Virus record (IMG/VR): IMGVR_UViG_3300030330_006573
Coordinates: 115,986 to 179,985 of that record
DNA: 64,000 nucleotides
Source: a virus
Taxonomy: Duplodnaviria; Caudoviricetes
Strand: one strand, 5' to 3'
The stretch's first letter is position 1. Every line of letters starts with the position of its first letter. Both the position numbers and the translations under genes were made by a program. Positions 1 through 64,000 of this stretch are shown piece by piece. The notes under the pieces are model-generated. The model saw only the letters and a program-made list of their open reading frames with translations, was not told the origin of the DNA and made no database searches.

Positions 1-3000
1 CCGACTCCTACTCCTGTTACAGAAACCCCTATTACTCCAACTCCCGTTACTGCAACTCCTAAAACCCTAACTCCCACACCAACCCCTACTCCAACTCCTG
101 TTACAGAAACCCCTGAAACAAATACCCCGACACCGACACCGACAGTTACTCCCACAGTTGTAACAACCCCAAACACTCCATTTACTCCGTTTACTGAATC
201 CACTTTTGATACTCAATTCCCACCGCCACCACCCCCCCCACCACCACCAGTTGCAACTCCAGAGACGGAGTGCGAAGAAGAATCTGCAAAATTTCACCCT
301 TGTATGCAGCCTTGTTTCCCGCAAAAACCAGATTTAGAGTTTTGCCAAGGAAGATTACATCACAATATTTATAAAAATATAGATAGCGATGAGTATTGCT
401 GTGATGATGCTGAGTGGATTACAAATCAAGTATCCCCACCACACCACAAATCAGATACTTGTACTAGTTTACTTACTCACCCGCAAGGTTCAAATATAGG
501 TAAATGCATAAAAGGACCACGCTGTCAATGCAGAAAAGATGCTACATATCCAGATGATAGATACAATCGTTTTGATGCAGAAGGAAATGAGCAAAGACCT
601 GAATTTTACAATAGAATAAGTAGGTCTGACTTTGAAGCTATTACATGCGACAATCCCTCTGTAGAATTTACTGGAGGCTGCCTTGGAGCTGAGTTTTGTC
701 CAGTTTGTGAAATCAGGACTTCAGAGTTTTGCGCATCTTACCACGGAATGTCGTATGACGTTTATAATAAAAAATACTATTTTCCTCCTGGCGTAGGTCC
801 TACTAGTTGCGAAGCCTGCATGTGCCTAGATGGACAGACTCAAACAGTTGAATCGGTAAAAGATAAAGCTGAGAATCAACTTCGTTTTCAAAATGGCATA
901 CCTGCTCGTCGTGCATTTAGGAACGTAAGAGATGTTACTGGCTCATGCTATAATTGCGTGAAGTCCAGAAACATGTATCAAGTTAATAAATGGCTAAACG
1001 ATGATGCAGGCGATATTTATGATGATGAGCCGTGCTGCGGAACTGTTCCGCTTGGATGCATAGGTCAAGGACAAACTTGGTGCGAAGAAGGATTTAAATG
1101 CCCAACATGTCCCTGTCAGAAAGTAGAATTTTCATATACAGTCAAGCATTTATTTAAAGATGATTGTAGAATTGGAGGAACTGGAAACCATTTAGTCTTA
1201 AAAGAAGAGCGAGTTGGCGCTGGTCCCGTGCATTTTGAAATTTTTATTAATTACGAATGTGAAGATGGTGACTTAAAAGACAATGTAAGTGTCAGCATAA
1301 CTTATAATAGAGGCAATAACTCTGGTTGTGGATACAATCCTTTAATACATGATAAACCAATAATTGATACAGCCCAAAGACTTGGAGGGAAGATTAGAAT
1401 TGCTATTCCAGAAAATACAGTAAAAACTAGGGACTGTATATCTAAAGATGGGGAAGGAGGAACTAGAAGAAGAAACTTCCCAGATTCTTATTTGTGGTTA
1501 TGCCCTCAAAATGAATACATAGAAGTTCTAGACAAATCAGGAGTAGATTATATATGCCCAACTGGAGGTTGCGCAAAATATACTAGATGCTATAGCAGTG
1601 ATGGCCCATCATGTAATGCATCTGATGCAAGCAAGAATTGCAATGATGGTGCTCCAGGAGATGATATTTTGTACATAAAAATGTGCGGAGATGTTGTTGA
1701 GCCAGACCATACTTTTCCAGGAGGTATATTATATAAAGACGGATGGTGCTATACTTTAGATGGACAAGTGGACGTTTCACATTGCGGAGGAACATCTTCT
1801 GATGAGGGTTTGTGTGGCAATGCGAGATTTATATCTGCTCAAAACTGTGCTGATGCTTCTGCAATAGACTTTGATGATTTTGATGAAGTTAAAAATTCTT
1901 ACGACAACTTTAATGAAGATACTGACGAAAATATTTGTTGCGAGTGTTGTGGGTGCTGTTGTACAGGAAGCTGTGCTGAATACCAAAGATGCTTCCCAGA
2001 TGATACTTTAGCAAGATGGAATAACGGAGATGGTACAAAAGATACTTGTAAAGCTCCAGGAGTTGCCCCTTGCGACATAGAGACTGCCGATGTTCCTGAG
2101 AGCCTCTATGTTTCACTTCGATCACATGAAACAGCTCCTTCTATGGTTAAATATCTTGATTGGTGCTGGACACTAGTCGACGCTACTTCTAGTTGTTCTA
2201 ATTGTGGAGGTGATTGTTGCGAAGAGGATGACACTACTTACAAAAATGAAAATAAACATTTTCAAAAACTAAACATTACGATAAGTGGGGATATATTGGC
2301 ATATCCGTTGACGCCTGGCACAGAAGACCCAACCTGTGAGGATTGTTGCGAATGTACTCCAGTACCTTCCCTAACCCCGACTCCGACTCCTACACCAACC
2401 CCAACTCCGACGCCTACTCCGACACCTACCCCAACCCCTACGCCAACTCCGACACCTACCCCGACACCTACACCGACTCCGACTCCGACTGCTACTCCTA
2501 CGCCCACATTTACTGATACGCACTGGACGATTACTCCAAGTGACACACCACACTGTTCGGGTGGTTGCGCACAGTACAACATATGCGATTCTGAATGCAA
2601 CGAGAACGATCCAGCGAAACCTTGCGACGAGAGCCAGAAGGCTAGTGTTCCAGGTACAAGCTACATAGCTTACTCTGGAGATTCAAGCAGTCTGCCTACT
2701 ACCATAAAACTTCCAAATGGCTGGTGTTATACCTTGCAAGAAGGCAGGGCGGATACAGATAAATGTGGTGCAGCTTGCGGTCATCCATGTCCTTCCGATT
2801 CCACAAAATGGGTAACCGACAAGCTGAACTTAGACCATGCATTGTGCGATGATATGAGCGAGGCTTCGAGCGGATTTAGCGGATGCAGTGATTGCTGTGA
2901 GTGTACTCCTAGCCCGACGCCTACGCCAACAGCCACCCCAACAGCTACCGCAACATCCACCGCAACATCCACCGCAACAGCTACCGCAACCCATAGCCCG

Positions 3001-3165
3001 ACTCCGAGTCATACTCCGAGCCACACTCCAAGTCATACTTCTAGCCACAGCCCGACACCTACCCCAACAGTCGTAACAACACCAGTTGCAACAACACCAG
3101 TTGCAACAACACCAGTTGCAACAACAGCAGCTCCACCAACCTATCCTACTACTTATCCTTCTTGA
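1..3165 (+). CDS. Large Cys-rich protein with Pro/Thr mucin-like linkers, probable virion fibre/adhesin; 5'-truncated by the window
   Basis: Frame of ORF 304..3165 is open back to base 1 ([10 protein letters not shown]...). It has long (PT)n tracts and three Cys-rich modules GxCAxYxxC...WC(Y/W)TL...CCEC. Confidence 0.75.
2373..2508 (+). repeat. Degenerate 6-bp coding repeat encoding a (TP)n linker
   Basis: acc-ccg-act-ccg-act-cct-aca-cca... with varied third positions. Confidence 0.9.
3076..3120 (+). repeat. 3 x 15-bp perfect tandem repeat (ACAACACCAGTTGCA, encoding TTPVA)
   Basis: Read directly from the sequence. Confidence 0.9.
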
Positions 3166-3190
3166 TTTTTTTAGGTTATCGAGTTAATAT
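3162..3190 (+). promoter_or_regulatory. sigma70-type promoter, leaderless
   Basis: TTGATT-17-TAATAT-6-GTG(3197). Confidence 0.6.
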
Positions 3191-3196
3191 AAACTT

Positions 3197-4636
3197 GTGA
3201 TAACTGCAATTATTGCATACAAGCAAGATAGCATTGAAAGAAAGAGGAATTTAAACTTTTTAATTAAAGTTTTAAAAAAAAATTCAATCGAAGTAATTAT
3301 TGCTGAGCAGAAAGAATCTATCGATAACGATGGAGAATTGAAAAAATATAGGAAGCCAGGTGAGATTTGGCTAGAATATTACTCTAACAAGCCCTTTCAC
3401 AAATCAAAACTATATAATCTTTCAGCTCAAATTTGCGTCACACAAAATATATTACTTTTAGATGCTGACGTAATTCTAGATTTTAAAGTTCTCCCAGAGT
3501 TATGCAAGCTTTCTGATTTGTGTAGGCCATTCTCTGAAATTTTTAGCTTATCTAACAGCGAAACTGAAGAATATATAAATAATGGAGTGCCACCAAATTT
3601 AAAAGATAAAACTGGAGATGATTATACAGGTAAGTATTCAATATTGATTTCTAAAGATTTATTTTTAAGATCTGGCGGTTTTGATGAAGATATTGCTGGT
3701 TGGGGTTGGGAGGATTTAGACTTCATACATAATAAGTTGAAAGACTATTCTTCTTATATCCCAATAAACTGTCATGGATATCATCTATGGCACCCTAAGA
3801 CAAATAAAGATTACGAAAGGAAAAATTATTTTATTTATAAAAACAATCACTCTTACAGAAGACACATATCTTTTTGCACTGCTATTAAAAATAGAAAATT
3901 TCAAATCGAAGAAACGTTAGAAAAAAATATTGAAGACAATTTAGAATATAGAGATTTTTGTGAGTTTACAATTTTAGACTGCGACTCAAGCGATAGAGTT
4001 TCAGAATGGATAATTGACAATTTTTCCGAATATATTGCAGATGGATATTTAAAACTATTTAAAATTAAAGACTTTCCATACTGGAATGCTTCAATTGCTA
4101 AAAATACATGCCACAATCTTTCTGAAGGCGAAATTTTAGTAAACTTAGATTGTGATAATTACACAGGAGAGGGCGGGGCAAAAATTATTTATGATCTTTT
4201 TTCATCTAATAAAGACATTAACTGCTATCATCAGTGGTGCAAGAAAGAATGGTTCAGTGGAAATTATGGCAGAATATCTTTTAGAAGAGATGTATTTGAA
4301 GAATTAGGAGGTTATGACGAGTCATTCTATGGTATGGGCTATCAAGATACAGATATAATAAAGAGGTGTTCAGCTATGTTCCCTAATACAGTTGGTGAAT
4401 TTAAATCCTTAAAATATAATAAAGCCATTAAGAACAAGAAAGATCTTTCTATAGAAAATTTAACAGAAGAAGAAATAAAAATGGGATTTCGTGAAATCAA
4501 CAATATAAATAAATCAAATTCAGAGATAAATATTTCAAACAATCGCTTAGTAGCTAATGAGGGTATCTTTGGAATAAGATCAAAAATACTTTATTACGAT
4601 TTTAAAAAAGCAAAGTTTTGGAACCTTTGTGCTTGA
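3197..4636 (+). CDS. Tandem two-domain GT-A glycosyltransferase (GT2/GT7C-like)
   Basis: Two DxD motifs (LDAD, LDCD) and two GGFDE..GWGWED / GGYDE..GMGYQD motifs. Confidence 0.85.
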   Translation: MITAIIAYKQDSIERKRNLNFLIKVLKKNSIEVIIAEQKESIDNDGELKKYRKPGEIWLEYYSNKPFHKSKLYNLSAQICVTQNILLLDADVILDFKVLPELCKLSDLCRPFSEIFSLSNSETEEYINNGVPPNLKDKTGDDYTGKYSILISKDLFLRSGGFDEDIAGWGWEDLDFIHNKLKDYSSYIPINCHGYHLWHPKTNKDYERKNYFIYKNNHSYRRHISFCTAIKNRKFQIEETLEKNIEDNLEYRDFCEFTILDCDSSDRVSEWIIDNFSEYIADGYLKLFKIKDFPYWNASIAKNTCHNLSEGEILVNLDCDNYTGEGGAKIIYDLFSSNKDINCYHQWCKKEWFSGNYGRISFRRDVFEELGGYDESFYGMGYQDTDIIKRCSAMFPNTVGEFKSLKYNKAIKNKKDLSIENLTEEEIKMGFREINNINKSNSEINISNNRLVANEGIFGIRSKILYYDFKKAKFWNLCA

Positions 4637-4661
4637 ATTTATTAAGCCTTGTTAATATCAT
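4633..4661 (+). promoter_or_regulatory. sigma70-type promoter, leaderless
   Basis: TTGAAT-17-TATCAT-6-GTG(4668). Confidence 0.65.
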
Positions 4662-4667
4662 ATTCTC

Positions 4668-5012
4668 GTGAAGCTGAAGCAAACTGCTAAGAAAGAAATA
4701 TTGCACAGAATATTAAATATTCCCAAAACCCAAAAGAGGCATTTTTGGAGTAGGGAAATAAAGATATTGAATGATTTATTTAAAATCTATCCAATTGAAG
4801 AATTTTGGAGCTTAGTTTCTTTTGAAAAAAAATATGATAGTATGACATTTTTAATTTCAGATTACGGTAAAAAACTTTTAAAAAAAAAGTTTTTAGAGTT
4901 TAGCTACGTAGTTCCTAAAACTAAAACAATCGAGCTTGGCGATAAAACAGGAGATGATTTTATAATTGAAAACAAACCTAAAACTATAAAAGATTTTTTA
5001 AGATATGAGTGA
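4668..5012 (+). CDS. Hypothetical protein coupled to recA
   Basis: ORF with promoter; overlaps the recA start. Confidence 0.7.
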   Translation: MKLKQTAKKEILHRILNIPKTQKRHFWSREIKILNDLFKIYPIEEFWSLVSFEKKYDSMTFLISDYGKKLLKKKFLEFSYVVPKTKTIELGDKTGDDFIIENKPKTIKDFLRYE

Positions 5013-6096
5013 AACACTAGATCAAATTAATAAATTTTTGTCTGATAAAGACAACTCAAAATACCATTACAACAACTACGAAGAAGATAACTATAAAATT
5101 TCATCTGGCAGCCTTAACTTAGATTTAGCCCTTGGTGGAGGATTTCCAGCTGGAGCGCATCGTTTTACTGGTGTTAATGAAGGAGGCAAGACTAGCTGTG
5201 CATTAACAGTTGCAAAAAACTTTCAAGAGAAATTCAAGAAAAATGGCATGATCATTTACATAAGGAGTGAAGGTAGATTGTCTCCAGAAGTTCTTTCTAG
5301 AAGCGGAATAGATACAAGTGAGGAGAGATTTTTTAGATTTGATTGTAATATATTTGAAAAAGTCTTTCAGTTAATAAGAACTCTTGTCGAAGATAATAAA
5401 GAAGATAAGAAATATATGTTTATAGTTGATAGTGTTGACGCTCTTTGCAGAATAGGTGATTTTGATAAACCATTTGATGAAAGTGAACAGGTCGCTGGCG
5501 GAGCTTTAGTCACCTCTGTTTTTCTAAAGAAAATGGTTTTACCTATAACAAAAATGGGTCATATGATGATCCTTACCTCTCAAGTTAGGGTTGAGGTAGC
5601 ATCAAACCCTTATGCAGCGAGAGGTGGTCCAAAAGTCAAGCAAGCTGGAGGCAATGCAGTAAAACACTATTCCAATTTTATCTTGGAATTTCAAGAAAGA
5701 TATAATTCAGACATTATTTTCCCAAACCCAAGTGCATCAAAACTTGAAGATAAAGGCAGTCCTATTGGTCACTTTTGCAAAATAATTTTTAGAAAAAGTG
5801 TTAATGAAAAAACTGGTGCGGTGATTAGATACCCAATAAGATATGGAAGGACTGATGGAAATAGCATTTGGGTAGAAAGAGAAATCATAGATATGATGAA
5901 GCTATGGGGATATATCGAACAAAAGGGCGCATGGATTTCTATAGACAGCGAGATCGTTTCTGCTTGTAAGGATAAATCTATAGAGTGCCCAGAGAAGATA
6001 CAGGGAGAGCCTAAATTTGTAGAATTTTTGGAAGAAAACAAGAAATTTTCTAAATTTATTTTACAATATATAAACTCTAATTTTTACAATGCCTAA
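5005..6096 (+). CDS. recA: RecA/UvsX-family recombinase
   Basis: ISSGSLNLDLALGGG, Walker A GVNEGGKTS, Walker B FIVDSV, SQVR, GGNAVKHY, QKGAW. Confidence 0.93.
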   Translation: MSETLDQINKFLSDKDNSKYHYNNYEEDNYKISSGSLNLDLALGGGFPAGAHRFTGVNEGGKTSCALTVAKNFQEKFKKNGMIIYIRSEGRLSPEVLSRSGIDTSEERFFRFDCNIFEKVFQLIRTLVEDNKEDKKYMFIVDSVDALCRIGDFDKPFDESEQVAGGALVTSVFLKKMVLPITKMGHMMILTSQVRVEVASNPYAARGGPKVKQAGGNAVKHYSNFILEFQERYNSDIIFPNPSASKLEDKGSPIGHFCKIIFRKSVNEKTGAVIRYPIRYGRTDGNSIWVEREIIDMMKLWGYIEQKGAWISIDSEIVSACKDKSIECPEKIQGEPKFVEFLEENKKFSKFILQYINSNFYNA

Positions 6097-7102
6097 GAAG
6101 AAAGCAAACTCTGATAAAGACAAAAAAGATGGACAAATAATCCTTGCAAAGTGGCAAGGAAGGTTTGGCAACAGGATGCATCAATATGCATACCTTTCTA
6201 CATATGCAAATAAGTTGAATGTAGAATTAGTTCTTCCGTCTGAATGGGAAGGAGATAAGCTTTTTTCCAATAACAAGCATACAATCATACAAGATGACGA
6301 TTTAAGACTCAAGTTAAATCAGTCCCACAAAGATCTAGATACAAAAGAATTTAAAAGCGAAGCTTTCGAGGAATACAACAAGAGAACAAATAGTGATTTT
6401 AAGTTTTTAAATCCTCATGACGCTAGTCAGACTTGGATTGACTTAAAACAATCTTGGGTAATGGACTTATGTGCATATCAAGAAGAGATATTTAAAGGTA
6501 TGTCAACTAAATTCCTAAAGGAAACTTTTGAATTTTCAGATGAAGTAAAAAATACTGATGTTTACAAATATTTAGAAGACAAACAGGGTACTTATGATAT
6601 AGCTCACCTTAGGAGAGATGATATATCTAATCCGAATTACGAAAATAATTTTGGATACTCTGTAATATCAAAAAAATCATACGAAAAAGCTTTTAAGAAA
6701 TTTGATATAGACCCTCAAAAAGTAGAATGGACTACTGATGACTGGACTGGGAAATGGGGAGTTGGTAGTCCGTCTGAAGGAAAATGGTTTAGTAGGCGAG
6801 GCAACTGGACATATCCAATGGGATCCGAATACATGAAAGATATCATGTTTGACTGGTTTCCAGACTTCTTGAGAATTTATTTTGCCAGATCTGTTTTTAG
6901 GGCAAACTCTTCTTTTAGTTTTTGGTCTTGTTTTTTAGGAAATCAAAAAAATATATTTTCTCCAGTATTAACTGAAAAGCAAATTTATTCTGGAACAAAA
7001 GGTTCAGGAAAACAAATAGAAGTTAATTTTATAAGGGGTAATACACCTCATTGGCTTTGCCTAAAACAAGATCATTGTGGGAAAATAAAAATCCCTAAAT
7101 GA
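6089..7102 (+). CDS. GT11-like (alpha-1,2-fucosyltransferase-type) glycosyltransferase
   Basis: GRFGNRMHQYA, HLRRDD (cf. HxRRGD) and NSSFSFW motifs. Confidence 0.7.
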   Translation: MPKKKANSDKDKKDGQIILAKWQGRFGNRMHQYAYLSTYANKLNVELVLPSEWEGDKLFSNNKHTIIQDDDLRLKLNQSHKDLDTKEFKSEAFEEYNKRTNSDFKFLNPHDASQTWIDLKQSWVMDLCAYQEEIFKGMSTKFLKETFEFSDEVKNTDVYKYLEDKQGTYDIAHLRRDDISNPNYENNFGYSVISKKSYEKAFKKFDIDPQKVEWTTDDWTGKWGVGSPSEGKWFSRRGNWTYPMGSEYMKDIMFDWFPDFLRIYFARSVFRANSSFSFWSCFLGNQKNIFSPVLTEKQIYSGTKGSGKQIEVNFIRGNTPHWLCLKQDHCGKIKIPK

Positions 7103-9018
7103 ATCAATTCCAAAACAATAAGTTTTTTGATTTAAAGTTAGCATCTTTATCAAAAGGCGAATCTAAAAAAATAATAAGTTTTAGTCTCTACGGGACTAAT
7201 CGAAAATATTTTTCTGGAGCTTTACCTAATATTGAATATGCGAAAAAGTATTATCCAGGTTGGACATGTAGATTTTATTGCACTCAAGATGTTCCAAATT
7301 TAGAAGAAATCAGTTCCAAAGATTGCGAAATAGTTATAATGGAATCCAAAATACCTCCCATGTACTGGAGGTATTTCAGTGTTGACGACCCTGACGTTTC
7401 TGTTTCAATTTTTAGAGATACTGATTCTATAGTAAATTCAAGAGAAGCGGAGGCCGTAAAAGAATGGATTTCTTCTAACCACAAAATGCATTTAATGCAT
7501 GACTGTAAAAGCGGTCATTGGTCTGATGTTATGGGTGGAATGTGTGGATTAAAAGGCCCAATAGATTTTTCATTAATTGAAAAAATAAATAATTTTTGTG
7601 ATAAAAAGGGTTATAAGTGGAGATATTCCCAAGACCAAACTTTCCTATCTAAGGAGATATTGCCTATATTCAAAAATTCTTGCATCGATCACCACTTTAA
7701 TCCTGATATAAGCAAATACCCATACTCCGTAAAGTTTCCAAATCATGACCCTCTTGAGTTTGGTTCTTTTGTAGGTCAAAGAGTTTCTTTAGCTCATTAC
7801 CAATCAAACAAATTTGCTAATTTAAATGTTGATTCTGATAAAGTTTTTATAATGAATCACCAAAGCAAAGGGGATTTTGGAAAATCTTGGTTTATTGAGC
7901 TGTTAAAATATATTTCTGCCAATAATTCTGAAATTGTAATACCTTGTAAGAAAGATCCCTACAATTTTTTAAAAAATAAAAATATTTCAAACAAAATATC
8001 CTTAGAGCTAATAAAGAATGATGCAGATGCTATAAGTATTTTTGAGGAAAAATATATCTCAAGCCATAAATATTTAGGTTTTGGAAATCATTCGGTCAAT
8101 AATAAAAATAAACAGTTAAATCTTGATAATTGTCTCATTGAGTCAAAAATAAATAAAGACGATTTTTCAAAGTTTGTCTCTGATCAGAGCCCTAATACAG
8201 AAGAAGTTTCAGTCAAAGTTAAACCTAAAAAAGAAAAAATTATTTCTTTAAAAGAAGATCATTCGTATAATAAATTTCTTGATAAAAAATCAGATAAAAA
8301 AGTAAGTGTTATAATTGGCACTTTTAATAGGTGGAATTTCTTACAAAAATCTATAGAAAGTGTTAAAAACCAAACTTATCAAAATATAGAAATAATAGTT
8401 GTTAATGATGGCTCTACTGATGAAGACTATTCAAAGAATATTCCTGATGGAGTATTATGGATAAATTTACCACAAAATTCAGGAGAAGCCCATGGCTTTA
8501 GATGTAGATCTTATACTTACAATTATGGAATAAAGGTGGCTAGTGGCGATTATATAGCATTTCTTGATGATGATGACGCATGGTATCCCAATAAAATAGA
8601 GAAACAAATATCTTTAATGCAAAGATATGGTTGTGGAATGAGCTGTACCGAATCTATGCAAGGAAGAGGGCTTTTTGATCTTGAAAAAGATTATAAAATA
8701 TACATGGGCGGCATGCAAAGAAGGTTTGAAAAATGGAAAGTTGGCGAAAAAGTTTTTAATGTTGACTCCTCTGCCTTTCCAGTGCCAAATGTATGGAATA
8801 AGAATATTATGCTTGTTCATAATTTCTGCATAGGATCTTCTGTCGTTGTTGAAAAATCTATTATTGATAAAGTCGGCATGCTAAATGAGTCAAGAAAATA
8901 CAAAAAAGGTCAGGATTACGAGCTATGGAAAAGAGTTCTTTCTGTTACTGACTGCGCTTATGTTAATGAACCTCTTACCTATTACGATCATGCACACGGC
9001 AAAGGCAGGCAATATTAA
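7099..9018 (+). CDS. Multidomain glycosyltransferase: N-terminal GT-A-like domain plus C-terminal GT2
   Basis: N-terminal ISFSLYG...RDTDS...RE; C-terminal VSVIIGTFNR, VNDGSTD, FLDDDD, QDYELW. Confidence 0.85.
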   Translation: MNQFQNNKFFDLKLASLSKGESKKIISFSLYGTNRKYFSGALPNIEYAKKYYPGWTCRFYCTQDVPNLEEISSKDCEIVIMESKIPPMYWRYFSVDDPDVSVSIFRDTDSIVNSREAEAVKEWISSNHKMHLMHDCKSGHWSDVMGGMCGLKGPIDFSLIEKINNFCDKKGYKWRYSQDQTFLSKEILPIFKNSCIDHHFNPDISKYPYSVKFPNHDPLEFGSFVGQRVSLAHYQSNKFANLNVDSDKVFIMNHQSKGDFGKSWFIELLKYISANNSEIVIPCKKDPYNFLKNKNISNKISLELIKNDADAISIFEEKYISSHKYLGFGNHSVNNKNKQLNLDNCLIESKINKDDFSKFVSDQSPNTEEVSVKVKPKKEKIISLKEDHSYNKFLDKKSDKKVSVIIGTFNRWNFLQKSIESVKNQTYQNIEIIVVNDGSTDEDYSKNIPDGVLWINLPQNSGEAHGFRCRSYTYNYGIKVASGDYIAFLDDDDAWYPNKIEKQISLMQRYGCGMSCTESMQGRGLFDLEKDYKIYMGGMQRRFEKWKVGEKVFNVDSSAFPVPNVWNKNIMLVHNFCIGSSVVVEKSIIDKVGMLNESRKYKKGQDYELWKRVLSVTDCAYVNEPLTYYDHAHGKGRQY

Positions 9019-9425
9019 TGAAATTCAAAACATTGCATGGTAGCATTAGGAGAGTTCCTAAAATTAAAAAATACTTAATCGATTGGGAAGGGAAAAGTAG
9101 AAGCAACATTCAATATGACACTAAAGTTTTCCTAAAAAAATATTGGTCAAACAATGTAGTCTTTGAAGAGTTTCCTGTAGCTGGAACTAGATTAACTTTA
9201 GATTTTTATAATGCTACAAAAAAAGTAGCAATTGAAGTACAAGGACAACAACATAGAAAATTTGTACCCTTTTTTCACGGAAATCGCATAAATTATATAG
9301 ATCAATTAAGAAGAGATAAACAAAAATTAGATTTTTGTAATATTAATGACATATATTTAATTGAAGTTTACGAAAATGATTTTTCTGATAAATCTTTTGT
9401 TAAAAAGTTAAAAAACTATTTATGA
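9018..9425 (+). CDS. Vsr/DUF559-like PD-(D/E)XK endonuclease
   Basis: LDFY...VAIEVQGQQH...RDKQK motif. Confidence 0.75.
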   Translation: MKFKTLHGSIRRVPKIKKYLIDWEGKSRSNIQYDTKVFLKKYWSNNVVFEEFPVAGTRLTLDFYNATKKVAIEVQGQQHRKFVPFFHGNRINYIDQLRRDKQKLDFCNINDIYLIEVYENDFSDKSFVKKLKNYL

Positions 9426-9450
9426 GTGTAATATATTATTATACAACTAC

Positions 9451-9711
9451 ATGAAAGAAGACGATTTCAGCTTAGACGAAATACCTAAATTTCAAATACC
9501 TTCTAGTTTTTTAGAGCAACTTTACGAATTTACTGGAAATTCAGAGGGCAGTGCTGGATATGTGTTAAGTTATGTGGATAATAGCGGCAGAGCTTTAGTT
9601 TGCTCTAGAAGTAGTTCCCAAATAGTAGAGATGGGATTAAGGAAAGCTTTAGAAAAATACTTGATTGAACTTGAAGAAGGCGAAATATCTTTCGATATTC
9701 CAGAAGAATAA
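9451..9711 (+). CDS. Hypothetical acidic protein
   Basis: ORF preceded by the GTGTAA motif at 9426. Confidence 0.7.
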   Translation: MKEDDFSLDEIPKFQIPSSFLEQLYEFTGNSEGSAGYVLSYVDNSGRALVCSRSSSQIVEMGLRKALEKYLIELEEGEISFDIPEE

Positions 9712-9722
9712 CAGTTAAAGCA

Positions 9723-9751
9723 TTGATTTTTATCTGTTTTCTAATTATGCT
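9723..9751 (+). promoter_or_regulatory. sigma70-type promoter, leaderless, for dnaB
   Basis: TTGATT-17-TATGCT-6-ATG(9758). Confidence 0.65.
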
Positions 9752-9757
9752 TATTGC

Positions 9758-11278
9758 ATGATTTATAACTACGAACTTGAACAGCATCTTTTAAGCGGCA
9801 TAATACAACATCCAGATTCATTTTTTGAAATCTCTCCGTTCATATCCGAAAAGGATTTTTATTCAGAATCTAGCTTAATAAACAAATCTATATTTTTTGT
9901 TTTAAAAAATTCCCTTGAAAAAGGCGAAACTTTAGACGAGATGTTGATATCTCAAAATATAAAATCATTAGGCATAACTTTTGAAGAGGGTATAGATATA
10001 CTTGACTACATAAAGAGTTTATCCATGAGAAAGATGTCAGCAAAGGCTGTCCTTAAAACAGCTCAAGAGTTGAAAAAAGTTAGTATTAGGAGAGAGATAG
10101 CATACTCTGGGGTAGAGTTGACGAAAACAATGAAGAACTCTAAACTAGAATCTTATGATGACATCATATCTGCGGCTGATTCTACTTATCACAAAATTAT
10201 AGACTTTTATGAGTCTGGTGACTCTATCCCAGAAAATCTATACGAATCAATGGAGGAATGTATTGAGGAGAGAGGCAATAATCCAATTGATGAGTTTGGA
10301 TTACCTGGCCCCCACCAAAGGATTCAAGAGCTATATGGATCACTTTTAACTCCAGGAAATATATCTGTTGTAGTCGCTAGGTCTGGAATAGGTAAAACTC
10401 AGTTTTGTATGGATTTTTGCACTAAAGTTTCAGCCGCCAATGAGCATATACCCATATTACATTTTGATAATGGAGAAATGAGCAAAGAAGAGTTGACTAT
10501 GAGGCAATGCGCAGCTCTGTCAGGGGTTCAATTAAGCCTTCTTCAAACAGGTAGATGGAGACAGGCTGGGGAAGAAACTGTTAACAAAGTGAGATCTACT
10601 TGGAAAAAGATAAAAGGGATGAGATTTTATTATTACAATTGTGGTGGCAAATCAATTGATGAGATGACAAATATATTAAGAAAATTTTATTTTTCAAAAG
10701 TGGGTAGGGGCAATCAGATGATATTTAGTTTTGACTACATTAAAACTACATTTGCATTATCAAATTCCTCTAAGACTGAATGGCAAATTGTTGGCGAAAT
10801 GGTTGATAAATTCAAAAAATTAATAATGACAGAGTTAGTTTTTGACGGCAAGCCAGTAGTTTCAATGATGACGAGTGTTCAAATGAATAGATTGGGGACA
10901 AGCAGAAATAGATCTTCAGAAAACATCGTTGAAGACGAAACTGTTGTTTCTCTTTCCGACAGGATTATACAATTTTGCTCAAGCATGTTTATACTTAGAG
11001 CAAAGGAGCCCGCAGAAATAGCTGACCATGCAAATTTTGGAACTCACAAACTTGTATCTTTAAAATCTAGAAATTTAGGGCAAGACCCTCAAAGAGCTAT
11101 TCAACCAGTAAGAATGCTTGATGGTTCACTTAAGAGTAATTTTATTAATTTAGACTTTAATAACTTTAATATAACCGAAAGGGGCGATTTAGTTGATCTT
11201 GTTGAGCATTTAAGGGTAGAGGGCTTCTCTCCAGAAGAAGATGGCGATTCTAACCTTCCAGGCTTATTTAATGAATAG
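9758..11278 (+). CDS. dnaB: Replicative helicase, DnaB family
   Basis: DnaB N-domain (ELEQHLLSGII), Walker A ARSGIGKT, EMS..E, FDYI, QMNR, SDRIIQ, KSRN. Confidence 0.9.
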   Translation: MIYNYELEQHLLSGIIQHPDSFFEISPFISEKDFYSESSLINKSIFFVLKNSLEKGETLDEMLISQNIKSLGITFEEGIDILDYIKSLSMRKMSAKAVLKTAQELKKVSIRREIAYSGVELTKTMKNSKLESYDDIISAADSTYHKIIDFYESGDSIPENLYESMEECIEERGNNPIDEFGLPGPHQRIQELYGSLLTPGNISVVVARSGIGKTQFCMDFCTKVSAANEHIPILHFDNGEMSKEELTMRQCAALSGVQLSLLQTGRWRQAGEETVNKVRSTWKKIKGMRFYYYNCGGKSIDEMTNILRKFYFSKVGRGNQMIFSFDYIKTTFALSNSSKTEWQIVGEMVDKFKKLIMTELVFDGKPVVSMMTSVQMNRLGTSRNRSSENIVEDETVVSLSDRIIQFCSSMFILRAKEPAEIADHANFGTHKLVSLKSRNLGQDPQRAIQPVRMLDGSLKSNFINLDFNNFNITERGDLVDLVEHLRVEGFSPEEDGDSNLPGLFNE

Positions 11279-12305
11279 CTCAAAAATAGAGGAAGTATTG
11301 ACTTCTCTTGGTTATAAATTAACTGACAGAGGATCTTATTGGCAAACCTCTGCAATTTACAGAAACGGAGACAATAATACAGCCCTTCAAATTTATAAAG
11401 ATACTGGGGTATGGAAAGATTATGTTGAGCAGACTCCTTATATGACCTTCGAAAAGCTTTTAAAAGTTACCTTAAAAACTAACGACGAGGAAGTCATAGG
11501 AAATTATATTAAAGAGGAAGATCCTTTTGAGTTTACAAATTTAAAATCTACAGAGAAGATAACTATGGAAAAAACATACCCAGAAAGCTGCTTAGATAGA
11601 CTTCTACCTCACTACAAGTTCTATAACGATAGAAACATCAGCTCATCAACTTTGAAGCTTTTTAAAGGCGGCTATGCAACCGAAGGCAAAATGCTAAAAA
11701 GATTTGTCTTTCCAATATATAACTTAGACGACAAAATTCATGGATTTTCTGGTAGAGATATGACAAATTCGTCACAAAGGCCGAAATGGAAGCATATTGG
11801 AATAAAATCAAAATGGATTTATCCTCATAAATTATCTAGAGAAAGCATAGACAGCGAAGGCGAAGTTTTTTTAGTAGAGAGTATAGGAGATGTGTTAAGT
11901 TTATTTGAAAATAATCATAGAAATGTCTTATGTACTTTTGGTCTTGAGATTTCTCCATCTTTAATTTCTTATATCGTAGGCTTAAACCCAAGTAAAATTT
12001 ATATTTCGTTTAACAATGATTCAAAATCAGAAAATAATGCTGGATTAATTTCAGCCTTAAAGAATTTTATAAAACTTCAATCTTTTTTTGATAATGAAAA
12101 AATATTTATACATCTTCCTACTAAAAATGATTTTGGAGAAATGAATTTTGATGATATTTCAGACTGGCATAAAAACCGTTTAAATATAGAAAAAAATCAT
12201 CACGACTTTACTATAATTAATAATATTTCAAAAATACTGGAAAAGAAATCTTACCCAGAAGTTTTTTTGAAAAAATTTAAAAAATTTAAAAAAAATCATG
12301 GGTGA
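11271..12305 (+). CDS. DnaG-like Toprim primase (start probably ATG 11271)
   Basis: RFVFPI...GFSGR...KW, FLVESIGD, Toprim FNND and NDFGE; follows dnaB. Confidence 0.85.
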   Translation: MNSSKIEEVLTSLGYKLTDRGSYWQTSAIYRNGDNNTALQIYKDTGVWKDYVEQTPYMTFEKLLKVTLKTNDEEVIGNYIKEEDPFEFTNLKSTEKITMEKTYPESCLDRLLPHYKFYNDRNISSSTLKLFKGGYATEGKMLKRFVFPIYNLDDKIHGFSGRDMTNSSQRPKWKHIGIKSKWIYPHKLSRESIDSEGEVFLVESIGDVLSLFENNHRNVLCTFGLEISPSLISYIVGLNPSKIYISFNNDSKSENNAGLISALKNFIKLQSFFDNEKIFIHLPTKNDFGEMNFDDISDWHKNRLNIEKNHHDFTIINNISKILEKKSYPEVFLKKFKKFKKNHG

Positions 12306-13365
12306 CATATTTCTTTCAGCTAGCAAAATCAAACAAGCCCAAAGCTGTAGCTGGAAGTATTGGTGCTCTTATGAGCTAAAACTTCCCCAAAAAGGTAACG
12401 ACGGATCAAGTAGAGGTTCGGTATGCCACTTAGTATACGAATTACTTGGCAAAGATAGGCATAGAAAGCATTATAATAAAATTATCACTAGTGGCACTAT
12501 ACATGGCTCTAGGGCTGTTTTAAAGCTAGTTGAACATCATGCATCAAAACTAAACGTTTCTGATGAAGAAAACATGGAAATGATCGATATGATGATAGTT
12601 CAAGGTCTACTATATGATTTTTTTGGAGATTCAAAAGAAAAACCTAGCGATGATATTTCAGAAAAAGAATTTAATTTAAAAATTGACGAAGAAGGTAAAA
12701 AATATAATATAAGAGGTTTTATAGATAAATTATTTTTATACTCTAAAAATAAAAAAGCATTAATTAGAGATTTTAAAACAAGCAAGCAAGTATATAAAGG
12801 CAAAGAAATATCTGACAATTTGCAAAATTTAATGTATTGCTTGGCAGTAAAGAAACTCTACCCAAAGTATTCTGATATATTAGTTGAGTTTGTTTTTGTT
12901 AAATTTGACCTTGAAGAAGACCTTTTAGGAAATCCTGGAGAAGGAGTTCTAAAAATGGAAAAAATTTCCGACAATGAGCTAGAGGGGTTCGAATACCAAT
13001 TAAGTTCCATTCAAAACTATTTAGAAAACTTTGATGAAGAAGAAGCTATTTCTAATTTCGCAGCAAATCAAGATTATCCTAAGGATGGTACATTCGGCGG
13101 CCCCCTTATGTGTGGCAAACAAGGCTACAAAAAGTCAAGAGGCAAGCATATAAAAGATTCTAAAGGTAATTTAATACCTAACTACATATGTGAATATAGA
13201 AATTCTTTTGATTATTATGCTATGTATGACGATAAAGGAAAACTTGTAAAATGTTATTATTCCGAAGAAGATGCTCCTGATTTAAAGGATGGATTTAAAT
13301 TAGAAAAAAAATCCTACGAGGGATGTCCACACTTTCAACAAAAAGAAAACGCTTTTTTAGTGTAA
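12298..13365 (+). CDS. PD-(D/E)XK RecB/AddB-like exonuclease
   Basis: LSASKI..C, GSVCH, RGFIDKL...IRDFKTS, Q..MY. Confidence 0.85.
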   Translation: MGDIFLSASKIKQAQSCSWKYWCSYELKLPQKGNDGSSRGSVCHLVYELLGKDRHRKHYNKIITSGTIHGSRAVLKLVEHHASKLNVSDEENMEMIDMMIVQGLLYDFFGDSKEKPSDDISEKEFNLKIDEEGKKYNIRGFIDKLFLYSKNKKALIRDFKTSKQVYKGKEISDNLQNLMYCLAVKKLYPKYSDILVEFVFVKFDLEEDLLGNPGEGVLKMEKISDNELEGFEYQLSSIQNYLENFDEEEAISNFAANQDYPKDGTFGGPLMCGKQGYKKSRGKHIKDSKGNLIPNYICEYRNSFDYYAMYDDKGKLVKCYYSEEDAPDLKDGFKLEKKSYEGCPHFQQKENAFLV

Positions 13366-13374
13366 TACATAAAT

Positions 13375-13494
13375 ATGTCAGTCCACAAAAAAAATGATCC
13401 CGCTTCAGGAAAACCTAAATTATTTTTTATTAAAGGTAATTTACTTTTAAAAAAAACAGTTAATAATATTAGATTTTTTACGAAAGAAAATTAA
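13375..13494 (+). CDS. Small basic ORF, 39 aa (MSVHKKNDPASGKPKLFF...), not in the ORF track
   Basis: ATG 9 nt after GTGTAA (13360); fills the gap. Confidence 0.45.
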   Translation: MSVHKKNDPASGKPKLFFIKGNLLLKKTVNNIRFFTKEN

Positions 13495-14618
13495 ATATTT
13501 CCGAATTTTCCTCCACCACATGTTGTCTTCCTTGTATCTCTTGGAAGATTTCTAACTCCACAGTTTGGCAAATTCATACCCCTTCTCTTTGTAGGAGTTG
13601 TTCCTCTTGTAGTATTAGTTTTGTTTTTCGGAAAGCTTTTATAATTAACTGGGACATTAGCTTCAAATGATGTATTTGAATCATTATCATTAGTTGGAAC
13701 ATATGTTCCATCTTCGTTTTTAACATAAATAACAGAGTTTCTATGATCATTCCTTGGAACCCTTGGCTCCCCTATGCAAATTGCAGGAGTAGGTTTCTTG
13801 CCCATGTTTTTTGTATGGTAATTTTTGGGTGGTGCTATTGCTGCAACTACAGGATTTGTATTAGCACTTTCTTCAAATGGGTATGTATAATAAATTCCTT
13901 TTGTTCTACATCCTTCTATCGTAAACCTAAATCCACTTTTAGGCACAATATATCCAGTCCTATTAAACAGATAATAATCTACATTATTAAATTCATTTCC
14001 ATCTTCATCTATAGTGCTTACTCCAAAATCAAATAACATATTATTTTCGAATTTGTCTATTCTACTATCATATCCAGATCTTCCAGATAGATAATCTGCA
14101 ACACCAGAATCTAAAGTTATCACAAAGGCTCCAGTGTTATCTGGCTGTATAGTTATAGGCAAGTAACAATCTGGATTATCTGTAATATACATTGATGTAA
14201 AATCTTTTCCAGATCCAATTATAAGACCATTTTCATTTAACTCTTGAGCTTGAGATGCTCCAGTTATTTCTCTATACATTCTTTCTTCTGGTAGATATTC
14301 TCCAGTGTCATATGAATTAACAACTTCGTATTCTACAGAAACAATGTGTCCAGTTTCTGGAGTTCCCTCTGGGTTATATGCAAAACCAGATTCATATTCT
14401 GATGGAACTGCATCTGTTCTTATTACAAAATCCACCTCTACAGCAGCTAAATTCCAAAAATTATTAACAGCGACTTCTCTATTTAAAGTCCCAGTAGTTA
14501 TTCCACTTTCTTGAGCAAGAAATGCTGGTTTTTCAGATAGGTTAAAAGGAAATCCATTCAGAGCCCCTATAGTTGAAAACTTATCTGCATCGTAATAGTA
14601 TTCTTCTGCGTATGCCAT
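13491..14618 (-). CDS. Hypothetical protein, possibly structural
   Basis: 375-aa ORF, acidic/aromatic N-part and basic tail; GTGTAA motif 10 nt upstream. Confidence 0.7.
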   Translation of the reverse strand: MAYAEEYYYDADKFSTIGALNGFPFNLSEKPAFLAQESGITTGTLNREVAVNNFWNLAAVEVDFVIRTDAVPSEYESGFAYNPEGTPETGHIVSVEYEVVNSYDTGEYLPEERMYREITGASQAQELNENGLIIGSGKDFTSMYITDNPDCYLPITIQPDNTGAFVITLDSGVADYLSGRSGYDSRIDKFENNMLFDFGVSTIDEDGNEFNNVDYYLFNRTGYIVPKSGFRFTIEGCRTKGIYYTYPFEESANTNPVVAAIAPPKNYHTKNMGKKPTPAICIGEPRVPRNDHRNSVIYVKNEDGTYVPTNDNDSNTSFEANVPVNYKSFPKNKTNTTRGTTPTKRRGMNLPNCGVRNLPRDTRKTTCGGGKFGNI

Positions 14619-14662
14619 GTAAAATATATTACACTTAAAAAATATTAGTGTATATATTATAT
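14619..14662. promoter_or_regulatory. Back-to-back divergent GTGTA(A/T) motifs
   Basis: TTACAC 14629-34 (minus-strand GTGTAA) and GTGTAT 14648-53, 10 and 9 nt from their ATGs. Confidence 0.6.
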
Positions 14663-16036
14663 ATGAAAGTTTTAAATATTCTATTGCTTATATCCGCCCT
14701 AGGGCTTTCCTCAGTTGCTGCTTTCTTCAGTATTATCGGCATATCTATAATGTTTCCAGGTGCAGTTATGTCTGTTGTTGTTATGGCTGTTGCTCTTGAG
14801 GTTGCGAAAATAATTAGTGCAGTTTGGACTCATAAAAACTGGCATAATGTTTCTCTTTTTTCAAAGAGTTATTTATCTTTTGCCATAATAGTCTTAATGC
14901 TTATTACCAGCATGGGTATATTTGGCTTTTTGAGCAAGGCTCACATCGAACATCAAAGTGTTTCTGAATCAAATCAAATGCAGATGTCTCAAATAGAGTC
15001 AAAGATTCAAAGAGAAGAAGAGTCGATATCTAGAAATAATGATCTTATCGCAAAAATCGAAGAATCTTTTGCATCTAAAGAAGACAAGGATCAAGACAAT
15101 ATAAAATTAAATAATGAAAAAATAAGCTCTATCTACGATAGAATGGAGAAAGATATTAAGATAGACAATGAAGGAATTTCTTCCTTGAAGTCGAGGCTTT
15201 CAGAGCTAGACTCTCAACTTAATGCCGTTAGAGCTGAAAAGGGAGGTCTTTTTTCAAATGTTGGAAAAAAAATAAAAGATTTAGAGATTTCCCAATCTGA
15301 TGAGCGGAACAGTATACAGGAAAAAATTGATGCTTATACTGAAAATATATCTTATCTTAGGAAAAAAGCAGAGGGCGAAGTCGATTCTTTAAGAAGTCAA
15401 ATTGAAAATTATCAAAACAAAGAATACAATGAAAGCGGATCTAATCTCGAAGAAATTGAAGGCTATAAACGTTTAATTTCTGCTTCTTATGAAAATATAG
15501 ATCAATTAAATTTAAAAAAGTTTGATCTATCCAATCAAAATCTAAGCCTTGAAACTGAAGTTGGACCTGTAAAGTATGTAGCAGAACTCATAGCAGATAC
15601 AACTGGTTCAGAGGTTGATCTTTCAGATGCAGTAAGAATTATCATTATAGTTATAATTTTTGTATTTGATCCTTTGGCGATCATGATGATAGTTTGTGCT
15701 ACATCTGGATTTTTCACTTCTCCTGTTGTAAAAAAAAAGATAGACCCTCCCTCTGACCCAGAGCCCGAACCAGAGCCTGAGCCCGAACCAGAGCCTGAGC
15801 CCGAACCAGAGCCTGAGCCCGAACCAGAGCCTGAGCCAGAGGCCAAAAAGCAAGAAACTCCTCCCCCACCTCCGCCTCCGTATAATAGAGAGGGCAATCC
15901 ACCAAAAGAAAAAGCTAAAAATGTAGTTAATATTGTAAAATCTACTCCTATTATTCATCAAAAACCAAAAAAAGAGAGGCCCAAGCGAGATAAGTTGGGG
16001 AATGAGTACAAATACAGAAGACATATAATCACATAA
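14663..16036 (+). CDS. Multi-TM membrane protein with long coiled coil and (PE)n tail (start probably 14663)
   Basis: Three N-terminal TM helices, GIFGFLSKAH, coiled coil, GPVKYVAEL...FVFDPLA TM segment. Confidence 0.8.
   Translation: MKVLNILLLISALGLSSVAAFFSIIGISIMFPGAVMSVVVMAVALEVAKIISAVWTHKNWHNVSLFSKSYLSFAIIVLMLITSMGIFGFLSKAHIEHQSVSESNQMQMSQIESKIQREEESISRNNDLIAKIEESFASKEDKDQDNIKLNNEKISSIYDRMEKDIKIDNEGISSLKSRLSELDSQLNAVRAEKGGLFSNVGKKIKDLEISQSDERNSIQEKIDAYTENISYLRKKAEGEVDSLRSQIENYQNKEYNESGSNLEEIEGYKRLISASYENIDQLNLKKFDLSNQNLSLETEVGPVKYVAELIADTTGSEVDLSDAVRIIIIVIIFVFDPLAIMMIVCATSGFFTSPVVKKKIDPPSDPEPEPEPEPEPEPEPEPEPEPEPEPEPEAKKQETPPPPPPPYNREGNPPKEKAKNVVNIVKSTPIIHQKPKKERPKRDKLGNEYKYRRHIIT
15761..15832 (+). 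repeat. 4 x 18-bp perfect tandem repeat (GAGCCCGAACCAGAGCCT) encoding EPEPEP
   Basis: Read directly from the sequence. Confidence 0.95.
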
Positions 16037-16078
16037 ACTCACTTGAGTAAATGATACTTGGAGCATTATATTATATGA

Positions 16079-16849
16079 ATGCTTCCAATCTTTAAATCCG
16101 ACTTTTCTATAGGAAAAAGTATATTAACTCTAGATCTTCCCAAGCCAGAAGAGGATCTTGAATCTTCTGATAGTATATTCAGCATAGCTGTTGAGAACAA
16201 ACTCAGTAAGGTAGTATTAGTAGAAGACTCTTTAACTGGTTTTTTGGAGGCTTTTAAAAATTCTAAATCACTTGGAATAGAATTAATATTTGGACTTAGA
16301 ATAACCATTTGCAACGACTCTTCGATTGACCCCAAAACAGACAAAGGGGAGAGCGACAACAAAGTTATCATCTTTGCAAAAAATAATAAAGGTTGCAAAC
16401 TTCTTAACAAAATTTATAGTACAGCATTCACAAAGGGTAATGGGAGATTGGATTATGATGTATTATCTAAGTTATTTACTAGTGATTTAGATTTAGTCAT
16501 TCCCTTCTACGATTCTTTTATATTTAACAACACCCTCTTTTTTAAGAGCTGTATTCCAAATTTCTCTTTTTGCGACCCAAAGTTTTTAATAGAAAGGAAT
16601 AATTTACCCTTTGATTCTTTAATAGAGGAAAAGGTAAAATCTTATTGCGATAAAAATGATCTAAACTATATTGAAGGTAAAAGTATTTATTATAAAAATA
16701 GGGAAGATTTTCAATCCTATCAATCTTATAAATGTATATGTAGTAGAAGTTTTTCTTCTAGGTCAAGCACTTTAGATAAGCCGAACCTAGACCATTGTGC
16801 AAGTAGTGAATTTTCATTTGAAAGTTATTTAGAATCATGCGGTACTTAA
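16079..16849 (+). CDS. Stand-alone PHP domain of DNA polymerase III alpha (N-terminal part of a split DnaE)
   Basis: FKSDFSIGKSIL, GIELIFGLRI and IIFAKNNKGCKLLNKIYS match the DnaE PHP; the canonical metal-binding His motif is absent. Confidence 0.8.
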   Translation: MLPIFKSDFSIGKSILTLDLPKPEEDLESSDSIFSIAVENKLSKVVLVEDSLTGFLEAFKNSKSLGIELIFGLRITICNDSSIDPKTDKGESDNKVIIFAKNNKGCKLLNKIYSTAFTKGNGRLDYDVLSKLFTSDLDLVIPFYDSFIFNNTLFFKSCIPNFSFCDPKFLIERNNLPFDSLIEEKVKSYCDKNDLNYIEGKSIYYKNREDFQSYQSYKCICSRSFSSRSSTLDKPNLDHCASSEFSFESYLESCGT

Positions 16850-17814
16850 AATATTCAGATATAGATTTAGTTCCTAACTATAGCGAGCTTTACAGCAGGG
16901 TAGATGCTGACCCTAGTGTTAATTTCTTGGGTAAAAAGTTTATGCTACCAATTATTCCTGCCAATATGAAGTCGGTTATAGATATGCATCTCGCAAGGTG
17001 GATGAGCGAGAATGATTATTTTTATATCATGCATAGATTTGACAGTCATTTAGCTGATGATATAGGGCTAGCAAACTCCGAAGACTGGAAGACTATATCT
17101 TTTAGTGTGGGAGTAAAGATGCAAGATAAGATTCATGTTATGAATATTGGTAAAAGCTCTAATCTGAGAGTAGACTTTTTAACTATTGATATTGCCCATG
17201 GTCATTGCGACAGAATGAAGGCAATGATAGAACATATTAAAAAATGGCTACCCGAAACAAAAATTATTGCAGGTAATGTAGCAACAGATCAAGCAGTCAG
17301 AGATTTATCTGATTGGGGAGCAGATGCCGTAAAAGTCGGAATAGGTCAAGGCTCTCCATGCACGACTAAGTATAAGACTGGATTTACTATGCCCATGTTT
17401 AGTTGTGTCAAAAAATGCAGCAATCTAACTTCTGGGTCATGGGAAGACAATTCATCTGAAGAAATCCCTATTATTGCAGACGGAGGTATAAAACACAATG
17501 GCGATATAGCTAAAGCTCTTGTGGCTGGAGCTACTATGGTTATGGCTGGCGGAATGTTTGCGTCTTGTAGCGATAGTCCAGCAGCTTCTAGCAGTATAGG
17601 GGATGTGCATCATAAGGCTTATTTTGGCTCTGCTAGTGCAGAAAACAAAGGTCACAACAATAATATTGAGGGTAAGCTAACTAATATTCCCTGCAATAAC
17701 ATGACTGTTGGTCAAAAAATGATTGAAATAACACAAGACTTGCAAAGCTCAATATCTTATGCTGGAGGTAAAGATGTTGATTGTTTTAAAAATGTTGATT
17801 ATATTGAAGTATGA
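16837..17814 (+). CDS. guaC: GMP reductase
   Basis: PIIPANM, YIMHRF, IDIAHGH, IAGNVAT, KVGIGQGSPCTT, IIADGGI, YFGSAS, DLQSSISYAGG. Confidence 0.92.
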   Translation: MRYLKYSDIDLVPNYSELYSRVDADPSVNFLGKKFMLPIIPANMKSVIDMHLARWMSENDYFYIMHRFDSHLADDIGLANSEDWKTISFSVGVKMQDKIHVMNIGKSSNLRVDFLTIDIAHGHCDRMKAMIEHIKKWLPETKIIAGNVATDQAVRDLSDWGADAVKVGIGQGSPCTTKYKTGFTMPMFSCVKKCSNLTSGSWEDNSSEEIPIIADGGIKHNGDIAKALVAGATMVMAGGMFASCSDSPAASSSIGDVHHKAYFGSASAENKGHNNNIEGKLTNIPCNNMTVGQKMIEITQDLQSSISYAGGKDVDCFKNVDYIEV

Positions 17815-17981
17815 ACAAGAAAAAAATAGCACAAATCAAAAAAATTATAAACTACGACAGCTCAGTCCCAGAACACAAAAGACTTCTTAGAAGATTAAAA
17901 AAAGAGTATCAAAAACTTCCCAAAGGCTCTAAGGTTAACTTGCTCGAAGATTTAAGGAGGACTTTCAACAAGGATGAATGA
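17811..17981 (+). CDS. Small basic hypothetical protein, 56 aa, not in the ORF track
   Basis: ATGA overlap with guaC; MNKKKIAQIKKII...; overlaps the next start. Confidence 0.6.
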   Translation: MNKKKIAQIKKIINYDSSVPEHKRLLRRLKKEYQKLPKGSKVNLLEDLRRTFNKDE

Positions 17982-18615
17982 AGATCTCTTAAGATTTAAA
18001 AAGAAACAAAAATACCTAGTTTTTGACTTCGAGACATGCAATCTAAATTTAGAATCTCTAGACAATAAGCCTTGGCAATTAGGATTCATAACATGCCAAG
18101 GAACCACAATTCTAGATAAAAAAGATTTCTATATTTCTTGGGGCGATCTAAATATTTCAAAAGATGCAGCAAGAATAACTGGATTTTCTAAATCAAAGTA
18201 TAATAAAGGTAAAAAAGATGCTTCGCTAGTTCTCAAAGAATTTGAGAAATATCTTTATGATAGCAATTATCTCATCCTAGGTCATAATGTGCTTGGATTT
18301 GATGTTTATATTCACAATATTTACAGAAGGTTGTTGAAAAAAAACGCTGATTACAGTTATGTTAACAGAATAATAGATACTAATTGTATAGCTAGATCTA
18401 TAAAAAATAATATACCATTCCCTTCGGGTTCTAAATTAATTGATTGGCAATATAAGCTATTGCATCACCGCACTAGGGGTGTAAAAACAAATTTAAAACA
18501 ACTCTGCAAGGATTACGATATAGAGTTTGACGAATCAAAACTTCACGAAGCTTTATATGATGTAGAAAAAACCTTTGAGGTTTATAAAAAAATGTTATGG
18601 CAAGTAGAAATATAG
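17974..18615 (+). CDS. DEDDh 3'-5' exonuclease (DnaQ/epsilon-like)
   Basis: FDFET, GHNVLGFD, IIDT, HEALYDV. Confidence 0.9.
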   Translation: MNEDLLRFKKKQKYLVFDFETCNLNLESLDNKPWQLGFITCQGTTILDKKDFYISWGDLNISKDAARITGFSKSKYNKGKKDASLVLKEFEKYLYDSNYLILGHNVLGFDVYIHNIYRRLLKKNADYSYVNRIIDTNCIARSIKNNIPFPSGSKLIDWQYKLLHHRTRGVKTNLKQLCKDYDIEFDESKLHEALYDVEKTFEVYKKMLWQVEI

Positions 18616-21170
18616 AAAAACAATTCTTAGACCAATTCTCTAGCTATAAAGATTGCTGTCCTCCAGGAGTAAGGCTTCCTGACCTTAAAATTGAACAGAA
18701 GTATTATAAGAAACTAAAAATTTCTACTGATTCTTCTAACTTTGAATTTTTATCAAATCTATGCAGTTCATCAATAAAAGATAAGTCTATAGATAAATTT
18801 GAAAATTATTCCTTGTACAAAGAAAGATTAGAATATGAATTGTCTATTCTACAAGAGCTTGGTTTCATTGACTACATTTTATTAAATTGGGATGTAATAA
18901 ATTTTTGCAAGGAAAACTCAATACCCACTGGCCCAGGAAGAGGTTCTGCGGCAGGATCTTTAGTTCTTTATCTTATTGGAGTGACAAAAGTAGATCCTAT
19001 AAAATTTGACTTGTTCTTCGAAAGATTTGTTTCAAAAAGTAGAGCAAAAATAATTAAGAAAAATGGCATAAATTATTTAGATGGAAGTTTATTAGCTGAT
19101 GTAGATAATGATATTGCATATGAACATCGTCAAAAAGTCATAGAATATATTGAATCTAAGCATCCAGGCAGAACTTCAAAGATTTTAACTCTAAATACAT
19201 TGAGCGGGAAGCTTTGCATTAAAGAGTGCGGTAAGATTGCTGGAGAGATGTCTGAGCAAGATGTCAATGTGGTTAGTGACATGATTCCTAAAAATTTTGG
19301 TATAGTTGCAAAACTAAAAAATGCATACGAGGAAAGCAATGCATTTAAAGAGTTCTGTGATGACAATCCAAAGATATACAAAATAGCCAGAAAATTAGAA
19401 GGTTTAAAAAAGAATACTGGAGTTCATCCGTCTGGCATAGCTATATCTCATAGTAAAATTACAGATATATGCCCCATACAAAAGACCAATGATGGGTCTA
19501 TTGTTACTGGCTACGACATGAATTGGGTAGCGGAACTTATGGTAAAATTTGATATTCTTGGATTGCGCACGCTATCTGCCATTTACTCAACCTGTGATAG
19601 TATCAATTTAAATCCAGAAGATATTGATCTTTCTTGTAATACAATATACCATCACTTTAAAGACCTTAGAACTCCACATGGATTGTTTCAGATTGAAGCT
19701 GATGCAAATTATATGGTATGCAAAAAAATTAAACCTAAAAACCTTGAAGAATTAAGTGCCGTTATAGCTATAGCTAGGCCAGGAGCGCTAGATTTCCTTG
19801 AGCATTACGAAAGATATTCTGAAACTGGAAACTTTCAAAGTGTTAATCCTTTCTTTGATGATATACTTGACTATACTGGAGGAATACCTTTGTATCAAGA
19901 ACAGCTTATGAAGATGGCTGTTAAGGTTGGATTTACTTTAGACGAGTCTGAGCAATTAAGAAGGATTGTTGGAAAGAAAAAAATCGATCAAATGCCAGCT
20001 TGGAAAAAGAAGATTGAAGATAAAATCAAAGAAAGTAATTTACCTTCAGAGGTTGGAGATATATTATGGAAAGTCGCAGAAGACAGTGCAAATTACTCTT
20101 TCAATAAATCTCACTCAATATCTTACTCTATTCTTGCTGCATGGACTGCCTATTTAAAGTTCAATCACCCTCAAGAGTTCTTTCTTAGCTTGTTAAGAAT
20201 GACAAAGTACGAACCTTCTCCACAGGAAGAAATCAATAAAATATGTCAAGATTTACCTTATTTTAACATAAAATTGCTATCTCCAGATTTAGCTTTATCT
20301 AATATGGATTTCTCAATTAGCGATAAAGATATAAGATTTGGTCTCAATAGCATAAAAGGAATAAGCGAAAAATCATTAAGTGCATTAAAAGAATTTAGAG
20401 ACTCAGAAAAACCTAATAAATATGATATATTTTTATCTGCAAAATCTGCTGGCTTAAATATCGGTATTTTGTCTGCCCTCATTCAAGCTGGCGCACTTTC
20501 TAGTTATAAAACTAATAGACCAAGGCTTGTTTTAGAGGCTCAAGTTTTTAATTTGTTAACTGATAGAGAAAAAAGAAATTTCATTTTGCTTGGGGAGCGT
20601 TATAACTATGATATATTAAATGCTATACATGATGTTGTTACAAACAAAGTTGTTGGTGATGATAATAGATTAATTATGGCAGATAAAAGATTTAACACTT
20701 TAAAAAATAATTACTTGAATTACAAAAAAATATACGAGAAAAATAAGAGATACGAAGATTTTGCTAATTGGTATTTTGAGAAGTCCTTACTTGGATTTAG
20801 TTATAGTAAAGAATTAAGAGATTCTTTTGGCAATGGCAACGAAAACTTGCAAAACTCTCTTCACTTTGAATCTTGTGATCGCAATACTAAATCCAAATAT
20901 ATTGCAGTTGTAGATGATGTTTTTTGCAGAAAAAGTAAAAATGGAAATGACTACATGAAGCTTTCTGTAAGTGATGAGTATGGTAGATATAATGGAATCA
21001 TGGTAGACGGAAGAGATAAAAAGCTATCAAAATTTAAAAGAAAATCTAAAATTCCAGAAAAGAATAATATCGTTATTTTATTTGGCTCTAAAGGCGATGA
21101 CATTCTTTTTCTTGAAGACTTGTCTATTATTGATGAAAAGATTTATATGAAGTTATCTGATCTTAGATAG
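18597..21170 (+). CDS. dnaE: DNA polymerase III alpha, polymerase part lacking PHP
   Basis: GPGRGSAAGSLV, FERF, DVDND, GVHPSG, KFDILGL, LYQEQLM, YSFNKSH, IRFGL. Confidence 0.93.
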   Translation: MASRNIEKQFLDQFSSYKDCCPPGVRLPDLKIEQKYYKKLKISTDSSNFEFLSNLCSSSIKDKSIDKFENYSLYKERLEYELSILQELGFIDYILLNWDVINFCKENSIPTGPGRGSAAGSLVLYLIGVTKVDPIKFDLFFERFVSKSRAKIIKKNGINYLDGSLLADVDNDIAYEHRQKVIEYIESKHPGRTSKILTLNTLSGKLCIKECGKIAGEMSEQDVNVVSDMIPKNFGIVAKLKNAYEESNAFKEFCDDNPKIYKIARKLEGLKKNTGVHPSGIAISHSKITDICPIQKTNDGSIVTGYDMNWVAELMVKFDILGLRTLSAIYSTCDSINLNPEDIDLSCNTIYHHFKDLRTPHGLFQIEADANYMVCKKIKPKNLEELSAVIAIARPGALDFLEHYERYSETGNFQSVNPFFDDILDYTGGIPLYQEQLMKMAVKVGFTLDESEQLRRIVGKKKIDQMPAWKKKIEDKIKESNLPSEVGDILWKVAEDSANYSFNKSHSISYSILAAWTAYLKFNHPQEFFLSLLRMTKYEPSPQEEINKICQDLPYFNIKLLSPDLALSNMDFSISDKDIRFGLNSIKGISEKSLSALKEFRDSEKPNKYDIFLSAKSAGLNIGILSALIQAGALSSYKTNRPRLVLEAQVFNLLTDREKRNFILLGERYNYDILNAIHDVVTNKVVGDDNRLIMADKRFNTLKNNYLNYKKIYEKNKRYEDFANWYFEKSLLGFSYSKELRDSFGNGNENLQNSLHFESCDRNTKSKYIAVVDDVFCRKSKNGNDYMKLSVSDEYGRYNGIMVDGRDKKLSKFKRKSKIPEKNNIVILFGSKGDDILFLEDLSIIDEKIYMKLSDLR

Positions 21171-23591
21171 ATGAATAAAAGTAATTTCACTCCTAGGGTT
21201 CAAAGAATAATAGCTCTTTCAAAAAGAATAGCTGATTCTTTAAATTCCCAAGAAATAGATCTTCATCATTTGATTTTTTCAGTTCTTGATTCAAACCAAT
21301 CAATAATAAATAATTTCTTCGATGATATATCCATATCGCTTGATGAGTTTAAAGGCATAGTTTTCAATTCTATTGACGGAGACTTTTTCACTTCCCCATC
21401 TTCGGATAAAGAGGAGTTAGACTTTTCTACAGAGTATCAAAAAGTTTTTAAAATGTGCATTAATTTTGCAGATGAGCTGGATCATGATTATGTTGGTGTT
21501 GAGCATGTTTTCTATACCTTGCTTATATATGAAAAATCCCCACTACCTTCTTTGCTTAGTACTTTTTACGTAGATATAGAAAGCTCTAAAGAAAAATTTA
21601 GAAACTTTTTTATTACGGGTGAGTGGGAGGAGTCTAGATTACGGAAAACATATGAAGGCAAAAAGTCCAAGGTTGATGAAAAAATAGAGTCAGGCGCACT
21701 TCAATCTTTTTGCAAAAACTACAATGAAATGGCTTCTCAGGGTAAATTTGACAAAGTGCTTTGTAAAGATACTGACATTGAAAAAATGTCTGAAATCTTA
21801 TGTAGAAGAAACAAGAACAATCCTATTTTAGTTGGTCTCCCAGGGACAGGTAAAACTTCTCTCGTTGAGGGTCTCGCTCAAAATATAGTTAACAACACAT
21901 GCACTGACTTCTTAGCAAATAAAACTATTTATGAAGTCGATTTAGCCGCTTTAATTGCTGGCACTAAATATAGAGGTCAATTTGAAGAAAGGTTAAAAAA
22001 ACTTATTGAAGAAGTTTCAAGCTCTCCAAACATAATTCTTTTTATTGACGAGATTCATACTATTATAGGAGCTGGAGCAACAGAAGGAAGTATGGATGCT
22101 GCTAATATCCTAAAACCAGCCTTAGCAAGAGGTCAAATAAAATGTATTGGAGCCACTACTCCTAAAGAATACAAAAAGTATATACTAAAAGATGCAGCTC
22201 TAGAGAGAAGGTTTCAAGAAATAAAAGTAAACCAACCTTCAACTACTGAAACTCTAAAAATTCTAGAAGGCATAATCTCTCAATATGAAAAATTTCATCA
22301 TGTTATATATAGAAAAAATGCAGTTAAATTAGCTGTTGAGCTTTCTGTTAGATACATGACTGACAGGCAGCTTCCAGATAAAGCAATAGATATTATTGAT
22401 CAAGCTGGAGCAAAAGTAAAAATGCGCAGTTTTAGTAGACCTCTTGAAGCTCAAAAGATAGAGAAGCAAATAGAAAGACTAATGGAGGATGAAGATAAAA
22501 GTCAACACCAAAAAACTAAATATCAAAAAAAACAAGACTCCTTAATAAAAAGTTATAAAACTGTATTAAATAACTGGGCAGAATCATATAAACAAAAAAA
22601 ATTTTATGTTACTCAAGATGATATTTTCAAAGTTGTCTCTTCTAAAACTGGAATACCAGTTGGTAATTTGTCAAAAGATGACTCTGATATTTTATTAAAC
22701 TTAAAAAATAATTTATCAAAAGATGTTTTATTTCAAGATCAAGCTCTTGATTCTATATATAATTCTATCGTAAGATCCAAGAGTGGATTGTCTCAAACTA
22801 CAAAACCTATAGGCTCCTTTCTCCTTCTAGGAAAAAGTGGAGTAGGCAAGACATATATGGCAAAACGTTTAGCTAATCATTTTTTTGGAAGCGAAGATAA
22901 TTTAATTCATGTGGACATGTCCGAATTTTCAGAAAAAATAAACATATCAAGATTAATAGGTTCATCGCCTGGATATGTTGGCTACGATGAAGGCGGTCAA
23001 TTGACAGACCAAATAAAGAACAAACCATATTCAGTTGTTTTGTTTGATGAGATAGAGAAAGCTCATCCAGATGTAGTTAATATACTGCTTCACTTGCTAG
23101 ATGAAGGTAGATTAACAGACAATTTTGGAAGAATTTCTGATTTCACTAATAGTATTATTATTATGACGGGCAATATTGGCTCCGATATACTCGATAAGGG
23201 ATCTGGAATAGGATTTGCGAGTGTGGACTCAAAAAATCAATACAAAGAAAAGATTATTGACTTATCTAAAAAAACTTTCAGTCCAGAATTTGTGAACAGA
23301 ATAGATGAAGTTATCGTGTTTAATAATTTTTCCTTGGATGAAATTAAATTCTTAGTAAATGAAGAAATTTCTAAACTAAAAAGGTTGCTTAAGAGCCAAA
23401 AAAGTATTAAGTTAAATGTAGAAAGCGACGTTATCGAGTCTATTTCAAATCATGTTTTCAATCTTAAAATGGGGGCTAGACCAATAAAAAGAATTATACA
23501 AAAAAATATTGAAAATAAGGTTTCACAGTTTATTATAAAGAATAAAAAAGGAGAAGTTTCAATAAAAATTTCAGATATTAATTATGAGTAA
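21171..23591 (+). CDS. clpC: ClpC/ClpA-type double AAA+ unfoldase with ClpP-docking loop
   Basis: Clp N-repeats, KNNPILVGLPGTGKT, FIDEIH, LPDKAID, GKSGVGKT, GSSPGYVGY, GIGF loop, short middle coiled coil. Confidence 0.92.
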   Translation: MNKSNFTPRVQRIIALSKRIADSLNSQEIDLHHLIFSVLDSNQSIINNFFDDISISLDEFKGIVFNSIDGDFFTSPSSDKEELDFSTEYQKVFKMCINFADELDHDYVGVEHVFYTLLIYEKSPLPSLLSTFYVDIESSKEKFRNFFITGEWEESRLRKTYEGKKSKVDEKIESGALQSFCKNYNEMASQGKFDKVLCKDTDIEKMSEILCRRNKNNPILVGLPGTGKTSLVEGLAQNIVNNTCTDFLANKTIYEVDLAALIAGTKYRGQFEERLKKLIEEVSSSPNIILFIDEIHTIIGAGATEGSMDAANILKPALARGQIKCIGATTPKEYKKYILKDAALERRFQEIKVNQPSTTETLKILEGIISQYEKFHHVIYRKNAVKLAVELSVRYMTDRQLPDKAIDIIDQAGAKVKMRSFSRPLEAQKIEKQIERLMEDEDKSQHQKTKYQKKQDSLIKSYKTVLNNWAESYKQKKFYVTQDDIFKVVSSKTGIPVGNLSKDDSDILLNLKNNLSKDVLFQDQALDSIYNSIVRSKSGLSQTTKPIGSFLLLGKSGVGKTYMAKRLANHFFGSEDNLIHVDMSEFSEKINISRLIGSSPGYVGYDEGGQLTDQIKNKPYSVVLFDEIEKAHPDVVNILLHLLDEGRLTDNFGRISDFTNSIIIMTGNIGSDILDKGSGIGFASVDSKNQYKEKIIDLSKKTFSPEFVNRIDEVIVFNNFSLDEIKFLVNEEISKLKRLLKSQKSIKLNVESDVIESISNHVFNLKMGARPIKRIIQKNIENKVSQFIIKNKKGEVSIKISDINYE

Positions 23592-24126
23592 ATTTAAATT
23601 AGTTTTTGCAGGGGAAAACATTATTTCTTTTGATGAAGTTGAAGACAATACTGTTAGGGAATTTTTTAAAGAGTTTAATAGTTTCGATGAGCTGTCTGAC
23701 TTCATGTCTAGTAGCAGTATTGCTTTAAATGGCAACTTTAAGTATGCAGTAAGACATACTGAAGATAATTATTTAAAAGAGCTTTTTATAGTTCTTAAAA
23801 ACAACCCTCTGCCAAAACAATACATATTCGACACCAAAGAAGAAGCTCTAGAGTTTAAAGAGGTTCAAGGACTGAGAGACTCAGTTCACCTTTTACCCGA
23901 AGACAAAAAAGATATAATTAAAAAATTCTTTGAGAGTGATGATCTTGATTTTCCTGGCTTTAAAAAAATAAAAGAAAACTATAATAAGGAATTAGAGAAA
24001 GCTGGTGGTGCAAAATGTACCTCTTGTGCGAAAAATAATTTGATGAGAAAATATCAAGATATTGTTATTGATGCATTAAGTGATTCTCCTCAAAATGTCT
24101 TTAGCTCTTCTGAAAAAACTAAGTAA
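23584..24126 (+). CDS. Hypothetical protein with a CxxC motif
   Basis: ORF coupled to clpC; GAKCTSCA. Confidence 0.7.
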   Translation: MSKFKLVFAGENIISFDEVEDNTVREFFKEFNSFDELSDFMSSSSIALNGNFKYAVRHTEDNYLKELFIVLKNNPLPKQYIFDTKEEALEFKEVQGLRDSVHLLPEDKKDIIKKFFESDDLDFPGFKKIKENYNKELEKAGGAKCTSCAKNNLMRKYQDIVIDALSDSPQNVFSSSEKTK

Positions 24127-24138
24127 CAATTTAAAATT

Positions 24139-24762
24139 ATGTCTATACAACTATACAAACCAAATCAAAAAAACGCAGGTGCAGCATTCACCTTTTCTAT
24201 AGGTTCAAATAAGAATAATAGCTTGCCAGCTTTCTACATGAGCGCCATATCCCAACATTCTTGGGATTCTGATAAAAAGATTGGATCCTTTGCTGGGAAT
24301 GCAAAAGACCCAGATAAAACAGTTAACGTCAAGCTTAGTGAGTTTGAGTGCGGAGAAGTAATTAGTGCTATCAGAAATAGGTATGATTACTCTACTTTTC
24401 ATTCTTTTGACAATAACAACACTACGATCAAATTTAGCCCTTGGGATAAAGATGTTAAAATTTCTAAATACGATCCAGAGTCAAAAGGCTTTAAAGATTC
24501 TAAGATAAAGGTTCCAGCATTTGGAGTTTCTATTTCCAAAGGCAAAGGGTCTACCTTTAAAATAGGTATGGATCCTGGAGAAGTAGAGGTTTTTGTAAAA
24601 CTTCTTGAGCGTTTTATAGAACTTTTCGTTGAAGAAAAGATTAATATTCAAAAAGCTCTTTCTAAGAAATCTCAGCAAAACAAACCTTCTTCTAAATCTT
24701 CAAAAGAAGAAAAGGTAGAAGAGGTTGAAGAAGAGGAGGATTTTGAGGACGTCCCATTCTAA
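24139..24762 (+). CDS. Putative single-stranded DNA-binding protein
   Basis: Beta-rich core and acidic tail ending EEEEDFEDVPF, like the SSB C-terminal tip. Confidence 0.55.
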   Translation: MSIQLYKPNQKNAGAAFTFSIGSNKNNSLPAFYMSAISQHSWDSDKKIGSFAGNAKDPDKTVNVKLSEFECGEVISAIRNRYDYSTFHSFDNNNTTIKFSPWDKDVKISKYDPESKGFKDSKIKVPAFGVSISKGKGSTFKIGMDPGEVEVFVKLLERFIELFVEEKINIQKALSKKSQQNKPSSKSSKEEKVEEVEEEEDFEDVPF

Positions 24763-24776
24763 GGAAAATAAAAATA

Positions 24777-26684
24777 ATGTCTAAAAAAAAAATACTATAT
24801 CATAGTAACTTTTCTAGAATTTTAAGTGGTTTTGGTAAAAATTCCAAAAATATTCTAAAACACTTATCTTCTACTGGAAAGTATGAAATAGTTGAATTTG
24901 CAAATGGAGTATCAAAAGGTCATGCAGACCTAAAAACTTTGCCTTGGCATGCAGAAGGAGGTTTGCCTTCAGACCAAGAATCGATTAATAAAATCAACAG
25001 AGACCCCAATTTAGGCAGATCAGCATCTTATGGGGCTCTGAGGATAGATGATGTAATAAAAAAAGAAAAACCAGATATTTATTTAGGTGTCGAAGATATA
25101 TGGGGGCTTTCTGGTTATACAAAAAAACCTTGGTGGAATAAAATTAACTGCATGGTATGGACTACTCTAGACAGTCTGCCTATTTTACCAGATGCGATAA
25201 AGTGTGCTAAGAAGATAAAGCATTATTATGTATGGTCTTCTTTTGCTGAAAAAGCATTGCACGAGGAAGGTCACGATCATGTCAAGACACTTCATGGTGC
25301 CGTTGATGAATCAAGTTTCTACAAGCTAGATCATGAAGATAGGGAAGCTTTAAGGGAAAAATATAATCTAGGAGATAGCTTTGTAATAGGTTTTGTATTT
25401 AGAAATCAGCTAAGGAAAAGTGTTCCCAACTTGCTCGAAGGCTTTAAGCTATTTAAATCTAAAAACCCAGATTCAAATGCTAAACTTTTATTACATACAA
25501 ATTGGTCAGAGGGCTGGGAAATACCCAGATTAATAAAAGAAAAAAACTTAGAGCCTTCCGATATACTTTGTACTTACTACTGTAAAAATTGTAATCAATA
25601 TCAAATAAAGCCATTTTCTTCTCAAAACTTAGATTGTCCGTATTGTGGATCTAAGAAATCTTGTAATACAGTTAATATAAAAGACGGAGTTAATGATTCT
25701 CAATTGAATGAGATATACAATTTAATGGATGTGTATTGTCATCCTTTTACCAGTGGAGGTCAAGAAATTCCTCTTCAAGAAGCAAAGCTTTGCGAGCTTA
25801 TTACATTAACAACTAATTATTCTTGCGGATTGGAATCTTGCTCAAAAGAATCTGGAGGTTTACCGCTTGATTGGTCAGAATACAGAGAGCCAGGAACACA
25901 GTTTATAAAAGCATCTACTTGCCCTATCAGCATTCTCGATGGACTTTCTAATGTTTATCGCATGGATTTGTTAGAAAAGTCGTCTATGGGCAAGAAAGCT
26001 CGACAATATGTGATAGACAACTATTCCGTTAAAGTTATAGGTTCTAAAATTGAAGAGATTATTGATTCAATGCCATCTATCTCTGATTATAATTTTGATT
26101 TTAAAAAAGAACGTAGGGCTCCTGAGTACAATCCGCCAGATATTGAATCCAACTCTGACTGGTTAATAGATTTGTATAAAAACATATTGAAGGTTGATCT
26201 TGACCATACCGATGAAGGCCATCAGTATTGGATGAAAACACTTGAAAATGGAGGTAATAGAGCTGGAGTTCTAGATTACTTCAGACAAGTCGCTCAGAAA
26301 GAAAATTTAGAAATAGATAAGAAAAAATCTATTGACTTTAATAAAGTTATAGAAAATGATGGGGCAAAAAAAGCTTTATTCGTTTTAAAAGAGTCTGCCG
26401 AAGATATTTTACTTTCCACAAGCCTCTTGAAATCGTTCAAAGATATTCATCCTGATTATGATATTTTCTTTGCTTGTGATGAGATTTATCACCCAATGAT
26501 ACTTTCAAACCCCTACATATACAAAGTTTTACCATATGATGCAAAGATGGAAAATGAATTTTTAATGGTTGCGGGATCTTCAAGTAAGCCGTATTTCGAT
26601 TACTACTGCAACCTAGGTATTTTGACCCAAAGAAATATTAATTATCACGGCATAAGCAATTTCGCACTTGATTTGTATGAATAA
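24777..26684 (+). CDS. GT4 glycosyltransferase with Zn-ribbon insert, DUF4214-like segment and C-terminal GT9 N-lobe
   Basis: SGFG, RNQLRK, CKNC..CPYC, GGQEIPLQEA, EGHQYW, EDILLSTSLLKS..NPYI. Confidence 0.8.
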   Translation: MSKKKILYHSNFSRILSGFGKNSKNILKHLSSTGKYEIVEFANGVSKGHADLKTLPWHAEGGLPSDQESINKINRDPNLGRSASYGALRIDDVIKKEKPDIYLGVEDIWGLSGYTKKPWWNKINCMVWTTLDSLPILPDAIKCAKKIKHYYVWSSFAEKALHEEGHDHVKTLHGAVDESSFYKLDHEDREALREKYNLGDSFVIGFVFRNQLRKSVPNLLEGFKLFKSKNPDSNAKLLLHTNWSEGWEIPRLIKEKNLEPSDILCTYYCKNCNQYQIKPFSSQNLDCPYCGSKKSCNTVNIKDGVNDSQLNEIYNLMDVYCHPFTSGGQEIPLQEAKLCELITLTTNYSCGLESCSKESGGLPLDWSEYREPGTQFIKASTCPISILDGLSNVYRMDLLEKSSMGKKARQYVIDNYSVKVIGSKIEEIIDSMPSISDYNFDFKKERRAPEYNPPDIESNSDWLIDLYKNILKVDLDHTDEGHQYWMKTLENGGNRAGVLDYFRQVAQKENLEIDKKKSIDFNKVIENDGAKKALFVLKESAEDILLSTSLLKSFKDIHPDYDIFFACDEIYHPMILSNPYIYKVLPYDAKMENEFLMVAGSSSKPYFDYYCNLGILTQRNINYHGISNFALDLYE

Positions 26685-27879
26685 ATTAGAAAGATATAGT
26701 TTACATTCTGGATTAAAAATATCAAAACCTTTTATTGAAAATTGTTTTTATCCAATTACTCATGATAAATATGTAACATTCAACACTTCTTCTAAAATTC
26801 AAAGTAAGCATTATGACTTATGGCAAGAAGTTGTAGATTTGCTTACTCCGTATTTTAAGGAAAATGGAATTAAAATTTTACAATTAGGAGAAAAGAAAGA
26901 TCCAGCGATAGAAGGAGTTTATGATTACAGAGGTTCTTTGAACTTCAATCAAGCATCATATGTTTTGAAAAAATCAATGCTTCATTTTAATGTTTGTGAT
27001 CATTTATCTTATGTTTCTTATAATTCTAATGTTCCTAGTGTTGTCCTTTTTTCTAACGAATTGTCTGATTCTTTTTGTTCTTTTGACAAAGGTGGATTAA
27101 ATAAAAATTTTATCCCCTTAGACTCTCCTAAAAAACTTGGTTGTAGTTATAGTCCAGTTGAGATACCTAAAACAATAAACGATATATCACCTGCTCTCGT
27201 AGCTAATAAGATATTAGACAATCTCAATATTAAAAATGATTTAAATCTCTTGGACCCAATTCATATCGGCTCAAATTATCATATTAGAATTGTTGAATTC
27301 GTTCCTGATTTTGTGCCTCCAGCAGATTTACTTAAAAATTCCATAATAAATGTTAGGGCTGATTATTATTTCGATCAGGAGAATATTTTTCATTTATCTA
27401 GAGGAAGGAAATTAGGGGTGATTACTGCTGAAGCATTTAGTGATGATCTTTGCTTTGCAATTAAAGACTCGTTAGCTAGAGTTTCAATTGAAGTTGACAA
27501 CATAGATTTAAATAAATTTTTAAAAACTTTAAAAAACTTAAAGATACCATATGAATTATTCACATATGATAGAGAAAATTTAAATAAAATTAGATTGGCT
27601 AATATAGATGAAAAAATACAACTATATGAAAGAAAATCTAAAAAAGACCTTGATGTCTCCATTGATGCTAATCATAATATGTTATTCAAATCCTCAAAAA
27701 TCTTAATTTCAAATGGACAAAAGTTTGCAAGCAAAGCTCATTGGATCGAAGGCAAAGATCTCAATGATGATGCAAGTAAATCTATTATAGATTGTCCTGA
27801 TTTTTGGGAAGGTTCTGATTATTATATTATATACAACAAGGAGGTAAAAAATGCCAAGGGGAAGACCAAAGGGAAGTAA
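26677..27879 (+). CDS. GT9 (heptosyltransferase-like) C-lobe plus unknown domain (start probably 26677)
   Basis: SKHYDLWQEVV..ILQLG..DYRGSLNFNQASYVLKKS..D. Confidence 0.65.
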   Translation: MNKLERYSLHSGLKISKPFIENCFYPITHDKYVTFNTSSKIQSKHYDLWQEVVDLLTPYFKENGIKILQLGEKKDPAIEGVYDYRGSLNFNQASYVLKKSMLHFNVCDHLSYVSYNSNVPSVVLFSNELSDSFCSFDKGGLNKNFIPLDSPKKLGCSYSPVEIPKTINDISPALVANKILDNLNIKNDLNLLDPIHIGSNYHIRIVEFVPDFVPPADLLKNSIINVRADYYFDQENIFHLSRGRKLGVITAEAFSDDLCFAIKDSLARVSIEVDNIDLNKFLKTLKNLKIPYELFTYDRENLNKIRLANIDEKIQLYERKSKKDLDVSIDANHNMLFKSSKILISNGQKFASKAHWIEGKDLNDDASKSIIDCPDFWEGSDYYIIYNKEVKNAKGKTKGK

Positions 27880-28720
27880 AAACAAAATTATTGAAGTAGA
27901 TGTTCGCAGTGATGTTGAGGAGCAAGTAAAAAAAGCTGCTATAAAAATACAGAACAAACTTAACAGTTCTAACAGTGTCCCAAATGGCCCTGCTAAGTTC
28001 AAAAGAGATGAGAACGGATTGCTAGAGTCAGTAGACTACCATTTTAATGATGACGGTTCTGTCAATTGGAGAGCTATGGTTAAAGACGAGCATCTCTTTC
28101 CCAACAAGTCTTGGTTTGAATCTAGAAAAAAAGATGTGCCAAGAAACATAGATGGACTAAAAGACCACCAACTTTTGATTAAACTTAGTGGAATTAAAGA
28201 GCTTGCTAGACTAAGGGGTTTTTCGTCTATCAACTATAATAGCGTAAAGTGCGAAAAAGACCATGTTGCCGTAAGTTGTTCTATTGCTTTTCTAGCCAAC
28301 TATGAAACGAACAATCAATCTGTATTTTATGAAGATATGGCAAATGCTACATTTGAGAATACTAGTAGTTTCGCCACGAAATTTTTAGAAACCATAGCTT
28401 GTAATCGAGCTTTTGTCAGATGTGTTAGAAACTTTTTAAACATTCACATCGTAGGTGATGATGAAATAGATAAATCTGGAATTGCTCCTGCTAGAAATCA
28501 ATCTAGTGGTATCTCGCTATCGCCACAAGGAGCATTAAAAGTTCAAGCTGAGCTTAATGGATTTTTTGATTTTGACACATTCAAAAATCATTTAAGAAAA
28601 TTGCATAAAGAAGGAGTTTATGAAATTGACTCTTCTGCAAATCCATCTGAATGGTCTTCGTTTGAAGATATTCCTCCAAAGCAAGCTAGAGAACTAATTA
28701 AAATTATTAAAGGTTCTTAA
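27851..28720 (+). CDS. AT-hook protein with putative Rad52/Sak-like annealing domain
   Basis: MPRGRPKGSKNK; GIKELA...ANAT...IACNRAFVRCVRNFL..VGDDEI. Confidence 0.5.
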   Translation: MPRGRPKGSKNKIIEVDVRSDVEEQVKKAAIKIQNKLNSSNSVPNGPAKFKRDENGLLESVDYHFNDDGSVNWRAMVKDEHLFPNKSWFESRKKDVPRNIDGLKDHQLLIKLSGIKELARLRGFSSINYNSVKCEKDHVAVSCSIAFLANYETNNQSVFYEDMANATFENTSSFATKFLETIACNRAFVRCVRNFLNIHIVGDDEIDKSGIAPARNQSSGISLSPQGALKVQAELNGFFDFDTFKNHLRKLHKEGVYEIDSSANPSEWSSFEDIPPKQARELIKIIKGS

Positions 28721-28729
28721 TAAATTTTT

Positions 28730-29533
28730 GTGAAAAGAAAAATATTAATAATGGGACTACCTGGAGCAGGTAAAACTACCTTAGCTGAAAAGCTAGTTCC
28801 TAAACTTAACGCCGCTTGGTTTAATGCTGATGCAGTAAGACAGGATATTTATTCCGAACTAGGATTTGAACCTGAAGATCGGTTGAAACATGCCACAAGG
28901 ATGGGTAAGCTTTGTGATTGGAGTAAAATGGGGGGATGCTATGTCATTGCAGATTTCATTTGCCCAACAAACGAGACGCGAAAAGCTTTCAACCCAGATT
29001 TTATAGTATGGATCAACAGAATCGAAAAAGGTAGGTTTGAAGACACTAACAAACTTTTTGAAAAACCAGATAATCACGATATAGAATTGAACGAAGGTAC
29101 TCCTGATGAGTGGTGCGAAATGGTTATTGAAAAACTTAATGAAACAGAAGCTTGGAATAATCAAGCTCCCACCGCATTACTAATAGGTAGATATCAACCA
29201 TTCCATATTGGACATAAAAATCTAGTAGCTGAAGCTATAAGGAGGACTGGCCAATGCTGTATCGCCATTAGAGATGTCGGCGGAATAGACGATAGCAATC
29301 CTTATGATTTTGAGAGAGTAAAAAAAGAAATATACTCTACATGCGTAGAATTTGGAAACAAAATAAAAGTAGTAGAACTTCCAAACATTACGGATGTATT
29401 CTATGGAAGAGGGGTTGGTTACAACATTGAACAATTAGAATTAAGCAAAGATCTTCAAGAAATTTCTGCCACAAAAATTAGAGAAGGTAAAATAGATCAA
29501 GAAGGCAATTTGTTAGGCAAAAGACCTGAATAA
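28730..29533 (+). CDS. APS-kinase (CysC)-like kinase fused to a HIGH nucleotidyltransferase
   Basis: GLPGAGKTT, NADAVR, GF..EDR; C-terminal GRYQPFHIGH and ISATKIR. Confidence 0.8.
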   Translation: MKRKILIMGLPGAGKTTLAEKLVPKLNAAWFNADAVRQDIYSELGFEPEDRLKHATRMGKLCDWSKMGGCYVIADFICPTNETRKAFNPDFIVWINRIEKGRFEDTNKLFEKPDNHDIELNEGTPDEWCEMVIEKLNETEAWNNQAPTALLIGRYQPFHIGHKNLVAEAIRRTGQCCIAIRDVGGIDDSNPYDFERVKKEIYSTCVEFGNKIKVVELPNITDVFYGRGVGYNIEQLELSKDLQEISATKIREGKIDQEGNLLGKRPE

Positions 29534-29534
29534 A

Positions 29535-30071
29535 ATGAATCTTTTATTCAATACTAAAACTTATTTGGTAGGGCATATGCAATACCTAAGTGGCAGAAAT
29601 TGGAGGGAAGAAGTTGCAGAGAAACTATCTCCTCTTGGAATTACATGTTTTGATCCTTACAAAAAACCCTTTGTTAAGGATGTTGAGGAGGACGAAGAGT
29701 CAAGAGAGCAAATGAACGCTTGGATGAACGAAGAAAGATATGACAAAGTTACTGAAAAAATGAAAATCATAAGGTCTTATGATTTAAATTTAGTAGATCG
29801 TAGTGACTTCATCGTAGCTCACCTTGTTCCTGATGTAGCCAGTTGGGGCAGTGCCGAAGAGTTAGTCACGGCAGTTAGAATGAAAAAACCAATCTTCATA
29901 AGTATGGAAGGGGGTAAATCTAAAACCCCCTTATGGATGCTTGGAATGCTCCCTCACAAATATATTTATAATAGTCTTGACGAAATCTTAAATATGCTGT
30001 ATGCTATCGATAATGGTAAAAAACAAATAGACTCCGATAGATGGAGACTACTAAGAAAGGAATATCGATGA
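29535..30071 (+). CDS. Nucleoside 2-deoxyribosyltransferase-like protein
   Basis: YLVGHM..WR..FDP...DL..V.RSD...GSAEE...KP. Confidence 0.7.
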   Translation: MNLLFNTKTYLVGHMQYLSGRNWREEVAEKLSPLGITCFDPYKKPFVKDVEEDEESREQMNAWMNEERYDKVTEKMKIIRSYDLNLVDRSDFIVAHLVPDVASWGSAEELVTAVRMKKPIFISMEGGKSKTPLWMLGMLPHKYIYNSLDEILNMLYAIDNGKKQIDSDRWRLLRKEYR

Positions 30072-31300
30072 AATACACAATAACAATATTAAAATTAATC
30101 TCTTGCATTGCATTATTTGGCAAAATGCCAGATCAAAAATTTAGAATTTGGAAAAATTCATTAGGTAATGAAATAAATGCAAAGCTTTTATCTGTAAATT
30201 CTGAAACAAAGTTTTCTATAGAGCTTGAAAATGGCAGGAAGTCTATCGTTAATTCTAAGTTTTTCTGCCAAAATGATCAAGAATTTATAAGATGGATGTA
30301 CAGAACTAATCAAGGATTAAAATATAAGTACCTTGACCCTTTTAATCTTGATAATGAAAAAGTTAGGAGATATAGGGAAAAAAATAGAGCTTTGTTTTTG
30401 ACTGCAAATAAAAACCCCCCTGACTATTGTGTCTGTCCTGCCACAAGAATATTGATGAAAGACACTAATATCTATGATTACGATTGTGTTTTAGAACAAA
30501 GACTTAAAAGGTGGCTTGATGTGATGCCATATTCTGGCGACAATTATTTAAAACTTTGTGTTTTTAGAGAGAACACAGGTAGTGGTCCGATGACTTCAGA
30601 AAATTTTGATTTAATGATTTTAAGACCTAAATATATAGGGACTTCATTTCTTGCTAGAAATAAGGGGAGAGTTTTTCATACAGGCAGAGGTATTCCTCAG
30701 TACCACACAATCTATATCAAACTCAGAGAAAACGAAACAGTTAAAGACCTTTCTTATTTAAGAAATTTCTCAAATTTATTTTCAATTCAGATTGAAAATT
30801 GTCATGTAGAGGACTTATCTCCATTGAATGACTTGAAGTATTTAACGGAGTTGTGCTTAGACAATAACCTTATAACAGATATTAATATACTCTCCAAAAA
30901 TGAAAATCTTTGGAATGCCTCAGTTGCATATAATAATATTGATGCACTGCATAATATGTCTGATTTTAGAGACACTAGGCTTAAATACTTAAACATTTCT
31001 CATAATCCTTTAATTTCATCTAGAATTTTTGGGTTTCATTTAAGATCTTGGTCTAATAAATTCTGGGAAAATGAAAAAAGATGTGGGACTCTAAAAAATT
31101 ATGGAACTATGTGGACTGATGGTATTGATCTTTATAATCAATGTACCATTTTAAAAGAGTCTTTACCCGTAGCTTTGTCTGGAGGAGGTCAGCATTATTT
31201 TCATAATAATAAAGCTATAAATATAAGAGCTTTACCAAAAACTTTCATATTCTCTCATCACTCAGTTTTTGCAGGAATGAGAAAGCATTTGTATAATTAA
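30068..31300 (+). CDS. Secreted SHD1-like plus leucine-rich-repeat protein (start probably 30068)
   Basis: Signal-like N-terminus; RIWKNSLGNEINAKL..DQEFI (SHD1-like); internalin-type LRRs (DLSPLNDLKYLTELCLDNNLITDI). Confidence 0.7.
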   Translation: MKYTITILKLISCIALFGKMPDQKFRIWKNSLGNEINAKLLSVNSETKFSIELENGRKSIVNSKFFCQNDQEFIRWMYRTNQGLKYKYLDPFNLDNEKVRRYREKNRALFLTANKNPPDYCVCPATRILMKDTNIYDYDCVLEQRLKRWLDVMPYSGDNYLKLCVFRENTGSGPMTSENFDLMILRPKYIGTSFLARNKGRVFHTGRGIPQYHTIYIKLRENETVKDLSYLRNFSNLFSIQIENCHVEDLSPLNDLKYLTELCLDNNLITDINILSKNENLWNASVAYNNIDALHNMSDFRDTRLKYLNISHNPLISSRIFGFHLRSWSNKFWENEKRCGTLKNYGTMWTDGIDLYNQCTILKESLPVALSGGGQHYFHNNKAINIRALPKTFIFSHHSVFAGMRKHLYN

Positions 31301-31759
31301 ATGATCATATATAATAAAATATTTGTCTATTCCCCGCTTGAAAACTTATTTGCCCAGAGATTTCTGGATTCTGTTGGAGTAAAGTATATAAATTATAATT
31401 TTTCTTCTCAAGAATATTTTAAATACCCTCCTCTATATCACTTTTCTAGTTGCGATGTCTTTTTATTTAATAAAATTAATTCGTTAATTGAACATATTCC
31501 TTCGTTTAAGAAGCATTACCCAAAAAGTTTTTATCTTTCTTTTTATTCTAGAAATGATCCTATACATCTAAATCGCTCTATTTTTTACAATACATCCAAT
31601 GCAAAAAAAAATTTAGTAGATTCTCACCTGTTAAGATTGCCATCTCAAAGGTTTAATATACCTAATAAGGTTGATATTTCCGAAATAAACTCAAAAGAAA
31701 GTGCTTTTTTCTCTGATGAAAAATCTTTTAGAGATTTATTCCCATTTGAAAGTGTTTAA
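31301..31759 (+). CDS. Hypothetical protein
   Basis: ORF abutting the upstream stop codon. Confidence 0.55.
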   Translation: MIIYNKIFVYSPLENLFAQRFLDSVGVKYINYNFSSQEYFKYPPLYHFSSCDVFLFNKINSLIEHIPSFKKHYPKSFYLSFYSRNDPIHLNRSIFYNTSNAKKNLVDSHLLRLPSQRFNIPNKVDISEINSKESAFFSDEKSFRDLFPFESV

Positions 31760-32047
31760 TTTATTAATAATTTCTTGATAATTTGAATAAGATATCCTAG
31801 AAACAATTATATTTGCTCTTGAACTTCTTAAAGACAATCCTAATTCAGTCCTTGGTCTTACCATATCTAAAACATAATCCCAAGCACATCTATCTTTTAA
31901 CCATTTGTAATAAAAATCTCTTTCTTTTTTAGGACATTCTATGACAACATCTTTTTCCAAAAAACAAGTAGAATATAAAGTTATATCCCTAAACAAAGAC
32001 ACCTCACTTGGTGGTGCTGTTAGTTCCGCATCTATTATTAATAACAC
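31736..32047 (-). CDS. Hypothetical protein (start probably GTG 32047)
   Basis: Minus-strand GTGTAT motif lies 9 nt before the GTG. Confidence 0.6.
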   Translation of the reverse strand: MLLIIDAELTAPPSEVSLFRDITLYSTCFLEKDVVIECPKKERDFYYKWLKDRCAWDYVLDMVRPRTELGLSLRSSRANIIVSRISYSNYQEIINKLNTFKWE

Positions 32048-32065
32048 ATTTAATATATACACTAA

Positions 32066-32581
32066 ATGAGTTTTAAGCACGAACTTGATAATAGAGGCTC
32101 TTCAGAGATAGGTTCTAAATCTGAAAGAAAATTTATGGGTATTGCTGGTAAAAGGGGCTTCCTTGTATCAAAATCAACAAAAAAAGAAAACAAACTAGGT
32201 GTAGATATTTGGCTCCAAAAAAATAACATTAAAAAAGGATTTGATGTAAAAGCTAGGAAAAAACTCTCTGCAAGAGACAAAGACTATAATGATTATTGGA
32301 CTTTAGTTGAGTATAGAAATGAGTATGGCTATGATGGTTGGCTATTAAAAAATGCTGACTATATAGCCTTTGAGAAAGAGTTTTATTATTTAATTGTTGA
32401 CAGAATATCTCTACTTAACTTATGCGACAGGATAATAAATAAAGATAAAGAGTATGCCAAAACAAACAAAGACTCTAAGTACATTCTTTATAATAGAAAG
32501 AAGCAAGAACTTACTTCTTTAATAAAAACATCTGATATTTTATCTTTAAACAGGTGCGAAAAGTGGCTCAAAAACCCCTAA
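32066..32581 (+). CDS. PD-(D/E)XK restriction-like nuclease
   Basis: E..F, GVDIWL, FDVKARK, GWL..ADYIAFE. Confidence 0.7.
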   Translation: MSFKHELDNRGSSEIGSKSERKFMGIAGKRGFLVSKSTKKENKLGVDIWLQKNNIKKGFDVKARKKLSARDKDYNDYWTLVEYRNEYGYDGWLLKNADYIAFEKEFYYLIVDRISLLNLCDRIINKDKEYAKTNKDSKYILYNRKKQELTSLIKTSDILSLNRCEKWLKNP

Positions 32582-32618
32582 ATTTTAAAACAAGTGTAAT
32601 GTATATTTATCGCAAATT

Positions 32619-32843
32619 ATGGATTTTGATGAACAAACAGATGCCTTTAGATTTGATCTAGATGTCTTATGTGAAAGGTATTTGGGCGAATTTGATATAA
32701 ATGTTTTTACAGAAATTGGTTGTTTAAGAGAAAAAAAACTTGAATTAATAAAACTACAGCGTATTATAGAAGATAAGATGAACGACCTTACAGGTGAAGA
32801 TATACATTTTGAAGTCGATGAAGACTTCTTTTCCGAAGAATAA
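32619..32843 (+). CDS. Small acidic hypothetical protein
   Basis: ORF with GTGTAA at 32594. Confidence 0.6.
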   Translation: MDFDEQTDAFRFDLDVLCERYLGEFDINVFTEIGCLREKKLELIKLQRIIEDKMNDLTGEDIHFEVDEDFFSEE

Positions 32844-32895
32844 TTTTTAAGCGAGTTTTACTTGCATTATTTTTTTTATTAATCCTAATAATAAT

Positions 32896-33546
32896 ATGAA
32901 TACTAAATTAAGTATTATGGCATTTATTTGCCTATTTACTAACGCCGCATCCGCAAATACGGGTTCCCTATCTGCAGGTTATGCTTCCGACTATTTTAGA
33001 GAAGGAGCTATGATCGCAGGAGAGTCAGTTACAGCTGGAGTTGATTATAGCATGAGTGCTGGAGATAGCTTAGAGCTTTCTGTTGGCGCAGCTACAAATC
33101 AGTCAGTTTCATCTGGATCTGATGCATACCTGATTTCTGTTGGTGCCTCAAAACAGTGGTCTGATTTGATCGGAACATATCTTGGGGTTGAACATTTCGA
33201 GCTTGTCTCTGGCGATGCAGCTCTAGATGTCGAGCTTAAGGTTGATGTTTCTGTTCCTTTCAACCCAACGCTTTTGGTTGCAAGAAATACGGATGAAACC
33301 CTCTATACTGTTGAGGTTGGTGTTAGCCACTCTTTGGAATTAGAGCCTATTAATCTTGATTTCTCTGCAAGTTATGGTAATGCAGATGTATCCACATCTT
33401 CTGATATTGACTATTGGACTTTGGGGGCATCTACATTCAAGTCTCTTTCAGAAAATTCCGACTTGTCTCTTGATTACGATTATGTCGATTCCGATCTTGT
33501 AGACGGAGAATCTATCGTTGGAGTCTCATTAACAGTATCATTTTAA
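32896..33546 (+). CDS. Outer-membrane beta-barrel protein (TorF-like)
   Basis: Signal peptide ending ASA, YASDYFREG, alternating beta strands, C-terminal VSLTVSF beta-signal. Confidence 0.8.
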   Translation: MNTKLSIMAFICLFTNAASANTGSLSAGYASDYFREGAMIAGESVTAGVDYSMSAGDSLELSVGAATNQSVSSGSDAYLISVGASKQWSDLIGTYLGVEHFELVSGDAALDVELKVDVSVPFNPTLLVARNTDETLYTVEVGVSHSLELEPINLDFSASYGNADVSTSSDIDYWTLGASTFKSLSENSDLSLDYDYVDSDLVDGESIVGVSLTVSF

Positions 33547-33566
33547 TCTAACCCATAAATTATATT

Positions 33567-33818
33567 ATGAAAGAAGTAGTAGAAAAAGTAAAAAGTGCCA
33601 TTTGTGGCATTAGCGCCGTACTCCTCTCCGTTATCGGATTGCTTGTACTTTCCCAAGTTGTTTTTGGTGAGAATGCAGGTATTGACGTTATTGGAAATCT
33701 GCAGGGTATTGTAAATGGCTTTGTTGGGCCAGGAGCAAGTCTTGCTGGAGTCATTACCCTAGTTCTGATTGTCTCCCTTTTGGGCAGTCAAGGGTCTTGC
33801 TCGTCCTCCAAGAAGTAG
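33567..33818 (+). CDS. Small two-TM membrane protein
   Basis: Two hydrophobic helices; co-transcribed with the OMP. Confidence 0.8.
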   Translation: MKEVVEKVKSAICGISAVLLSVIGLLVLSQVVFGENAGIDVIGNLQGIVNGFVGPGASLAGVITLVLIVSLLGSQGSCSSSKK

Positions 33819-33841
33819 TTTTACTAAGTCTTGGAATTGTG

Positions 33842-33872
33842 AAGCTCCCCAGAAATGGGGAGCTTTTTTTTT
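33842..33872 (+). terminator. Rho-independent terminator
   Basis: AAGCTCCCCA-gaaa-TGGGGAGCTT followed by a T run. Confidence 0.92.
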
Positions 33873-33882
33873 GAAAAAATAC

Positions 33883-33911
33883 TTGATTTTCTTGATAAAA
33901 TACTTTACTAT
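33883..33911 (+). promoter_or_regulatory. sigma70-type promoter, leaderless
   Basis: TTGATT-17-TACTAT-6-GTG(33918). Confidence 0.65.
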
Positions 33912-33917
33912 ATTATA

Positions 33918-34421
33918 GTGAAGATAAAAAAGGATTTATATGTAGTATACTATACTCTTATTTTAGATAAGACTTTTAATTACAAGTCTATCATCAAAGG
34001 TAGTAGTGAAGCGGAGGTCAAGACGACATTATCTTCAAAGATTGGAAGGGAGTTTATAGTTTACGAATTAAAAAACATTAGAGTTTATCTAATTAATAGA
34101 AATAATTACAAAGGTAGGAAGTTGTCTGACAAACAAATTGATATTCTCGAAAAAATATCTTACCCAAATGGCAAGCACAAGTTATATAAATTCCAAAAAG
34201 ATCAGTGGTTTAAATCAGATAATAGGAGGAGAAACAAAAATGGAACATTCAAAAAAGGTTTCACCCCTTGGAATAAAGATTTAAAATTAAAAATTATTAA
34301 AAAAAATTCCTCTGGTCACTTTTGTAAATCTAGAGATGATTCAGGAAAGTTTTTAGATGGAACTAAGCCTCTTATTGTTGGTTCTAAAAATAAAATAAAA
34401 AATGAAGAGGAAGCTGAATAA
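33918..34421 (+). CDS. Shared 'X-domain' protein with NUMOD3-like repeats (start probably GTG 33918)
   Basis: N-terminus paralogous to 37258 and 38410; RNKNGTFKKGFTPWNK, KNSSGHF, RDDSGKF. Confidence 0.7.
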   Translation: MKIKKDLYVVYYTLILDKTFNYKSIIKGSSEAEVKTTLSSKIGREFIVYELKNIRVYLINRNNYKGRKLSDKQIDILEKISYPNGKHKLYKFQKDQWFKSDNRRRNKNGTFKKGFTPWNKDLKLKIIKKNSSGHFCKSRDDSGKFLDGTKPLIVGSKNKIKNEEEAE

Positions 34422-34998
34422 TCTCCGAAGAAAAGAAGACATTTTAAGGCTTAGAAAAGAAGGTAAGACTTATAATGAAATACAAGAGGAGCTAGGAGTT
34501 TCAAAATCTGTAATATCATATCATTGTGGAGAAGGTTCTGAAAAAAAGAGGGTAAAGGAAAGAAACTCAACTATAATTCATAAATTGACAAAAAAAGTAT
34601 GCGCATTTAAAGCTAGGTGTTCTAGGGTTAACTACCACACATTTAGAACCAAAATAAAAACTTTTAAAAAACGAAAGCGGAGAAATAGAACGCATGCATT
34701 TGTCAATAATGTTTCAAAAAACTTTTCAGTTAAAGATGTTATTAAAAAAATAGGGCCAAATCCTAGATGCTATTTAACAGGAAAAAAAATTGATATAAAT
34801 AAGCCAGATACATATCATTTTGATCACATAATACCCACATCAAAAGGGGGAACTAACGATTTAGATAATCTTGGGATATGCACAAAGCAAGCTAATTATG
34901 CAAAAAATGATTTAAGCATTAAAGAGCTTTATAAACTTTGCGAAGCAATATTAAAGTGGAGAGATGAAAAAAAGTCTAGCAAAGACTCATCTATTTAA
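34402..34998 (+). CDS. HTH plus HNH endonuclease
   Basis: GKTYNEIQEELGVSKSVISYH; CYLTG...HFDHIIP.SKGG.N..DNL..C..AN..K. Confidence 0.88.
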   Translation: MKRKLNNLRRKEDILRLRKEGKTYNEIQEELGVSKSVISYHCGEGSEKKRVKERNSTIIHKLTKKVCAFKARCSRVNYHTFRTKIKTFKKRKRRNRTHAFVNNVSKNFSVKDVIKKIGPNPRCYLTGKKIDINKPDTYHFDHIIPTSKGGTNDLDNLGICTKQANYAKNDLSIKELYKLCEAILKWRDEKKSSKDSSI

Positions 34999-35380
34999 AG
35001 ATTGTTCTCATATATTTGAAGATCTCCTTGAGTCTTTTAACGAAAAATACTCAAAATCTTTAGTAGTCAAGGGCAGTGGGGTTTCTAAATCTTTAGAATC
35101 AATACAGCTTGATTTCTTAAAGTATGATTCCATAAATCCTTTAAAATTATTCTATTGCAAAAAACTCACACGAGAACTTAAAGACCATATTATTGATATT
35201 AAATGTTTAACTGATGAACGTTTAGTTTACGATTGTAAAATATATTTTATACCATCTAACAAAATGAAAGGATTTTATATGATTCAAAAAAATTTTTTTC
35301 CTATTACTCCCAAGTTTAAGTTTCACATATGGTCTTTGGATGACCGAAGGATTCTTGACTTCGACAAACATTGGTTATAA
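34964..35380 (+). CDS. Hypothetical protein
   Basis: ORF overlapping the HNH 3' end. Confidence 0.6.
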   Translation: MKKSLAKTHLFKDCSHIFEDLLESFNEKYSKSLVVKGSGVSKSLESIQLDFLKYDSINPLKLFYCKKLTRELKDHIIDIKCLTDERLVYDCKIYFIPSNKMKGFYMIQKNFFPITPKFKFHIWSLDDRRILDFDKHWL

Positions 35381-35386
35381 TTTTTC

Positions 35387-35414
35387 TTGACAAAAAAATT
35401 TTTTTTGATATGGT
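35387..35414 (+). promoter_or_regulatory. sigma70-type promoter for uORF plus methyltransferase
   Basis: TTGACA-16-TATGGT; ATG at 35422 (+35). Confidence 0.7.
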
Positions 35415-35454
35415 AGGGGGGATGTTCGAATCCTTGCTGAGTTCCAAGTTCTAA

Positions 35455-36507
35455 ATGAAAGCTTTATCTTTATTCTCAAATGTAGGTTTTGGTGAAATAT
35501 ATCTCAAGGATATAGGCATAGATATTTGTGTTGCTAATGAATTGCATGAAGATAGATGTGATATGTATAAAGACCTTCATCCAAATACAAATGTTATTTG
35601 CGGAGATATAACCAAAAAATCGATTAAAGATGAAATTTATACAACGTGCTTGGACGAGGAAATAAATTTGATTATAGCAACTCCTCCATGTCAAGGCATG
35701 AGTGTTGCTAATGCAAAGAGATTACATGATGATCCTAGAAACTCTTTGATAGTTCATGCAATGGACACCTTTAATCAAATAAAGCCAAATTATATGTTGA
35801 TAGAGAATGTTGCAGGTATGGCTAATACTTGGATAAATATAGACGGAGAAGTAATTAATATAATTAAATATATAGAATCTAGACTCCCAAAACCTTGGTC
35901 AATGAATTACAAGACATTAAATGCAGAGAACTATAATACACCTCAATCAAGAAAAAGATTTATAGGCTTAATATCCAAAAATGGCACATGGAAGCATCCA
36001 GAACCTAATAAAAATTTAATTACAGTTAGAGATGCGATAGGACATCTACCTTCTTTAGAATCTGGAAGATCAAGTTCAATACCTTGGCATTATGCAAAAA
36101 AACATAATCCTCATCATATAATTTGGATGAAGAGTACTCCAACAGGTCAAACTGCATTTAATAATAAAATTCATTACCCTAAAAAAGATGGAAGAAGGAT
36201 TAAAGGGTTTATGACTACTTATAAGAGGATAGATTGGGACAAACCTTCTCCTACTGTTACAATGTGCAATGGAGCTGTATCTAGTCAAAATAATGTACAT
36301 CCAGGAAAATTACTCGCTGATGGAACTTATTCTGATGCAAGAGTGATGTCGGTTGAAGAATTATCTATTTTATGTGGATTACCTTCTCAATTTTTAAATA
36401 AATTTAAAAATAAATATTCAGAGGGGTTTATTAGGAAGGTTTTGGGAGAATGCTTTCCTCCAACTATGAGTTTAGAAATATTAAAACAAATAAAAGATGA
36501 AGATTAA
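35455..36507 (+). CDS. Orphan C5-cytosine DNA methyltransferase
   Basis: SLFS.VG, GDIT, PPCQG, ENV, QSRKR, R..SV.E...G.P, GEC.PP. Confidence 0.92.
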   Translation: MKALSLFSNVGFGEIYLKDIGIDICVANELHEDRCDMYKDLHPNTNVICGDITKKSIKDEIYTTCLDEEINLIIATPPCQGMSVANAKRLHDDPRNSLIVHAMDTFNQIKPNYMLIENVAGMANTWINIDGEVINIIKYIESRLPKPWSMNYKTLNAENYNTPQSRKRFIGLISKNGTWKHPEPNKNLITVRDAIGHLPSLESGRSSSIPWHYAKKHNPHHIIWMKSTPTGQTAFNNKIHYPKKDGRRIKGFMTTYKRIDWDKPSPTVTMCNGAVSSQNNVHPGKLLADGTYSDARVMSVEELSILCGLPSQFLNKFKNKYSEGFIRKVLGECFPPTMSLEILKQIKDED

Positions 36508-36772
36508 AAAAGAATTGAAGTATGCAACTTTCGAGTATGACGAAGAAACAAAAAAGTTTCTAGTTATAGATACTGAAGACGGTGGAGTCGTGGAACTTAA
36601 TAAGATTTATGCATTTGCATTTATGCGTTTTGTCATCCGTATGGCTCAAAGAAATTGGCTTAGGCAAAATAAAGGAAAAAAAATTCTTGACAAAGAGGAC
36701 GAAATTGTGTTAGGGTTGGAGGTAGATAGCGAAAAAATACATGAGAACCAAATGAATCTTTTTAACGACTAA
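36497..36772 (+). CDS. Hypothetical protein ending in QMNLF (beta-clamp-binding-like motif)
   Basis: ORF; C-terminal QMNLFND resembles the QL(S/D)LF clamp motif. Confidence 0.6.
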   Translation: MKIKKELKYATFEYDEETKKFLVIDTEDGGVVELNKIYAFAFMRFVIRMAQRNWLRQNKGKKILDKEDEIVLGLEVDSEKIHENQMNLFND

Positions 36773-36777
36773 TAAAT

Positions 36778-37026
36778 ATGAAAAATATAAAAAGAAAAAA
36801 TATAATACAACTAGTGTTACATAATGATAAATTCGCCGCGCTGTCTTCTAGCGAGGTAGTGCTTGCTGGAGACGAAGACGAGTTCTTTTATGAAGGCACT
36901 AACGAAGCTGTTCCCTTTGGTGAGCCTATTGGGTTAGATATTCCTAATCCTGCCACAAGAGAAATTAAACTTGTTTTATTTAAAAATATTTATTGGAACC
37001 CTTTGGAGGACAACTGCAATGAGTGA
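36778..37026 (+). CDS. Hypothetical protein
   Basis: ORF in operon. Confidence 0.6.
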   Translation: MKNIKRKNIIQLVLHNDKFAALSSSEVVLAGDEDEFFYEGTNEAVPFGEPIGLDIPNPATREIKLVLFKNIYWNPLEDNCNE

Positions 37027-37258
37027 GATCAGTAATGCTACTTTAGAATATATATTTAATAAGTTTATTCCATATCTACTTATATTTATACTTTTATTTA
37101 CTAATTTTAATCTTACAGATTTTGAGCCTTGGGTCATAAGCTGTCTCATATTTTTTATAGATAAATATGCATTCAAGATTGGCAGGTCAGTTGGTGAATA
37201 CGAAAATAACCCCGTTTTTAAACAGGAAGTTGATGAAAGCTTTGATAAAGAGGACTAA
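37019..37258 (+). CDS. Small membrane protein (start probably 37019)
   Basis: Two hydrophobic segments. Confidence 0.6.
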   Translation: MSEISNATLEYIFNKFIPYLLIFILLFTNFNLTDFEPWVISCLIFFIDKYAFKIGRSVGEYENNPVFKQEVDESFDKED

Positions 37259-37695
37259 TGAATAATTATTTACAACCAAAAACTAAAAATCCTAGAAAAT
37301 TGCAAAAATGGTTTAGGAGTAAAAAATGGGGAATAGATCAGTATTGGAAAATTACATATACTTTGTATGCAAATAACTTAGAGGAAAAAGATTATATTTC
37401 AGTAATAAAAGCTAGGTCTTATGATTTAGCCCAAAATCTTCTATGCAACAAAATCAAGAGAGATTCCCCTCAATTTAATATAAAAAATATTAAAGGCTAT
37501 ATGTTTCATAAAGATTTCAATTTTAATAGATCAAAGTCAAAACTAGAGAATTTAATTAATATTAAAGATTGGCAAAACATAAGGAATTGTGCATTTCCAA
37601 ATGAAAACGACCATCTTTTCAAAATGGTTACATCAATTAGATCTGAAAAAGAGATCTTAGAGAGAAACGAAGAAAAACTTAAAAATTTACTTTAA
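37258..37695 (+). CDS. Stand-alone 'X-domain' protein
   Basis: DQYWKITYT...KDY.S.IKARSYD.A...GYMFH...W..I....FPN....LFK; paralog of 38410. Confidence 0.8.
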   Translation: MNNYLQPKTKNPRKLQKWFRSKKWGIDQYWKITYTLYANNLEEKDYISVIKARSYDLAQNLLCNKIKRDSPQFNIKNIKGYMFHKDFNFNRSKSKLENLINIKDWQNIRNCAFPNENDHLFKMVTSIRSEKEILERNEEKLKNLL

Positions 37696-37696
37696 C

Positions 37697-38410
37697 ATGA
37701 TTTCAGAAAATTTAGATCAAGATTATAAAATAACCAAAGAAGATGAAGATAATTTCAATAAATATCTCGTTGAATATCAATCAGATATACAAAAACTTTT
37801 AGCTTCTAAAAGGAAGGAGGGTCATCGCCTTTCTGTTGACGAAATACTTAGCGACTTTAATCTAAGCTTAATTAAAGCTAAAGAAAAGTTTATTAGGTTT
37901 AGGAGTGAAGACTATCAAAATTTTAGTAAAGAAAGCTTTTTCTATATGATGTGCGTCTATGCAAAAAACTCAGTTGCTTGGCTTGCCTCTAGGGAAAATA
38001 ATAGAAAGTATAATTCCAGAAGGTTAGACTTTTTAAATAAGACTAGCGATGGCGAAAAGACTAGTTTTGAAATGGTTTGCGAAACCTTAGGTGAAGAAGA
38101 AAAGTGCCAAGAATGTTTTGATAACGATAAGCATAAATATGTATTTCGTTTAATAAAAGATTCTACATGGTTTACGGCTAATGAGATAACACTTATAGAT
38201 TTGCTATTGCAAGGTTATAAGCAAGTTGAAATAAACGAGTTGATGAATGTAACTCATCAAGCTATATCCTTTAACATAATCAAAATAAAAGAAAAAATCA
38301 GAAATAGATTGAAATTTGATGTTTTCTCTGACGAGAGTTGGGAAAAAATATCCATTGGCAACAAGGCAATTCAAGAGCTTTTCTCTTACGAGATCAAACA
38401 ATTCAAATAA
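37697..38410 (+). CDS. sigma70-family (ECF/SigH-like) factor
   Basis: Region 2 (DEILSDFNLSLIKAKEKF..SFFY..YAKN) and region 4 (FTANE..I....GYKQVEINELMNVTHQAIS...KIKEKIR). Confidence 0.8.
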   Translation: MISENLDQDYKITKEDEDNFNKYLVEYQSDIQKLLASKRKEGHRLSVDEILSDFNLSLIKAKEKFIRFRSEDYQNFSKESFFYMMCVYAKNSVAWLASRENNRKYNSRRLDFLNKTSDGEKTSFEMVCETLGEEEKCQECFDNDKHKYVFRLIKDSTWFTANEITLIDLLLQGYKQVEINELMNVTHQAISFNIIKIKEKIRNRLKFDVFSDESWEKISIGNKAIQELFSYEIKQFK

Positions 38411-39459
38411 TGAAAAAGAAAAAGAAAGTAAATAGAGGTGTGCAATACAAGTTTAGGAGGCAAAAATTTGATTTCGATCAATATTGGAACATTAATTATA
38501 CAGAAAGATATAAAGATGGAAGCGAAAAAGATTTCAAAACATTTATAAGAGCTAACTCTTATGATTCTGCAAAAAAAGTCTTAATTTCAAGAATACAAGA
38601 AGAAGATCCTGATATAAAAGTTAAAGCTATTCAAGGATTTATGTTTCATGGCAATTATAAAATACATAAAAACAGAAGGTTGACATTTGAAAATTGGGAG
38701 CAAATCAAGAAAGCTTCCTTCCCTAATTACAATAATACTTTATTCAAGAAAGAAATTGCAAGAAAAGAAGGTTACTCAAACCGCTTTAATAAAACTAACA
38801 TGGATCACATGCGCTCAATAGGCTTTAAGTCTGGCGCTGATAATTGGTCTTATCAAAATCGTAAAGGAATTTACTTGCCTGTAGAAGAGCGCAGGGGCAT
38901 GATATATAAAGGCAAGTGGGTTAAATGGGATGAGGATGAAATGCAAAAAACAAAAGAGCAAATAATACAAGCTCTTGAATTGCATAAAAATAACAAACTT
39001 AAGACGGCAAAATATCTTAAAATTTCTCGTAATGCATTATATAGCATGATGTCTAGAATAGCATCAAAGGAATGGTGGCATGAGAATTATCCATATATTC
39101 GTCCAGCCCCACCTCCTATTCCTACTGAAATTAGATCAGAACTTCAAAAGAAAGCTATGAGAAAGAGAATGGATGAAGGTTATGTCCCATTTAGTCACAT
39201 GACTGAAGCTGACTATAAAAAAAGAGTTGAAAATATTAGAAAATCTAAGAAAGAAAAAAGAGAAAAATTTTATAATGAAATAATCCCTAAAATAAAGAAA
39301 GCTCTACCAAAATTTGGTAATAGCAGAAAAGATACTGCCGAGTACCTAGGATTTACTCGTTGCTATTTTGAAAAAATCTTAGTTAGAACTAAAAAACTTT
39401 ATAATATAGACTGGAGTAGTGAATATCCAACAAAGTACAGTAGACCCCAAAATTCTTGA
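38410..39459 (+). CDS. 'X-domain' protein with two Fis-type HTH domains (start probably 38410)
   Basis: DQYWNINYT..GFMFH..FPN..LFK; IIQALELHKNNKLKTAKYLKISRNALY; IKKALPKFGNSRKDTAEYLGFTR. Confidence 0.8.
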   Translation: MKKKKKVNRGVQYKFRRQKFDFDQYWNINYTERYKDGSEKDFKTFIRANSYDSAKKVLISRIQEEDPDIKVKAIQGFMFHGNYKIHKNRRLTFENWEQIKKASFPNYNNTLFKKEIARKEGYSNRFNKTNMDHMRSIGFKSGADNWSYQNRKGIYLPVEERRGMIYKGKWVKWDEDEMQKTKEQIIQALELHKNNKLKTAKYLKISRNALYSMMSRIASKEWWHENYPYIRPAPPPIPTEIRSELQKKAMRKRMDEGYVPFSHMTEADYKKRVENIRKSKKEKREKFYNEIIPKIKKALPKFGNSRKDTAEYLGFTRCYFEKILVRTKKLYNIDWSSEYPTKYSRPQNS

Positions 39460-41068
39460 AGAATTTGATAATTTCCTTGGACTCTACCAAGATGATTTGG
39501 TAAAGATTATAGGCAAGTACAGGGGCAAGAGTCACCCGCTAGACTCAGATGAGCTTTTGTCTGAGGTTAATTTATATTTAATAAAAAATAAATATAAAAT
39601 AATTGAGTATATAGATTCAACAAAAGGAATAGCAAATTTTGATTACAACTCCTTTAAGCATACTGCTTTTGTATATTGTAGAAATTTAATAAAGTGGACT
39701 TATTTGACACTAACATCTAAAGATAATAAGGCTGGCAAATGGTACTCTCAAAGAATTGATAAAGTATACCATACAGAAGATGGCGAAAAAACTTCTTTAG
39801 ATATCGCATTAGAAACTAATGGGGTTGAGTCTGAAGTTGATGACATTAAAATTGGAGACAAATATAAATATATTTTAGATGAAATCAAATCAAAACTAAC
39901 TAATGCTGAGTTAAATATTTTTATAGGTCTTCAAGAAGGAAAAATGCAAAAAGATATAGCTGAAGAAGCTGGTGTTACAAGACAAGCTATAGATTTGACT
40001 TATCAAAAAATAATTAAAAAAGTAAAATCTATTGGAGCATTAAAAGATGGTATATCTAGCAAAGTTTTAAATGATGATCTTTATGATAAGGTTTCCGAAG
40101 GTCAGAATGCAATAGAAGATTTTTTTGATCATGGTGAACATGTGTATTTTAGCGACTCAAATAAAAATGAATTATTGGATATTTTATTAAAAAATCCAGG
40201 TAAATTCACAGGAGAATATATTAGTAAAAATTTCTTTGATGGAAAGTTTTCAGAATTTCAAATAATTAATCAAGCAAGACATCTTACCTCACCATCAGGG
40301 CTAGGCATTTTCTTGAAAAGAAAAAAACAAAAATACAAAAAAGCATTTACTGATGAGCAGGAGCTTGAAATTATAAAATTAACAAAAAAAGGTCTTTCTT
40401 CAAAAGAAATAGCAAACAAATTCGGTGTTTTTATTAACTCGATTAATGCAAAACAAACCCACTTTTACAAAACTGGTAGGATTCTAGAAACATCCAACAT
40501 GAGAGCTAAGAGGTTGAGGCTTTTGAAGAGAGTTTTTAAAAGTAAACTTTTTGATTATAGAAGAGAAAAAATTGATGTTACTGACGACCAAAAAAGGAAA
40601 ATAATAGACTTTTTTAACATTGGAGCTGAAATTGTCAAATTGAATAGTAAAGATAAAAGCAAAAAAGAAATAAAGCAAATTTTATTAAAAAAATTTAAAT
40701 TTAAAGACTCTTCTGTTTTTATAAATCCAGATGAACTGAATCTAGTTATAGACAAGTTTATTAATTATGATTTCATGCCGTATCTTGTTAATAGATTAAA
40801 AATTCCACATAATGTCATACATGGTTATAGATGCCACTTTGTTTCCAAAGGATTAATTACTAAGTTTGAAAGACCCAAGGTTAAAAGTTATAAAAGGTAT
40901 GAATATTCCTACATCTTAAAAGCATTAAGGAATGGTTACAAATATAAGGAAATAGCTAATCATATTGATTTAGATATAAAATCTGTTAGGTCTATTTTAA
41001 TTCATTCTGTTAGAAAAAAAACTATTACAAGAAAAATGTATTTTGATTTTTTTAATAACGATGAATAA
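39419..41068 (+). CDS. sigma70-like factor with C-terminal multi-HTH extension
   Basis: Paralog of 37697 (DELLSEVNL, DGEKTS, GKMQKDIAEEAGVTRQAI); further HTHs GLSSKEIANKFG and GYKYKEIANHID. Confidence 0.8.
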   Translation: MNIQQSTVDPKILEEFDNFLGLYQDDLVKIIGKYRGKSHPLDSDELLSEVNLYLIKNKYKIIEYIDSTKGIANFDYNSFKHTAFVYCRNLIKWTYLTLTSKDNKAGKWYSQRIDKVYHTEDGEKTSLDIALETNGVESEVDDIKIGDKYKYILDEIKSKLTNAELNIFIGLQEGKMQKDIAEEAGVTRQAIDLTYQKIIKKVKSIGALKDGISSKVLNDDLYDKVSEGQNAIEDFFDHGEHVYFSDSNKNELLDILLKNPGKFTGEYISKNFFDGKFSEFQIINQARHLTSPSGLGIFLKRKKQKYKKAFTDEQELEIIKLTKKGLSSKEIANKFGVFINSINAKQTHFYKTGRILETSNMRAKRLRLLKRVFKSKLFDYRREKIDVTDDQKRKIIDFFNIGAEIVKLNSKDKSKKEIKQILLKKFKFKDSSVFINPDELNLVIDKFINYDFMPYLVNRLKIPHNVIHGYRCHFVSKGLITKFERPKVKSYKRYEYSYILKALRNGYKYKEIANHIDLDIKSVRSILIHSVRKKTITRKMYFDFFNNDE

Positions 41069-41093
41069 TTGGGTTGATTTTTTCTTTAAAATA

Positions 41094-41108
41094 GTGTAAT
41101 CTATATTT
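41094..41108 (+). promoter_or_regulatory. GTGTAA motif upstream of the tmRNA
   Basis: AGTGTAATCTATATTT, same motif as at 9426, 13360, 32594 and 44462. Confidence 0.55.
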
Positions 41109-41124
41109 AGATCTTTGAAATTAT

Positions 41125-41488
41125 GGGGATGTACAGGATTCGACTAAGATTGGATTCTTATACTGCAAGTCGGAGATGCACTCGGCTTCGATAAAAAAGT
41201 GCAAATCGTTACATGGCAACAAGTCACGTATCAAAGCTTACTCGCCTCAAAGCGAGTCGCTTGCTTTAGCAGCGTAAATCTGCTACCTCTTACCTTTTGA
41301 CGCAGATATAAAGGATAAGGGGTCATTCATCTGCAAAACAGAAAAGGTTTACCTGTTAATAAACTGCAAATAATTGTAACAGGGAGTTGGATGTCAATAT
41401 CATAACTTGAAAAAAAATTGACTAAACTTGTAGAAGTATATGCTTGAAGATTTTTAGGACGCGGGTTCAATTCCCGCCATCTCCACCA
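41125..41488 (+). ncRNA. ssrA: tmRNA; predicted tag (A)GNKSRIKAYSPQSESLALAA at 41215-41277
   Basis: 5' GGGGATG..GGATTCGAC pairs with 3' CATCTCC-ACCA (G3:U pair); T-arm GCGGGTTCAATTCCCGC; tag ORF ends LALAA-stop. Confidence 0.95.
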
Positions 41489-41527
41489 TTTTACTTGACT
41501 TTTAATTAATTTTTGTTATATTTATAC

Positions 41528-41719
41528 ATGAAATTATCTGCAGAGCAGGAAAGATTTTTTATGAAGTGCATAGAAGAAATGCATGAACTATCACTAGAGC
41601 TTATTCATGCCGTTAACAAGCCTAATAAAGACAATTTAAAAGAAATACGTGAAGAAATAAAAGATGTGGAGAAATATTTAAATTTAATAAAAAAAGAATT
41701 TGGTAGTCAAAATGATTGA
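41528..41719 (+). CDS. MazG-like small NTP-pyrophosphatase domain (start probably 41528)
   Basis: IEEMHEL...IREEIKDV; promoter TTGACT-16-TATATT upstream. Confidence 0.55.
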   Translation: MKLSAEQERFFMKCIEEMHELSLELIHAVNKPNKDNLKEIREEIKDVEKYLNLIKKEFGSQND

Positions 41720-41945
41720 ATATAGAATAAAATATAACATTGGAAAAGACCATGCAGAAGTTGATAACTATCATTACTACATGGCTGATGGAGCTATACA
41801 AGCATTAATTTTTCATTACAAAATGATGAAAAAGAAAAACTTAGATATGCAGACTATTAGTGTCGAAAAGTATTGTAAATATTCAGATAAATGGATTGAT
41901 GAAAGTGAAGTTTTACAAAAAAATATTTCACTCGAAAACATTTAA
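41712..41945 (+). CDS. Hypothetical protein
   Basis: ORF overlapping the previous stop. Confidence 0.6.
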   Translation: MIEYRIKYNIGKDHAEVDNYHYYMADGAIQALIFHYKMMKKKNLDMQTISVEKYCKYSDKWIDESEVLQKNISLENI

Positions 41946-41976
41946 TTTGTAAAATATTATTTTATAATACTATAGA

Positions 41977-42480
41977 TTGAATTTATATAACATAGCTAAG
42001 CACCCTAGTTCCCCAAACAGGGTTTACGGAGTTATTGAAATTCCAAAAGATACAAATGTCAAATATGAGTATCGCCCTGATTTAGAATCTTTTATTTATG
42101 ATAGAAGTCTAATTAGTGCTATGGTTTATCCAGCGAGTTATGGGTTTATACCTAGCACAAAAGCAGAGGACGGAGATGCTTTAGATTTATTGGTCTACAA
42201 TAATGCACCTATTGAAAGAGGTACTATCGTGGAGTGCCGTGTCATAGGTGTTTTAGATATGGAAGATGATGGAGAAAAAGATTGGAAAATATTAGGCACT
42301 CCAGTATCCCATGTTCGGCAATACAAAAATCTATCTGACATTGATCCTCAGTTCTTAAAAATATGTCAAAACTTCTTTTCTCATTACAAAGATTTAAATA
42401 ATAAATTAGTTGAAGTTAAAGATTGGCACGAGGCAGATTTTGCTAGAAAAATAGTTGAAGCAAATTATAATAAATTTTAA
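41977..42480 (+). CDS. ppa: Family I inorganic pyrophosphatase
   Basis: IEIP..KYEY, DR, YP..YGFIP.T..EDGDALD, DDGEKDWKI, FF.HYK.L. Confidence 0.95.
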   Translation: MNLYNIAKHPSSPNRVYGVIEIPKDTNVKYEYRPDLESFIYDRSLISAMVYPASYGFIPSTKAEDGDALDLLVYNNAPIERGTIVECRVIGVLDMEDDGEKDWKILGTPVSHVRQYKNLSDIDPQFLKICQNFFSHYKDLNNKLVEVKDWHEADFARKIVEANYNKF

Positions 42481-42481
42481 A

Positions 42482-42799
42482 ATGATTGACAAAGAATACT
42501 ATAGTTTTTATTTAACAAAACATCAAAATCCTAAATGTAGATTATTGCATTTTATAGGTCAGCTTTTTACACTTGCATTTGCTTTTTATGTTTTTTATGC
42601 ATGGCATTGGTATTTGATTCCTCTGATCCCATTTGTCGTTTATCCTTTTGCCTGGTCAGGGCATCGTATTTTTGAAAAAAACAAACCTCTGGCATTAGAA
42701 GGGGTAAAAGATGGAGGCAAGACCACACTAAAAGCTAAAGCTTGTGACTGGTTAATGTTTTTTGATATATTAAGAGGAAAACTCTCTATTTGGAAATGA
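42482..42799 (+). CDS. DUF962/Mpo1-like membrane protein
   Basis: YL.KHQNP.CR.LHFIG...YPFAW.GH.IFEKNKP. Confidence 0.8.
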   Translation: MIDKEYYSFYLTKHQNPKCRLLHFIGQLFTLAFAFYVFYAWHWYLIPLIPFVVYPFAWSGHRIFEKNKPLALEGVKDGGKTTLKAKACDWLMFFDILRGKLSIWK

Positions 42800-42895
42800 A
42801 AGGAGACGAAAAATAATGGATGCTGTAATTGTTATTGTATTATTATCTGTATTATATTTTTTCTGTGCTAGAGAAGCATATAAGTGGAATAAGTA

Positions 42896-43264
42896 ATGGA
42901 ACACAATCATTTACTTGTTAATGCGACTTTTGAAAAAACTCCTTTTTCAAATACTGAATTCACAAAAGAATGGATTAGTGATTTAGTAGAAAAAATAGAT
43001 ATGCGAATTTTATATGCGCCTAGAGCAGTAAGGTGCGACAAAAATGGAAACGAAGGAGTTAGTGCTTTTTGCTTAATAACTACTAGTCATATTAGCTTGC
43101 ACTCCTGGGAGAAAACCAATCCAAACTTAGTTCAACTAGATGTGTATAGTTGTAAATTTTTTGACAAAGATTTAGTTCTTAATTTAATAAAAGATTTTTC
43201 TCCTTCATCTCTATCTTTTAAGTTTTTGGACAGATCAAATTTTGACAATGAATATACACTTTAG
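42896..43264 (+). CDS. speD: S-adenosylmethionine decarboxylase proenzyme-like
   Basis: GVSAFCLITTSHISLHSW..VQLDVYSCK.F. Confidence 0.8.
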   Translation: MEHNHLLVNATFEKTPFSNTEFTKEWISDLVEKIDMRILYAPRAVRCDKNGNEGVSAFCLITTSHISLHSWEKTNPNLVQLDVYSCKFFDKDLVLNLIKDFSPSSLSFKFLDRSNFDNEYTL

Positions 43265-44009
43265 GCATTATAGCGGAGCTATTAAAGAGTATGATTATTT
43301 ATTTTTTGAATGCATTGCAGAAGTATCATTAGATGAAGAAAATGATGCTCTTGAAAAAGGTTGGCTTCCTGATGATTATATAGATTACCCGACAAATAAA
43401 TCTAAGTCAGACTGGTATCAAGCTAGGCAAACAAGAATTAATCTGATTGATTTTTCAGAAACTAGAAGCACTAAAAAATGCAGAAAAAAATGTAAGGATA
43501 TAGTTGTTAAACCCGTTAAAGCAAAAGACATAGATATAGACATTGCAAAATGTATATTTGAGAAATATACAAAATATAGAGGTTTTAAACCTTGGAAAGT
43601 AGAGCCTTTATTAGTTACTGAAATTGATAGGAAATACTTTTTATTATATTATCTAGACGACAAGCCAATAGCCTTTACATTTCTTAGGGATGTTGGTAGT
43701 AATGGAATTTTTTCTACTCAATTTGCTTGGGATTATCAAAATCCCAAACTATATCTTGGCAAATATGCAAACCTTGCAGAGATAGATTATTGCATATCTA
43801 GAAATAAGAAATATTTATATTTAGGTGTTGGCTATGAAGAATGTTGCATTTATAAATCAGACTACAAAGGTTTTGAATTTTGGACGGGAGAAAAATGGTC
43901 TAGAGATATTGAGCATTACAAATGGCTATGCGAAAGAGATTCAAAAATAAAAAAGATTACTGATTTAGATAAAGTAAAAAAGTATGATGATGAACATTTT
44001 TTTGAATGA
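43248..44009 (+). CDS. Aminoacyl-tRNA-protein transferase-like (ATE/Bpt family)
   Basis: ALEKGW, RINL..F, F.KY..YR, WDY..PKL.LGKY..L.EI, YLYLG..Y..C..YK..Y. Confidence 0.72.
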   Translation: MNIHFRHYSGAIKEYDYLFFECIAEVSLDEENDALEKGWLPDDYIDYPTNKSKSDWYQARQTRINLIDFSETRSTKKCRKKCKDIVVKPVKAKDIDIDIAKCIFEKYTKYRGFKPWKVEPLLVTEIDRKYFLLYYLDDKPIAFTFLRDVGSNGIFSTQFAWDYQNPKLYLGKYANLAEIDYCISRNKKYLYLGVGYEECCIYKSDYKGFEFWTGEKWSRDIEHYKWLCERDSKIKKITDLDKVKKYDDEHFFE

Positions 44010-44455
44010 TTAAAGATTACATAGATTATGTCTCCCTAAAAAGAAAAGAATTAGGAGGTCATTCAATTTGCCCTTTCGCCAAACCCCTTCTTGATAAGAT
44101 TGAAATAATAGAATCTAATGATTTTTTTACTGATGCAATAAAATGTATTAATAATCAGACACATCCAGTGCTTTATCTTATATATGGAGACAAAAACAAA
44201 TATAACATCCAATGGCTCAAAAATTTTTGCGACTCTCATAAAAAATATGCAAGAGATAAAGATATTTGGCTCATTTGGGATCATCCCAATCAAATAAATA
44301 AAATAAATGGAATCAAAACTAGTAACGATAAATATGCAATACTATTTATACAACCCCTTTCTGAAATAAAAAAATACTCAAATTCTTTGCATAAAACAAA
44401 CTATTATAATTTTTGGAGTCAAGATTATTATTATGATGTTGTTAAAAATAGATAA
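44006..44455 (+). CDS. Hypothetical protein (DUF1415-like CPFA motif)
   Basis: ICPFAK, DHP, L.KTNYY..W. Confidence 0.6.
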   Translation: MIKDYIDYVSLKRKELGGHSICPFAKPLLDKIEIIESNDFFTDAIKCINNQTHPVLYLIYGDKNKYNIQWLKNFCDSHKKYARDKDIWLIWDHPNQINKINGIKTSNDKYAILFIQPLSEIKKYSNSLHKTNYYNFWSQDYYYDVVKNR

Positions 44456-44476
44456 ATATATGTGTAATTTTATAAA

Positions 44477-45187
44477 ATGAATTATAATATGGAATTAGAT
44501 TTTAGCAATCAAATCAAAGCGAAGCATCTAGATGCCTTGACATATACTGAAACTCCTAATGTTTTCCTCAAGACTGCTAATAGCAATTTTAAGCATATGG
44601 ATATAAATGTTAATGCTTTATTGAATATATACCCACCAAAAAATTCAAGCTTAGAAACTAAAAAAGAACTTTCGCAAATAAAGAATTTTATGGAATCTAA
44701 TCATTCTAAAGAGTTTAAATCTAGTTTAAAAAAAATGGATGAAGATCCAGCCTTATTTGTAATAGATCATTATAAGAGCATGAGTGGAAGAAATATTCCA
44801 TCAGAAGCTTTAAAATTTATATCAGGTGGAGATGTTGAAGTTCTAGCTATGAAGTTAAAAATGCACTATAATAGACCAAGACCATATCAAATAGCAGAAC
44901 ATTATGGAATAAAATTAAATTATAATAAATCAATTCAAAAAGGCGCTGCCGATCATCCCTCATATCCTAGTGGTCATACTCTATCTGCATTTTTTACAGC
45001 TAAAGTTTTAGGTTTTATTGATCGTGAATTTTCAGTTCAATTAAATCAAAAAGCTCAAATGGTTGCAGATTCAAGAATAATGGAGGGTGTTCACTTTAAA
45101 AGTGATAATGATTTTTCTATATTTTTAGTTGATAAAGTCTTAATGCCAGCATTTTTAAAGGCTTATGACGGAAAAAGAAATACTTAA
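44477..45187 (+). CDS. PAP2/haloperoxidase-superfamily phosphatase
   Basis: K.HYNRPRP, PSYPSGH, SRIMEGVHFKSD; GTGTAA 9 nt upstream. Confidence 0.88.
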   Translation: MNYNMELDFSNQIKAKHLDALTYTETPNVFLKTANSNFKHMDINVNALLNIYPPKNSSLETKKELSQIKNFMESNHSKEFKSSLKKMDEDPALFVIDHYKSMSGRNIPSEALKFISGGDVEVLAMKLKMHYNRPRPYQIAEHYGIKLNYNKSIQKGAADHPSYPSGHTLSAFFTAKVLGFIDREFSVQLNQKAQMVADSRIMEGVHFKSDNDFSIFLVDKVLMPAFLKAYDGKRNT

Positions 45188-45584
45188 TTTTTTACCCTTT
45201 ACTTATTGTAGGTTAAAAATTTCTAAAATACATGGCATTGGAGTTCATGCTATTGTAAATATAAAAGCGGGTACTAACCTTTTCCCAGATTGTAGCGAAG
45301 ACTTAAATCAAATGATAGAAATAAAGAAATCCGATGTTTCTCATCTCAATGCAAATATAAAAAAAATGATGAGTGATTTTTTTATAGATAATGAAACTTC
45401 TTATTTTACATCAAGATCATTAAATAAAATAGATATATCTTATTTCCTAAATCATTCTCTCGATCCTAACTGCAAATGGTTTGAAGATGATGATTCCTTT
45501 AGACCAATCAAAGATATAGATAAAGATGAAGAGCTAACCATAAACTATGATAAATATCTTGATAGCGATTTAGTAAATAAATAA
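45165..45584 (+). CDS. SET-domain methyltransferase
   Basis: SKIHGIGVHA..I.AG, FLNHSLDPN, IKDIDKDEELTINY. Confidence 0.9.
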   Translation: MTEKEILNFLPFTYCRLKISKIHGIGVHAIVNIKAGTNLFPDCSEDLNQMIEIKKSDVSHLNANIKKMMSDFFIDNETSYFTSRSLNKIDISYFLNHSLDPNCKWFEDDDSFRPIKDIDKDEELTINYDKYLDSDLVNK

Positions 45585-45729
45585 AAATGAAATATATTAC
45601 CGACAAATATGTTGTTTACAGAGGAAAGCTACTATCACAAGAGGGGTGCAAAAAGTTTTTTAAATTCGTCACTTTACCCGAATTAAAAATTTTCAAGACC
45701 TTGGGATTTATTCTTACTATTATATTTTA

Positions 45730-46122
45730 GTGAAAAAAGAGTTGCCCGATAGTTATGTTCCAAATGCTTATGCTTTACCTTATGGAAGTAATTTATCTGC
45801 TCCTGTAATTAAACCCGACCATAGTCTTGGGGGGTGGAAAGTTGGAGCAGTTCATTCAGCAAATAAACATTACGAAGAGAGATTTAATAAATTAAAAAAA
45901 GAATTGCAAGAGTTAGCTGACGATGTAAAGTGGAATGAAATAATATTCAATGCAGAAATGAGAATGAAACCTGTTATTGGAAATATATATCATCTATACC
46001 AAAAAGATAGCGGAAAATATTTCATGAGCTTATTTGCTCCAAACGAATGCTCTTGGGGAGAGAAGCACAAGGGCAGTTTTAGATTAAATTATGATAATAG
46101 GTGGGAAATAATTAAGTTTTGA
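45730..46122 (+). CDS. DUF2452-like protein
   Basis: LPYGS..SAP.I, KPVIG.IYHLY, SL..P.E.W, F.L.YD.RW. Confidence 0.65.
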   Translation: MKKELPDSYVPNAYALPYGSNLSAPVIKPDHSLGGWKVGAVHSANKHYEERFNKLKKELQELADDVKWNEIIFNAEMRMKPVIGNIYHLYQKDSGKYFMSLFAPNECSWGEKHKGSFRLNYDNRWEIIKF

Positions 46123-46160
46123 CTTGAGTATTTTACCTAAGTGTGTTATCTTATTTCGAC

Positions 46161-46379
46161 ATGAATAAGAAACAACAAAAAAAATTGATGCTATTAGCCA
46201 TCACTAAAGCCCTAGAGGCGGAAATGGGGGAACAGGTTGACCCTATGTCGCCCGAAGAAATTTCCGAAAAGACGGGAATAAATATTGAAGAAATAAAGGA
46301 CTTAGAATCAACAGCTTTAAATAAATTAAAAGAAGCAGGAATTACAAAAGAAGACTTAATTACAATAAATAAAATATAA
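46161..46379 (+). CDS. Stand-alone sigma70 region-4-like HTH protein (start probably 46161)
   Basis: PMSPEEISEKTGINIEEIKDLESTALNKLK. Confidence 0.6.
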   Translation: MNKKQQKKLMLLAITKALEAEMGEQVDPMSPEEISEKTGINIEEIKDLESTALNKLKEAGITKEDLITINKI

Positions 46380-46382
46380 ATT

Positions 46383-46655
46383 ATGAGTGAAGAAAATAAA
46401 AATCAAAATTCAGATTGGAGAAATAGAGAAATCGGTGCATTGTGGAAGAAAGACGGCAAATCCCAAAAATTCTACTCTGGATTTATTAAATTAAACAAAG
46501 GTACTCCCGAAGAGACAGAAGAGTCTGTCGTTATCTTCGTAAATAAATTCAAAGAAAAGTCTGCGGATAATGCCCCCGACTTGATTATCTACAAAAGCGA
46601 GAAGGCTAAAAGTCTTACAAATCATGATGACATTCCCGATAGTTTCATCTCTTGA
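46383..46655 (+). CDS. DUF736-like small protein, possibly ssDNA-binding
   Basis: EIGALWKK..FYSG.I...F.NK.K....PD..IY. Confidence 0.55.
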   Translation: MSEENKNQNSDWRNREIGALWKKDGKSQKFYSGFIKLNKGTPEETEESVVIFVNKFKEKSADNAPDLIIYKSEKAKSLTNHDDIPDSFIS

Positions 46656-46688
46656 TTTTTTAAAAATAATAAAAAATTAAAAAAAAGC

Positions 46689-46724
46689 TTGACTGCAAGC
46701 ATTTTTTGTGAGATATTGCTTGCA
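46689..46724 (+). promoter_or_regulatory. Leaderless sigma70 promoter overlapped by an 8-bp inverted repeat
   Basis: TTGACT-17-GATATT-6-ATG; TGCAAGCA(46694)-15-TGCTTGCA(46717). Confidence 0.7.
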
Positions 46725-46996
46725 TGAAAACAAAAAAGACAACAAGAAATAAAGACGGCACTCCAAGAAAAGTTGGTAGCGGAAGAAAGAAAGGCTCTAA
46801 CTCTTTTGTAAAAGTTCCGTTCTCTGAATTAAAAGATTATATAGGAGAGAAAACTCCTATTGTAGTTAGTAGGGTTTGGTTAGAGAGCTTGGGTATACAT
46901 AGCTCTAAAGAAGACTATTCTGTAAAATTATCCTTGACAGAAGAGGAAGAGTCTAGTAAGATCCCCTACACATTAACAACTTTTGAGGAGGAGTAA
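46724..46996 (+). CDS. Small basic protein with AT-hook-like N-terminus
   Basis: KDGTPRKVGSGRKKGSNSF. Confidence 0.7.
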   Translation: MKTKKTTRNKDGTPRKVGSGRKKGSNSFVKVPFSELKDYIGEKTPIVVSRVWLESLGIHSSKEDYSVKLSLTEEEESSKIPYTLTTFEEE

Positions 46997-46998
46997 TA

Positions 46999-47925
46999 AT
47001 GAGCATTGATCCATTTAAAGGTCTAGTCGGACAAAAAAATGTAAAGAAAAAGCTGAAGTTTTATCTTAAAGCTTTTAATAAAACAAGAGTGTCGCCTTTC
47101 CTTGGCTTCTTTGGAGCCAAAGGACTCGGCAAAACTGCTTTCGCACAAAAGTTTGCAAATAATCTCAAGAATCAAAATGGAAGTCAAAGAGTTTTATTGG
47201 AGTTGAATTGCTCTGCCATCAAAAACAACGATGATTTCTTTGATCAAATATTTATTCCATTAATTCTAGACAATGAGATCACAATTCTATTTGATGAAGC
47301 TCATGAGTTACCAAGAGATTTAACTATGGCTCTCTTGACGATTCTTGATACAAGCGATTCTCATGTTAGAGAATTTCATTGGAAAGAAACTAGGTATCCA
47401 TTTGACTTCAAGAAACAAACTTTTATGTTTGCCACTACCGAAAGTGATAAGCTTTTTCCACCTCTTAAAGATAGATTGACATCTATTGATTTTGATTCTT
47501 ATTCAGAAAAAGAGTTGGGCGAAATATTATCCTTATCTTTAGATTGTGATGTTTGTCCTAATGTTCTATCTAAGTTAAGTTCTGTTGTTAGAGGTAATGC
47601 TAGAAATGCAAAGATGAGAGCAAAAGATATTAATTTATACTCAGCATCAGAAAACATTGATTTATTTGATACGAAACATTATAATAAGTTCTGCGAAACT
47701 CTAGGCATACTACCTTTTGGGATAACTTGTACAGAAAAACAGATTATTCAAGTGCTTTCTGATTGCGGCGCTTGCACATTGTCAATGCTTGGAGCAAAGA
47801 CAGGTCTAAGCACAACCGCTCTCAGAAGTGATCATGAAAAATATCTTTTAAAACAAAACCTAATGGAAATCGATACAAAAAGGAAACTTACATTCAAAGG
47901 TCAGAAACTCGCAAAGAAAATATAA
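46999..47925 (+). CDS. ruvB: Holliday junction branch-migration ATPase
   Basis: VGQ..VK.KL, GAKGLGKT, LFDEAH, ATT....PL.DR, Y...EL, RG.AR, C-terminal wHTH (EKYLL). Confidence 0.88.
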   Translation: MSIDPFKGLVGQKNVKKKLKFYLKAFNKTRVSPFLGFFGAKGLGKTAFAQKFANNLKNQNGSQRVLLELNCSAIKNNDDFFDQIFIPLILDNEITILFDEAHELPRDLTMALLTILDTSDSHVREFHWKETRYPFDFKKQTFMFATTESDKLFPPLKDRLTSIDFDSYSEKELGEILSLSLDCDVCPNVLSKLSSVVRGNARNAKMRAKDINLYSASENIDLFDTKHYNKFCETLGILPFGITCTEKQIIQVLSDCGACTLSMLGAKTGLSTTALRSDHEKYLLKQNLMEIDTKRKLTFKGQKLAKKI

Positions 47926-47953
47926 ATAATAATCCATAAAATCAAAAAATAAT

Positions 47954-48370
47954 ATGTCAGAAGATCAAAATTTAAATAATGGGGAAGTAATCGCATTTAT
48001 AACTTGCGATGATGTTTATGTTGATCCCGCAACAGGAAAACATAGTTTGCTTGGGATTTTTACTAATCTTAGAGGCAGAAACTTTCCTGTTCGTCATCCT
48101 AAAATGATATGGTATGTATCTTTGGGCGAAGTTCCTCAAGGCACTCATAACTTTAAAATTTACTTCGGAGTAATTCCTAGCGAAGAGCCTCCAGAATTAA
48201 TCATTGATAAAGAAATTACCTCAGAGGGCGCTCATAAAAAAATCAATATGATTAATGAAATAAAAGATTTAGTAATTGAAGAGTCAAATAGTTATTCAAT
48301 AATAATAGAAGTTGATGAAGATGTGCTTTTTGTCGATACTTTTGATGTACAACAAGTTGATGATGAATAA
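47954..48370 (+). CDS. DUF6941-like beta-sandwich protein
   Basis: CDDV..D..TGK.SLLGIF.....FP. Confidence 0.65.
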   Translation: MSEDQNLNNGEVIAFITCDDVYVDPATGKHSLLGIFTNLRGRNFPVRHPKMIWYVSLGEVPQGTHNFKIYFGVIPSEEPPELIIDKEITSEGAHKKINMINEIKDLVIEESNSYSIIIEVDEDVLFVDTFDVQQVDDE

Positions 48371-48565
48371 ATTATATAAAAATTGGTTTGTGCATAATGT
48401 CTTTGGACATTCAATCTCTGAATTATTTTATTGGGCTTTATTGCCATTCAATTCCCTACTTGCACACAGAGCATCTGTTTGGTTTCACGATGTAACTTGT
48501 CCAAAAAAATCTGACAATCGCAAATACTTACGTTCTTACGAAGGAAAAACTTTTTATAAAAAATA

Positions 48566-48850
48566 ATGAAAACATTACATAATACTAAAAACTGCAAGTA
48601 CAGAAGATTTCTTTATAAGAAATTAAAAAATGGTGATATTAGTGGCAAGTTTTATAAATTTGTTTGCAGAAGTCATCCTTATCGTCTTACAACTAGGAAT
48701 ATACAATTAATTGTAAATAAGATTCTTAGCAAAAATATGACAGAAGATAAAGCAATTCGTTTGTTGCAACAAGATACTAGTGAACTAAAGAGGCAACAAG
48801 ATTTGTACAAATCAAATGTAGAGTGCAGAAAGAAAATAGGTTGGAAATAA
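48566..48850 (+). CDS. Basic hypothetical protein
   Basis: ORF with TAATG coupling. Confidence 0.55.
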   Translation: MKTLHNTKNCKYRRFLYKKLKNGDISGKFYKFVCRSHPYRLTTRNIQLIVNKILSKNMTEDKAIRLLQQDTSELKRQQDLYKSNVECRKKIGWK

Positions 48851-48886
48851 ATTGAATACTTATTTTTAATATTTATTATTATATAA

Positions 48887-49306
48887 ATGGTAACTTTTAA
48901 AAATTTAAAATTTGAAAAGCATCATTGTATTGATGATGCTATAATTTCAAGACATAATTTTAAAAATGGATATTCTATTATTGTTCAAGCAAATAAAAGA
49001 TACCATGATGGTAAATCTTATATCCATAAATTTCAAGGGCATGAGCATCTTGAAATAAAAGGAAACAGAGATTATAAAGATAAAAAACTAATCAAAGAAA
49101 GTTATCAAGTCGTCCTTATTGATAAGAATGATAACATAATTGAGCTTGATGAATCTAGAAAACAAGTGCTTCAATTTGCTTCTGTTGAAGAAATAAATGA
49201 ACTACTAAAAATAATTGATAAAAAAGTTGAATCTTTTTTAAAAAATATTTATAATAAAAGAGAAAAGTATTTATTAGACTTGCTTGAACTTGAATATGAA
49301 AAATAA
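48887..49306 (+). CDS. Hypothetical protein
   Basis: ORF; TTGAAT lies 35 nt upstream. Confidence 0.65.
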   Translation: MVTFKNLKFEKHHCIDDAIISRHNFKNGYSIIVQANKRYHDGKSYIHKFQGHEHLEIKGNRDYKDKKLIKESYQVVLIDKNDNIIELDESRKQVLQFASVEEINELLKIIDKKVESFLKNIYNKREKYLLDLLELEYEK

Positions 49307-49609
49307 AGAAGAAGAAGATAAAATCAAAAAAGCAAAAGATAAAATTGCTTTTTTAAATAAAAAAGAAAATGTAAAAAAAAGAGAAGAAGATAAACAAAAA
49401 AAAATACAATCTAGAAAAAACATAAATAATATATAAAATATGAGCTTAGATGCAGACGATAATACAAAGTGGCTAGGATGGAGACTAGGCACTGCTATTG
49501 AAAGACAAACGGAAGAACTTGCAGAAGTTAAAGATGCTATTAAAAACCTTCAAAAAGTAATGGTTGAAATAAGCATCAAGTTGTCTGAAATAATTGACAA
49601 GGAATAATT

Positions 49610-50047
49610 TTGAGCGAAGAAAAAACATATGATGTATCTGTTTTTGTAGAGCAGTTGGCATCAATTAAAGTAAAAGCATCCTCTCAGAGAGATGCTGATG
49701 AAAAAATTAGAAGAGTTATTGACAATTACAATGACTTAGATAATGCGGATAAAAAAATTATTCCTTATTTACCTTTTGAAATATCTGAAGTTGAATACTG
49801 CTTTTATGATGTTATTGACGAAGGTGTTTTTCCACTTGCCAAAACAAAAGAGTCGTTTCAACCTACTTATAATTCTATAATTCAAGGTGGTGAAAATGAG
49901 TTGTTTAATCTCATGTCTCAGCACAAGGAACTTACCCAAGAAGTAGTCGATGAAATTAAATCAGAAGCATCTTCTGAAAAAGATGTATCAAATCCAGAAG
50001 AGTTTGTAAAGCTTAGGTCTGATGAAAAAAAATTAAAATTTAAATAA
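49610..50047 (+). CDS. Protein with DpnD/PcfM-like N-terminus
   Basis: TYDVSV.VEQ...IKVKASS..DA.EK. Confidence 0.55.
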   Translation: MSEEKTYDVSVFVEQLASIKVKASSQRDADEKIRRVIDNYNDLDNADKKIIPYLPFEISEVEYCFYDVIDEGVFPLAKTKESFQPTYNSIIQGGENELFNLMSQHKELTQEVVDEIKSEASSEKDVSNPEEFVKLRSDEKKLKFK

Positions 50048-50053
50048 ATATTT

Positions 50054-50287
50054 TTATCTATCTATTCTTTCAAATAATTTTATAATATCATTCCTTCTAT
50101 CTTCTAGAAGTCTTTGCGTTTGTTCCCACCTCTCGCTGTCTCTTGCTCCATTCCTTGCTAGAGATACTTCTTGCTCTCTAAGTTTTTCGCAAACTCTATC
50201 TATTCTAGCATTCTCTTTTTTCAAGAAAAAAGCTATCAAAGATAGAAGACCGCCAAAGGCAATCAATATTAATTCGTTAATCTCCAT
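50054..50287 (-). CDS. Single-TM coiled-coil protein, holin-like architecture
   Basis: N-terminal TM, charged coiled coil; GTGTAA 9 nt upstream on the minus strand. Confidence 0.65.
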   Translation of the reverse strand: MEINELILIAFGGLLSLIAFFLKKENARIDRVCEKLREQEVSLARNGARDSERWEQTQRLLEDRRNDIIKLFERIDR

Positions 50288-50309
50288 AATAAATATTTAC
50301 ACTTTTTTG

Positions 50310-50338
50310 TTGACATTTTGGCATTTATTTGAGAGAAT
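50310..50338 (+). promoter_or_regulatory. sigma70 promoter, leaderless
   Basis: TTGACA-17-GAGAAT-6-ATG(50345). Confidence 0.75.
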
Positions 50339-50344
50339 ATTTTC

Positions 50345-51424
50345 ATGGCAGAAGAAATCGATAGACTAGGATTGACTTGTATCAGCGAAGAGTTGAAGAA
50401 AAAGGATAAGGTAAAATATTCCTTTAAGACTATGACTCGCAGAGGCTTTAGAAACCTTTATACAAAAGAGGGAGAAAGTGTCGCAATCTCAGAACTTTCG
50501 CAGAGAATATTGCATAATGTTCGCGTAACTCGCTATATAATAAAGCATTGTAACAAGAATAATATTCCCCATTATCGTCTAAGCTCGGCAATCTTTCCAT
50601 TAATTACTGATAGTGAAACTAATGTAAGCCTAAATAGTTTACCCGACCATGCTCTAATACGTGAAGAATTAATATTTGCAGGTAAAATCGCAAAACATTT
50701 TGGAATATCTATTGGCTCTCACCCCGATCAATTCAACGTTCTTGCATCTGCAAATAAAGATGCAATAAATAGAACAATAAACGAATTGAATTTTCAAGCT
50801 AGTGTTCTTGACATGATGGGCTTGCCTCAAGATCATACTGCACCAATGAACATTCATATCAATGCACCATTGCCAAATATAGAGAATCAAGATGTGTCTG
50901 ATGAATCAAAAACTGATTCTGTTCTAAATCTAAAAATAGCTGAAGTCGCAGAATATTTTTATGACAATTTGATGAGATGCGATAGTGGAGTTATAAACAG
51001 ATTAACTATCGAGAACGAAGACAAAGGCGCATGGAATGTTGACAACATAATTAAATTTAGTGACTATATTTTTCAACAATTCAAATTTAATCTACCTGTT
51101 TGTTATGACAATTTACATGATGTCTGCAATCCCTCGGAGGTGCAGAATATTATATGGCAAGCTGAAAGATGCGCATATACATGGGCAGAAGAATGCTCTC
51201 CTGTCTTTCATTGGTCTGAGGGAGTAAATACTCCAAGTAAAGATATAAAAGGAAATAGAGGTGGAAATAAAAGTAAAGCACCTCGCACCCATGCCGAATA
51301 TTATTCATACAAATATGCACCTCCTATTATTGCCATCAGACCCGATCAAGCAGTTAAATGGGAATGCGAAGTAAAGGGGAAGGATTTAGCAATTAAACTT
51401 TTGAGAGAAAATTTTCAAGATTAA
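50345..51424 (+). CDS. uvsE: UV-damage endonuclease (UvsE/UVDE)
   Basis: RLG..C, YRLSS.IFP, HPDQF.VL, NIH, RLTIEN.D, YD.LH, FHWS, H, E.K.KD.A. Confidence 0.92.
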   Translation: MAEEIDRLGLTCISEELKKKDKVKYSFKTMTRRGFRNLYTKEGESVAISELSQRILHNVRVTRYIIKHCNKNNIPHYRLSSAIFPLITDSETNVSLNSLPDHALIREELIFAGKIAKHFGISIGSHPDQFNVLASANKDAINRTINELNFQASVLDMMGLPQDHTAPMNIHINAPLPNIENQDVSDESKTDSVLNLKIAEVAEYFYDNLMRCDSGVINRLTIENEDKGAWNVDNIIKFSDYIFQQFKFNLPVCYDNLHDVCNPSEVQNIIWQAERCAYTWAEECSPVFHWSEGVNTPSKDIKGNRGGNKSKAPRTHAEYYSYKYAPPIIAIRPDQAVKWECEVKGKDLAIKLLRENFQD

Positions 51425-51431
51425 ACAATAA

Positions 51432-51507
51432 GCTATCTTAGCTCAGTTGGTAGAGCAGTTGCCTTGTAAGCAACAGGTCATCGGTTCAAGTCCGATAGAT
51501 AGCTCCA
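51432..51507 (+). tRNA. tRNA-Thr(UGU)
   Basis: Cloverleaf; anticodon arm GTTGC-CTTGTAA-GCAAC; encoded CCA. Confidence 0.95.
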
Positions 51508-51509
51508 TT

Positions 51510-51586
51510 GCGGGAGTAGCTCAGTTGGATAGAGCATCTGTCTTCTAAACAGAATGTCGTGAGTTCAAGTCTCACCTCTCGCGCCA
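51510..51586 (+). tRNA. tRNA-Arg(UCU)
   Basis: TCTGT-CTTCTAA-ACAGA; encoded CCA. Confidence 0.95.
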
Positions 51587-51587
51587 T

Positions 51588-51673
51588 GCGGATGTGGCGG
51601 AATTGGTAGACGCTACAGACTTAAAATCTGTTGCCCGTAGGGCGTGTGGGTTCAATTCCCACCATCCGCACCA
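51588..51673 (+). tRNA. tRNA-Leu(UAA)
   Basis: ACAGA-CTTAAAA-TCTGT, long variable arm, encoded CCA. Confidence 0.95.
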
Positions 51674-51681
51674 TTTTTTTG

Positions 51682-51710
51682 TTGACATATTTTAAATTTT
51701 TTGTTACCTT
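51682..51710 (+). promoter_or_regulatory. sigma70 promoter, leaderless
   Basis: TTGACA-17-TACCTT (TG extension)-6-ATG(51717). Confidence 0.75.
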
Positions 51711-51716
51711 GGCATC

Positions 51717-52286
51717 ATGACACGCAAGATAATAACCATACAAGGAAACCTTCTAGACTTTCCAACGTATTGCAAAACTGATCCCGATAAATACATAGGG
51801 ATTAGCGCCATTGCACACTCATGTAATACTAGAAATATTATGGGTGCAGGTATTGCGAAGCAAATAAAGAATCGCTACCCTCAAGCATACGAGGCAGACA
51901 CAAAAGCTTTTAATACTGAGTATGACAAAAATGGTCAGTATGTCCATTGGTTAGGTAAATTTTCTAAAGCGGAAATAAACTCTAAATTTCTGCCCAACGA
52001 TAAAGGTTATATATATAATATGTATACGCAAGCGAGTATCGGAAAAGGCAGGGAAGTTGATTACGAAAAATTTTGGGAAGCATTAAAAAGAGTTGAGCAA
52101 GACCTTTATGAAATGAATGTAGCAAAGCATGAATACGATGGTTCTTCTCCACCTGTTCTTGGTTTACCTCATGGAATCTCTTGTGGGCTTGCAGGGGGTA
52201 ATTGGGGCATAATAAAAGCAATGATTGAAGATATTTTTCTTGACTCTCCCATAGAATGCTACATAGTCAAATTTGATTTAGCATGA
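51717..52286 (+). CDS. Macrodomain protein (ADP-ribose hydrolase-like)
   Basis: GNLL, IAHSCN...MGAGIAKQIK.RYP, YNMYTQ, P.GISCGLAGGNW. Confidence 0.88.
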   Translation: MTRKIITIQGNLLDFPTYCKTDPDKYIGISAIAHSCNTRNIMGAGIAKQIKNRYPQAYEADTKAFNTEYDKNGQYVHWLGKFSKAEINSKFLPNDKGYIYNMYTQASIGKGREVDYEKFWEALKRVEQDLYEMNVAKHEYDGSSPPVLGLPHGISCGLAGGNWGIIKAMIEDIFLDSPIECYIVKFDLA

Positions 52287-52705
52287 AAGTTTTATATATA
52301 GTCAGAGGTCTTTCGGGAAGCGGTAAGAGTAGTATCGCTAAAGAACTCGTTAATCAAATATGGGATTCAGAAAGCAAGTCTTTTATTGAAGATTTTTATT
52401 CTGCTGATGATTATTTTACTGATTATAATGGCAATTATAATTTTGATCCAAATAAGCTAAAGGAAGCGCATGAGGAATGCCAAAAGAATGTTGAGCTTGC
52501 AATGCAAAGAGATTGTGTTCGTAAGGTTGCAGTAGCAAATACTTTTTCTCAAGCATGGGAAGCAGAACCTTATTTTAAGTTAGCAAAAAAACATGGCTTT
52601 AATCCTTTTGTCTTGGAATGTCAGAATGATTTTGGAAATATTCATGAAGTTCCGCAAAAAAGTATTGACAAAATGAAAGAAAGATGGGAAGATAGATTGA
52701 TATGA
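52283..52705 (+). CDS. P-loop polynucleotide-kinase-like protein (AAA_33/N4BP2-like)
   Basis: RGLSGSGKS, SADDYF, L.EAH..C, VANTF..WE, H.VP...I.KM..RWE. Confidence 0.85.
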   Translation: MKVLYIVRGLSGSGKSSIAKELVNQIWDSESKSFIEDFYSADDYFTDYNGNYNFDPNKLKEAHEECQKNVELAMQRDCVRKVAVANTFSQAWEAEPYFKLAKKHGFNPFVLECQNDFGNIHEVPQKSIDKMKERWEDRLI

Positions 52706-55700
52706 ATGATAGATTTGATTTAGAAGAAGCTATAAGCGATGTATTTACAAGTAACGAAGAATTAGAAACTCTTTTGTACAGAATAGGAGATTCACCTGTC
52801 ACTCCATCAGAGGATGAGGTGATGAATATTCTTATTGGAATTATTGCTTTAAATAAAGTTAGATATGAAAAACTATGGAATACTTTTGAGGCTCTTATAG
52901 CAAATGGCACAATTACAAACAAAGGTGTTGACAAGATTGATCTTCCCGACTATGATGATGGAACAATGGCAATGAAAGTTACAAATTCAGAAGGAGAAGT
53001 AGAATGATTATTGAAGTAGAAAAGCCTTGGAAGGTTTCAGAAATAGTAGAGCAAAAAATATATAAATTAGCTTTAGCACATATCAAAAAAGTTGAAGCTA
53101 ATCCCGACGTTAAGACTGAAGGAGATAATTTTGACTATTGGAATACCTCTAAGCTAGAGGATGGCACTCATATAGATTATAACATTTATTGTGGTGACGA
53201 GTGGTGTGTGCCTAAGCAAGATGGTTCGGGAGAATATGAATATACTCATTACAAAACATGGTCTTGGGATGTTAGCATTTATGCAGTCGATCTACCAACC
53301 AAAAAAGGTGGTTATGGTCAAATCAATACAGATAAAGAACAATGTCTATTTACTTATAATAAGAGTTATGGAAATTTTGAGGTAGATTTTGATGTTTGAT
53401 ACAGAGTTTATAAAGGTGACTGAAATGTGGCAAGATGGAAAATACATTGAAGTTGGAGACTTAATAAATAAAGAAGAGTGGGATTCATCAAAAGTTGCAG
53501 AGTTTTGCGCTTATTTAAATAAATATTTAGGCAGTAGACAGCTTGACATTTTCTATAAGTTTTTATGAAAATTACTCTTGACATATTTAGAAATTTTTGT
53601 TAGTGTCGTTTTATTATGAGCGGAGAAGGATTATCAGTAAGTTTTAGAAGAACAAAGCAGACTACAAAGTCTAATCAGCAACTCCTTGAAGAGTTTCAAG
53701 ACTTAGTTTATTCTAATAAGAAAATAATGTCGCACATGAAATGGTATGGCAAAGCTCATACCCTTGACATACTAGAACATGGTGACGACAATCGACAAAA
53801 GTTTGAGCAAGAATATGTTGCAATCAAAGACACCTTTCAATTTGAGATTAGTGTTTATGAATCTTGGTATGAAGATGCTGATGTTTATGAATCACACGAA
53901 AGAAAAGATAGTTTCGTTTCTCTTGCTAAAGAATTTGCACAGAATAATAATCTAATGTATTTCCCCCAAGGATTTCCTGCTGAATGGATAGAGGGAGAAA
54001 TAATTGATGGAAAGAAAAATTGGAATCATTATGTTGTAAAACCCGATGATAAAAACATTGACAGAATTTGCGAAGTGTGGTATGACTATGGAATGCAAAA
54101 GTTAAAAAATGATTCCAAAGAACTTTGGTATCAAGCTAGAGATAAAATCAAACAATTAATGGAGAATAGACATGAGTGCGAATATGCAAAATAAAATGAA
54201 TATAGTTCCTAGCAACGAACATGGCGAAGATTTTGAAATGACTAGCCATTTTGCTTGGCTTAAAGTCGGAGACTACTCTCTTCAGATCGTAGACGATGCT
54301 GATGAGTTAAGAGTAAGAGTTTACCCTTATGGTGATGAACATGAAGAAATTGATGCCATTTATGTTGCTAAATAAGCAATAGTATTGCCAAATAACTATC
54401 ACATAAACCAATTAATATAATTCATCCCTGTTGTTATCGCTGACAAAATAACGCCAACCATAAATTTACAAAGCTTAAAACATTCATTATCACTTAACAT
54501 AGCAAACAAATAACGACTTACAAGAAAAAAAAGATCACATGAAAACAAAAAAACTTAAAAATTGGGAAAGAAGGGAAAATGCCACTTTAAAGTCTAAAGA
54601 AATTCTTAAAGAAGTGAATGATTTTTTAGAAGATCACGATTACGGAGAACTTGTTTTTAGAATAGCACATGGAGACATCCTCATGGTAGAAAGAAGAACT
54701 CAGAAAAAATGGGGAGCAGTTCCAAGAAAATACAGAGAATATTATAAGGAAGAAGAGGTTTCAACATGAGTTTTATATCTTATATTGCAGTTGATTGGGA
54801 CAAAGCAAACCCGATTTTACCACAAAAACCAATTCTAATGACGAAGACGGAAGCATATAAATTAAATAAACAATTACTTTTAAATGGTGAAAAGAAAAGG
54901 TATGTCAGAGAAGAGTTAGGTCTAAGTTTGAACAATACAAATAAAAAATAATATGAGCGTAAAAGATAGTCATCTAACAATTAGAAAAGATTTAGTCGAA
55001 GAGGGTTTGTCTGTACCTGTTTGGTTTCTCGATTACAAAGAAGATACTCATGTAGAAGATACTCCTACATTGAATATTGATTGCGATTATTGCACCGATG
55101 GCGAGGAATTAAATGATTATGGAGCAAACATTATAGTAAAGATTACTGATCCTAGCAGAAAAGATGAATACGGCAATCCTTGGAAAGAAAGATTAGCCTT
55201 TGCAATATCAGCAGATTTTAATTGGAACTAGATAGAAAGGTTATAGATATGGGTTACGATTTAACAAACGAAAAGAGCAATTATTTTAGATGGAATATTT
55301 GGGGTTGGGGAGAAGTTATTAATTTAGCTTTATCATACGATTGGCAACCTCAAGGAACTGAAATAGATAAGAATCGCTTTGAGAATTATGAAGAATATGA
55401 GTCTTTCAAAAAAGACTATGAAGGTTCTTATTTTGGTAATGATGGTCAAAGAGTTTGCGCAGAAGATGCCAAAGCATTTAGCGACGCTTTAGAGTCTTCA
55501 CTCGATGACATTCCCGATGAAAGAGTGGAAGAAAGAGAGTCAACACCTATTGATGATAAATTTCTTAAAGAGAGGGCTAAGATTTGGAATCAAGAGCATT
55601 CTGCTTTAATGACTAGATTTTCGGGAAAGTCAAATAAAAAATATCTCAAAGATTTTATTACTTTCTTGAGGGAAGGAGCTTTTTACATATATTAATCATG

Positions 55701-56030
55701 TGGAATTACAGAATAATTAAGAACGAAACTGATGCGGGTGAGTCTGATCAATATGGCTTATTTGAAGTTTTTTACAACGAAAAAGGAGAAATATTCGGGC
55801 ATGATAGCGAACCTTTAGTTCATGCAGATAGTATTGAGGAGATTATAAAATCATTAGAATTAATGATTTCTGATACTAAAAAACACTTGGAAGGAGAGAA
55901 AGAAATTTTAGAAATTAACAAAATAAAATTTAAACCGCTTTATGACGAAGAAACAACGGAAGATTTAAGTGGTTTGTTTGAAGATTTTTTAAACAATGAA
56001 GGAAAAGAAGAAAGTTACGAAAACAACTAA
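52702..56030 (+). other. Run of small hypothetical genes (52702, 53004, 53392, 53616, 54172, 54539, 54766, 54953, 55249, 55698)
   Basis: Abutting + strand ORFs; promoter TTGACA-17-TAGTGT at 53578; no recognised functions. Confidence 0.7.
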
Positions 56031-56130
56031 GTCTAAACCTAAAAGCAGAAATGGTAAAGGCGATTCTCCTAGAAACATATCGGAGCAATTCAAAAAAAAT
56101 TACGAACAAATAAATTGGAAAAAGAAGTAA
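55996..56130 (+). CDS. Small basic protein, 44 aa (NGKGDSPR...NYEQINW), not in the ORF track
   Basis: Translated by hand; fills the gap. Confidence 0.55.
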   Translation: MKEKKKVTKTTKSKPKSRNGKGDSPRNISEQFKKNYEQINWKKK

Positions 56131-56149
56131 AGTAAATGTAATATATCTT

Positions 56150-56296
56150 ATGAGTAAATTTTTATTTTTAGTTTTTATTTTGATGGGTTGTCAATCTTCT
56201 TATTTAAATTGCCATACTCACAAATGTAATGGCGAAGAAGTTTGCAGAGGAAAGTGTGAAACAAAATGCAAGGATTGCAAATGCGATGAACATTAA
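56150..56296 (+). CDS. Small Cys/His-rich putative lipoprotein, 48 aa, not in the ORF track
   Basis: MSKFLFLVFILMGCQSSYLNCHTHKCNGEEVCRGKCETKCKDCKCDEH; lipobox-like LMGC. Confidence 0.6.
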   Translation: MSKFLFLVFILMGCQSSYLNCHTHKCNGEEVCRGKCETKCKDCKCDEH

Positions 56297-56507
56297 ATTA
56301 CATAATTTACTTAGATCAGATGCGGAAGCAAGAAAAGCTAAAGCACTAATGTCTCTTCACCTTCTAGATGACAAAGCGGTAGGGATAGGAGATCATTCTA
56401 CTGAAGATTTTTATAACAATGCAAAAGAAGCATTGTCTGAATTAACTACTGCTGAAGACGAATTATCTACTTTAGATAAATATGTAAGTGGTGACTACGA
56501 AAATTGA
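56286..56507 (+). CDS. Hypothetical protein (start probably 56286)
   Basis: AVGIGDHS..D motif; overlaps the lipoprotein stop. Confidence 0.65.
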   Translation: MNIKLHNLLRSDAEARKAKALMSLHLLDDKAVGIGDHSTEDFYNNAKEALSELTTAEDELSTLDKYVSGDYEN

Positions 56508-56858
56508 TGTGTAAATAAATATGTGGAATATTATTTTTGTATAGCTTTATGCACTTTTCTGACAATCTGTTTAATAGCAGACATGATAAGATAGAGACTG
56601 AATATTCACAAACTCTAAAAGACCATATATTATTAATTTCTGAAGAACTATCTCTTTTTACAACAAGAGATGAACTTATCCTAGTTCGTGATAGAATAGG
56701 ATTCTGCTTAGAAGAATTATTATTTTGGATAGAGCGAAACAACTCTGAAAAATATGAGTATTCTTTAAAGTCTCTCCTTTCTTGGCTTTTAGAAAAGTAC
56801 GAAGAAGGTTTTTAAAACATTGACACAGAATACTATTTATGTTATGTTCTAATTTATT

Positions 56859-57977
56859 ATGAAAACAAAATATATATACAATGTTGAAGGGGAAATTATA
56901 GGGGAGAAGAGCGAAATATCAAAAGCAATAACAAAAGCGATGCAAGCCTCTATTGATAGCGTCGAAAGAAGAAATCCAATCAAAACACAAATTAAGTTTC
57001 AAGATTTATGTTTTGGCGAGGATGCCGAATTAGTTTCTAGGGGTCAAGAAAGAGTTGCGGAAGCATATAGAGATAAGTGGGGAGTGCCAATGGATGTGGA
57101 AAAAGGAGTTACAGACTCTATGGAGTTTTATAAACTTGATGATTCTTGTTTTTCTGATGTCAAATGGGTTTCTCCTAGTATAGAATTTCATTTTGAAGAC
57201 AAGAAAATAAAATCAATAGAGTTGCAGAAAGGAGATACTATGAAATTTCTTTTTGCTTCAATTAATGTTGATGACTTTGAATGGGATGAAGAAGCATTAG
57301 CAACTATCCCTAAAACACAAGAACAATTAGAAATTAAAAAGTTTTTTGATTTACTTGATCACGATTCAGTTTTACAAACAGGTGGTGAAATGGTAATGTA
57401 TAAGGTTTATCTAACTGAAGAATTAGGGGGAGGTTATGTTAGGGGTTATGTACCCGCTAGTGCTTCCTACAAAAGATTTGCAGAATTAAGTCGTCAACAA
57501 ATCAACTCTAGTGACTTTAATAATATAAATAAGGAGCAGACTGAATATAAGTTAAATGTTTTAATGACTGCATTTAAGGTTATGGCTTTTGCATCCATAC
57601 CTAAACTTGCACCAATTCCTGTTCCCAAAAAAGACAAGAAGACAAGGAAGAAAATAGGAAATAGAATTGGAAAGAAGCTAGATAAAGGGCAAATTTTTAG
57701 AGTCGTTCTTCTGCCCAAAATAATAAAACAATATTCCTACAAAGATAAATCTAAAGGAAAGGGCAATTCTCTTGAAAATGGAAGAGTTGGTCATTTAGTA
57801 TATTATAAACATCAGAGGTTCGTGAACTTACAACACACATGGGATTTACGCCCACCAATACCCGACAAACATGGCAATCTTCCAAAAGTTGCCTATAAGG
57901 TTAGGATGCCAAAGATTGATACTGAATCAACAGAGAATCATCATCAAGCCTTAGAACTTTTAGAAGAAGTTTCTTGA
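56859..57977 (+). CDS. Hypothetical 372-aa protein
   Basis: Promoter TTGACA-17-TATGTT at 56820; basic C-part with GRVGH. Confidence 0.8.
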   Translation: MKTKYIYNVEGEIIGEKSEISKAITKAMQASIDSVERRNPIKTQIKFQDLCFGEDAELVSRGQERVAEAYRDKWGVPMDVEKGVTDSMEFYKLDDSCFSDVKWVSPSIEFHFEDKKIKSIELQKGDTMKFLFASINVDDFEWDEEALATIPKTQEQLEIKKFFDLLDHDSVLQTGGEMVMYKVYLTEELGGGYVRGYVPASASYKRFAELSRQQINSSDFNNINKEQTEYKLNVLMTAFKVMAFASIPKLAPIPVPKKDKKTRKKIGNRIGKKLDKGQIFRVVLLPKIIKQYSYKDKSKGKGNSLENGRVGHLVYYKHQRFVNLQHTWDLRPPIPDKHGNLPKVAYKVRMPKIDTESTENHHQALELLEEVS

Positions 57978-58002
57978 CAAAAAATATTATTTATGTTAAG
58001 GT
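57974..58002 (+). promoter_or_regulatory. sigma70 promoter, leaderless
   Basis: TTGACA-17-TAAGGT-6-ATG(58009). Confidence 0.8.
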
Positions 58003-58973
58003 TGCATTATGAATAAGAAATACGAAGTATATATATCAGAAGAACAAGGTGGATACATTGTTGTTAATGCCGATAACGAAGATCAAGCGGTAAATATTGC
58101 CGAAGACTTAGTAGGTCATTATGGTTGTGACAAACTTTTGTTTCCCGAAAACGAAGAGTTATTTAAATATTGTGGTAAACAGAAGCATGGAGAAACTAGT
58201 GTTAATGGAGCGAGGGAGATAAAATGAGTGAAATAAAAGAATTATGGGATTTGTCATGGTCAGATGGTTTTGCCTTGACATTTATATTAATGGGACTTTA
58301 TACTTATAAAGTTTGGATAGATAATAAATTTAAAAAATGATCACTTTAATTAGGAGTTGGATTCATAAATTTATTCATAGAAAAAAAGTTGATGGTGCAA
58401 TTAAAGATTGCATGATTAAAAACGAAAGGATATTAGAATTAATAGGGGATGATGCTGATTACGATGGTATGGGAGATTGGGGAAGATTCCCACCAATAAA
58501 AAAGAAAAAATGAAAATAGATTTAGGAATAAGAGGTAGTGTGGATGCAGTCAATCATATACTAATTAAAGTAAATGATGATTTTATTTTGCAAACTAAAG
58601 ATAATTTATTTATTGCAGGAGAAGAAGGTAGAGATAAAACAGGAAAAGGTTTAGTTGAGCTATTAGAAACTTTATCCAAAGATCACGAAATATCTGTTCG
58701 TAAAAGTGTTGCCGAAGAAATTGAAAGAGAATTAAATTTAAATGGAGAAATAAGTAAATATGGCACATGATGAATTTAATAGTGGGGCAAGGCATGGATT
58801 CTGCATGGCTAAACTTGCAGTCAGAGATGTTGACAGGCAGATAGAATATCCCGATCATTACGAAAGAGATCAAAAAGAATTTTTGAAGTATCACATTCAA
58901 AAAGATTTATTGCACAAAATATATGAAGCAATCAACAAAATGATGGAAGAAGAAGTGCATGAAAACGATTATT

Positions 58974-59253
58974 AACAATGAGTGAAATAATGGATGATTA
59001 TGATGCAGGGTTCAAAAAAGGTCAGCATGACCTTAATCGCATTGTGGCATTAAAGGAAGATTTAGCCTATGAGAAAGGCTTGCTTGATGGATATACCAAG
59101 TCAATCGTACTTATTAGGAATCTGCAAAGATCAGATCGTAGAAGTTTAGAAATTGCAGTAGTTAGGCAAATGCTAGAACAAGCAATGGAATTAATTGCAG
59201 AAAAAATAGATACAAACAACAATGAGTGAAATAATGGATGATTATGATGCAGG
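58974..59253 (+). repeat. 36-bp exact direct repeat at the starts of two adjacent genes
   Basis: AACAATGAGTGAAATAATGGATGATTATGATGCAGG at 58974-59009 and 59218-59253. Confidence 0.93.
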
Positions 59254-60089
59254 TTTTGTTGATGGTCAAAAACTTGTGCAAAAAGAATTAGATAAACTAA
59301 GAAATTTAAGAGCAGTTACTACTGAAGACATTAGAAAAGAAGAGTTATTAAATAATTGCATGAATAATCAAAAAGTTTTTGATGAAGATGGCAAATTTAT
59401 TCCTTACTCTACGATAGTAAACACTATCGAAGAACATAAAACGTTATGCAAACATTATGCTGACAGGCAAATAAAAAGAGAGAGTAATAGCGAAGATTCC
59501 ATTGACGTTATTGAAAAATTAAGAGAGGAAAAGAAAGCTGAAAGGGAAGCCTTAATTGATCAAATAGTGGAGTATAATATTAATAACGGAACAAAGGTTG
59601 TATTTCTTGAACCTAGAGATATGTACGATCATGCGATTCATGGATATAGCAGAGAAGGCAGAGTTATTTATTCGTACAATGAAATAATTCAATCTCATGT
59701 TGTCGATGATGGGATGACACATGAAGAAGCAATCGAATGGGTTGAGTTTAATACTTTTGGAACTTTTGACCACATGAGTAATGTGGATTGGATAAAAGAT
59801 AATCCCCAAAAAAATCCTCCAATCTTCATGTACGAAGACTAGAATCTTAAAAAGTTTGCATTTTTTTCTTTTCTTTTTCTTGTAGTGCTTCATAATAGGA
59901 CTATGGTAGTCAATTCCGACTGCCTTAACGAAAGGTTCTATGAACACATTATTACTGAAGATCATCGAGAATATAGTCGAAGAGTTAGAAAACAAACAAG
60001 ATAAGACTATCCAAGATATAGAGTTAATCAATGAATTGTCAAATATAGCATTGAAAATCATTGATAATTAATAAAATTTTAAAAAATTC

Positions 60090-60118
60090 TTGACAATGTT
60101 AAAAAAATATGCGAAGGT
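60090..60118 (+). promoter_or_regulatory. sigma70 promoter, leaderless
   Basis: TTGACA-17-GAAGGT-6-ATG(60125). Confidence 0.75.
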
Positions 60119-60717
60119 CAAGGTATGCAAGTAATATCAAAAACAATAATCGGAACAATAGAATGGTCAGAAGGTAAGACTAAAAAAGAATTATCTAAAC
60201 AAACATTTTGGTCTAGCTCAAAAGATTGTAGTGGACTTAGTGGTCTTGAAGTTAAGGCTTATACTTTTAATAACCATGTTGGTTGCACCGCAATTACAAG
60301 TCAAGGAAGGAGTCACAATAAGTTTTTTCAGATTCCTGTTGACAAAATCGAAGACTTCTGTCATGCTCTGATGGAAGCTAAGAAATTTATAGAGATCAGT
60401 AAAAATGAAAATGAATAAATACGAAGAAGCGCAAAAAATAGATAGTCTGTTTGAAGTTGAAAGTGGATTAGATACTCGCCTTTTTGAGTTGGCAGGTTAT
60501 CCTCTCATTGAAGACATTGTAGAACAAATGTTTCAATTAAAAGATAAGATGAACAAGAGACTCAATGACAGAGCAAAACTCTTAGGTATAGGTGGAGAGT
60601 TTGGAATTGTTCCGCCCGATACATCTCATTTAAATAATGATGACTTTGGTGCATTCATCAGAGGTGAAATGACAAAAGAAGAAGTAGAACAAAAAAGAAA
60701 ATAAAATTATGAATTAC

Positions 60718-60746
60718 TTGACAAGATAAAAAATATTTGCTAAGGT
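60718..60746 (+). promoter_or_regulatory. sigma70 promoter, leaderless
   Basis: TTGACA-17-TAAGGT-6-ATG(60753). Confidence 0.8.
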
Positions 60747-62614
60747 ACGAAAATGAGAGTAAGAAAAGTTTGGAATATTGAACCACAAAAAATGCTAGAC
60801 TATGTTCTTGAGGCAGACAAGTCAAATGGTTTGCACAAAGAAGAAGATTATAGTCCCACATTTTATATTGGCAAGCCTTTAGAATATATTCGTGAAGTTT
60901 ACGAACAATATAATGGTCTTGAATCTTTGACTGAAGAAGAACAAATAGAATATGGATATTATAGATTGGAGATGAGATGATGAGTGTTTGGGGTAAAAAT
61001 TTATTCACAGGAGAAGATATAAATGATGAAGAAAGTTGGATTAAATATCTCACTACAATGATTGGATCAGTAAAAAATCAACTTGAACACGAATTAGATA
61101 GACCTGTTAGCTTTAGAGAAGCAATGGTAGAGATGAAATTAGAGCAAAAAATTATTGATGGACTTTCTGCTAGATATAATATTGATGATAATAGTAAATA
61201 CGAACTACCAAAATTAAATGATGAATAAAGAAATTATAGGAGACGATTACCCAACTTACGAAGAGTCTGTAAACCTTAGTCTTGCAGAGCAAGCTAGAGT
61301 TAGAACGGAAGATATGGAAAAGTTGAGGGAAGAAGAAAAGGATGTGACTAAAAGCAATCTCGAAAGATTGATGCAAGAAAACTTTGAGCTTAAACATCGC
61401 TTGTCTTGTATTGAAGGTGATCTTGAAATTATTGAAAACCATATTTGTCGATATGACAAAGACTATATTTTCAAAAAACCAAGTCTCAATCCCGATGGTA
61501 GTGTTAATGCAGATGAAGCATGGCACAATATTACTAACATAGAAATTGCTTGCGATTTAAATAGTGATGAAGCACTAGAATGGACTAGTGATGTTAACAG
61601 AGTATGAACATTGATTATAAATTACTAGAAGAACAAAGGAATCACTTGTTATCTATCTTATGGCATGATGATAAGGGTGAAGGCATTCATGGAATACTTG
61701 ACGAAGAAATAGGTTGGGGAATTATACATTTACTAGATGCTTTATTAGATGAACACGTTAAAACTAAGGAATAATATGGAAAAGAAATTTTATGAAGTAG
61801 AGTTTTCAAGTACAACTTATCGTACTTATGAAGTAGAAGCAGAATCTAAAGAAGAGGCAGAAGAGATTGCTAGTGACGATATGTACAATGATTGCGAGGT
61901 TGGTGAAGCATGGAAAGAGGGTGCAGACGTTACCGAAATAAAGGAATTAGATTAATGAAAAATTATGCAGTAGGAATTAAAGTATATAATACTTTTTATG
62001 TTGAAGCTGAATCAGAAGAGGAAGCTGAACAAAAGGTAAGAGAACTTAGTATTGAATCAACTCTTAGAGATTGTGATTTTAATATTGAATATGTAGATGA
62101 ATATCAAGCGGGGGAAGAGTGTTGGAAGTTGACAGAAGAAGATTTGTGTGTTAAAGATGGGGATTACTCAATTTTTATTAAAAACAAATCAAATGAATAA
62201 AAAAGCTATGGAAGGTCTAAAACAAGAACAGGCAAATATTGATAGAATTTACGAAATTAAAAAAGAAATTCGTCATCTTGAAATAGAATTAGATTATATT
62301 GAGGATACCGATAGTTATAACTTTAAATATATAAGCTATTTGGAATCAAAGATAGATAACTTGTATGAGGAAATGGATAAATTAAATAAACAATGAGAAT
62401 TAGTGCTAGACAATTAAGAGAAGGAGAGCCAACTATTGACGATATGCGTCGTGATTTGGCAGAAGCAGAAACAGATACTTTACTAGACAATGCCTCTGAC
62501 ATCACAGAATTGCTTTTAGATGGGTTTGTTGGGCTTAACGAAACTCCCGACATCGAAATAAAGGATGAGTGGAATCAAATCTTTGGAGAAGATTAAAAAA
62601 GTTTTAAAAAATTC

Positions 62615-62643
62615 TTGACAGGTTAAATATATTTTGTTAAGGT
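62615..62643 (+). promoter_or_regulatory. sigma70 promoter, leaderless
   Basis: TTGACA-17-TAAGGT-6-ATG(62650). Confidence 0.8.
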
Positions 62644-64000
62644 GACGACATGAATTTCAGAGAGGCAATAGAAATTGTATTAGATGAAGCAGAAGTTTCT
62701 GCGATAGGAGAATCAACTGACGAAAATCTAAAAGTGCTAGATGCTTGCAAAATAGTAGAACAATTTGTACGTTGGTTGCCTCAAGATTTTACAAATGACA
62801 AAGCGCCATTGAATTTCAAGCAAATCAAATATACTGACTTTTACAATGACGAAGAGAAGATGAGAGATTTCAATCAGTTGAGTAAGGATGATTTCTTAAA
62901 AAGTTATTCTTATCTTACTGAAGAAGAATACAATTTAACTAGACTAAAATGGAGAATGGATAACTAAAATAGAAAGCAAAAATTATGAAGAATTATTTCA
63001 CAGATGTAAGAGTAGAGCATAGAGGCATTGGACATTATCCAATTCGTTGGAATCGTTGGAGTCCCGACTCAATCATATTCAAGAGTAATAGATTGGTTAA
63101 GAAAATCATGCCCGAAAATAATATTCTAAGTTATACAAGTAAAGGTGATCGTGACAACAAAAGTTGCGAGAAATTGGGTTGCAAATTGTTGCAACAATCC
63201 ACTTACAATAATCAATTTTATAATTATTATAGTAGAGATAAATATACCGCAGTTCATGTTCAGCTTAAAGATTTGAAATTAGATTACGTTAGTGCAAATG
63301 TAGATTTTATAGATTACAATCCTAATAATAATGTTGATAGTGTTGGAAATCAAATGGGTCGCATCGACATTCTTACTTATATAAATAGTATGCACAATCC
63401 TTGGACTTATTCAAGATGCCCTCAAACTAATCAATTTATAAAAAAGCCAAATCCTAATACTGCGCCAATGGAAGAAGGTTATCGCATGGCGTATGGTGGA
63501 CAAGGTGAAGGAAATATGTTGGGCATGAATGATTGGGATGAGTATCTTGACATTTGTAAAGCAATCAGAATGTTCTTGTATGAGGTTGTAACTCCCGCAA
63601 AGAGAGGTGAGTTTGACTACTCTCAGTTAGAAGACTTGATGGTAGCATGAAACAAGCAGAAATAAATAAAGAAGATGTTTCGCTAGAAGAAATAACCTTA
63701 CAAGGAATCATTAGTTCTTGCGAGAATTTGCTTGACGATCTTGAAGAAGGTGCTAGTATCAATGATGAAGATATGAAATATCTTACCTATACGGATAATA
63801 TGATTACGGAAATTCAACAAAGGGTATCTAAACAAATAACTCCATCAAATATTGAAGGGGGTTTCTATCCGTCAATGAGTGATAGAGTTTATTGCGATGA
63901 TGAACATGGAAATTCTATATAATTTACCTCAAGCATTCTACTTGACAAATGTTTTCCTTGGTTGCATTTTGTTCTTGCTTTTTGTTCTCTTTATTGTTAA

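Follow-up and report, generated by a model that had tools for sequence, protein, structure and literature searches.

Argolaphos synthesis in Streptomyces monomycini is the described system that comes closest to one part of the locus considered here: an Arg-tRNA-dependent transferase, AglC, is followed by AglA, a small Cys-ligated haem enzyme that acts as N-hydroxylase on an arginyl-amine, AMPn-Arg, itself formed through ArgRS, tRNA and AglC (PMC12866846). For the related transferase KlAte1, donor-side roles have been assigned to Y303-K304, W260, E277 and S255 (PMC9351520). Complete tmRNAs are encoded by large, lytic-looking phages that have no smpB: OM43 phage Melnitz and pelagimyophages (PMC9004378), phage G (PMC12484599) and huge phages (PMC7162821). 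It has been proposed in print that such tmRNAs mark proteins to be degraded or recycled (PMC9004378). Among unfoldases, ClpC/MecB of Bacillus subtilis (PDB 3j3t, 7abr) and other class I Clp/Hsp100 proteins have a common domain order: N-domain, D1, short M-domain, D2. Phage-encoded tmRNAs and phage Clp ATPases are kinds already known.

The window analysed here is the last 64 kb of the complete 179,985-bp IMG/VR record of a marine phage, with a genome of about 180 kb; all features described lie on the plus strand. The original prediction saw in it one circuit for tagging and degrading proteins. The parts it listed (ClpC, tmRNA, an ATE-like gene, tRNA-Leu and tRNA-Arg) are all genuine, and the absence of clpP, clpS and smpB that it reported for the window extends, by whole-genome search, to the complete 180-kb record. 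The assembly of these parts into a joint circuit is not supported: the genes occur independently in relatives, ClpC only in one complete genome (G009) and the ATE-like gene only in two other complete genomes (G003, G004). On balance it is probable that the parts are three independent auxiliary modules, each leaning on host machinery, with the ATE-like enzyme in a small-molecule cassette and the tRNAs serving codon supply.

The gene at 43248..44009 encodes a 253-aa protein, a minimal homologue of aminoacyl-tRNA transferases with the ATE1/Bpt fold. It scores 37.6 bits against Pfam ATE_C (cut-off 25), matches yeast ATE1 with E 1.7e-4, and belongs to a family in which 54 of 70 members match ATE_C. 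The structure model (pLDDT 95.3) aligns with human ATE1 over 225 aa, spanning model residues 1-253, with Z 17.4, and with KlAte1 with Z 15.7; Foldseek returns ATE1 as well (E 2.1e-10). As the best fold matches are all aminoacyl-tRNA transferases, ATE1 first, the alternative of a plain acetyl-CoA GNAT is not borne out; the earlier ATE/Bpt-like call is upheld by an ATE_C score above cut-off and a full-length ATE1 fold. Like ATE1 and Bpt, the protein is bilobed and of GNAT-type fold throughout its length, and it conserves the acidic Arg-pocket residue, the Trp and the catalytic YK pair. In an HMM alignment with yeast ATE1, S156, W161, E178, Y202 and K203 fall on ATE1 S255, W260, E/D277, Y303 and K304; within the family, K203 is conserved in 69/70 members, Y202 in 60/70, E178 in 50/70 and W161 in 49/70. 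The family is nearly confined to viral or metagenomic DNA, 185,579 genomes yielding just 7 MAG loci, and the phage protein matches no PHROG.

The transferase gene has close partners on both sides. Upstream, with a 17-nt overlap of its start, lies a pyruvoyl-type decarboxylase of the AdoMet_dc family (42896..43264; 122 aa; Pfam AdoMet_dc 48.1 bits, and just 37 bits against the cut-off of 75.65 for NCBIfam SAM_DCase_Bsu); a decarboxylase also precedes the ATE-like gene in G001, G002, G006 and G011. Downstream, joined to the transferase stop by an ATGA overlap, is orf149 (44006..44455; phrog_10325), which is DUF1415/DUF6875-like and possibly an AglA-like thiolate-haem enzyme. Its Atlas neighbours are DUF1415/DUF6875; it has no Pfam or NCBIfam match, and DUF6875 matches in 4 of 23 family members all fall below the cut-off. 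Among 48,161 PDB chains, the orf149 model (pLDDT 92.8) finds a single one with Z of at least 5: AglA (9ub3_A; Z 7.1, rmsd 3.4, 134 of 149 aa), the next standing at 4.4. A Foldseek search with the same model gives no match; an orf149 profile search does not retrieve AglA, and gives no sequence link to AglA or to the YqcI/YcgG family. C22, in the motif GG.xICPFA near the N-terminus, is invariant in 23 sequences, and its position is compatible, in a comparison at the level of aligned ranges, with that of the AglA haem ligand, Cys44.

Three layouts are seen for ATE-like genes with an adjacent orf149-like gene (21-35% identity): the ATE-like gene leads, the orf149-like gene leads, or the two converge. 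The cassette is 1.4 kb from the tmRNA here and about 17 kb from it in G002, and its three genes stay together. Counting against wholly separate modules, the tRNA array of G001 is just 20 nt away from the cassette, on its upstream side. Here the genes that flank the cassette look unrelated to it, and no phosphonate genes were seen by Pfam next to it.

One way to understand this arrangement is to take the conserved partners as the guide: the decarboxylase and the AglA-like protein point to a small-molecule acceptor for the transferase. A place in a small-molecule cassette is more likely for this enzyme than one in a protein tag-and-degrade circuit. Most likely, the transferase would take a basic amino acid, probably Arg, from charged tRNA, and would put it on the amine made by the pyruvoyl decarboxylase; the AglA-like third enzyme may then modify the product, as in the succession of AglC and AglA in argolaphos synthesis. 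The likeness to that pathway lies in the coupling of an ATE-fold enzyme, with a pocket of the Arg type, to a neighbour for which AglA is the sole outstanding fold match. The phage cassette differs in that a pyruvoyl decarboxylase would provide the amine, and in that no phosphonate genes were seen beside it.

A second perspective supposes genuine aminoacyl transfer to protein N-termini: the enzyme would modify host or phage proteins with no part for ClpC, and its products would go to host ClpS-ClpAP or be functionally changed. No fold matches better than ATE1, and that match runs from end to end of the protein; both the catalytic Lys and the Glu of the Arg pocket are conserved in the family; aa 19-217 can be aligned to models of bacterial arginyltransferases; and the N-lobe holds two invariant arginines, R60 and R63, which could still bind an acidic protein N-terminus, as candidates for a role like that of the R80 pocket in KlAte1. 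Compared with ATE1, however, the phage protein is half the size and lacks both an ATE_N match (0/70 family members) and the Cys4 metal site, there being no conserved Cys in the family consensus; the N-lobe profile of the family has no match in the PDB. Compared with bacterial Bpt, its best score, 47.2 bits, is far under the NCBIfam arginyltransferase equivalog cut-off of 170. Directly after the invariant G38-W39 stand hydrophobic residues or Pro, and never basic ones; from motif order, these positions may correspond to the GFRRSG arginines. Gene context also counts against a protein acceptor: the gene is tightly coupled to the decarboxylase and the AglA-like gene, and relatives with similar ATE_C scores stand in contexts that are clearly not protein-related, such as a position flanked by MraY-like and Mur ligase genes. 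Transfer to proteins seems unlikely to us.

ClpC belongs to the replication block. A DnaQ-like exonuclease (17974-18615; Pfam RNase_T 52 bits) and DNA polymerase III alpha, DnaE (18597-21170; Pfam DNA_pol3_alpha 214.6 bits), are syntenic across all clade loci, with ClpC directly after: its start abuts the DnaE stop, and it follows DnaE in 11 of 11 loci. Overlapping the ClpC stop by 8 nt is orf180 (23584..24126), fast-evolving and conserved after ClpC, with homologues at 24-78% identity downstream of ClpC in relatives and no match in Pfam, PHROG or NCBIfam. Next comes a gene for a 207-aa protein (24139..24762) that has no family match; its acidic C-terminal tip, ...EDVPF, suggests an SSB-like protein. 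The whole order, from exonuclease through DnaE, ClpC and orf180 to the SSB-like gene, is syntenic in the clade loci, and ClpC is a clade-wide fixed gene of the replication block.

The protein itself (21171..23591; 806 aa) is a ClpC-type double-ring AAA+ unfoldase with N-domain, short M-domain, D1 and D2, in the same domain order as B. subtilis ClpC/MecB, its top PDB match (E 1.4e-192, aa 5-791). Pfam finds AAA_2, AAA_lid_9, Clp_N and ClpB_D2-small; the phage family phrog_4871 is matched at 765 bits; and the alignment with B. subtilis ClpC, over aa 5-784, includes the linker region, so that the short M-domain is present. Walker A/B and pore-loop motifs, all shared with the B. subtilis protein, are intact in both rings (GLPGTGKT, ILFIDE, KYRGQFE, GKSGVGKT, VVLFDE, PGYVGY) and kept in 12 relatives. 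The ClpP-docking loop, GIGF (aa 679-682; 23205..23216), aligns to VGF of B. subtilis ClpC, with hydrophobic-G-F in both; it was already recognized as intact in the original prediction, and the motif, [IVLF]-G-F, is retained in 12/12 related phage ClpC proteins. The two proteins differ in that the phage genome has no ClpP, ClpS or MecA-like gene, and in that phage ClpC is fixed inside a replication block with the coupled orf180, itself without a family match, after it. They differ also in the N-domain: Clp_N matches at 27.2 bits (Pfam cut-off 20.7) in repeat 2 only, repeat 1 being degenerate, and the Thr-Glu that presumably forms the first phospho-arginine site of B. subtilis ClpC is Leu-His in the PDB alignment.

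Since the ATPase motifs and the ClpP loop are conserved in a phage that has no ClpP, the likeliest role for ClpC, while replication is under way, is to dock on host ClpP or to serve as an unfoldase. Its substrates would be chosen via its own divergent N-domain, perhaps also via orf180. No ClpP was found in G000, G009 or four fragments. The strict synteny with replication genes over 11 loci, with the ClpC start set against the DnaE stop and the gene fixed between DnaE and an SSB-like gene, would also suit a ClpP-independent ClpC that serves as a chaperone, remodelling the phage replisome or acting in assembly. Gene position may reflect expression timing only, however, and the docking tripeptide in every relative is hard to explain without ClpP binding; we regard this alternative as doubtful.

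The tmRNA (41125..41488) is of the one-piece kind, with G3:U70 in the acceptor stem, and matches Rfam RF00023 over the full length (model positions 1-374) at 147.7 bits, where the gathering score is 47. The tag frame (41215..41277), aligned to the resume codon of the Rfam consensus, encodes (A)GNKSRIKAYSPQSESLALAA, then TAA: a tag of 20 aa with the canonical LALAA end, as the original prediction had it. The tag printed by ARAGORN was rejected, its frame being different from the Rfam-aligned one. Every difference in the tag frame between the window, G011 and G006 is synonymous, and the LALAA frame is under purifying selection. Homologues in G002, G006, G011 and G012 score 118-139 bits; four of the five clade tmRNAs end the tag in LALAA, and that of G002 ends in EMVA. 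Unlike the phage tmRNAs described above, which are in two pieces, this one is in one piece and carries a long tag with the canonical end. Rfam detects no riboswitch.

No SmpB partner is encoded in the 180-kb genome; by analogy with other tmRNA phages, SmpB would have to be the host's. From what is known of the family, the tmRNA, probably an accessory gene that stands alone, would depend on host AlaRS for charging and on host SmpB for delivery; it would rescue stalled ribosomes and add a LALAA-ending tag, a normal route into host Clp proteases.

A third possibility keeps the C-terminal arm of the circuit only: the phage tmRNA would tag stalled products, phage ClpC with host ClpP would degrade them, amino acids and ribosomes would be recycled, and the ATE-like cassette would be unrelated. 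The conserved LALAA frame, the conserved ClpP loop, the published recycling idea and a relative with ClpC and tmRNA in which no ATE-like gene is found (G012) all accord with it. But ClpC occurs without a tmRNA in three relatives, one of them complete; one clade tag lacks the LALAA end; and the two genes are 17.5 kb apart. Moreover, in the best-studied bacteria the main readers of the ssrA tag are ClpX or ClpA. We think this linkage quite improbable.

Codon use accounts for the tRNAs. The array at 51432..51673 (ARAGORN, Rfam) contains tRNA-Thr(UGU), which the earlier list had missed, followed by tRNA-Arg(UCU) and tRNA-Leu(UAA) at 51510-51673; these three are the only tRNAs in the 180-kb genome. 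Phage codon use favors TTA (40% of Leu), AGA (63% of Arg) and ACA (38% of Thr), so that the array would supply the commonest Leu and Arg codons and the second commonest Thr codon. Leu and Arg tRNAs are present, then, as the original prediction held, but the donor role given to them there is not supported: they match the top codons, and in the array of the closest relative, G011, the Arg tRNA is replaced by Cys.

Relatives allow the parts to be followed separately; most are fragments, with complete genomes for G009 (163 kb), G003 (221 kb) and G004 (206 kb). The four closest genomes with enough sequence (G000, G011, G006 and G002) have ClpC, tmRNA and the ATE-like gene together, which weighs against full independence. 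In G009 ClpC stands alone, the ATE-like gene and both types of tmRNA being absent, and G008 and G010 are like it; G012 has ClpC and tmRNA only; in G003 and G004 the ATE-like gene is the only one of the three. Unlike ClpC, the other two genes are patchy among relatives, and the three, non-adjacent as already noted in the original prediction, behave as separately inherited modules. An unrelated larger phage fragment, G005, has a short ATE_C gene and a two-piece tmRNA along with a ClpA-like unfoldase and a true ClpP, a combination that may reflect some functional convergence on proteolysis; in locus L065, ClpP is three genes from an ATE_C gene.

N-degron delivery to ClpA or ClpC requires ClpS, and G000 has none. 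The full circuit, in which the tmRNA writes C-degrons, the ATE-like enzyme writes N-degrons with the phage's own Arg and Leu tRNAs, and ClpC feeds both to host ClpP, clearing host or defence proteins, is very unlikely: its parts are all present and look functional, the closest relatives keep them, and G005 and L065 bring similar genes together, but they are separately inherited even in complete genomes, the transferase lacks several marks of an arginyltransferase (ATE_N, the Cys4 site, 47 bits where 170 are needed) and has conserved non-proteolytic partners of its own, and codon use explains the tRNAs.

We return, tentatively, to the small-molecule cassette. On a bolder reading, ocean phages would commonly carry it, and its pyruvoyl decarboxylase, its minimal Arg-tRNA transferase of the ATE1 fold and a putative thiolate-haem enzyme akin to AglA may build a modified arginyl-amine metabolite in infected cells from charged tRNA; in this phage the cassette would stand alongside, but independent of, a ClpC that commandeers host ClpP. 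If that were so, viruses would be the source of a small-molecule pathway that depends on tRNA.

One way to understand the joint presence of a Clp unfoldase, a tmRNA, an ATE/Bpt-like gene and tRNAs in a single phage is to see in them one tag-and-degrade circuit: the tmRNA would write C-degrons, the ATE/Bpt-like transferase would write N-degrons with tRNA-Leu and tRNA-Arg as donors, and ClpC would feed the tagged proteins to host ClpP. If true, a phage circuit writing both kinds of degron would be a new route of host takeover. The listed parts (ClpC, tmRNA, ATE-like gene and tRNAs) are all present in this genome, a single 179,985-bp IMG/VR virus record (100% complete by CheckV; GC content 0.34) with almost all genes on the + strand; the window covers its bases 115,986-179,985. 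The absence of clpP, clpS and smpB reported for the window holds for the complete record too. Its close relatives come from marine metagenomes, many of them TARA samples, and a large share of these contigs measure 150-217 kb; the sole host hint is one homologue of orf149 (third gene of the cassette that holds the ATE-like gene), which is named from a Crocinitomicaceae MAG. Nucleotide-metabolism genes are also found: an IMPDH/GMP-reductase family gene (16837-17814), an APS-kinase-like/cytidylyltransferase-like fusion (28730-29533) and a nucleoside 2-deoxyribosyltransferase-like gene (29535-30071).

The circuit as a unit is not supported. Independent occurrence in relatives, which the original prediction had itself named as counting against a circuit, is what the presence and absence of the genes reveal, complete genomes included. 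ClpC, tmRNA and ATE-like gene are found together in the genome of the window (G000; 180 kb, 100% complete) and in three partial records (G011, G006 and G002; 57-73 kb, 42-53%). G001 (73 kb, 54%) carries ClpC and the ATE-like gene, with no tmRNA found; G012 (99 kb, 73%) carries ClpC and tmRNA and no ATE-like gene; G008 and G010 (99-101 kb, 73%) and G009 (163 kb, 100%) carry ClpC only; G003 and G004 (221 and 206 kb, both 100%) carry the ATE-like gene only. One-piece and permuted tmRNA models were used for the absences in these last five records, and for G012 and the records with ClpC alone the ATE family profile was run as well. Between the ATE-like gene and the tmRNA lie 1.4 kb in the window and ~17 kb in G002, where the two genes flanking the former are kept.

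A caveat comes from G005, a 110-kb fragment from an unrelated phage of far greater size: it unites a ClpA-like unfoldase without M-domain with a genuine ClpP (219 bits), a tmRNA of the two-piece type (RF01850, 84.6 bits) and a short ATE_C gene (141 aa). Since genes of this sort pile up in very large phages, the combination shows that they are compatible, not that they are coupled. The fragment has a DUF6875-like gene too, and its ClpP adjoins a radical SAM/SPASM gene (loci L030 9503-10426 and 17292-17912; L033; L037 1294-1595).

A second perspective, which we consider somewhat the better bet, supposes three independent host-dependent modules accompanied by codon-matching tRNAs. The first module is ClpC (21171-23591, + strand, 806 aa), which matches B. 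subtilis ClpC/MecB end to end (E 1.4e-192, aa 5-791) and, like it, has the short linker (M) region within the aligned span. ClpA is without this region. Walker A/B and the pore loop are intact in each of the two rings, and the predicted ClpP loop is indeed in place: GIGF, at aa 679-682, occupies the site of the ClpP-docking VGF in B. subtilis ClpC. Within the replication block, ClpC belongs to the core genes. A DnaQ-like exonuclease and then DnaE lie upstream, and ClpC starts one base past the DnaE stop; this adjacency is found in 11/11 related loci, and the downstream genes are also present wherever the locus reaches far enough. Identity to the window proteins across these loci is 58-89% for DnaE and 45-84% for ClpC. 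Every relative keeps the ATPase motifs together with a loop of the form hydrophobic-G-F (IGF, VGF, LGF or FGF), and ClpP is encoded neither by the complete clade genomes G000 and G009 nor by four fragments. That a ClpP loop is conserved in phages with no ClpP of their own is best accounted for if the phage ClpC docks on host ClpP. Substrate choice is probably phage-specific, to judge from the sequence of the N-domain, in which Pfam detects the second repeat only, yet which is well conserved inside the phage clade. Among 50,697 GenBank phage records, the best full-length ClpC matches are mostly unannotated and <46% identical; some resemble host DNA.

Two small genes follow ClpC. The first, orf180 (23584-24126, +), shares 8 nt with the end of the ClpC gene, and its product may serve ClpC as an adaptor or regulator. 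Relatives have the gene in the same place, with an identity of just 24-78%, and a C-terminal region with a CT.CA motif is conserved. Next comes a 207-aa protein (24139-24762, +), two genes past ClpC and syntenic among relatives, which has no family match and ends in an SSB-like C-terminal tail with an acidic ...EEEDFEDVPF tip; it is probably the phage single-strand DNA-binding protein.

The tmRNA (41125-41488, +) matches the full Rfam model RF00023 with 147.7 bits, and its acceptor stem carries the G3:U70 pair. In register with the Rfam resume codon, the tag is GNKSRIKAYSPQSESLALAA, with its stop in the usual hairpin loop (41215-41277). ARAGORN prints a different tag, which is in the wrong frame: wherever the window, G011 and G006 differ in a nucleotide, the change is synonymous in the Rfam-aligned frame and non-synonymous in ARAGORN's. 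The predicted LALAA degron is therefore the real tag ending. In the Rfam-aligned frame, the clade tags (window, L035 and L056-L058) are 20-33 aa long, and 4/5 end in LALAA; the G002 tag ends in EMVA. Directly upstream of the tmRNA, a 549-aa protein (39419-41068) contains several HTH/sigma-region-4-like segments (GerE, Sigma70_r4_2; phrog_323, phrog_351). The AGTGTAW motif 25 nt before the tmRNA shows no enrichment across the window (10 sites vs 15.5 expected) and gives no argument for a shared promoter. Phage tmRNAs and phage Clp/Hsp100 ATPases (family phrog_4871) are both known: tmRNA occurs in about 2.3% of phage genomes, and phage tagging for degradation or recycling has already been proposed (PMC9004378); phage G carries a tmRNA and ClpXP (PMC12484599); huge phages also carry tmRNAs (PMC7162821).

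The predicted tRNA-Leu(UAA) and tRNA-Arg(UCU) are present, together with an additional tRNA-Thr(UGU), at 51432-51673; these are the only tRNAs of the genome. Phage codon use favors TTA (40% of Leu) and AGA (63% of Arg), with ACA at 38% of Thr, so that the three tRNAs read the most-used Leu and Arg codons and the second most-used Thr codon. Codon matching is the usual explanation for phage tRNAs. It suffices here, and the dedicated donor role once proposed is not needed; in the closest relative, G011 (L060 1265-1586), the array is Thr-Cys-Leu, with Arg swapped for Cys. The array abuts the cassette in G001 and is 7.4 kb from it in the window.

The ATE-like protein (43248-44009, +, 253 aa) matches Pfam ATE_C (37.6 bits vs a cut-off of 25) and yeast ATE1 (E 1.7e-4 alone, 1.4e-8 with the family profile). 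Its AlphaFold model (pLDDT 95.3) finds its best matches, at full length, in ATE1 (human, Z 17.4 over 225 aa; K. lactis, Z 15.7), followed over fewer residues by MprF/aa-PG synthases, FemX and L/F-transferase. All of these fold matches use aminoacyl-tRNA, so the protein is not a plain acetyl-CoA GNAT, the reading that the prediction had named as fatal to itself. The ATE/Bpt assignment thus stands as to the ATE_C match and the full-length ATE1 fold. It fails in other respects: ATE_N matches 0/70 family members, the Cys4 site is not conserved in the family, a profile of the N-lobe finds no match, ATE1 included, among PDB sequences, and the score with bacterial arginyltransferase models is 47 bits, where the cut-offs are at least 170. 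By HMM alignment to yeast ATE1, S156, W161, E178 and Y202-K203 correspond to S255, W260, E/D277 and Y303-K304. E277 of KlAte1 (Gln in Bpt) is the residue that binds the side chain of Arg, with K304 as the catalytic-type lysine (PMC9351520). Conservation of the Arg-pocket E178 (50/70 members) and of K203 (69/70) favors a basic donor, such as Arg, over Leu.

The family comprises at least 258 clusters at 50% identity and is almost all viral or metagenomic, with only 7 loci, all MAGs, among 185,579 genomes. It has no PHROG; tblastn with the ATE-like protein found no match in the 50,697 GenBank phage records, and literature searches found no paper on phage ATE/Bpt-like genes. A FemX-like cell-wall role for some ATE_C-scoring proteins is suggested by a Magasanikiibacteriota MAG (L074 4714-7967), where genes for an MraY-like glycosyltransferase and a Mur ligase flank an ATE_C-like gene (27 bits).

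The gene just upstream of the ATE-like one, which it overlaps by 17 nt, encodes a 122-aa pyruvoyl-type decarboxylase (AdoMet_dc, 48 bits); with the SAM decarboxylase equivalog model it reaches just 37 bits, below the cut-off of 75.65. The next gene downstream of the ATE-like one is orf149, the two overlapping in an ATGA. All three genes are kept together in G001, G002, G006 and G011. In distant lineages, orf149-like genes also adjoin ATE-like genes (ATE ~27-37%, orf149 ~21-30% identical); the orf149-like gene comes first at six loci (L024-L027, L029, L030), and the two are convergent at L069 and L070. Pairing kept through rearrangement is good evidence that the two are functionally linked. The partner genes in other ATE subgroups (orf201, orf101) do not resemble orf149 in profile comparison; throughout one subgroup (L003-L017), an orf201-like gene stands before the ATE-like gene. 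A metagenome contig (L065 3-5430) has the order ribonucleotide reductase, ClpP, AdoMet_dc, spermidine synthase, orf201, ATE_C, AAT-like, which places AdoMet_dc and spermidine synthase two genes from the ATE_C gene. The window cassette is flanked (41977-42799 and 44477-45187) by an inorganic pyrophosphatase (162.7 bits), an Mpo1-like protein and a PAP2 phosphatase, the first two conserved in G006 and G011.

The orf149 model (pLDDT 92.8) gave no Foldseek match at E<=0.001. Compared with 48,161 chains, it resembled only AglA at Z>=5 (Z 7.1, 134/149 residues aligned; next 4.4). Cys22 is invariant, within a GG.xICPFA motif, and neither Pfam nor PDB profile search links the sequences; for this model-based relationship, the case for and against is about evenly balanced. 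AglA uses a Cys-ligated haem to hydroxylate the guanidine group of AMPn-Arg, a compound made with ArgRS, tRNA and AglC (PMC12866846). By this scheme, the ATE-like enzyme would arginylate an amine derived from the decarboxylase, and the third cassette enzyme would then modify the product. Such a small-molecule role is more likely than protein N-degron writing, given that the ATE-like protein has as its partners a decarboxylase and a putatively AglA-like protein and that its donor pocket is of the Arg type.

The remaining interest lies in the ClpP-less ClpC fixed in the replication module and in the viral ATE-fold cassette. A clade of ~160-200-kb marine phages fixes a ClpP-dockable ClpC in its replication module and encodes no ClpP, which is worth study. 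So is a largely viral, minimal ATE1-fold family coupled to a decarboxylase and a possibly AglA-like protein: the cassette, on which no paper was found, may be a tRNA-dependent metabolite pathway absent from PHROGs.
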